Source: a virus
Taxonomy: Duplodnaviria; Caudoviricetes
Virus record (IMG/VR): IMGVR_UViG_3300011334_000313
Span: 1-31,951 of that record
Strand: one strand, 5' to 3'
Length of the DNA stretch: 31,951 nt
Shown here in pieces: positions 1 to 31,951 of the stretch (positions are counted from its first letter, which is position 1; the number at the start of each line of letters is the position of its first letter). The notes beneath the pieces were generated by a model, which saw nothing but the letters and a program-made list of their open reading frames with translations, was not told the origin of the DNA and ran no database searches. Position numbers and translations under genes: made by a program.

Positions 1-1856
1 TCAAAATACTTCTTCTTAATCTCCTCTTGTTTCTGTTGGTTACCTTCCGCATCCTTCAACTCTTTATTCATTTGGTTCTCATATATTGCACCTAACGCTG
101 CTGTAATTTGAGTACCGACACCAACTATTTTAGAAGCCATTTCAGCGTAAGCTAAAATCTCCTGCATATTCAACGCTTCGGATTGCTTTTGATATTTCTT
201 CTTAATATCAAATAACGCTTTTTCTTGTTCTTCTTTCTTTAATTTCTTAAACTCATCCGATGCTTTTAACTCCTCAATTTCCCTTTGTTCTGCTTTTTTA
301 TTAATCTCTCTTAATACATCGTAATATCCTTTTGTTCCTTGTATTTGTGCACCTTGTTTAATTTGTAAGAACTTTAAATCACTATCTAATTTTTTAATTC
401 TTTCTTGTTCTTCTTTTTTGGTAGCATCATCTTTAACCTTTTGTTCTGCTGCTGCCGCTTGGTCCCTATATAGTTTTCTAATAGCTTCTTTTTCAGTCTC
501 ACTCTTGACAATGAACCCTTTATCCTTTTCTAATGTTTCTAAATCTCTTCTTAACTTATCTTGAATTGACGCTATATCTCTATCCTTCTCATTCTTAATT
601 AATGATATTTTAAGTTCTGTAACTTTATCATTTAACGCTTTCTCATTATCAATTCTATCTTGATTTAATTTATTAAGGTCTTTTGTGTTAGTAGCTTTAT
701 TCTCCAAATAACCTTTTTCAAGACCATTTCTTTCCACCAACAATTTCTTATATTCTGAACTACCAACCTTTTCTAATTTCATCAGTTTATTTATCCTATC
801 CAATTCACGTTGATAGTCTACATCTTGTGCAGCTTGTTTGTCTTTAATTGCTTGTACCTCATCTTCACTTGCTGTTACTTTTGCACGTGCTAATTCCTCT
901 TCGGATTGTTTAACAGCTTCATTATCGTTGATGGTGTCTTGTGCAAGTTTCTTCGCATCCGCAGCTGCTTTTTCAGCTTCAGCTTTTGCTTTTTCAGCAT
1001 CCGCTTTTCTCTTGGCAGCTTCTTCTTTACGTTTTGCGTTTCTCTCCTCCATTTGTTTCTTCAACTCTTCCTGTCTTTTCTTTTCTTTCTCCGCAGCTTC
1101 TTGTCCTACAGCATCAATATCATTAGTTGCATCAGCAATTTGTTTTTTAGACACACCCAACTTTTCTGCAACCCACGCAAACGCACTACCAACCTTACCA
1201 ATAATACTAGCTAACTTCTCAAATATAGGAACAGCTACTGTATTGATTAACGCAAGTATTGGACCCATTACTGATGAGAACGCTTGACTGACTTTATTAA
1301 GTGCAGCTTGACCTTCCTTCGTTTTGCTTAACGCTTCCTTCATTAAAGTAAACGCACCTACTAAAGCTGTAATAATTGCAAGAATTGGATTAGCTGCTAA
1401 TACTTTAAACGCTTTATCTACACCCTGAATTGATTGTCCCACAAATCCTGCAACACCTGGCATCGTAGCTAACGCATCCTCAAACTTCATCGCTTTAAGC
1501 GTAGTCAACTCAAACTGGTCATTTAAGTCATCTAAGTTTTTCTTAGCTGTTTTCATCCCCTTTAAATCACCTTTCTCTTCCGCTTCCTGGAACGCTATTG
1601 TTGCTTGACGTATTTGTACCTTTAATGACTTGAACTTACCTTCAGCTTCACCTAATATCTCTTTCGTTTGATTAAATGTCTTATCAGCGTTCTTCAATTC
1701 ACTATTCAACTTCTTCCACTCATCCGTTCCGATTTGAAGTGTACTTAATTTCTTTTGTGCGTCCGAATAGATTTTACTAAAATCATTAACCGACAGTTTT
1801 GCTGCTTCTAGTTCTTTTCCGTCAACTTTAATTAATATAGGTATTTCTTTAGCCAT
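1..1856 (-). CDS. Tape measure protein, 3' end truncated by window edge (missing from ORF track)
   Basis: ATG at 1856 (MAKEIPILIKVDGKELE...), open to the window start. Long Ala/Lys/Glu helical protein with a hydrophobic block (KVLAANPILAIITALVGAFTLM) typical of TMPs, and it follows the tail genes. Confidence 0.85.
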   Translation of the reverse strand, partial: MAKEIPILIKVDGKELEAAKLSVNDFSKIYSDAQKKLSTLQIGTDEWKKLNSELKNADKTFNQTKEILGEAEGKFKSLKVQIRQATIAFQEAEEKGDLKGMKTAKKNLDDLNDQFELTTLKAMKFEDALATMPGVAGFVGQSIQGVDKAFKVLAANPILAIITALVGAFTLMKEALSKTKEGQAALNKVSQAFSSVMGPILALINTVAVPIFEKLASIIGKVGSAFAWVAEKLGVSKKQIADATNDIDAVGQEAAEKEKKRQEELKKQMEERNAKRKEEAAKRKADAEKAKAEAEKAAADAKKLAQDTINDNEAVKQSEEELARAKVTASEDEVQAIKDKQAAQDVDYQRELDRINKLMKLEKVGSSEYKKLLVERNGLEKGYLENKATNTKDLNKLNQDRIDNEKALNDKVTELKISLIKNEKDRDIASIQDKLRRDLETLEKDKGFIVKSETEKEAIRKLYRDQAAAAEQKVKDDATKKEEQERIKKLDSDLKFLQIKQGAQIQGTKGYYDVLREINKKAEQREIEELKASDEFKKLKKEEQEKALFDIKKKYQKQSEALNMQEILAYAEMASKIVGVGTQITAALGAIYENQMNKELKDAEGNQQKQEEIKKKYF

Positions 1857-1877
1857 AATTTATATATGTATATATTT

Positions 1878-2354
1878 TTAAGTAACCGTTATTGATAGGG
1901 TCTGACATATAGGATATATTGATTTAAGTCCTATCATTCTTATTTCAAAATAATATGTCCCTGATGAGAACGATGCAAGACCCATCATTGCTGGGGTTAC
2001 AATGACCGTATTTGACCCCGAATATGTTGTCCCTGTCGTTGTACCACTCGTTACAATATCCACGCATCTCCACGGCTTAAAATACGTTTGTGTAGCTGCT
2101 AACATATGTACTGATAGTAAATGTATTTGACCACTGTTTGAAATGAATGGTTCCGCACCATTTTTAGACCAGGTCCAGTTATGGGTAAATGTTATACTAC
2201 TACTGGTTGCTGTACCAGAAACAATAAAGTTTGTTACCGTACCTGTTACACTATTATTATTTATATTATGAACTATATCAACATCATATTCCGATATTTC
2301 AAAATTGGGATATATAAAGTTGGTTTCGTTATATTGTGGTATGTACTTACTCAT
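1878..2354 (-). CDS. Putative minor tail/virion protein (158 aa, beta-rich)
   Basis: Thr/Ser-rich ORF in the tail module with its own TATATTTA promoter-like site upstream. Confidence 0.55.
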   Translation of the reverse strand: MSKYIPQYNETNFIYPNFEISEYDVDIVHNINNNSVTGTVTNFIVSGTATSSSITFTHNWTWSKNGAEPFISNSGQIHLLSVHMLAATQTYFKPWRCVDIVTSGTTTGTTYSGSNTVIVTPAMMGLASFSSGTYYFEIRMIGLKSIYPICQTLSITVT

Positions 2355-2359
2355 ATTAT

Positions 2360-2392
2360 TAAATATACTTTTTTAGTTATTGTGGTCTCAAA
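2360..2392 (-). promoter_or_regulatory. Bacteroidota-type promoter TTTG-N21-TATATTTA, 5 nt upstream of ATG 2354
   Basis: + strand CAAA at 2389-2392 and TAAATATA at 2360-2367; resembles the -33 TTTG / -7 TAnnTTTG consensus. Confidence 0.55.
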
Positions 2393-3751
2393 TTATGTCC
2401 AATCATTAAATTGTAACCAATAGTCATAATTGGCACTTGTAAATGTGGTTGTCGGGAAAATTAAAGTTCTCGTACTTTCTGATGGACACACTTGTAATGT
2501 AAAATTATTACCATCTAATACGCTGGTAACTAAAGGTCCAGCAAATCCAATTCTAATCTGTGCGTTGGTTTGGTCAAACGTTGGATTATAGGTTCCACAC
2601 GCAGCAAACTTACAACATCTTCTTCTAACTCTTAATCCACTGTATGTACCTTCCGTTAATGTTATTGTACTACCTGTATGACTAATAACTTGTTGGTTAC
2701 TTGTTACAGATAAAACATTAGTAAACGTTGCACCACTATCTATTGAATATTCTAAATTCCACGATTTATTACAAACAGGTGTCGCACTAAATCTATCTAC
2801 ATTTAAATAAAATGTTAATGTAAACGGTCCTGGCGTAGGAGTTGGAGTTGGGGTTTGCGTTGGTGTGCTTGACGCAGTTGGGGTTGGTGACGTTGTTGGA
2901 CTTGGGGTAGGAGTTGGCGTACTTGACGCAGTCGGAGTTGGAGTAGGTGCAATATTTACTGACCTATCTCTTCTTCTTACTTCGTATGTTCCGTTTTGTA
3001 CTAATGTAATAGGAGTTGGACTATCTAATTCAAATACTTTACTTGAATTACAAGCTGGTGTACTAACTGGAAATGTTCCTGTACTTCCACCTTGTTCAAT
3101 ATCATCTTTATATACACCTAAAAATCCTGACTGCCAACGAACACAATTACCACCACCGACATAACTTAATGTAGTCCTTGTTCTAAATATTTGTGATGTT
3201 CCACCTGTAATAAATATTTGACCTATATTGTATGTAAATCCAGTGTCTGATGAATAGTTATAAGATGGTATATCAAATTGTCTACCATCTAATGTTACTG
3301 TTTGATTTATCGTTGCTACGGTATATAAACCATCGGGGTCTGTAATACCTGAATATGAATATACCAAATTGATAAAGAACGGTGACGTGTCTAAATAATA
3401 TTCAAAATTGTAACTATTAGCTAATGTTGTTACGGTAAATGTATAAGCTGATATACCAACAGTTGTTCCCAATTCAGTTACTTTAATACCGTTGTCACCA
3501 TTTTCATAATCAGTAGTATAGTTATATCTTTTAGCTATTATATTAAAATTACTACTTGCTTCCAATCTTACAACATCACCAATATTTAAACCTACTACGT
3601 ATAGTCCTTCTACTGTTGAGTATTCTTTTGCAGCTAAAACATTATTTACATAAACATCAATCACCGCAATATTTTCATCTTCCGATAATAGTAATGAACC
3701 TTTCGCAGTTGTATTAGTGTCTTGTTGTGATGGATATATTCTCGGTCCCAT
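2393..3751 (-). CDS. Virion/tail accessory protein with Pro-Thr linker between beta-rich domains (452 aa)
   Basis: PTPTPTASSTPTPTPSPTTSPTPTASSTPTQTPTPTPTP linker; located in the tail module. Confidence 0.6.
   Translation of the reverse strand: MGPRIYPSQQDTNTTAKGSLLLSEDENIAVIDVYVNNVLAAKEYSTVEGLYVVGLNIGDVVRLEASSNFNIIAKRYNYTTDYENGDNGIKVTELGTTVGISAYTFTVTTLANSYNFEYYLDTSPFFINLVYSYSGITDPDGLYTVATINQTVTLDGRQFDIPSYNYSSDTGFTYNIGQIFITGGTSQIFRTRTTLSYVGGGNCVRWQSGFLGVYKDDIEQGGSTGTFPVSTPACNSSKVFELDSPTPITLVQNGTYEVRRRDRSVNIAPTPTPTASSTPTPTPSPTTSPTPTASSTPTQTPTPTPTPGPFTLTFYLNVDRFSATPVCNKSWNLEYSIDSGATFTNVLSVTSNQQVISHTGSTITLTEGTYSGLRVRRRCCKFAACGTYNPTFDQTNAQIRIGFAGPLVTSVLDGNNFTLQVCPSESTRTLIFPTTTFTSANYDYWLQFNDWT
2830..2950 (-). 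repeat. Pro-Thr (mucin-like) coding repeat
   Basis: Repeated gttgg/gtagg units encoding (PT)n, with a repeated TPTASST unit. Confidence 0.85.
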
Positions 3752-3770
3752 ATTCTATTTTAATTAATTT

Positions 3771-6700
3771 TTAACATTGTTCTGTTGCTAATCCTGTTAT
3801 TTGTCCTGTGCTGCTGTTTATATTCCACACTGATAAGTTTATATATACAAAATCATATCCTGTTAATGGATTAGGGAATGTGTCTACATAAACATAACAT
3901 CCAGTACCGAACGTAAGACCATCACAATTTGAATATAACGTTCTGTTATTTAATCCTGCATCGTTACAAGCACCTGATGATGTACTACCATAACCACATC
4001 CACCGAAACTTGTAACAGCAATAGTTGGTGTAGGCGTTGGCGGTGGCGGCAATGTTGAAGTAGGAGTTGGCGGTGGCGGCAATGTGCTTGTTGGTGTTGG
4101 TACTACAGATGTTGCAGTTGGAGTAGGAGTTGCGGTTGAAGTAGGCGTTGGCGTTATAACAATATTTGTTGGACACGTTCCTGCACTACAACTAAATCCT
4201 GCTGCAATACTTATTGTCATTCCATTATAACCCTGTTCTTGTATTACACCACCTGTATAATCCATACATCTATATCTAATACCATTCGTCGTAAACACTT
4301 CACCAGTTGCTACACCATAACAATCGTTATAAAGAATACTTGCGGTTACTCCTTCCGGACCTGATGTTGTACCTGTTACATTCAATTCCACACATACACA
4401 AGGTATTGATGGAGTTGGTGTAATAGTTAAAGTAGGTGTAGGCGTTGGCGTTGGAGTACTTGTAGGAGTTGGTGTAGCAGTTGCAAGACAAGGATTAACA
4501 CCGTATGTTATTGATGACCCTGTTCTTATTACGTACGCACTATTTGTTGCGTTGAACCCTGCACAATTTGACCATAAGTTAGTTCCTGTAAAAGTTCCTG
4601 CGATGTTTATCCAAAACGAAGCTAAACTATAATTTAAACCTAATTCATTAGCATATATATAATTTAACATCGTGTCACAACTACTATCGTAACAACCACC
4701 GCTATTATATTCTGCTTCAGTAATCTCCTGCATTGTATATGGGATATACTGTATTTGGAAAGTACTTATGTTGAATATTCTAAACGTAGATGTAAATCCT
4801 GTTGTTGTCCCTGTCAATGAACCTACTTGCTGGTCATAATATGTAGACCAAATAAAGTTTGTGTCCAATAGATTAGGATTGGTAAAGTCTGTCTTTAACT
4901 TAAAACAATAACCAGGTTGGTCGCAATAAGTGTATTTAAAATATCTTGTTGGATAGGTCTGCGGATTTAAGTTTAACTGTATTAACTCTACCTTCGTCAA
5001 TTCTCTATTGGTTAAGTTAAACTCACTAATCTTGTTTATTGTAAAATATTGTTCTCTAATTTTAATTACATCATTCCATTGGAAGTTCTGTATATCAGAA
5101 TATTTTAAATCAAAATAACCGCTAACCATTCTTGTGTTAGGGTCATATATATTATTTATTCTTGTTTTATAAAACGTATTGTAAACATCGTTTTCTGTAT
5201 AAGTATTATAGGTCTGTACACCAATGTCTACTGGTAGTTCTGAATTGAATAATATACTTAAACTATCATTATTAATTTTATTACTATCACTTAAACCTAA
5301 TGGCATCGTATGTGAAACCACCGGTATTCTTTCTTCACCAGTTGTAGTTACACCTGTAAAATTGGATGGTTGTACTTTAACTGTAAAGGTATTGTAGTTT
5401 GAACCTGTTATTGAATAAACCTCATTTACGTCGTCAATAAAAGGATTTGCTGTACCTACCCAATAAAACAATTTAGGCTTCGTTTTTACCCCCTTATAAG
5501 ACCATCTAACCTGATTGTCCACCTTATCTATATCACTCGTTGCTGCGTAGTTTATACCTAATGGTAGACCTATATTGTCATCCCATTTTCTAATTAATTG
5601 AGGTGAAAATATTGTGTCTACTTTCTTTTCTTGTGATTTAAAATCAGTTGGGTTATAAATTAAATTTCTACCGTATATACGATTTACCCTATTCTTAAAC
5701 TCTCTATTACCCTCATCACCGTCTTCTAAATCTGTAAGCAATAAACTACTCTCAATAAAGTTTTGTGCAGGTTCTACTGTAAATCCTTTATCCCAACTCA
5801 ATTTAGGTGTCCAGTCAAATATCTGTCCTGTACCGATATAATAATCGTACGGTTCTACAATAATTTGATTTGTGTTTTCAGGGTCAGGTATAAATACTAA
5901 ATTGAATTTCTTCGCTATTGAACTTAATAAATCAATCTGTTTAATATTTTGGTCTACAACTAAATCAAACGAAACATAATCTCCGTTTTGATATTGTGCA
6001 CTATCACCAACATTTTTTGGAAAATAACTTACAGATTTAAATCTATCTGCCGGTACATCGGGACTTGTTAATGTGTCAACAGTACAATTGTTTGCTGTAT
6101 AACCGCTTGTTCCAGCACGTATAACTTCATTTTGTGTAGTGAATGTATTTGAACAAGTAATAGTAAAATTAATATCTTCGGTACAATAACAAGGTATACC
6201 AGTACCCAATTTACACACAACTATTTGATATGTAGTTGGACCTAAATATCCAGTTCTCAATTCAACACCATCTAATGGTAACTGTTGAATATTATTTAAT
6301 TTCCACCCAAACTTCGTTCCCTCATATGAAAAATATCCATATAGATATAATGACTTAATCCAGGGTGTGTTCATAAAGTCAGACTTAATACTATAACCAT
6401 AAGTCTTAAAGATTAAATTAATTAAACTCCACACATTTAAACCAGGTTTTAATTGGTTGTCCCTTAAAGCGTATAGTGGTGAATTAATTCTGTATTCTTC
6501 TACACCAGCAGTGGTTGCAGCTGTATATGTTGGAAAACTACCTATCGGTGATGTTGATGTATATAATCTTGTTTGTCCTGATGTAATACCACTAAAATTA
6601 ATTGTGTTACCACTATATTCATAACCGTTATGAACTATTGGATAAAAATATGTGTACGGGTATTCGCTGTCTTTATAAAAATTAGATTGACCAAATAGAT

Positions 6701-7217
6701 TTGTAACACCACTTGTTGTAAATTGATGATTGAACGTATATTCTGCATCATCAAAATCTAAATCTTGTAATAGGTTATTACCTATTTGACCGAATAAATT
6801 GCCAACAGTAGAATACAATGTTACATCATACTCCACCTTACTATTTATTACACTAATTTTATTTAATCTCATATAACCCTTGAAGTAGGATTGGTCATTT
6901 AACAACACATCGCAGTTAACCCTTTTGGTAGGGTCAAAATATAATGTTTGTGTGTCAACGTTATAAAAGGTCTCAAAAAATCTATTGTTCTTTTTAGAAC
7001 CTGGTAAAGATAAACCAATTGATAAGTCAGAATTACGTTTAGATATATCCTCTATTTCAGCAATAGACTTATTTATCTTAATTGGAATATCAGAATATAA
7101 ATCTAAATTTAAATATTTATATTGAGGTATTTCAACAAATGGTGGAGTAACACCACTCGTTATTGTAAAATCAACTATATTAGTTTGTACTCTTAATACT
7201 GTTTGTTGTTGAGACAT
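3771..7217 (-). CDS. Large tail (tip/baseplate hub-like) protein with C-terminal PT linkers and Cys-rich modules (1148 aa)
   Basis: N-terminal LDLY..IPIKINKSIAEIEDISKR..S....LPGSK.NN motif and KQIDLLSSIAKKFNL, DWT.K motifs typical of Bacteroidota siphophage tail proteins. Confidence 0.7.
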   Translation of the reverse strand: MSQQQTVLRVQTNIVDFTITSGVTPPFVEIPQYKYLNLDLYSDIPIKINKSIAEIEDISKRNSDLSIGLSLPGSKKNNRFFETFYNVDTQTLYFDPTKRVNCDVLLNDQSYFKGYMRLNKISVINSKVEYDVTLYSTVGNLFGQIGNNLLQDLDFDDAEYTFNHQFTTSGVTNLFGQSNFYKDSEYPYTYFYPIVHNGYEYSGNTINFSGITSGQTRLYTSTSPIGSFPTYTAATTAGVEEYRINSPLYALRDNQLKPGLNVWSLINLIFKTYGYSIKSDFMNTPWIKSLYLYGYFSYEGTKFGWKLNNIQQLPLDGVELRTGYLGPTTYQIVVCKLGTGIPCYCTEDINFTITCSNTFTTQNEVIRAGTSGYTANNCTVDTLTSPDVPADRFKSVSYFPKNVGDSAQYQNGDYVSFDLVVDQNIKQIDLLSSIAKKFNLVFIPDPENTNQIIVEPYDYYIGTGQIFDWTPKLSWDKGFTVEPAQNFIESSLLLTDLEDGDEGNREFKNRVNRIYGRNLIYNPTDFKSQEKKVDTIFSPQLIRKWDDNIGLPLGINYAATSDIDKVDNQVRWSYKGVKTKPKLFYWVGTANPFIDDVNEVYSITGSNYNTFTVKVQPSNFTGVTTTGEERIPVVSHTMPLGLSDSNKINNDSLSILFNSELPVDIGVQTYNTYTENDVYNTFYKTRINNIYDPNTRMVSGYFDLKYSDIQNFQWNDVIKIREQYFTINKISEFNLTNRELTKVELIQLNLNPQTYPTRYFKYTYCDQPGYCFKLKTDFTNPNLLDTNFIWSTYYDQQVGSLTGTTTGFTSTFRIFNISTFQIQYIPYTMQEITEAEYNSGGCYDSSCDTMLNYIYANELGLNYSLASFWINIAGTFTGTNLWSNCAGFNATNSAYVIRTGSSITYGVNPCLATATPTPTSTPTPTPTPTLTITPTPSIPCVCVELNVTGTTSGPEGVTASILYNDCYGVATGEVFTTNGIRYRCMDYTGGVIQEQGYNGMTISIAAGFSCSAGTCPTNIVITPTPTSTATPTPTATSVVPTPTSTLPPPPTPTSTLPPPPTPTPTIAVTSFGGCGYGSTSSGACNDAGLNNRTLYSNCDGLTFGTGCYVYVDTFPNPLTGYDFVYINLSVWNINSSTGQITGLATEQC
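4020..4160 (-). repeat. Pro-Thr repeat with a 30-nt tandem duplication (TLPPPPTPT x2)
   Basis: gttggcggtggcggcaatgt at 4036-4055 and 4066-4085. Confidence 0.85.
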
Positions 7218-7220
7218 ATA

Positions 7221-8834
7221 TTAAAATCCTTGATTAGTGAAGAACGTGTCAGCGTACTTCAATGTTATTCTATATTTATTTAACTTACGATGTTTCTTCG
7301 TAATTGTTTCTACCTCAGTTGATAATACTTGCACTGGTCTTAAATCCCAATATATCTTATCTTGTCTATCCATTGGTGATATAAAGTTTTCTTTTACTTC
7401 ATATACTTGTGGTGAATAAAACATTTGTTCTAACCATTGTGCAGTAGGTACTGATAAAAACTCACTCTCTAATACTATCTCTCTATCCACATCAGTTCCA
7501 AATGTCTTAACTGAACGACCAACATTAAAGTCAGGTCCAGCTAAATCAGTTGAGAAATATCTGCTGTCGTATGATTGTGTCTTAATCTTTTTTGTGTCTT
7601 GTCTATATGACTTGAATGTATAGTAATCATATCCACCCCTGCTATTCAAGAAACTTAATCTAGTATTTTCAGGTTGACAATTGTTATATAAGTAGAAATA
7701 GAACATCTCACTTACAGGACCTATTGGACCTATTGATTGTCTATTAATATTATTTGTTGGGTATGAATAAAATAACTGTACGGTATAATACGCAACATTA
7801 TCAAATGTCTGTCCTGATAAGAATAGATTTTGAATATCCACTGGTCCACAAGGTAAAGCAAACGGTTGTAATGTGTCTGTATATCCTGTTGGTGATGCGT
7901 ATGTTGTACCACTCAAATTCAATTCCTGGTACCAATATCCATTCGTTCCTAATTGTACATTGTTCTCATCATATAAAGTAAAAACTGCGTAGTCTGCTTC
8001 TATCACTTGTCTATCACCGGATTGTCCGTTTAAGTAATATAATACATAATTTTCGTCAGGTTGTATATACTGGATGCGTGGTGCATCAGTTAAAAATCTT
8101 GATGTTTCTGACTGTTCAGGTAGTGTAGGATAGTCTAACAAATATTGAGACATTGGACTTAATCGTCTATATATATCCAGTGTATTAATTGTTAATCCTG
8201 TACCCATTACTGTTCCAATCTCCTGGTCGAAGTTAGGTAGGATGTATTTGTCACTACCCATTTGGAATTGTCCACCTACGTAATCAAAATACTCACCTGT
8301 ATTTGTAAAACCACTAGCAGTAAATCCTGTTGCAGTTATGCAGTTAGGAATGTTTGTGTAGTGGTTAAAGTTGTTTGTTGGTGTACCACCAGTATATTCT
8401 GTTACAGTAACACCACTTGCGTTTACATATCTATAACCGTACTTAAAGTTAGCTGTAACTATATTTGGATATTGGTTATTGATGTTGATTGTATTGTTTG
8501 TTTGAGACCAGTCTAATTTCCAATAATATTGGAAGTGTTCTGCTTCAACAAAGTTTGACATATAATCGTATGGTCTTAAATTGAAGCGATAGGTAAAGTT
8601 ATTATTTAAATAACTATTATTTGTAATAGAATAGGGAACAATAGACATACGACCAACTTTAATATTATCAGCGTATAAATCCACGTCAAGTTCCATTGAT
8701 GATTGTAAAGTGTCTCCTGTTAATACAATTTCATATGTACCACCACGCTGATAAACCATATCAGTACTTCTTCTTAATTGTGTATTTGAGTTTAGTCCAT
8801 TTGCGTATAAACTCGGATATTGAAATGTCGGCAT
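7221..8834 (-). CDS. Tail structural protein (distal-tail-like, 537 aa)
   Basis: C-terminal RLSFLNSRGGYDYYTF...WLEQMFYSPQVY motif recurrent in Bacteroidota phage tail modules; sits directly upstream of the large tail protein. Confidence 0.65.
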   Translation of the reverse strand: MPTFQYPSLYANGLNSNTQLRRSTDMVYQRGGTYEIVLTGDTLQSSMELDVDLYADNIKVGRMSIVPYSITNNSYLNNNFTYRFNLRPYDYMSNFVEAEHFQYYWKLDWSQTNNTININNQYPNIVTANFKYGYRYVNASGVTVTEYTGGTPTNNFNHYTNIPNCITATGFTASGFTNTGEYFDYVGGQFQMGSDKYILPNFDQEIGTVMGTGLTINTLDIYRRLSPMSQYLLDYPTLPEQSETSRFLTDAPRIQYIQPDENYVLYYLNGQSGDRQVIEADYAVFTLYDENNVQLGTNGYWYQELNLSGTTYASPTGYTDTLQPFALPCGPVDIQNLFLSGQTFDNVAYYTVQLFYSYPTNNINRQSIGPIGPVSEMFYFYLYNNCQPENTRLSFLNSRGGYDYYTFKSYRQDTKKIKTQSYDSRYFSTDLAGPDFNVGRSVKTFGTDVDREIVLESEFLSVPTAQWLEQMFYSPQVYEVKENFISPMDRQDKIYWDLRPVQVLSTEVETITKKHRKLNKYRITLKYADTFFTNQGF

Positions 8835-8835
8835 A

Positions 8836-9378
8836 TTATATTCCTTCTATTTTAGCTAACAAATCATCGTAGGTTGCATCCTCAATGATTTGAGTTATTC
8901 TTGGGTCTTTCATTATTGTGTCTATTGACACCTCAATAAAGTTTTTAGGTACGTTTTGAAAACCAAATTTAGCAATTGAACGTGCAACAACATAAGCCAC
9001 TTGTTTTATATTCTTTTCTGTTTTTGGTAGAGTTTGACCTGTTTTAAAATCTTTAATTATAAAACTATTTTTTTTCTCAATCCACTCTTCAATAGATTTT
9101 CTAAATTTTCCATCTTTTTTACTTGCACCAGGCTTTCTATCGTTAATTAACCAATAAGCGTATGTGTCTTCCAACCTCTTTCCATCTAATGCAGTAATTC
9201 TAATAATTTGTATTCCTTGTCTATTATCTTCTACGACCGCACCAATACTTTTCATTAAAGTACCCGAAGCAACACGATTACCAGGTCCACGTTGAAACCT
9301 ACCGTAGTAATAAACTTTTTTGCTTAAACTCTCTTTTACAATGTCTGCTATAATCGGTGCAAGTGCATCTAAATCCAT
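8836..9378 (-). CDS. Neck/tail-completion protein (HK97 gp10-like position, 180 aa)
   Basis: ASGTLMKSI, IEEWI and AYVVARSIAKFG motifs; basic protein; synteny with tail genes. Confidence 0.6.
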   Translation of the reverse strand: MDLDALAPIIADIVKESLSKKVYYYGRFQRGPGNRVASGTLMKSIGAVVEDNRQGIQIIRITALDGKRLEDTYAYWLINDRKPGASKKDGKFRKSIEEWIEKKNSFIIKDFKTGQTLPKTEKNIKQVAYVVARSIAKFGFQNVPKNFIEVSIDTIMKDPRITQIIEDATYDDLLAKIEGI

Positions 9379-9485
9379 TATTCGGTTGGTATGTTATAAA
9401 TATCTTCGTTATTTGGTGTAGGTGACGGAGTTGGTGTTGGTGGTATAAATGTCGGTGTTGGTGTATGTTGTGTTATTTCTTCCAT
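9378..9485 (-). CDS. 35-aa Pro/Thr-rich microprotein (not in ORF track)
   Basis: MEEITQHTPTPTFIPPTPTPSPTPNNEDIYNIPTE*. It fills the gap exactly: start 1 nt after the fibre stop, and TAATG overlap with the next gene. Confidence 0.7.
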   Translation of the reverse strand: MEEITQHTPTPTFIPPTPTPSPTPNNEDIYNIPTE

Positions 9486-9486
9486 A

Positions 9487-12400
9487 TTATCTTACTTGTG
9501 TTACTGTTGTTATTATTGATGTTACTGCTGGTATATTTCCTGTCGGTGCATTGTAAAGTAATACCGCATCACCATTTGCTGACTGCCATACCAATTCTAT
9601 ATAATCACCTGCGTTTGCAGTAACAACATAGTTCCACGCTGCCATTAACTCATCATTATTTGAAAGTGTTACTCTACCAGCAGTGTCAGGAATATTTGTA
9701 CCGTTCTTCTTTAACCAGAACCATACGTCATCCGCACCAGTGTCAGCTAATACCTGTGCTGAAAATTGTATATTATAAACACCTTTATTTGCTAATGTTA
9801 TTTGAGTACCTGAAACTACTGAAACACCTTGTGATATATCTGTTACATTATAGTTAATTGATTGAGAAACATTCGCACTACCTGATTGTGTTTGTGTTGA
9901 GTAGAATGAACCAACATTAAATTGTAGATTACCACCCACTCTCAATGAACCACTTACCACTAAATTGTTTCTAATATCAGTTGCTGCGTTAATCTGTAAT
10001 GTTTGTAATGATGGTGTACCATTAAACTTACCCCAAAATAACGAACCACTTCTTGACGCATCAACATTACCTCTATCTTTTGCATCTAAATAGAAATTTT
10101 CATTTCCTAATTCATATCTACCAGCAGACGGTCCAATTGCAAGATTACCAAAACCCGTAACATTATTTTCTAATGATAAGTTACCAATACCAATATTTCC
10201 TGTACCAGTTGTATTTTGATTTAAACTTCTAACACCAATAGCCATATTATCGGAATTGCTATTATTAACTAATGTTGCGTTACCGATTGCAGTATTATTA
10301 GACCCCGAAATATTTAATTGTAGTGCAACACTTCCTATCGCTGTATTTTGATTACCATCAACATTTAATTGTAGTGCACCATTACCGATTGCTAAATTAT
10401 TAAAACCTACTGTATTATTAGTTAATGTAGTTGGACCTATTCCCACGTTACCACTAGCAACGTTATTTTGTAAAGCGTTTGTACCAATAGCTACAAGGTT
10501 ACTACCTGATAAATTATTAGCAAGTGCTGATGAACCAATTGCAATTACATTTGTTCCCGCACTTGTTTGTTTTGTTAATGTATTAAAACCAATACCTAAG
10601 TTTTGTCCTACATCAGTTGGTCCTCTCCAGAAGTTCATATTGTTAATTGAACCTGATGTTAATATGCCACCTGTTACAAATAATACAGTATTATTTGAAT
10701 TGTTATTTGTTACCGTTAACGAACCTGATATTGATTGTGCTGCACCTGCAAATGAACCTGTTGTTATTAATCCGTTTCTATCAGTTTGTGGAGTTAAACC
10801 ATTTATTTGTAATGAACCTGATATATTAACTGAACCTGTAAAGTTTGAGTTATTATTACTATCAATACGTAAAGCGTTTCTTCTACCATTATCAGCAACA
10901 CCTGAACCAACAACAAATATTGTCTCTTGTGAACTTTCTTGTAAAGAACCAGTTGCGTTAAATCTACCAACTATAACTGTACCGCCAACAATACTACTAA
11001 GGTGTGACGCTGAAACAATTAATCCTTGTCCTATTAATCCTGTTGAAACTAAATGTCCGGCTGTAAATGAACTTGTACCAGGTATATAATTTGAGTTAAC
11101 AATATTATTATTACCTATAATTGTGTTATTATTAAATGTTCTTCTTACTGCACTATTAGAACCTGTTACTACAATAGTATGTCCAAAACCACCAATAACA
11201 TTACTATTTACGTTAATATTATTAACAGCATTTGCAACTGATGATGAATAGTTATTTGTAACTGTTATACCACCACCAATATTATTTGAGAAGTTAATAG
11301 ATGAACTATTGTGATTTAATGTTGTTGCACCATTAATTAAGTTACTTTGATTAATTGGACTTACCCCTAATGTTGTTGTATTAGCTATTGAACTAAATGT
11401 ATTATTAAATAAATTGCCAACCATACTTATACTACCGCTTCTATGTTGTATTGCGGTGGTTGTATAAATAAGGTTATTTGATATATTCGGTGTACCTACT
11501 GAGTTTGTTGTAAATTCTAAATTTAACGCACCATTAAGTTGGTTATTATTTATTATAGGTGACATAAGAGAACCTGTTACCAAACCTGGTATTGTTGTAA
11601 CAATATTATTATTACCATTTATATAACCATATATTGTTCCTGTTTGTGCTGGTGTGCTATTTCTTGTTGGATTTAGTAAAATGTTATTAGAACCTGTAAT
11701 TTGTATTGAACCTGTTGCTTGTGATGATTGTATTGTACTTGCAAAAACTGGCATAAATAACAAGTTAGATGATGATATTGGCAATGAACTTGTTACATTC
11801 AATTTGAATGAACTTGACACCATTACTTCGCTTGATAGTTTTATAAAGCCGTCATTAATAACATTACCAACTAATGAACCAGATATAACTGTCTCATCTA
11901 ATACTAAACTACCTGTTATATTTTGTGTGCTTGTTATTGAACCTGTTGTTATAAGACCTGTATAATCTACTAGACCGCTAGTTCCTGATGAACCACTTGT
12001 TCCACTAGAACCTGATGTACCCGACGTGCCACTAGAACCTGATGTTCCTGATGAACCTGCGGTACCTGCTTCACCAAACGCAATACATTGTACATACATT
12101 TCTAATAATGGATTTGCTATTGGACTAACATTATCTAAAATAATTCTAAAACCATTTGCGGTTTTATTTTGAATTTGTGGTCTTCCATCCCAACTTTCCC
12201 AACTTGTACTTCCTGTTAAATTGCCAGTTGTTCCTGTATTAGTACAAAATGTAGTTCCTGTATAATTAAATGTAATTTGTGTGTCAATTGAATAACCTGT
12301 TGAAGAAAATGGTACGTCAAATACTAAATCATAATAAGAATAATTACAAAAACCTGTTACTATAACTTCAGTAAAATCATTTATGTATAGGTTATAGTTT

Positions 12401-13110
12401 TTAGCTATTAATCCTAATCCATTAACACCACTCGTTCCTGATGTTCCAGCAGTACCGCTTGAACCTGACGTGCCACTTGAACCTGATGTACCACTTGAAC
12501 CACTCGTACCTGATGTTCCACTTGTACCTGAACTTCCACTAACTCCTGACGTTCCTGATGTACCAGAACTACCGTTAAATCCACTCGTACCACTTGTACC
12601 TGAACTTCCACTGCTACCACTTGTTCCAGCTGTTCCTGATGAACCTGATGTGCCACTACTTCCGTTTAAACCCGAAGTACCTGACGAACCATTAGACCCT
12701 GAAGAACCCGATGTTCCACTAGAACCTGATGAACCGTTAAATCCTGATGTACCTGACGTACCCGAAGACCCAGCAGTTCCACTTGTTCCGCTACTACCAT
12801 TTGCACCGCTTGTTCCTGACGAACCGTTGCTTCCTGATGTACCTGAACTACCGTTGCTTCCGGATGTACCTGATGTTCCACTTGAACCTGAGGTTCCTGA
12901 ACTACCTGATGTAGAACCGGTAAACGGTAAATTATTTACAGTAAATGACCCTGATATATTCACTTGTGTAAGTGACATTTGTAATGGACTATCTGAACCA
13001 TCACCAGCTTCTATTGTTTGTAATGTACTTGTAAGACCCGTAGCACTGTTGGTCATCTTCAAGAGACCCTGAAAACTACTACTTACATATAAATTATTTA
13101 GTGCACCCAT
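9487..13110 (-). CDS. Tail fibre/adhesin: (GSS/GTS)n repeats, Asn-rich beta-solenoid, YadA-head-like repeats, C-terminal C1q/TNF-like domain (1207 aa)
   Basis: Gly every third residue; 14-aa N.AIG..AL..N..G repeats at about 10120-10600; C-terminal GVYNIQFSAQ...WLKKNG...AAWNYVV...GDYIELVW. Confidence 0.75.
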   Translation of the reverse strand: MGALNNLYVSSSFQGLLKMTNSATGLTSTLQTIEAGDGSDSPLQMSLTQVNISGSFTVNNLPFTGSTSGSSGTSGSSGTSGTSGSNGSSGTSGSNGSSGTSGANGSSGTSGTAGSSGTSGTSGFNGSSGSSGTSGSSGSNGSSGTSGLNGSSGTSGSSGTAGTSGSSGSSGTSGTSGFNGSSGTSGTSGVSGSSGTSGTSGTSGSSGTSGSSGTSGSSGTAGTSGTSGVNGLGLIAKNYNLYINDFTEVIVTGFCNYSYYDLVFDVPFSSTGYSIDTQITFNYTGTTFCTNTGTTGNLTGSTSWESWDGRPQIQNKTANGFRIILDNVSPIANPLLEMYVQCIAFGEAGTAGSSGTSGSSGTSGTSGSSGTSGSSGTSGLVDYTGLITTGSITSTQNITGSLVLDETVISGSLVGNVINDGFIKLSSEVMVSSSFKLNVTSSLPISSSNLLFMPVFASTIQSSQATGSIQITGSNNILLNPTRNSTPAQTGTIYGYINGNNNIVTTIPGLVTGSLMSPIINNNQLNGALNLEFTTNSVGTPNISNNLIYTTTAIQHRSGSISMVGNLFNNTFSSIANTTTLGVSPINQSNLINGATTLNHNSSSINFSNNIGGGITVTNNYSSSVANAVNNINVNSNVIGGFGHTIVVTGSNSAVRRTFNNNTIIGNNNIVNSNYIPGTSSFTAGHLVSTGLIGQGLIVSASHLSSIVGGTVIVGRFNATGSLQESSQETIFVVGSGVADNGRRNALRIDSNNNSNFTGSVNISGSLQINGLTPQTDRNGLITTGSFAGAAQSISGSLTVTNNNSNNTVLFVTGGILTSGSINNMNFWRGPTDVGQNLGIGFNTLTKQTSAGTNVIAIGSSALANNLSGSNLVAIGTNALQNNVASGNVGIGPTTLTNNTVGFNNLAIGNGALQLNVDGNQNTAIGSVALQLNISGSNNTAIGNATLVNNSNSDNMAIGVRSLNQNTTGTGNIGIGNLSLENNVTGFGNLAIGPSAGRYELGNENFYLDAKDRGNVDASRSGSLFWGKFNGTPSLQTLQINAATDIRNNLVVSGSLRVGGNLQFNVGSFYSTQTQSGSANVSQSINYNVTDISQGVSVVSGTQITLANKGVYNIQFSAQVLADTGADDVWFWLKKNGTNIPDTAGRVTLSNNDELMAAWNYVVTANAGDYIELVWQSANGDAVLLYNAPTGNIPAVTSIITTVTQVR
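11975..12915 (-). repeat. Two G-X-Y (GSS/GTS/GSN) coding repeat blocks (about 12420-12915 and 11975-12070)
   Basis: SSGTSG repeats with a 9-nt period and synonymously diversified codons. Confidence 0.9.
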
Positions 13111-13131
13111 ATCTATTATATTAATTTTGTT

Positions 13132-14145
13132 TTATACATTTTCCCATTGTTCTTTTATATTCTTCCATAATCTATCTACTTGTGACCACGTTAAACCTGG
13201 ACTGAAACTTGTTGTTGGCAGTACACATCTATTGTAGTCAAACTTTTGTTGAATGGTTACTATTAAACTCCATCCACCCAATCCTGTTTCCGTTGCTTGT
13301 AATACAGGGTTAAGTGTTGCGTTCCACACTACTTCATAATCAGACAAATACGCTTTTGCGTAAAAGTCTTTCATAATTTCTAATGTGTCTGATAATACAT
13401 CCTGTTGATTTGATAAGTCATCCTCAATCCTATCCATACATCTAACATCAAAATTAATGTCCATTTGGTTTTGGTTGAGTGTTGTTACCTCAGGTATAAA
13501 ATATAAACGTGGATATAATGGTTCCACTTTTGTTTCAATGTCATCTATCAATTGTGTTACATCACCGAAGCCATAACTATTCACTTGTTCGTGTGCTGCT
13601 GCAAAGTTCTTCCAATCCTTTAATATTTGATAATAAGAACTAAACGATTGGTCTTGACCAAATCCATAATCATCTACTATTGGTAAATCACAACTGTTAT
13701 AATCAAATGGAACTGTTAGTTTAAGGTGTAAGGTCCATCCACCGAGAACGGTGCTAAATCGTTCTGTAAATGGTACTACCTGCGGTGACCAATCTCCTAC
13801 TGCTATTTTACTAAAATCTCCACTCTCATACGTATATGATTGATAGAATATTGTAAATACATCCGACGCTAATTCTAATGTGTCAGACATAACGTCATCT
13901 AAATTGGATAGGTCATCTTCAACTCTATCCATAAAGACAATCCCAAAATTATAGTGGATGTGGTTCTGATTGAACTGCACCTGTTCAGGAACAACATACA
14001 TACGTGGGTATAATGGTTCCTTTTTAGTTAGTATATCGTTTGTAATTTGTGTATAGTCACCCCAGCCAAATGATTTAATCTGTTCGTGGTGGTACGCAAT
14101 ACTACTGAAATACGTTAATAATTGTTTATAGTTAATTGGGTTCAT
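13132..14145 (-). CDS. Tail terminator-like protein made of two tandem homologous domains (337 aa)
   Basis: The pattern HEQ..S.G.GD.TQ...DI.TK.EPLYPR.Y..PE....NQN...NF....MDR.EDDLSN..DV.SDTLE occurs twice; position after the tail chaperone. Confidence 0.6.
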   Translation of the reverse strand: MNPINYKQLLTYFSSIAYHHEQIKSFGWGDYTQITNDILTKKEPLYPRMYVVPEQVQFNQNHIHYNFGIVFMDRVEDDLSNLDDVMSDTLELASDVFTIFYQSYTYESGDFSKIAVGDWSPQVVPFTERFSTVLGGWTLHLKLTVPFDYNSCDLPIVDDYGFGQDQSFSSYYQILKDWKNFAAAHEQVNSYGFGDVTQLIDDIETKVEPLYPRLYFIPEVTTLNQNQMDINFDVRCMDRIEDDLSNQQDVLSDTLEIMKDFYAKAYLSDYEVVWNATLNPVLQATETGLGGWSLIVTIQQKFDYNRCVLPTTSFSPGLTWSQVDRLWKNIKEQWENV

Positions 14146-14152
14146 CTACTAT

Positions 14153-14160
14153 TAAATATA
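14153..14160 (-). promoter_or_regulatory. TATATTTA promoter-like element 7 nt upstream of ATG 14145
   Basis: + strand TAAATATA in a short intergenic gap. Confidence 0.5.
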
Positions 14161-14185
14161 TGTTTTGGTATTTCGTCTCCTGAAA

Positions 14186-14490
14186 TTAAATTATATTATT
14201 GGCTTTTTTATACCTCTTAACCTCTTCCTTGTCTTTCTCTATAAGATAGGACAACATATTTAAGGCTTCGATAATTCCTTTCTTAGTGATGCTATTGTGT
14301 CTTGTAATATCATCATTTGCAATTCTGTTAAGAACAAGGTACCATCCGAATTTCTCTTCCATAGATTTGTCCATATTCTCTTTCTCCATTTCCATACGAA
14401 CTTTATCTGCAGCCAGCTTATTCTCATCCACATCTTCAAAGATATTGGGGTATTTTGCGAATAGGTCCTTGCGAAATGAATAAAAAAAAA
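14186..14490 (-). CDS. -1 frame extension of the tail assembly chaperone (gpGT-like C-terminal part)
   Basis: The -1 frame is open from the T9 run: YSFRKDLFAKYPNIFEDVDENKL...EEKFGWYLVLNRIANDDITRH...LSYLIEK. The ORF-track start at 14431 is only an internal GTG. Confidence 0.8.
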
Positions 14491-15012
14491 CTGAGACCCC
14501 AAAGCGTACTCCACATTCAATTTGTCTCTAAACAGTTCTGCACGTTCCTCCATCGTATGGACATTGTACTCCTCTATCTCAAACTTATGTTTACCCTTAT
14601 GTTTAGTTATGGGTCTGTATAATATTGCAGTGATTATATGTAGGTAGTTTAGAAACTCCTCAGGTTTTTTTGTCATAAGAGTGTCAAGGTCAGCAAACTC
14701 ACCAAACGACATATTCTTCCACGATGGAATAAATCCATACTCAATACCTTGAAATGTAAACTTATCTGCAAACGCTGGTTCTTGTGTTGGGATTATCTTT
14801 AATATCTCCATTGATAGAGTATTAATCACATCCCTGTTTGCTTTCATTAGCAACTCCATCGGTGCACCAGTAATTATATTAATTAACTTAACCGAGAAAT
14901 ACTCATCCTCAAATAAATCCTTTACCTTGAATATCTTTACATAATCACCTATTGTTAGGTAGTATGGTAGTTTATATTCAACTCCTTCTAATTCAAACGT
15001 TACTTTTTTCAT
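14260..15012 (-). CDS. Tail assembly chaperone (gpG-like, 250 aa)
   Basis: YGFIP....MSFGEFADLD...LHIITAILYRPI motif and a slippery GSQFFF codon run. Confidence 0.75.
   Translation of the reverse strand: MKKVTFELEGVEYKLPYYLTIGDYVKIFKVKDLFEDEYFSVKLINIITGAPMELLMKANRDVINTLSMEILKIIPTQEPAFADKFTFQGIEYGFIPSWKNMSFGEFADLDTLMTKKPEEFLNYLHIITAILYRPITKHKGKHKFEIEEYNVHTMEERAELFRDKLNVEYALGSQFFFIHFARTYSQNTPISLKMWMRISWLQIKFVWKWRKRIWTNLWKRNSDGTLFLTELQMMILQDTIASLRKELSKP
14482..14490 (-). other. Programmed -1 ribosomal frameshift slippery site (CAG TTT TTT TTT A)
   Basis: Nine consecutive T on the coding strand; a -1 shift joins the two overlapping ORFs. Confidence 0.8.
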
Positions 15013-15013
15013 A

Positions 15014-16378
15014 TTATCTTATATTGTTTATTGATGTATATGTACTACCACCGACAACACCTATCGCATATCTTCCAGTGGCTTTTTGGTTCTTTATATG
15101 GAAATACATTCCCATCATAACCGCATCAGATAAATCGGGTGACTTACCTAATATCCTTTTCATATCATCTTTTGATTGCACTGCAACCTTATTATCTTTA
15201 TCTACGTCTTTCAATTTAACTGCTAATAGTTCTTGTGTTAGTTCATCAACCAAACTACTATCCAGTATATTAATACTTATTTTTCCTTCTTTAAATAGTT
15301 CAGCCAATTTAGTATAACATTGTGACTTTAAATTGCTAAAGTTCTGGTCGTGTAGTGCTTTACTATTGTTTACGAAGTTAACACCTCTAACCTGGTCCGC
15401 AACACCACCACCAACACCGTCACTATCGAGGACAACTTGTTGTGGGTGTACCTTCCATTTAGCTATTAGGTCCTTAATTTCGGCACTTAATTCTACGGTG
15501 GATAGTTTTCTATACACAAGTATTTCCACGATAACTAGACCGTTCCAAACCACCGCTACGGACCTGTCATCACCGAACCTACTTACGTCCACTGAAATAT
15601 ATCTCTTATCATTTGGATTTGGTGTGTGCTTGAACACCGAGTTGGTTATACTATCTAAATCAAACAACGCATTAATGTCATCGGTATATCGCCAGTTACC
15701 CATTAATAATCTTTCTCGTTGTTGTTGCGGTAATTCTTTTAACATCTCAATATAAGATGCTGGTAAGTGTGGATTATCCATCGGTAATGATGGTATAAAA
15801 ACTTTATTACTATCTAATGTTCCTTCTTCATACGGTAAATAAAATCTTTTAAATAACCAGTTCTGTCCAGGGTTTGATGTAAGTAATATTTTAGGTATTA
15901 ATTTATACTCATTTAATTTGTAACGAATACGTGACTTTAATATTGAAAACGTTGTCTCACTTATCTGTACAGCTTCATCCACATAAACTGCCGTTAATTC
16001 CAACCCACCCAAACTATCCTTGTTAATATCCGAAGGTTTGTCTTCTAAATCTTTTAATATAATCTCGCTACCGTTATAAAACGTAAGTACATTTGATTGT
16101 GCGTTATATGTGTAGTGTGTTTCTGATGTAAGACCCATAAACTTAGGTCCTAATACTTCTAATAAGGTTTTAAATGTTGTTTGTTTAAGTGTAGCTAATA
16201 CTGTTCTACCTATCAGTGTTCTAATACCAGGGTATTTTAAACACAACGTTACAATCCAAATACAGCCTAGTGTACTTTTAGAACCACCTGCACTACCACC
16301 AAAACATATCTCGTTGGTTACATCATCAGTCAAATATCTCCACGCAATTGATTGTTTAGGTAATAGATTAATCTCCAT
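15014..16378 (-). CDS. terL: Terminase large subunit
   Basis: Walker A GGSAGGSKS, Walker B VYVDEA, coupling motif TSNP, RNaseH-like nuclease motifs ISVDVSRFGDD / DSDGVG / SPDLSDA. Confidence 0.95.
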   Translation of the reverse strand: MEINLLPKQSIAWRYLTDDVTNEICFGGSAGGSKSTLGCIWIVTLCLKYPGIRTLIGRTVLATLKQTTFKTLLEVLGPKFMGLTSETHYTYNAQSNVLTFYNGSEIILKDLEDKPSDINKDSLGGLELTAVYVDEAVQISETTFSILKSRIRYKLNEYKLIPKILLTSNPGQNWLFKRFYLPYEEGTLDSNKVFIPSLPMDNPHLPASYIEMLKELPQQQRERLLMGNWRYTDDINALFDLDSITNSVFKHTPNPNDKRYISVDVSRFGDDRSVAVVWNGLVIVEILVYRKLSTVELSAEIKDLIAKWKVHPQQVVLDSDGVGGGVADQVRGVNFVNNSKALHDQNFSNLKSQCYTKLAELFKEGKISINILDSSLVDELTQELLAVKLKDVDKDNKVAVQSKDDMKRILGKSPDLSDAVMMGMYFHIKNQKATGRYAIGVVGGSTYTSINNIR

Positions 16379-17087
16379 ATAAAAAGTTGTACGCAGATAG
16401 GTCTTCTATATCTTCGTTATGACCTACTTCATTATCCCATCTATCTCGGTCGTGTTGTATTTCACAATCCACTCTACCTCTTTCACATCTTAACATCCAG
16501 TCTTCTCTTGTCTTATTGTGGTAGTGATTTAACACCGCAATATCTGATGGTCCGTTATGGTTGAATGGTCCATTAAATCTTTTACCATTTGTGTCCATTG
16601 CCGGACCGTGTGTATTGTGTGGTAACATCATCCTTTCTCCTGACCTTGCGTTTACTATAACCTTGATGTGTTCATTTGTATTGCTGTTTCTTTTTGGAAA
16701 CATTTTAAGTAATGAATTGCAATATCTATTCTTCAGGTCCATATTACCAAACATAAACCAGTTCAGTCCTATTACATTTGTCTTATCCTTATAGTCATTG
16801 ATAAAGTCTTTTATATTATCGTGTTTCTTTAATACCAGAAACTCATCGCAGTCAAAAAAAGCAATCCAGTCATATTCTGTATTTTGTGCTAATACGTTAT
16901 TATATAATGGTACTTGTATAGACCTACCATCACATATTTCTTTTTGTAGGTATGGTTTCTCTATATCTGTTCTCCAGTCGTTCTGGTACATTATAATTTT
17001 ATCAAACCCTAATTTGTGGTTATACTCTAACCATTCTTCTAGGTAGTAGTCTTCCCATTTTGCTACGCATACTAACGCTACTTTCAT
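16368..17087 (-). CDS. Glycosyltransferase, GT-A fold (GT92/GT2-like, 239 aa)
   Basis: AKWEDYYLEEWLEYN..LGFDKI..Y.ND and WIAFFDCDEF (DxD) motifs, plus LNHY. Confidence 0.85.
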   Translation of the reverse strand: MKVALVCVAKWEDYYLEEWLEYNHKLGFDKIIMYQNDWRTDIEKPYLQKEICDGRSIQVPLYNNVLAQNTEYDWIAFFDCDEFLVLKKHDNIKDFINDYKDKTNVIGLNWFMFGNMDLKNRYCNSLLKMFPKRNSNTNEHIKVIVNARSGERMMLPHNTHGPAMDTNGKRFNGPFNHNGPSDIAVLNHYHNKTREDWMLRCERGRVDCEIQHDRDRWDNEVGHNEDIEDLSAYNFLYGD

Positions 17088-17088
17088 A

Positions 17089-17262
17089 TTATTCTTTTAC
17101 TTCTTCAGGTTTAGGTATGTTATATTTAACCCTTATTTGTTCCATTATTACTGCAATCTCCTCAGGTGTCTTACCTTCAATCCTTTTAAAGAATTGGTCG
17201 TTAATCTTTTTCTGTAATCTTTCCTGGCTTCTTTTAAATCTTCTATTTGGTGATGTTGACAT
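17089..17262 (-). CDS. 57-aa basic hypothetical protein (not in ORF track)
   Basis: MSTSPNRRFKRSQERLQKKINDQFFKRIEGKTPEEIAVIMEQIRVKYNIPKPEEVKE*; exactly fills the gap between the two GT genes. Confidence 0.75.
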   Translation of the reverse strand: MSTSPNRRFKRSQERLQKKINDQFFKRIEGKTPEEIAVIMEQIRVKYNIPKPEEVKE

Positions 17263-17266
17263 AATT

Positions 17267-17866
17267 TTAATTGTGTACGTAAAGTATTTTATCTATATAT
17301 TTTATTTTACCTTCAGGGAACCTTGCGAGATATTCTTCAACGAACCAATAGTCCGCTTGTTCCAGTTCTGTTTTAAGTTCTAATTGTTTACCCTTATCTG
17401 TCCTAACCATAAAGTTACCAATATCAATCCTACCATATTCTGTTGCACATTTAATAGGAACATAATCATCATTCACCCAGTTATGTACCATATTGCAATA
17501 AGCGAAATGAACGTCATCATTATCCTTTACCGCAGATAGAAAGTTCTCTACGAATGTTGGTACGTAGTAGTTGTCCTCTCCGGTCATAATAACCCATTCT
17601 TCCGTTGCTGCTTTAAGACCTATATTACGTGGAGTATGACCCCAGTCATTATATCTTATATCTGTTACCGAGAACTTAATCTTATCCTTATGTTCGTCAA
17701 AAAAAGCTATAATATCTAAATACCTTTCCTTAATATCTTCGGGTGGACAATCTGCTACCACGTGTATTTTCCAGTTAGGATTTGTTTGTGCAACGATTGA
17801 ACTGATTACTGTTATTAGTAAATCTACTCTTTTATGTGTTGGTATTACAAACTCTATCTTATCCAT
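17267..17866 (-). CDS. Glycosyltransferase family 2 (likely start at ATG 17866)
   Basis: FVIPTHKR...AQTNPNW.IHVVAD...GHTPRNIGL.AA..EWVIMTGEDN; TAATG coupling to the upstream methyltransferase stop. Confidence 0.85.
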   Translation of the reverse strand: MDKIEFVIPTHKRVDLLITVISSIVAQTNPNWKIHVVADCPPEDIKERYLDIIAFFDEHKDKIKFSVTDIRYNDWGHTPRNIGLKAATEEWVIMTGEDNYYVPTFVENFLSAVKDNDDVHFAYCNMVHNWVNDDYVPIKCATEYGRIDIGNFMVRTDKGKQLELKTELEQADYWFVEEYLARFPEGKIKYIDKILYVHN

Positions 17867-18423
17867 TATATATATTTTATCCAACTATTATCTTTAAACA
17901 CTTTATCAGGTGCACCGAACATTTGATTAACCGCTTCATATACTCCAACCAAATGTGGTATTTGATTTGTGTAATCGTGACCACCAATTACTCCACCTTC
18001 TTTTACTAATGGTAAGTAGTTGATAATATCTGTTTTAACACCGTTATATGTATGTAGTCCATCGATATAGATAAAATCGTATTTTAAGCCACCTAATTTC
18101 TCCACTGCGTCATCGGAGGTAGAAACTATCGTCTCAATGTTTTGATGGTCACCAGTGCGTTCTAAATACGTTTCGTATACATTTTTAAACTCAAACATAT
18201 ATGACGTTGGGTCAGCAGGGTCATAGTCTGCAAGAAATGGGTCTATCGCTATTACTTTCTTAAATGACCTAGCAAATAGTACCGTACTTTCTCCTACGAA
18301 TGAACCTATCTCTATCATCGTCTTCTCAGAGTTGTCTCCTAATTCTTTTATCAGGTCCAGTAAACCTTCAGTGCTGGTTGCATCTCGCATCCAGGTTTGT
18401 TCTTTATTTGTTGTGTATTTCAT
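17866..18423 (-). CDS. Class I SAM-dependent methyltransferase (Methyltransf_24-like)
   Basis: IEIGSFVGES, IAIDPF and DFIYIDGLHTY..VK.DI...LPLVKEGGVIGGHDY motifs; no DPPY/NPPY or PC motif of DNA MTases. Confidence 0.9.
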   Translation of the reverse strand: MKYTTNKEQTWMRDATSTEGLLDLIKELGDNSEKTMIEIGSFVGESTVLFARSFKKVIAIDPFLADYDPADPTSYMFEFKNVYETYLERTGDHQNIETIVSTSDDAVEKLGGLKYDFIYIDGLHTYNGVKTDIINYLPLVKEGGVIGGHDYTNQIPHLVGVYEAVNQMFGAPDKVFKDNSWIKYI

Positions 18424-18914
18424 TTTCTTCTATTATTAATTTGTTCTTTTGGTGTGGACCATTTGCAGTTAGATGGTTCATAATTACCGTTTACATCTAT
18501 TCTGTCTATTGTTGTCCCTAATGGTCGTTCACCCATATCTTCATAAAAATTAATAAAACTATTAATCCATCTATCACATATTGTTATTCCACGACCGCCA
18601 TAATTAAAATAATCTTTTGAATTAGGATTTAAACATCGTTGTTTCATCATATGCCAACTTTTGTAAGTTCTAGTTTTATACATATTATGTTTTGTAGACA
18701 TTTGTGTTAATACATTATTTCTAATACATCCACAAGATTTTGTACTTCCATATTTTATATTTTTTAATTGAGTTATGATTATTTTATGACAATCACATTT
18801 TAATTTAAAAACTCTTTCTTTTTGACCAGATAGTTGTTTATGTACTGGTTCTTCATTTAATACTGTTAATAAACCAAATCTATCACCTTGTTTTATGTCT
18901 AGTCTTTTTCCCAT
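18420..18914 (-). CDS. Free-standing HNH-family homing endonuclease-like protein
   Basis: RFGLLTV...CDC...TKSCGC, then YKSW..MKQRC.NP...YGGRGI.IC.RW...DMGERP...IDRID.NGNYEP.NC.W. Confidence 0.85.
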   Translation of the reverse strand: MGKRLDIKQGDRFGLLTVLNEEPVHKQLSGQKERVFKLKCDCHKIIITQLKNIKYGSTKSCGCIRNNVLTQMSTKHNMYKTRTYKSWHMMKQRCLNPNSKDYFNYGGRGITICDRWINSFINFYEDMGERPLGTTIDRIDVNGNYEPSNCKWSTPKEQINNRRK

Positions 18915-18948
18915 TTTACGAAGTTTTTTACTCTAATATACAAAAAAA

Positions 18949-19353
18949 TTAGTCGTTACTCAAATTAATATTGATAGAAATTGGTAAATTTCCGCTAGTT
19001 AAATCTACTTTAACAGGTTGGTCCAATCCATATATCTTATTTAAATCTCTTAATACCTCAGCTTCAACTCTACGATTACCAGCCTCACGACATCTTGTTA
19101 ACAAATCGTATAACCTACCTAATTGTTCTGATAGTATTTCTTCTCGTTGTTGGTCAAATCTTTCCTTTAAACGTTCTCTTGCTTCTTTATATAAAGTTTC
19201 TGCTTGTCTTGTTGTTATACCAAACTTTTCTGCTGCTTGTGAACGAAATTCAGTATATGATAATTTAGCATATAATATCATTTCAAATACTTCCACCATA
19301 CGTTCTTCGTATTGTGCAACATTTGTTTTACGTCCTTCTTTTTCTTTACTCAT
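18949..19353 (-). CDS. Putative terminase small subunit
   Basis: N-terminal HTH-like AEKFGITTRQAETLY, helical middle, C-terminal LNKIYGL..PVKVDLTSG typical of TerS; heads the cluster leading to TerL. Confidence 0.7.
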   Translation of the reverse strand: MSKEKEGRKTNVAQYEERMVEVFEMILYAKLSYTEFRSQAAEKFGITTRQAETLYKEARERLKERFDQQREEILSEQLGRLYDLLTRCREAGNRRVEAEVLRDLNKIYGLDQPVKVDLTSGNLPISININLSND

Positions 19354-19405
19354 AATAATTTTCTTTTAATTCTCCAATTAATATATTTCCTTATTAACCA
19401 CAACA

Positions 19406-19783
19406 TTACTTACCTGTTAAATATATCCTGAAGCGTCTAGCCTGTTTATTAACGCAGCTTTTACATCCCCAGTCAAATGGTTCATTAAATAAGAATGTGT
19501 AGACCTTTTGTATAAAGTCCTTCTTATCTTCCTTTACACCGAGTATTGATGTTAGTTCTGCGTACGCTAATTTTATGTCTTCTTGTGTTGGGATAAACAT
19601 ATCTTCATCCTCCACCACAGGTTCCAATTTTGTTAGTACCTCTTTCTTCTTCTTACAGCTGGTACATCCTTTCTTCTTCTTACCAGGGTTTTCAATTGAG
19701 TTAAGTTTTAGTTTTTCTAATCTACTCAATTCCTTTACCTCTTTATCTGCTATTTCAAAATCTAATCTTTCTTTAGTTTTCAT
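19406..19783 (-). CDS. Hypothetical protein with two CxxC pairs (125 aa)
   Basis: GCTSCKK and GCKSCV; lies between the sigma-like gene and TerS. Confidence 0.6.
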   Translation of the reverse strand: MKTKERLDFEIADKEVKELSRLEKLKLNSIENPGKKKKGCTSCKKKKEVLTKLEPVVEDEDMFIPTQEDIKLAYAELTSILGVKEDKKDFIQKVYTFLFNEPFDWGCKSCVNKQARRFRIYLTGK

Positions 19784-19784
19784 A

Positions 19785-19898
19785 TTATTCTTCCTCCGTT
19801 TTAATTTCCACCGCTGGTGGTGTTGGTTCTGGTACCATCGTTACAACAGGTATTGTTACAACTGGTATTGATTGATTATTCTTCTTGCAGTTACACAT
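19785..19898 (-). CDS. 37-aa microprotein MCNCKK... (not in ORF track)
   Basis: MCNCKKNNQSIPVVTIPVVTMVPEPTPPAVEIKTEEE*; TAATG overlap with the upstream stop and 1 nt from the next ATG. Confidence 0.7.
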   Translation of the reverse strand: MCNCKKNNQSIPVVTIPVVTMVPEPTPPAVEIKTEEE

Positions 19899-20413
19899 TA
19901 GTTATTTAGTTTTTTAAATGTATTTTGTCTTATTGTTGTTTTTGTTTCCTTTACATACCTTGCGATTGACGTTAGAGGTATTCTTGTGTCCACACTTACC
20001 TTCTTTAAACTACCCAGCGTCAAATACTTGTTGAAGATTATCTTATGAAACCAGTCCATCTCCGTAAATTCTGTTTCCATTATTTCCATCATATGGTGTT
20101 CTGTAAATATATCTTCGTTGTCTATTAGGTTTGCTACCTCAAACAATTCATTATATAAACTGCTTTCTCTTCTTACCTTTCTATAAAATGGACTGCTTTT
20201 GCTATACCAGTTTATTGTTAGACATTTAACAATATAATATAAAATTGACTTATCTTCAAGATTATTGAGTTTTATTTCTTTTCTATCGTATAGTTGTAGG
20301 ATTACATCGTTTAGTAAATCCCCGGCTAATGTATTTCTTTTGGTTATTTTATTGGATATATCCAATAGTTCGTAGTAGTTCTTCGTTATATACCTTTCTA
20401 TTTCAATCTTCAT
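19898..20413 (-). CDS. ECF sigma70-like factor / late transcription regulator
   Basis: Region-2-like AGDLLNDVILQL and region-4-like HTH SLKKVSVDTRIPLTSIARYVKE; 171 aa; directly precedes the packaging genes. Confidence 0.65.
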   Translation of the reverse strand: MKIEIERYITKNYYELLDISNKITKRNTLAGDLLNDVILQLYDRKEIKLNNLEDKSILYYIVKCLTINWYSKSSPFYRKVRRESSLYNELFEVANLIDNEDIFTEHHMMEIMETEFTEMDWFHKIIFNKYLTLGSLKKVSVDTRIPLTSIARYVKETKTTIRQNTFKKLNN

Positions 20414-20666
20414 TCACCATTTTCTTTATGTCTAGAAGAACACCAGCTACTTCGTAGTTCTCATTGTGTTCGTTCATTATTATTGAACTGTCAATTATCT
20501 TATTCAAAATACCAAACGTGTCAACCTCAGGGTCTAGATGCTTTTCTAGTAAGTATAACATACTTTCCAATATTGAGTGACAGATTATTACCTTTTCATC
20601 CGCAGGTAAAATGAAATAATCTACCGGTACATCCAAATAACCTATCTTAACCGTTTCTTTTTTCAT
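20403..20666 (-). CDS. Hypothetical protein with C-terminal UVR-motif-like helix pair
   Basis: NEHNENYEVAGVLLDIKK resembles the UvrB/C E.YE.A..L.D motif. Confidence 0.5.
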   Translation of the reverse strand: MKKETVKIGYLDVPVDYFILPADEKVIICHSILESMLYLLEKHLDPEVDTFGILNKIIDSSIIMNEHNENYEVAGVLLDIKKMVNED

Positions 20667-21327
20667 TGTAATACTTACTAATTATCATTCTTATGGTAGT
20701 ATGACTACAACAATAAATATCCGCTATATCTCCATAAGTCATCCCTTCTATTTCTCGTTGATGAACTATCTTATCAATGTACTTATGTACACCGTGCTTC
20801 TTTTTGATTGTAATACCCGTAGGACGCTTTTTTCTTTTCCGTTGAGGAGTTATATCCACCCAGACATTATCTGCCGTTTTTACTCCCTCTTTTGACCAAA
20901 TACCATTATCGTTATATTTCCACCCTAACGCTTCCAATACATAAAAGGTTTGTGCTTTCTGATATTCATCAGTATAAACATTTGGTTGAACTGGTATACG
21001 TTCGCTTCCTCCATTACTCATAACTTTTTTATAGTTTTTATCATTCTGATTTTTTCTTATACAAGATTTGCAATATCTACCTTTTATACCTCTACCACTT
21101 TCATAATATCCTGATAGTACTATATCCTTTTTACATTGAGGACAAGTTTGAGTTGGTTCTTCTATCACCGCAGACTTATTCTTTCTGTTGAGTTTATATT
21201 GTTTAGATTGTTCCCTCGTACAAATAACGCAGATAAGTCTTGTTCTCATCTTTTGTTGAGTTGAGTGCCAATAAGAATAGTACTCGTTCTCATTTCTTTC
21301 TACCTTACATTTACTACAAATCTTCAT
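20647..21327 (-). CDS. Double Zn-finger protein with C-terminal HTH
   Basis: CSKC..CVIC, CPQC..CKSC and GMTYGDIADIYCCSHTTIRMII. Confidence 0.65.
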   Translation of the reverse strand: MKICSKCKVERNENEYYSYWHSTQQKMRTRLICVICTREQSKQYKLNRKNKSAVIEEPTQTCPQCKKDIVLSGYYESGRGIKGRYCKSCIRKNQNDKNYKKVMSNGGSERIPVQPNVYTDEYQKAQTFYVLEALGWKYNDNGIWSKEGVKTADNVWVDITPQRKRKKRPTGITIKKKHGVHKYIDKIVHQREIEGMTYGDIADIYCCSHTTIRMIISKYYNEKRNG

Positions 21328-21350
21328 AATATAAATATCAGTCTACCAAT

Positions 21351-21421
21351 AAAAAACCCACCTGAGGATAATGGGAGTTAAAACCTGCAGGTGGGAATAA
21401 TCAAATTGAGTAACTTAATCT
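21351..21421 (-). ncRNA. Candidate ~70-nt small RNA ending in a terminator hairpin with a 16-nt anti-start-codon loop
   Basis: TATATTTA at 21426-21433; stem 21384-21395 / 21357-21367; loop UUUUAACUCCCAUUAU; U6 tract at 21351-21356. Confidence 0.5.
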
Positions 21422-21434
21422 ATATTAAATATAA

Positions 21435-21935
21435 CTAATCTTCAGTAAAAGGTAAAGTTTTTCCTAACACTTCTACTTCATAAAACTTCATCCAATTGGG
21501 TATATTTGCAAACTTGAGTAACATACCCTTACCTAAATAATCAACACCACCGTACACACGTACATTGTTGGTGGTTATAGGTATTTTAAATCGTTCACGT
21601 TTATCGTAGCAGAAATGTAAAAAACCTAATGGTAAAATCTGAACACTACTACCCATATTAAAAATATAAAAGTCGGCTTCGCTGGTTCTAATACCGCTGT
21701 CATCCCAATCGTTTGTATATTTAGGTTGGATTTGAAATTCAATAAACAGATTACCATACTTCATACAAGTGTCGTTGTTCTTCAATTCAACTTTTGCGTT
21801 TAGTATTTTTTCTAACAATTCAATACTAATACTTTCGTAGTGTTTTGAGTGCATCCCTTCTCTTGATATTTCATTTCTACCATTTTGTGCAAGGTCAATA
21901 TCAAACTTGCAATCACCGTTTTGCTTGTAAATCAT
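21435..21935 (-). CDS. Putative PD-(D/E)xK-fold nuclease-like phage protein
   Basis: KFDIDL...VELK......GNLFIEF...SGI.TSEADFYIF pattern. Confidence 0.5.
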   Translation of the reverse strand: MIYKQNGDCKFDIDLAQNGRNEISREGMHSKHYESISIELLEKILNAKVELKNNDTCMKYGNLFIEFQIQPKYTNDWDDSGIRTSEADFYIFNMGSSVQILPLGFLHFCYDKRERFKIPITTNNVRVYGGVDYLGKGMLLKFANIPNWMKFYEVEVLGKTLPFTED

Positions 21936-21941
21936 ATTATT

Positions 21942-22157
21942 TTATTTTATTCTTTCGTTATAAGATTTAATACATCCTGTCCACCACTTTTCAGCAGCTT
22001 GAGGATTTTCATTGGTGTCAAGTAAAGTACGATAGTACTTATAACATCCTACTATCCATTTCTCAGTCATTGAGAATTGTTGACTACCGTCTTGTTGAGA
22101 TAGTTTTATTACATCAGCATAATTTCTTCCTGCTGGTTTCTTGTTAAATAAATTCAT
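21942..22157 (-). CDS. Hypothetical protein (71 aa)
   Basis: ATGA-coupled ORF in the initiator operon. Confidence 0.6.
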   Translation of the reverse strand: MNLFNKKPAGRNYADVIKLSQQDGSQQFSMTEKWIVGCYKYYRTLLDTNENPQAAEKWWTGCIKSYNERIK

Positions 22158-22348
22158 AATTCTAAAAATTTAATTGGTTGTTTATTGTTTTTATTAAATC
22201 TGTTGAGGAGTATTTCATCCATACTACTTCTTTCTTCTTCTTTTAATCCCAATATAAGCAGGAGATATTTCTCCTTATCTTGTTGAGATAGTTTATAAAA
22301 TTCTTTCATTGTTATTTCATCATCCCTCCATCTAAATTGATTACTCAT
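22154..22348 (-). CDS. Hypothetical protein (64 aa)
   Basis: Overlaps the initiator stop; tightly packed operon. Confidence 0.6.
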   Translation of the reverse strand: MSNQFRWRDDEITMKEFYKLSQQDKEKYLLLILGLKEEERSSMDEILLNRFNKNNKQPIKFLEL

Positions 22349-22886
22349 TTTCTTTTAATTGTTTAGTTAAATAATTCTTCAACTGAAAATATGTTCCTCG
22401 TTGTTCATTTGTTAATTCATTTATATTAATACTATCAAGTTCTTCTAATGTAATATTCGTATTTAATAAGTTATTTAATTTATTATCTAATAAAGAAGGG
22501 TATATAATACTGCCAACTTCACCGACTAGCAATTGGTCGGTTGACCGACTAGTACTGTTCGGCTGACCGACTAGTATGTTCGGTGTACCGACTAGTAAGG
22601 TCGGTGTGGCGACCATCCTTATAGGTATAATTGTTCTACGTTGTTTACCATTAACAAATGTTCTGTTACATTTAATATAACCCATTTCTTCCAATTTAGT
22701 AATTCTTTCACTAGCCGCAGTTCTACTAATACCTAATCGTTCACCTAATCTTGCGTTTGATATATATACATTTTTATCATTATTATAAAATGAATATATC
22801 AACGATAGTGTAAACTTATCACCGTCACTCAATTCTTTATTGTTGAGTATTGTATATGGTACCATCAAAAATTGTTCTTTACCCAT
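22341..22886 (-). CDS. Replication initiator-like protein with N-terminal winged HTH (likely start ATG 22886)
   Basis: FLMVPYTIL.NKELS.GDK...YISNARLGERLGISRTAASERITKLEEMGYI; the gene contains direct repeats, as lambda O-type initiators do. Confidence 0.75.
   Translation of the reverse strand: MGKEQFLMVPYTILNNKELSDGDKFTLSLIYSFYNNDKNVYISNARLGERLGISRTAASERITKLEEMGYIKCNRTFVNGKQRRTIIPIRMVATPTLLVGTPNILVGQPNSTSRSTDQLLVGEVGSIIYPSLLDNKLNNLLNTNITLEELDSININELTNEQRGTYFQLKNYLTKQLKENE
22521..22605. repeat. Iteron array / probable replication origin
   Basis: ACCGACTAG at 22521, 22544, 22566 and 22587 (21-23 nt spacing), each closed by an inverted TCGG; AT-rich tract adjacent at about 22400-22510. Confidence 0.75.
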
Positions 22887-22902
22887 AATGTTTATTAAAA
22901 GC

Positions 22903-22990
22903 AAAACCCCAAACCTATCCGCTGGTTCTCAGGTCAGCTTCAAGGAAAGGGGTTCTAAAATCGTTAAGCCATATAATCTGAGAACTGACT
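22903..22990 (-). ncRNA. Structured 5' leader (attenuator/pseudoknot-like) of the initiator operon
   Basis: Hairpin AACCCC...GCUG[ACCUGAGAAC]CAGC...GGGGUU followed by a U-rich tract; the loop is complementary to GUUCUCAG at the leader's 5' end. Confidence 0.55.
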
Positions 22991-22995
22991 ATATA

Positions 22996-23027
22996 TAAGT
23001 ATAACATAAAAACCTCAGAAGACCAAA
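22996..23027 (-). promoter_or_regulatory. Leftward promoter TTTG-N20-TATACTTA
   Basis: + strand CAAA at 23024-23027 and TAAGTATA at 22996-23003, just upstream of the structured leader. Confidence 0.55.
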
Positions 23028-23045
23028 TATTTTTAAATAAAAAAT

Positions 23046-23054
23046 TGTGGATAA
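23046..23054 (-). promoter_or_regulatory. Perfect DnaA box TTATCCACA
   Basis: + strand TGTGGATAA between divergent promoters; single copy, so it could be chance. Confidence 0.35.
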
Positions 23055-23093
23055 ATAACTATCTCAACATTTTTTTTTACCAGCCATCCTTGT

Positions 23094-23101
23094 TATATTT
23101 A
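23094..23101 (+). promoter_or_regulatory. Rightward TATATTTA promoter-like element
   Basis: Upstream of the only + strand operon (ATG 23128). Confidence 0.45.
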
Positions 23102-23127
23102 AGTATTACTCACTTAAAAATTATAAA

Positions 23128-23364
23128 ATGGCACAAGCTAAAGACAATCAGGAGATTATTGTAAGACAGTCTCAACTACAACGTTCTATTGAACTATTCC
23201 AATTATTAAACATTAAACCATCAGTTAAAGAGGTATGTAGATTATCACAAATTCTTACAGACTTTATATTTGATGGAGATATTAATAATAAGAATATAAC
23301 TCAATTTGAGAAAGTTATGGGTATTAAATCACATTCAACACCAGTTAAAAAAGAAACTAAATAA
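23128..23364 (+). CDS. Hypothetical protein (78 aa)
   Basis: A-rich start AAAATGGCA; first gene of the divergent operon. Confidence 0.7.
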   Translation: MAQAKDNQEIIVRQSQLQRSIELFQLLNIKPSVKEVCRLSQILTDFIFDGDINNKNITQFEKVMGIKSHSTPVKKETK

Positions 23365-23365
23365 T

Positions 23366-23551
23366 ATGATAAGGTTAAATCTAACAATACAAGAGACATT
23401 AAGATTACACGCCTTTTTAGAAAGCGTAATAAAGATAGTCAATGAAAACCCTGATTTTGAATTAATTGATAGAATAAATACTACCGCTGCGTTAGAAAAT
23501 ATTATGAGTAAAATTGACGAACAATTAGAAATTATACCAAATAATAATTAA
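23366..23551 (+). CDS. Hypothetical protein (61 aa, start corrected to ATG 23366)
   Basis: TAA-T-ATG junction with the upstream gene; MIRLNLTIQE... Confidence 0.65.
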   Translation: MIRLNLTIQETLRLHAFLESVIKIVNENPDFELIDRINTTAALENIMSKIDEQLEIIPNNN

Positions 23552-23552
23552 T

Positions 23553-23915
23553 ATGAGATTTAAATTTTTTGACAACAATATTCCGAATGAACCATCACAT
23601 ATCACAAGGGATAGATTTATGGAATTGGTTCAAGCTAGATTAAATACAACGGATGAAGATATTGAATACCATCGTGCAATGTTAGAGATTGAAGATATGA
23701 TGGAACCAACTCCTTTATCTGTTGATAATAGACCTGCTGTATTTCTCAATTTAAACCGTAATAGAGACACGATAAGTGAACAGGAGTGGAATAGTATTAT
23801 CCAGCGTCAACGAAGCCAATTAATAGAACATATGTGGCAACAGGGTATGGTTATACACACCATCATATCCGAGGACCAAAATGGATTTACATTGAGGACA
23901 GAAATATTATTTTAA
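23553..23915 (+). CDS. Hypothetical protein (120 aa)
   Basis: TAA-T-ATG junction; third gene of the + operon. Confidence 0.65.
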   Translation: MRFKFFDNNIPNEPSHITRDRFMELVQARLNTTDEDIEYHRAMLEIEDMMEPTPLSVDNRPAVFLNLNRNRDTISEQEWNSIIQRQRSQLIEHMWQQGMVIHTIISEDQNGFTLRTEILF

Positions 23916-23931
23916 AAAAAGTAACAAATAT

Positions 23932-23962
23932 TTTGAATTGTGGTGTTACTTTCATATATTTG
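23932..23962 (+). promoter_or_regulatory. Consensus Bacteroidota housekeeping promoter TTTG-N19-TATATTTG
   Basis: TTTG at 23932-23935 and TATATTTG at 23955-23962; no credible + strand CDS downstream. Confidence 0.75.
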
Positions 23963-23967
23963 TTATT

Positions 23968-24110
23968 AGAAGAGGGTGGTTCCAATTTTATTATTGCCAT
24001 TTTAAAGTTTGTTTTGTTATACAACACCCTCTTCTTTATTACGTGTTCTAGTTCTTATAATATACGATTAATGAAAAAACCCCTTCTATTCTTAGAGGGG
24101 GTTTCTTATT
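23968..24110 (+). ncRNA. Candidate ~140-nt small RNA with an 11-bp closing stem and anti-start-codon loop
   Basis: AGAAGAGGGTG (23968-23978) pairs with CACCCTCTTCT (24025-24035); the loop contains UUAUUGCCAUUUUA; ends at the terminator 24074-24110. Confidence 0.6.
24074..24110. terminator. Bidirectional intrinsic terminator
   Basis: AAACCCCTTCTA-TTCT-TAGAGGGGGTTT with A- and T-rich flanks between convergent units. Confidence 0.8.
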
Positions 24111-24126
24111 TTAAGACGTTTTAAGA

Positions 24127-24426
24127 CTACTTATCACGCCAGGTAGCGTAACATATCGCCGCAGCTTGTTCCTGTCCGTATTCGTCTATAATTGACGAAA
24201 TACACCTACTCACATACTTTTGTTCATCCTCGTCAGAAGTTGGTGGAGGGATTGGGAAACCTTCCTTAACAATCTTCATCATATTTTCTTTTGTGGGTAC
24301 GCAGTTAGGTACCTCAACTCCATCTAACATTTTTGTACCATAAGGTTCATAACCTTCCCAGCAAGGGTTAGGGTCAATCTCAAAATTATTCTTTTTTAGT
24401 TTTACAATTCTTTCAAATCTGTTCAT
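24127..24426 (-). CDS. Small head-associated-type protein with two Cys-pair modules (99 aa)
   Basis: PCWEGYEPYGTK..DG.EVPNCVP and P.P...E.EQKYVSRC.....EY.QEQAAAICY..W modules. Confidence 0.6.
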   Translation of the reverse strand: MNRFERIVKLKKNNFEIDPNPCWEGYEPYGTKMLDGVEVPNCVPTKENMMKIVKEGFPIPPPTSDEDEQKYVSRCISSIIDEYGQEQAAAICYATWRDK

Positions 24427-24638
24427 TACTTTAATTTTTTTACTGCTGTTAGACTTAACTCTTCATCCAATAAGAACACCGCGTTATAGTTGTGACTTAT
24501 CCAAAAAGTTAATTCTTGTTGGGTTAATTTATATTTTTTATCTAAATCTAAATCTAATACTCTTGTGAAGTAATCAGTCTTATGTCCTAGATTTAATTCG
24601 TCTTCAGTTGGTCGTGGTAAATAATAATCTATATTCAT
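24426..24638 (-). CDS. Hypothetical protein (70 aa)
   Basis: Tightly coupled ORF. Confidence 0.6.
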   Translation of the reverse strand: MNIDYYLPRPTEDELNLGHKTDYFTRVLDLDLDKKYKLTQQELTFWISHNYNAVFLLDEELSLTAVKKLK

Positions 24639-24639
24639 T

Positions 24640-24900
24640 CTATAAGTTTTTATAATTCTTTAACTTTTTATTCTCAGCCATTAAACTTTCTACCTTATCT
24701 TCAAGCTTTTGAACCTGCATATTTAAGTCGTGTATTTCTCTTTTAAGGTCATCAATAATCTGCTTGTACAGGTTAACTGATAGTTCTAAATTTCGTAGGA
24801 CTTGATTGTCTGTCTCAGCATCGCTGCGTCTTTTTCCTGCGAAGAAACCTGCTACACCTGTTAGCACGTTTGAGATTAATAATATAATAGTGTCATTCAT
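24640..24900 (-). CDS. Membrane-anchored coiled-coil protein (holin/lysis-accessory-like)
   Basis: N-terminal TM segment TIILLISNVLTGVAGFFAG followed by KRR and a heptad coiled coil. Confidence 0.5.
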   Translation of the reverse strand: MNDTIILLISNVLTGVAGFFAGKRRSDAETDNQVLRNLELSVNLYKQIIDDLKREIHDLNMQVQKLEDKVESLMAENKKLKNYKNL

Positions 24901-24902
24901 AA

Positions 24903-25520
24903 TTAATAGCAGTCGTTACAAGGAGGATTTTCGTGTTCCAATTCACTATACACTGTAAATTGTTTACCAATGTTTCTCATTGAGTAACCCTTACGTGTGG
25001 TGTTTTTTAGGGATATACCACTCATATATTTTTGCGAACGGTCAGGAATCATTCCATCAATTGTAGATTGAGTATTGTAATCTGGGAACTTATTTTGTCC
25101 ACGACCAATCAATAGATAATCCTGTAATCTGGTCATATAAAAATCTGCACGTGACTTTTGTATATTCCTTAAGTACTGCATCGTAGCAATGTCCACTGAC
25201 TGTGCGTTCTCCATTGTACCAGACACAATACCGTTGTTCATCGTTCTATACATAATTTGTGGTATAGCGTTGAAGTACGCGGTCTGGATAAGGTATGGTT
25301 GGATATAATCATTTACTAGCGTTGTTTCCTCCGCGTTAAATGTATTACCTGTTGAACTTACTTGTGATAATAAATGGTTATAGAACTTGGTACCCAATAT
25401 TGTTTGTAAGTCAATGTCTTGTGCAATCTGAACTTCCGCTTTTAAAACGTCCATATCAACATTCTTATTGATGTTGGTAAAGTTCTTTAATTTTGTTTCT
25501 GATATTAATAATACACCCAT
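24903..25520 (-). CDS. Head-tail adaptor/head completion protein
   Basis: LLISE..LK..T.IN.NVD......V.IAQDI.LQ.ILGT..Y motif; immediately follows the portal. Confidence 0.7.
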   Translation of the reverse strand: MGVLLISETKLKNFTNINKNVDMDVLKAEVQIAQDIDLQTILGTKFYNHLLSQVSSTGNTFNAEETTLVNDYIQPYLIQTAYFNAIPQIMYRTMNNGIVSGTMENAQSVDIATMQYLRNIQKSRADFYMTRLQDYLLIGRGQNKFPDYNTQSTIDGMIPDRSQKYMSGISLKNTTRKGYSMRNIGKQFTVYSELEHENPPCNDCY

Positions 25521-25522
25521 CG

Positions 25523-26881
25523 TTAATTAATGTTTAATTCTTCTTCTTCTACTAACCACGCACCACATTGTTCTTCGGTTAATCCATAACCCGCCATTAA
25601 CATTTGTGTTGCTTGTGCTTTTGTTATTTTTTCTTTATTGTACTCTCTTACAATTCTTAATAGACCTTGATATTCTCTACCAGATAGTTTCTTAATATTA
25701 TCGTTTACAGTCATCTCTTGTTGGTCAGGAACTTGCACCGGTGTTACAGGTACATCATCCACAACTGGATTTTCTTTAATATCACCAGTTAAGAATAGAC
25801 TTAATGGTTTAATTTCAAATGTGGTAGGCTTCTCAAACTTGATTGACACCAACTTATTGAACACTGGTAACATACAGTTTTGGAATGGTTGAATAACCAT
25901 CTTTCTAAAATATTCAGAATGTTCAACTATTTCATTTGACGCACCCAACTTACCAGCTGTTGCAATACCAAATAACTCCGCACTACTTACTCGGTGTGCA
26001 GATAAGATTGAACGTGTAATGTCGTCCGCTAATCCAGAATAATAACTGTCATTGTCGTTACGTGGTATTTGAATAATCTCAGGTGCAGTGTCCTTGCTTT
26101 CGTTGAAGGATATAATTGCTTGACCTGCATTATCTGTACCTGCGTATTGTTCTTCTAACGCACGTGTTAAAATACGTTGTTCTTCTTCCCCAGGTATTCC
26201 ACCATTCATATTAATGAAAAGTGATGGCACCATTCCTGAACGTAAATTGTTCATATGGAAGTTCTTCGTCTCAATATCAATCTCAATTGCACGTTGTCCT
26301 GCTGACCAGTCTGGTACAGGATAGTAACTCATTGAAGGAATGTATGTCTTGTAATAATAGATTTGTGTGTCACCCTTCTCGTCCATATTAAACGCAGGAT
26401 ATTCTTCCGGTGGATATTTTCTTGTGTCTTTCCAATGTGCAGAATAATAGTACTTATCAATCTTATCATCTTCGTTTAACTTACCACTACGCACTCTACT
26501 AAAATCTAAATGATAAATCTCAGCAATACCCTTACCATCTCTTGTCTTGATAATCTGTAAAGCAAAACCCCCAAATAACATAAAGTCCAACGCACACTTT
26601 CTCATTACGTCAGCAACATTTTCTGATGGGTTGATAAGATTAACCGAAGCCATCGGGTTGTTTAATGACACAATACCATCACCCATAATCTGATTTACCT
26701 TACTAGTAATTACAGCTTTATGTATAGCACAATTGTCATATAACTCAATGAAGTATTGAGGTAGTAAGTTTGTTTCTCCGTAATAAACCCACGGATAACG
26801 TTGTAGAACTTCCGAAAAAATAGGTACTGACGCACGGTCAAAACTTGTTCTACTTAATTTGTATTTTTGTATTTCACTCAT
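25523..26881 (-). CDS. Portal protein
   Basis: WVYYGE.N..PQY.IELY...AIH.A, YYP.PDW, FH.NNLRSGMVPS, Y.G.DNAG and I.SAHRV.S..LFGI motifs; 452 aa. Confidence 0.85.
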   Translation of the reverse strand: MSEIQKYKLSRTSFDRASVPIFSEVLQRYPWVYYGETNLLPQYFIELYDNCAIHKAVITSKVNQIMGDGIVSLNNPMASVNLINPSENVADVMRKCALDFMLFGGFALQIIKTRDGKGIAEIYHLDFSRVRSGKLNEDDKIDKYYYSAHWKDTRKYPPEEYPAFNMDEKGDTQIYYYKTYIPSMSYYPVPDWSAGQRAIEIDIETKNFHMNNLRSGMVPSLFINMNGGIPGEEEQRILTRALEEQYAGTDNAGQAIISFNESKDTAPEIIQIPRNDNDSYYSGLADDITRSILSAHRVSSAELFGIATAGKLGASNEIVEHSEYFRKMVIQPFQNCMLPVFNKLVSIKFEKPTTFEIKPLSLFLTGDIKENPVVDDVPVTPVQVPDQQEMTVNDNIKKLSGREYQGLLRIVREYNKEKITKAQATQMLMAGYGLTEEQCGAWLVEEEELNIN

Positions 26882-26883
26882 AA

Positions 26884-27255
26884 TTAATCTTGTATATAAA
26901 TATAATTCTCGTTAGTTTCGTTTGGTGATATATATTCTGTAAATCCTGCACCAGCTTCAGTTCCTCTTAATATAGTAATACCAGTGTAGACCAATTCATT
27001 ATCATCTTGACCATAAATGTTTAATTGATATTCACCCAAATAATTTAGGTCATCAATATCCAATGGTAGTTTAATTTCACAATAACGAATATTTTGGAAA
27101 TACTCCGCAGGATTACTAATATCTATTGAATAGGTTTTTACTTCCTTACTCATAATATGTGTAAACTCCAATGTATAACCAGTGAACGTAGCACGACTAT
27201 TATTGTTGATATTCAACACTAACGAGTTTTCCTCTCCTTTATTTAAATAAATCAT
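26884..27255 (-). CDS. Small virion protein (possible head closure, 123 aa)
   Basis: Sits between tail tube and portal; G.Y...IY.Q motif. Confidence 0.55.
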   Translation of the reverse strand: MIYLNKGEENSLVLNINNNSRATFTGYTLEFTHIMSKEVKTYSIDISNPAEYFQNIRYCEIKLPLDIDDLNYLGEYQLNIYGQDDNELVYTGITILRGTEAGAGFTEYISPNETNENYIYIQD

Positions 27256-27273
27256 ATAGTTCCCTTATATAGA

Positions 27274-27281
27274 TAAATATA
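27274..27281 (-). promoter_or_regulatory. TATATTTA promoter-like element re-initiating after the terminator
   Basis: + strand TAAATATA between the terminator at 27311 and ATG 27255. Confidence 0.55.
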
Positions 27282-27310
27282 CATTTTTCCATTTTGAATT
27301 GGTATAGAAT

Positions 27311-27334
27311 AAAAAAAAGGGTCCGAAGACCCTT
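27311..27334 (-). terminator. Intrinsic terminator with cUUCGg tetraloop
   Basis: AAGGGTC-TTCG-GACCCTT running into a T8 tract, downstream of the tail tube gene. Confidence 0.9.
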
Positions 27335-27383
27335 CCCTTAGAATGATAGAAATATAGAAATTCAGTCCACGACAGACTTACTA

Positions 27384-27926
27384 CTACGCTACTCCAAATC
27401 CACCTGCAGCAAATACTGTTGGTAAAGTACCATTAACAACGTTAGCTGGTGCTTTTTCTTGACCAGTAAAGATTAATTCAAATCCATTTCTGTCACCAAA
27501 CGCAGTACCAGTAGCAGCAGAACCACCACTTAAATACATACCGTTTACTTGACCTAAATAGTAAGCAACATCGTTTTGGTCAACAGCTACGATTTGTATT
27601 TTATCGTTTTGACCTAATACTAATAATTGGTTTCTCTTATCTTGGTCGTACTTAAATAATACAGCAGTTAACACTTGTTCCCAGAATATAGTACCATTTT
27701 CGAAGTTTTTAGTAGTATTTTGTGCTAAAGAAGATGTGTTTCTTTTTAACTCAAAATTGTACCAAACTCCGCTACCTGCGATTGCAGTAATACCGCTTGT
27801 AACAACGGTAAGACCTGACACCGATGGTGCTGTTGCACCACTTGCACCTAACACCCAAATAGATTTAATACCACCAATTCCATCAGAACAACCTAAGTCA
27901 ACTCCTGAAGATATATAACAACTCAT
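27384..27926 (-). CDS. Major tail tube protein
   Basis: MSC.ISSG..LGC.D.IGGIK, ENGTIFWEQ.L and G.A.GDRNG..L.FTGQE..PA motifs; follows the capsid gene. Confidence 0.75.
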   Translation of the reverse strand: MSCYISSGVDLGCSDGIGGIKSIWVLGASGATAPSVSGLTVVTSGITAIAGSGVWYNFELKRNTSSLAQNTTKNFENGTIFWEQVLTAVLFKYDQDKRNQLLVLGQNDKIQIVAVDQNDVAYYLGQVNGMYLSGGSAATGTAFGDRNGFELIFTGQEKAPANVVNGTLPTVFAAGGFGVA

Positions 27927-27958
27927 ATGTGTATAATTTATTTTTTTTTGTTTATGTT

Positions 27959-27979
27959 AAAGGGGACTTTCACCCCTTT
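27959..27979 (-). terminator. Hairpin after the capsid gene (weak terminator or mRNA stabiliser)
   Basis: AAAGGGG-TGAAAGT-CCCCTTT; poor U tract in the minus direction. Confidence 0.55.
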
Positions 27980-28000
27980 TGTTTTTTAATTTTTTTTAGA

Positions 28001-28963
28001 TTACGCTAAATTGTTTGTTGCGAAATATGCAGTTGAACCAAACGTTGCAATTGTTGCACCGTAGTTAAAGTTTGCACGTAAACGTAACTCATCAAAATCC
28101 TTACTGTACCACATTACTAATTTCTGACTATCGGATAAAAGGTCAAATCCTAAAATTAGATATTCACGTGGTCCGATAACAACTTGGTTAGAACCATTCA
28201 AACCTAATGTAGGAACGACTTTAACATTTGTGTTAGGATGTGTAGCTTCCATCATTGAAGTAATATCAGCAGAACCGATATAGTTCGCGAAGAAGTTAGC
28301 ACGAGTTAACGCTTGAATATAAAGACGGAAGTTAGCGTAAGACATAAACACAATTAAATCTTCACGAGACATTGCGTTGTCATCTAATACGTTAATCAAT
28401 TTATCTACTTCAGTGATAGGGTTACCACTAACACCATATGCAGCTGAACTTGAGAAAGTTACACCGCTTGAATTAGCAACACCAGTTGTACCAGTAGAGA
28501 TTAATGACTTGAAACCATTGAAACAAGAAGTTCCAGTTGTTGCTTGCCATAATTGCTTCTCAATGTATTGTTGAATTTCTTTAACTTTCAAATCAGCAAT
28601 TTGTTGTTCGAATGGAACAGTCTCTTGTGTTTGACCTGGTGCCATTAACATTGACTGATAAGTGTCATACAAATCCTTGTAACATAACGCTTCATTGTAC
28701 TTTGTAGGACAAGTTGTGATGTTAGTTTGAGTGTATGTAGTTGTACCTGATGGTTCCCATCCACAATCACCGTCTTGGAAATAAGCTGTTGAGTTCAATA
28801 AGTTCAACGCTTGTGTACCTTTAATACCTAAACGTACATTTGCATATCTAGCAGTTGTACCGCCGATAAGTGCTTTTGATAATAATTCACCACCAACTTG
28901 GTCAACATATCCACCAATTGATGCTACGTTGTATGCGAATTGTTCTCTTGATAAAATTTTCAT
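28001..28963 (-). CDS. Major capsid protein
   Basis: 320 aa downstream of protease and scaffold; GIK...ALN.L, CGW.PSG.T, E..LWQ and F.G...LI motifs. Confidence 0.85.
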   Translation of the reverse strand: MKILSREQFAYNVASIGGYVDQVGGELLSKALIGGTTARYANVRLGIKGTQALNLLNSTAYFQDGDCGWEPSGTTTYTQTNITTCPTKYNEALCYKDLYDTYQSMLMAPGQTQETVPFEQQIADLKVKEIQQYIEKQLWQATTGTSCFNGFKSLISTGTTGVANSSGVTFSSSAAYGVSGNPITEVDKLINVLDDNAMSREDLIVFMSYANFRLYIQALTRANFFANYIGSADITSMMEATHPNTNVKVVPTLGLNGSNQVVIGPREYLILGFDLLSDSQKLVMWYSKDFDELRLRANFNYGATIATFGSTAYFATNNLA

Positions 28964-28986
28964 AATTTTATTTGTTTTTTTTTTAA

Positions 28987-29727
28987 TTATTTATTTGATT
29001 TTCTTAGTGCTGCAATTGCTTCTAATTTAGTTTCCATTGCATCATCTACTTTATTAAACTTTTCAGTTTTACCGTCAGCAATCTTTTTTGCTGCTGGTTC
29101 TTTTTTAAATGAGTTAAAATCCGAAGATAAAGAAGACATTTGTTCTTCCATTTTCTTAATCTTTTCACCCATCTTAGAAACGAACTCTTTTACAAGTTTT
29201 ATCATTTCTTCTTCTCCACCAACGGGTACTTCAATTTCAATTTCAGGTTTTTCTGCTTCAGGTGCTTCAGCTTCTTTTACAGCTTCTTCAATTTTAGCAA
29301 TAATACCTTCTTTAGTTTCAACTTTAGTTCCGTCTTCTAGTTCGTGTACGCCATCCGGTGCTACAATCTCACCTTCGCCAGTAACAACAGAAACTTTAGC
29401 ACCTTCAACTAAACCGTCACCAGACACTTTAATTTGAGTACCATCAACCAATTTTGCATCAAGAAATATTTCTTTAACTGCAATTATTTGGCTTTCAGCT
29501 ACTTCTAATTCAAAATTTTCTTTTAACTTGTATTTTCCATCTTCTAAAGCTACTCTTTCAAACGCTTCATTGATTTTGAAGATTTTACTATCCTTCGCTA
29601 ATTTCTCAGTCTCTACGATAGTGTTGTCTTCCAATTTAAAAGATAATAATGTTTTGTCATCAGACATAAAACCAAACTGCACCATAAGATTTTTAATCTC
29701 TTGAATAGCACTTTTTGAATTTGACAT
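28987..29727 (-). CDS. Capsid scaffolding protein
   Basis: Acidic, with a duplicated L.DGT...APDG.HELEDGT...EG.I..I module and a C-terminal coiled coil. Confidence 0.7.
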   Translation of the reverse strand: MSNSKSAIQEIKNLMVQFGFMSDDKTLLSFKLEDNTIVETEKLAKDSKIFKINEAFERVALEDGKYKLKENFELEVAESQIIAVKEIFLDAKLVDGTQIKVSGDGLVEGAKVSVVTGEGEIVAPDGVHELEDGTKVETKEGIIAKIEEAVKEAEAPEAEKPEIEIEVPVGGEEEMIKLVKEFVSKMGEKIKKMEEQMSSLSSDFNSFKKEPAAKKIADGKTEKFNKVDDAMETKLEAIAALRKSNK

Positions 29728-29772
29728 AATTTTACTTTTATTTAATTTATTTATTCTTCTTACTTATATATA

Positions 29773-29810
29773 TAAATATTGTTAGTTATTACCAAATATT
29801 CCTATATTTG
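29773..29810. promoter_or_regulatory. Back-to-back promoters: AATATTTA (minus, scaffold) and TATATTTG (plus, HNH)
   Basis: TAAATATT at 29773-29780; TATATTTG at 29803-29810, 4 nt before ATG 29815. Confidence 0.6.
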
Positions 29811-29814
29811 CAAT

Positions 29815-30153
29815 ATGAAACACGGAAATACAACACACGGACATTGGGTTAATGGTAAAGCATCCCCAACTTACAAAACTTGGCGTTCAATGAAATATCG
29901 TTGTTCTAATCCAAAAAATGTATATTACTATCAAAAAGGTATTAGAGTATGTGATAGATGGTTGAATAGTTTTGTTAATTTTTTAGAAGATATGGGTGAA
30001 CGACCTGAAGGTATGACTATTGATAGGATTGATAATACTAAAGGATATTCCCCTGAAAATTGTGTTTGGTCAACTATTACACAACAAAACAACAATAAGA
30101 AAATAACTGATAAATGTCCTATTACTGGTAAATTTATCTTTAACCCTGAATAG
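29815..30153 (+). CDS. HNH-family endonuclease-like protein, antisense to the head operon (likely start ATG 29815)
   Basis: YKTWRSMKYRCSNP...GIRVCDRW..SF.NFLEDMGERPEG.TIDRIDN.KGYSPENC.W. Confidence 0.85.
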   Translation: MKHGNTTHGHWVNGKASPTYKTWRSMKYRCSNPKNVYYYQKGIRVCDRWLNSFVNFLEDMGERPEGMTIDRIDNTKGYSPENCVWSTITQQNNNKKITDKCPITGKFIFNPE

Positions 30154-30157
30154 TAAC

Positions 30158-30190
30158 AAAAAACCCCTCGTAATTGAGGGGTTTATTTTT
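30158..30190. terminator. Bidirectional intrinsic terminator
   Basis: AAACCCCTC-GTAATT-GAGGGGTTT between the convergent HNH and protease genes. Confidence 0.85.
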
Positions 30191-31931
30191 AATACTTCTT
30201 TAATATTTCCGCTACCTTATACAGGAACATTTCTTCCCTGCTGAACGCAGCTTCCTCTGAGAAGAAACCGCTGACGCTAAATCCGTTCAAGGTACCGTCT
30301 TTTACCTTGTTCCATACCTCATCACCTTTTTCTGTTTTTGCAACCTTCATTGCAATCATCCAGGTACCTATTGGTAAATCCTCATAACCGTACTTTATAG
30401 ACTTATCCTGGTCATCTTCCTTAATCCAACTCTCTATCACATACACGTCTCTTACAGCCTTACCATCGTGCATCAAATCGTTATTACGAGTGTACTGGTT
30501 TTTCATATACTTCTCCGCAATCATACGAATAGTCTCCGCAGAAAAGAAAACATAATAAGGATTACCATTAGCATCCTTACGGAATATCTTTTGGTCAGGT
30601 ACCATTGCTGGTCCTAATATAACTCTCTTCTCATCATTATCAATTTGGAAATATTGTTTAGACATTTTCTCCGCTTGATTGATTTTTGATTTAGACCACG
30701 CAAGTGCAGACTTTCCACCCCAACTATCATACATAAGTTTTCCACATCCATCTCCATATCCTTTTGAACTTTCCAAATCAGCTTCGTGTCTTGATAGGTA
30801 ACTGTACATACGCTTCACCGTTTCCAATGAGATAGGTTCACCGTTAGCTAATTGATTAGCACGTACTTTTCCGACAGGTGTTCCACAAGAACCCCATCCA
30901 TTTTCTTCTACATATTTTAATACAGCTTTTGCGTTGTTCTTAACTGCATCAGGATAGTCACTATAACTTTCAAATGTAGTTGGTTCTATTAATGACTTAG
31001 ATATTGTGTCACCTGAAACCTCATCCACATAAGCTGGTAAAGGATTGTCATAACCGAATGATGCTTTATTATCGTAACCACATTTGTTACACATATAAGG
31101 TTTTTCACCACCGTCTTCCATATTCCATTTGTGACCACACTTTTTACAAATTATTAATAGTGCCGCTAACTCATCTTCGTGATATAGATATTCACTATCT
31201 TCGGTATGTTCTGCACCAGTCATTAATCTACCACTCGCATCTTTATGTGTTGGTCCTTCATATAACTTACCATCAGCAGTATAGTGTGGTACACCAACTG
31301 CGAATGTTGCTTGTAATTTTTTTGGAACTTTTGTACTTGGTTGAGGTAAGTCCATTACATCGTAACTTTCTGCACCATCAATTCTACCTTTCGTAACTGA
31401 CCCTTTATTTATAATTCTATCTCCACGTCTATACTCTATTTTCTGCCACAAATGACGACAGTTGTATGAACCTCTCCATACCATTGCTGAACTTCCTAAA
31501 TCGTTTGTAATACCCTCTAAATCCTCAACACGATAGACCAAATTCTTATTTAATAAATCCTTACAAAACTCTCTTGTTGTCTCCTTAATAGGTGCACCAG
31601 GTGCTTGTGGGTTGAGTACGTACTTATATCTAATTAATCTTTCAGGTGTGTCTTCAAACGACGGTGAGTTTGGTGAAGATGAGATAAACTCTTCCTTAAC
31701 CATTTCATATCCATCGTCAAATAAATCCTGTTCAGATTGACCCTTCTCAATTATTCTTGATGAGAACTTCATATCCTCACCATCAGGTATAACAAAATCT
31801 TCGTGTGTCTTGTTAAACGCAACCCAGTTAATCTCAATTGCTGGTTCGTCTACTAAACTTACCGCATCAACACCTGATAGTTCATCATCCTCTTCTATCT
31901 TTAGTTCAAATATTTTTTCTCTCTTTACCAT
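30189..31931 (-). CDS. XkdF-like putative prohead protease with large internal insertions (580 aa)
   Basis: N-terminal GVDAVSLVDEPAIE and C-terminal EKRVILGPAMVPD..IFR...YYVFFS.ETI...H...ESWI...GTW....KV...GFSV.G; upstream of scaffold and capsid. Confidence 0.8.
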   Translation of the reverse strand: MVKREKIFELKIEEDDELSGVDAVSLVDEPAIEINWVAFNKTHEDFVIPDGEDMKFSSRIIEKGQSEQDLFDDGYEMVKEEFISSSPNSPSFEDTPERLIRYKYVLNPQAPGAPIKETTREFCKDLLNKNLVYRVEDLEGITNDLGSSAMVWRGSYNCRHLWQKIEYRRGDRIINKGSVTKGRIDGAESYDVMDLPQPSTKVPKKLQATFAVGVPHYTADGKLYEGPTHKDASGRLMTGAEHTEDSEYLYHEDELAALLIICKKCGHKWNMEDGGEKPYMCNKCGYDNKASFGYDNPLPAYVDEVSGDTISKSLIEPTTFESYSDYPDAVKNNAKAVLKYVEENGWGSCGTPVGKVRANQLANGEPISLETVKRMYSYLSRHEADLESSKGYGDGCGKLMYDSWGGKSALAWSKSKINQAEKMSKQYFQIDNDEKRVILGPAMVPDQKIFRKDANGNPYYVFFSAETIRMIAEKYMKNQYTRNNDLMHDGKAVRDVYVIESWIKEDDQDKSIKYGYEDLPIGTWMIAMKVAKTEKGDEVWNKVKDGTLNGFSVSGFFSEEAAFSREEMFLYKVAEILKKY

Positions 31932-31936
31932 AATAT

Positions 31937-31944
31937 TAAATATA
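31937..31944 (-). promoter_or_regulatory. TATATTTA promoter-like element 5 nt upstream of ATG 31931
   Basis: + strand TAAATATA. Confidence 0.55.
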
Positions 31945-31951
31945 TATAATT

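Follow-up and report, generated by a model that had tools for sequence, protein, structure and literature searches.

Which enzyme, if any, reads a four-residue motif, [S/T]-G-x-T, that recurs across the virion proteins of a freshwater phage? The window analysed here, a stretch of 31,951 nucleotides, comes from an HK97-fold long-tailed phage related to Inhavirus, as indicated by its HK97 capsid, portal, TerL, tape measure protein and shared gene set. Its clade comprises abundant freshwater phages of 30–34 kb. A first-pass annotation had noticed about 40 such tetrapeptides and proposed that they form a sequon for the phage's own glycosyltransferases (GTs).

Outer virion proteins are enriched in the motif

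A recount found 43 sites in the 37 proteins of the window, where shuffling gave 12.9, and reproduced every per-protein figure of the first-pass annotation (Table 1), including single sites in a neck protein and a Zn/HTH protein and the lack of any site in the remaining 25 of the 37 proteins. With 2,000 composition-preserving shuffles for each window protein, the predicted excess in outer proteins was evident: eight outer head and tail proteins hold 35 sites where 5.1 were expected, with the strongest excess in the 7221 protein. Across outward-facing particle proteins of the window phage and its relatives, the motif occurs at about seven times chance. The enrichment holds for the eight outer proteins but not for the entire fibre (5 versus 5.9 by shuffling), nor for the neck and Zn/HTH sites, which are close to chance level (2 versus 2.0 in 37 relatives and 2 versus 1.3 in 24 relatives, respectively). 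Within the fibre, the non-repeat N-terminal part has 5 motifs versus 0.48, and the distal part 0 versus 2.2. The N-x-S/T sequon showed no enrichment (85 versus 87).

Table 1 Features of the window, with [S/T]-G-x-T sites observed and, in brackets, the number expected by shuffling and the P value.
Feature	Position	Strand	Motifs	Remarks
Tape measure protein, motif-free control	3..1859	-	none	cut by window end
Tail-associated protein, 158 aa	1878..2354	-	2 (0.37; 0.05)	
Tail-associated protein, 452 aa	2393..3751	-	5 (1.33; 0.0075)	Pro/Thr linker
Probable hub/tail-tip protein, 1148 aa	3771..7217	-	10 (1.98; 0.0005)	Pro/Thr linkers; homologue of P12024S gp45
Probable tail-tip protein, 537 aa	7221..8834	-	9 (0.54; 0.0005)	role inferred from gene order
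Fibre with Gly-Thr-Ser/Gly-Ser-Ser collagen-like repeats	9487..13110	-	5	all N-terminal, none in repeats
GT92/GT2-like glycosyltransferase, accessory	16368..17087	-		5/11 near-complete genomes
GT2 (GT-A) glycosyltransferase, accessory	17267..17884	-		7/11 near-complete genomes
Methyltransf_24/FkbM-like methyltransferase, accessory	17866..18423	-		
Probable head-tail adaptor (DUF6712)	24903..25520	-	1	aa 57
Portal, motif-free control	25523..26881	-	none	
Conserved morphogenesis protein, 123 aa	26884..27255	-	2 (0.07; 0.002)	aa 25, 91
Probable tail tube protein	27384..27926	-	3 (0.28; 0.002)	aa 29, 37, 44 (nt 27786-27842), in length-variable hairpin region; label inferred from gene order; phrog_19091 (function unassigned)
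Major capsid protein, HK97 fold	28001..28963	-	3 (0.43; 0.01)	aa 72 (nt 28739-28750), aa 157 (nt 28484-28495), aa 166 (nt 28457-28468); AlphaFold2 model pLDDT 85; Foldseek
Prohead protease with variable inserted domains	30189..31931	-	1	aa 306, in linker

The portal has no motif in 71 close homologues, where 7.3 were expected, and one versus 22 in another count. Because control patterns also fall there (4 versus 19 and 6 versus 22), this depletion is only suggestive and we do not accept it as avoidance.

The motif is selected at the protein level

In an unbiased scan of 141 outer proteins of relatives, S-G-x-T (269 versus 35.8) and T-G-x-T (315 versus 48.3) were the top two three-residue gapped patterns. 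Position 0 is Ser or Thr, with Asp and Asn at or below expectation; Ala in place of Gly at +1 reaches merely 1.7 times expectation; x is free; and position +3 is strictly Thr, Ser showing no enrichment there (0.9 times) in the outer proteins of relatives. The Ser or Thr before Gly and the Thr two residues after it are coupled more strongly than their individual excesses would predict (odds ratio 8.9, P = 2e-10; 228 glycines in eight proteins). Fixed positions around a free spacer, together with enrichment in one protein class, are sequon-like properties. Serines in the motif use both codon boxes (179 TCN and 93 AGY), with synonymous codon use as in the background, and motif residues are better conserved than other Ser, Thr and Gly residues. 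The motif is a feature of the protein, not of the DNA. A chance origin, or a side effect of Ser/Thr/Gly-rich composition or of repeats in the DNA, would be compatible with the whole-fibre, neck and Zn/HTH counts, but it is refuted for the eight outer proteins by shuffles, coupling, codon use and conservation, and we find it scarcely credible. The outer head and tail proteins of this phage clade carry [S/T]-G-x-T as a motif under selection at the protein level, in agreement with the earlier claim that it recurs in non-homologous outer proteins and with the expectation that it is located in loops.

Individual sites turn over, occupying 101 alignment positions among 25 homologues of the 3771 protein; the capsid motif persists through small indels, and 24 of 27 dereplicated relatives retain the adaptor motif. 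The capsid, the sole protein that we folded, was modelled from 144 diverse sequences, whereas close homologues alone gave a pLDDT of 42; its best Foldseek match to HK97-type capsids had an E value of 4e-11. In this model the motif sites lie in loops or at loop ends, as had been expected of them, and, going by HK97 topology, they would probably face outwards. PDB sequence searches with the capsid, the tube protein and the GT92 enzyme returned nothing useful.

A selected motif need not be a modified one. It could instead be a hydroxyl-rich turn on exposed beta-rich surfaces, selected for folding, stability or non-covalent binding of water, metal, mineral, polysaccharide or a partner protein. Several sites do sit on a glycine turn that is also conserved in motif-free relatives (the capsid E-loop x-G-x-T, the tube hairpin and the adaptor helix cap), no phage-encoded enzyme tracks the motif, and host proteins as well as other clades show a background excess of 1.4 to 1.7-fold. 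However, a generic turn would accept Ser at +3 and Asp or Asn at position 0, and the motif is not confined to beta-rich contexts but also occurs in helical and linker ones. The same folds also function without it. The closest cultured relative, the marine Nonlabens phage P12024S (Inhavirus, NC_018271), has homologous capsid, tube, portal, adaptor, neck, TerL, chaperone and 3771-like proteins, yet its capsid, tube and adaptor contain no motif, and it has an endolysin and no GT. The portal query matched P12024S/L, and the capsid matched no cultured phage. Prophage homologues, 32 in number, carry 17 sites versus 10.1, and those of a sister clade 57 versus 33.9. Because homologous folds in prophages and P12024S show an excess of about 1.7-fold at most, fold alone does not explain the motif, and we regard the unmodified turn as unlikely, though far from negligible.

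The motif does not track phage glycosyltransferases

Two GT-A enzymes and a methyltransferase lie between TerS and TerL in the morphogenesis operon, where GT genes recur in 15 of 27 loci. The first-pass annotation took these GTs for the readers of the motif and expected enrichment to co-occur with their cassette; neither idea was supported. Motif density was equal in genomes with and without a GT (10.4 versus 9.6 per 1,000 aa, P = 0.35; 11 versus 5 genomes), an outcome that the annotation itself had listed as refuting its proposal, and 3 of 11 near-complete genomes have the motif at full density without a detectable GT. These three (G015, G439 and G438) gave zero matches in a six-frame search with eight family-specific profiles that recovered five positive controls; these profiles replaced a PF13692 genome search, discarded because it missed the positive control G448. 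A weak GT2 match in G015 (E 0.003) was rejected as a HAD-like insert in the protease. G015 and G439 have terminal repeats and G438 is 100% complete by CheckV, and motif counts in the three are 6.2 to 8.3 times those expected. Among phage genes, no enzyme tracks the motif, which is independent of the phage GT genes.

The phage's own GT92 or GT2 could nonetheless initiate at the motif if GT-less relatives kept a vestige of it or were complemented by co-infecting kin. The GTs adjoin TerL in a structural operon, at least one is present in 8 of 11 near-complete genomes, and mycobacteriophage Che8 uses its own GT (Freeman 2023, as cited in PMC13445384). Against this, no single GT is common to all, even among GT-bearing genomes, and a vestige would not explain the deep GT-less branch of G438 and G439, because its lineage-specific proteins are themselves motif-rich (6 versus 1.0 and 4 versus 0.8 sites). 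We consider initiation by a phage GT decidedly improbable.

If the reader is a host enzyme, its mark might be something other than a sugar, such as Ser/Thr phosphorylation, methylation or acylation. Such a mark would accord with independence from phage GTs, with the persistence of methyltransferases where GTs are lacking (G015 retains a weakly FkbM-like one) and with the HAD-like phosphatase domains inserted in several of the proteases. The recurrence of GT genes in the morphogenesis operon argues against it, as do the Pro/Thr linkers, typical of O-glycosylated proteins, that are present in genomes with and without GTs. A published precedent exists in the MepM-dependent methylation of the mycobacteriophage tail protein Gp34, which needs a host enzyme; there, methylation is described at one ELS motif of one protein rather than virion-wide (PMC13445384). 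On balance, a non-sugar mark seems quite unlikely.

The reader might also come, together with lysis, from a large phage that co-infects the same host. Neither the window nor the unassigned ORFs of eight near-complete relatives yielded a recognisable endolysin, in contrast to the sister clade and P12024S, each of which has one. A divergent lysin could have gone unrecognised, however, and the GT-free prophage described below has both the motif and its own endolysin, which makes a helper phage very improbable.

A GT-free prophage of an unrelated lineage carries the motif

In a Chitinophagales genome (G773), a prophage of an unrelated lineage holds 26 motifs versus 4.7 (shuffle maximum 14); a repeated fibre unit accounts for half of these sites, and control patterns there are elevated as well (6 to 14). 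Two weak GT matches in the prophage region (E 0.01 and 0.035) were treated as noise because a control genome gave one at 0.022; the G773 genome as a whole has 22 GT2 matches. In 880 kb of this genome, proteins with signal-like N-termini showed no specific motif excess (66 versus 53, with control patterns at 69 to 75), and those without were not depleted (126 versus 72). The Bacteroidota D-(S/T)-x sequon, in contrast, is visible as a footprint in this genome (323 versus 197). Were the strain in culture, this lysogen would allow the motif to be tested.

A candidate sequon for a host enzyme

The excess in complete relatives that lack GTs points to an address for a host enzyme. We tentatively favour the reading that [S/T]-G-x-T is recognised as a sequon by a cytoplasmic O-glycosyltransferase of the host and that phage enzymes are optional extenders, while giving it somewhat less than even chances. 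The reading involves four inferences: an enzyme reads the motif, it attaches a sugar, it is encoded by the host, and that host is a member of the Bacteroidota. Phage virions assemble in the cytoplasm. The host enzyme would put on the first sugar ahead of particle assembly or in its course, and the role left to the variable GT92, GT2 and methyltransferase genes of the phage would be to lengthen or cap it. Ser or Thr at position 0 is the predicted acceptor because the two swap freely there, as acceptors often do, with the strict Thr at +3 as the presumed determinant of recognition. Precedents exist both for O-glycosylation of phage virions (PMC11256854, PMC12619734) and for host-enzyme modification of a phage tail protein (PMC13445384). 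Further points in its favour are the location of two GT-A enzymes and a methyltransferase in the morphogenesis operon, the retention of a weakly FkbM-like methyltransferase by the GT-less G015, and the motif excess in the G773 prophage. Points against it are the lack of a motif footprint in the G773 proteome, the repeat-bound sites and raised control patterns of its prophage, and the reuse of conserved glycine turns at several sites.

The search for the host gave distant prophages only, in 401 Bacteroidota and 401 Chitinophagales genomes, and no clade members on host-flanked contigs. The Bacteroidota promoter word TANNTTTG was not enriched (36 versus 48.7) and so gives no host evidence, and sequencing runs indicated only a river or freshwater habitat. 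GT60 (PF11397) was unsupported as the host reader: 10 of 301 Bacteroidota genomes had matches, all of them weak and partial. Family searches with the 7221 protein gave no match.

The fuller picture is possible but rather doubtful: a freshwater phage clade would have written a sequon so that a host cytoplasmic GT primes a sugar coat that swappable phage enzymes diversify, which would amount to a second sequence-defined bacterial O-glycosylation motif and to host-primed virion glycosylation. If true, this second sequon, cytoplasmic and used by phages, could serve as a portable tag for glycoengineering. It would also follow that a phage can have a glycan coat without any GT gene, in which case counting GT genes would underestimate how many virions are glycosylated. 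Whether or not a sugar is attached, a motif under about sevenfold selection in unrelated virion proteins calls for explanation.

Comparison with known glycosylation systems

According to a 2025 review, bacterial O-glycosylation generally lacks a sequence motif, the only known exception being the general system of Bacteroidota, which modifies non-cytoplasmic proteins in the periplasm at D-(S/T)-(A/I/L/V/M/T) (PMC12871550). The candidate system resembles it in being sequence-defined and in its probable host phylum. As the first-pass annotation had noted, the motif is a different one, and D-(S/T)-x is not enriched in the outer virion proteins of the window (8 versus 14.5). Our literature search of titles and abstract openings found no phage virion sequon and no [S/T]-G-x-T motif, although the supplements of Freeman 2023 may list acceptor sites.

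Che8-type virion O-glycosylation is similar in involving a siphophage with GT genes and the capsid and tail tube as likely targets. In that system the modification is carried out by a phage GT, with glycans reported at the capsid and tube C termini (Freeman et al. 2023, as cited in PMC11256854, PMC12619734 and PMC13445384); here, an internal four-residue candidate motif is found on at least eight proteins, independently of phage GTs.

In Clostridioides difficile, the GT2 enzyme SgtA uses a nucleotide sugar to modify Thr/Ser in the Gly-Pro-Thr repeats of BclA3 (PMC7157674), repeats that spell T-G-x-T. Compared by description, SgtA has 358 aa and two domains, whereas the window GT2 has 205 aa and one Pfam domain. 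In the collagen-like repeats of 36 phage fibres, Thr occupies 22 of about 1,300 third positions versus 626 at the second, an avoidance opposite to the pattern of BclA3 and of Bacteroidota host collagens.

The motif is selected on outer virion proteins

The first-pass annotation had reported [ST]-G-x-T tetrapeptides concentrated in outer virion proteins. Every one of its counts was reproduced, and the enrichment stands against composition shuffling, with 43 sites in 12 of the 37 window proteins (12.9 expected) and 35 in eight outer proteins (5.1 expected). The Ser/Thr-Gly half and the Thr half are coupled (odds ratio 8.9), and chance is an exceedingly improbable explanation. In the fibre, enrichment is confined to the non-repeat N-terminal part, with none elsewhere, and the neck and Zn/HTH sites do not exceed chance among relatives.

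Among relatives, after exclusion of two self-identical loci, the excess recurred in homologues, which are not independent of one another, of the capsid protein (240 sites versus 31.3 expected; 75 ORFs), tube (233 versus 30.7; 72), adaptor (55 versus 6.5; 58) and 26884 protein (53 versus 6.5; 71); the equally non-independent homologues of the portal (0 versus 7.3; 71), scaffold (2 versus 3.3; 63) and tape measure (3 versus 4.0; 15) gave few sites or none. Across 150 capsid representatives of 28 to 81% identity, 202 sites were found against 43.8 expected, part of them the E-loop G-x-T, which is kept even without the leading Ser/Thr; 38 of the 150 had no site. Controls comprised 32 homologous outer proteins from 11 prophage or MAG loci (17 sites versus 10.1), 22 outer proteins of the sister clade (57 versus 33.9), host proteins (1.4 to 1.5-fold) and the cultured phage P12024S, whose capsid, tube and adaptor differ in having no motif and of which five other proteins have one each. 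The background excess is therefore about 1.5 to 1.7-fold, compared with roughly sevenfold in the window clade. Motif-rich genomes form a single clade (support 1.0; four-gene tree, 28 rows).

When, after masking of Pro/Thr linkers, six three-residue templates were scanned over 141 unique outer proteins taken from 36 stretches of genome, T-G-x-T (315 versus 48.3) and S-G-x-T (269 versus 35.8) ranked top among all patterns. In these proteins, Thr at +3 after [ST]G stood at 4.6-fold of expectation and Ser at 0.9-fold, only Ser and Thr were enriched before G-x-T, and Ala in place of Gly gave a weak 1.7-fold. Motif codons match background usage, with both Ser boxes present. Sites occupy 14 positions across 17 homologues of the 7221 protein, 11 across 39 tubes and 101 across 25 homologues of the 3771 protein, the last figure being inflated by poorly aligned variable ends. 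Positions 0, +1 and +3 are conserved above the same residues elsewhere, and Ser and Thr are often interchanged at position 0 in the tube and 3771 proteins. The pattern is real, selected and sequon-like.

The window capsid protein has a predicted HK97 fold, with its sites placed at the tip of the E-loop and within the loop region following the spine helix. By general HK97 topology these sites would face outward. That the word forms an unmodified surface turn is rather unlikely.

Motif density does not follow phage glycosyltransferases

The annotation had also proposed that the phage's own glycosyltransferases (GTs) read the motif, such that enrichment would accompany the GT cassette. At least one GT was present in 15 of 27 distinct TerS-TerL intervals and none in 12. 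Among 11 near-complete genomes with this interval visible (window, G002, G003, G010, G012, G013, G015, G020, G438, G439 and G441), the GT92 type occurred in five, the GT2 type in seven and neither in three. Eight profiles, derived from GT and methyltransferase types observed in the family, were searched against all six frames of G015, G438, G439 and G007 and gave no match at an E-value cut-off of 0.05, though they detected five controls; among the unassigned ORFs of these four genomes, no GT was recognised by Pfam or PHROGs. Small unassigned ORFs of GT-less genomes may still encode a GT of wholly unrecognised fold.

Motif density in five core outer proteins was 10.4 per 1,000 aa in 11 GT-bearing genomes versus 9.6 in five GT-less genomes (P = 0.35). 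Five of the records compared (G001, G440, G433, G016 and G007) are partial or joined; G017, in which genes are missing, was excluded, as were G435 and G437, in which the interval is not visible. GT presence is scattered over the four-gene tree, G438 and G439 form a deep GT-less branch with motif-rich proteins of its own, and the sister clade has a conserved GT-B gene yet a weak motif. The exact hydroxyl-Gly-x-Thr word is thus selected on outer proteins irrespective of phage GTs, and its tie to the window phage's own enzymes is not supported; initiation by these enzymes at the motif is improbable. In mycobacteriophages, phage GTs are reported to glycosylate virions, as cited in passages of PMC11256854, PMC12619734 and PMC13445384.

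The sister-clade gene (L285-L304; G447-G457) encodes a GT-B-like protein of 330 to 357 aa and often has genes for GT2, hexapeptide acyltransferase or methyltransferase alongside. A weakly FkbM-like methyltransferase adjoining the sigma-like gene is carried by several genomes, GT-less G015, G017 and G007 among them.

A host enzyme as candidate reader

The window (31,951 bases, 33.6% GC) has a CheckV completeness of 93%, and comparison of gene order with complete relatives indicates that nothing is missing but the terminal part of the tape measure gene. River metagenomes contain near-identical DNA. The host is probably a member of the Bacteroidota, because Nonlabens phage P12024S is its nearest relative in culture, related prophages were found in Chitinophaga, Pedobacter and gut MAGs, and 3 of 31 start codons have a Shine-Dalgarno-like word while 21 of 31 have A at -3, an initiation pattern fitting Bacteroidota.

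In the reading we tentatively prefer, as possible rather than probable, a host cytoplasmic O-glycosyltransferase would prime the motif sites, and the predicted glycan would be elaborated into a variable coat by optional, phage-encoded GT92, GT2 and methyltransferases. Host modification other than glycosylation is quite unlikely, and a helper phage very unlikely. SgtA acts on Gly-Pro-Thr peptides, accepting Thr or Ser, according to an excerpt of PMC7157674, and the Bacteroidota O-glycosylation motif system is described as periplasmic in part of PMC12871550. Excerpts of PMC13738210 hold nothing on phage sequons, and in literature listings the [ST]-G-x-T motif is unreported.

G773, a genome from Chitinophaga's order, carries an integrated prophage with the window phage's gene set plus serine recombinase, holin and endolysin. 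Five of its outer proteins have 26 sites versus 4.7 expected, and its portal, tape measure, TerL and protease none; it clusters with Pedobacter prophages, outside the motif-rich clade, and a GT search of it gave no convincing match. As an independent case it is moderate evidence, because 13 of the 26 sites fall in a fibre unit that is repeated, and the control patterns show a rise as well. The flanking ORFs resemble two pieces of one gene, presumably of YifB/comM type.

No convincing GT60 was found among 301 Bacteroidota genomes; the G773 genome has 22 GT2 matches. Proteins sampled from G773 in 44 stretches, which cover 880 kb out of 4.5 Mb, bear a footprint of the established D-(S/T)-x sequon and none of [ST]-G-x-T. 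This result speaks against a general host system and is compatible with a narrow one. No collagen-like protein was found in G773. T-G-x-T-rich surface proteins do exist in Chitinophagales, because one collagen-like protein of G491, with a signal-like N terminus, has 97 motif matches. About a dozen collagen-like proteins in G491 are rich in Gly-Ala-Thr repeats, and one has a C1q domain. Phage fibres disfavour Thr in third place within the repeat, where it would generate the motif: in 36 fibres Thr occurs 626 times at the second position and 22 at the third, and host collagens differ. The window fibre's collagen-like repeats are Gly-Thr-Ser and Gly-Ser-Ser.

Other features of the window and its relatives

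Pfam and PHROGs found no endolysin or integrase in the window, G003, G012, G013, G015, G020, G438, G439 or G441; endolysin is present in the sister clade, P12024S and the G773 prophage. A T-TTT-TTT run in the tail chaperone gene, where a -1 shift would lead into an overlapping open frame, is a candidate programmed frameshift; G012, G015 and G017 have a similar short ORF downstream. The 57-kb G007 record (L201-L203) holds two related, distinct phage genomes head to tail and is probably an assembly chimera. Variable modules interrupt the prohead protease (a GxxNCRH domain, a Zn finger and a helical domain of ~100 aa), and six relatives (L101, L102, L106, L185, L196 and L203) have a HAD-like DxDxT phosphatase domain inserted. 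The helical domain is free-standing in the sister clade, adjoining a GT-B gene.

Coordinates of features in the window and in compared genomes
Feature	Location	Strand
Pro/Thr-rich peptide ORF, about 35 aa, after fibre gene, unlisted	window 9381-9487	-
Fibre	window 9487-13110	-
Tail chaperone gene with overlapping open frame	window 14186-14431 and 14260-15012	-
HNH endonuclease gene, inserted in packaging module	window 18420-18914	-
Cys-x-Cys peptide ORF, about 37 aa, after sigma-like gene, unlisted	window 19786-19898	-
HNH endonuclease gene, inserted in head module	window 29779-30153	+
Prohead protease	window 30189-31931	-
Weakly FkbM-like methyltransferase (and homologues)	L100:9228-9773	
G491 collagen-like proteins (and other loci)	L398:2455-5787	
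G773 prophage, apparently complete, window phage's family	L404:9180 to L405:19672
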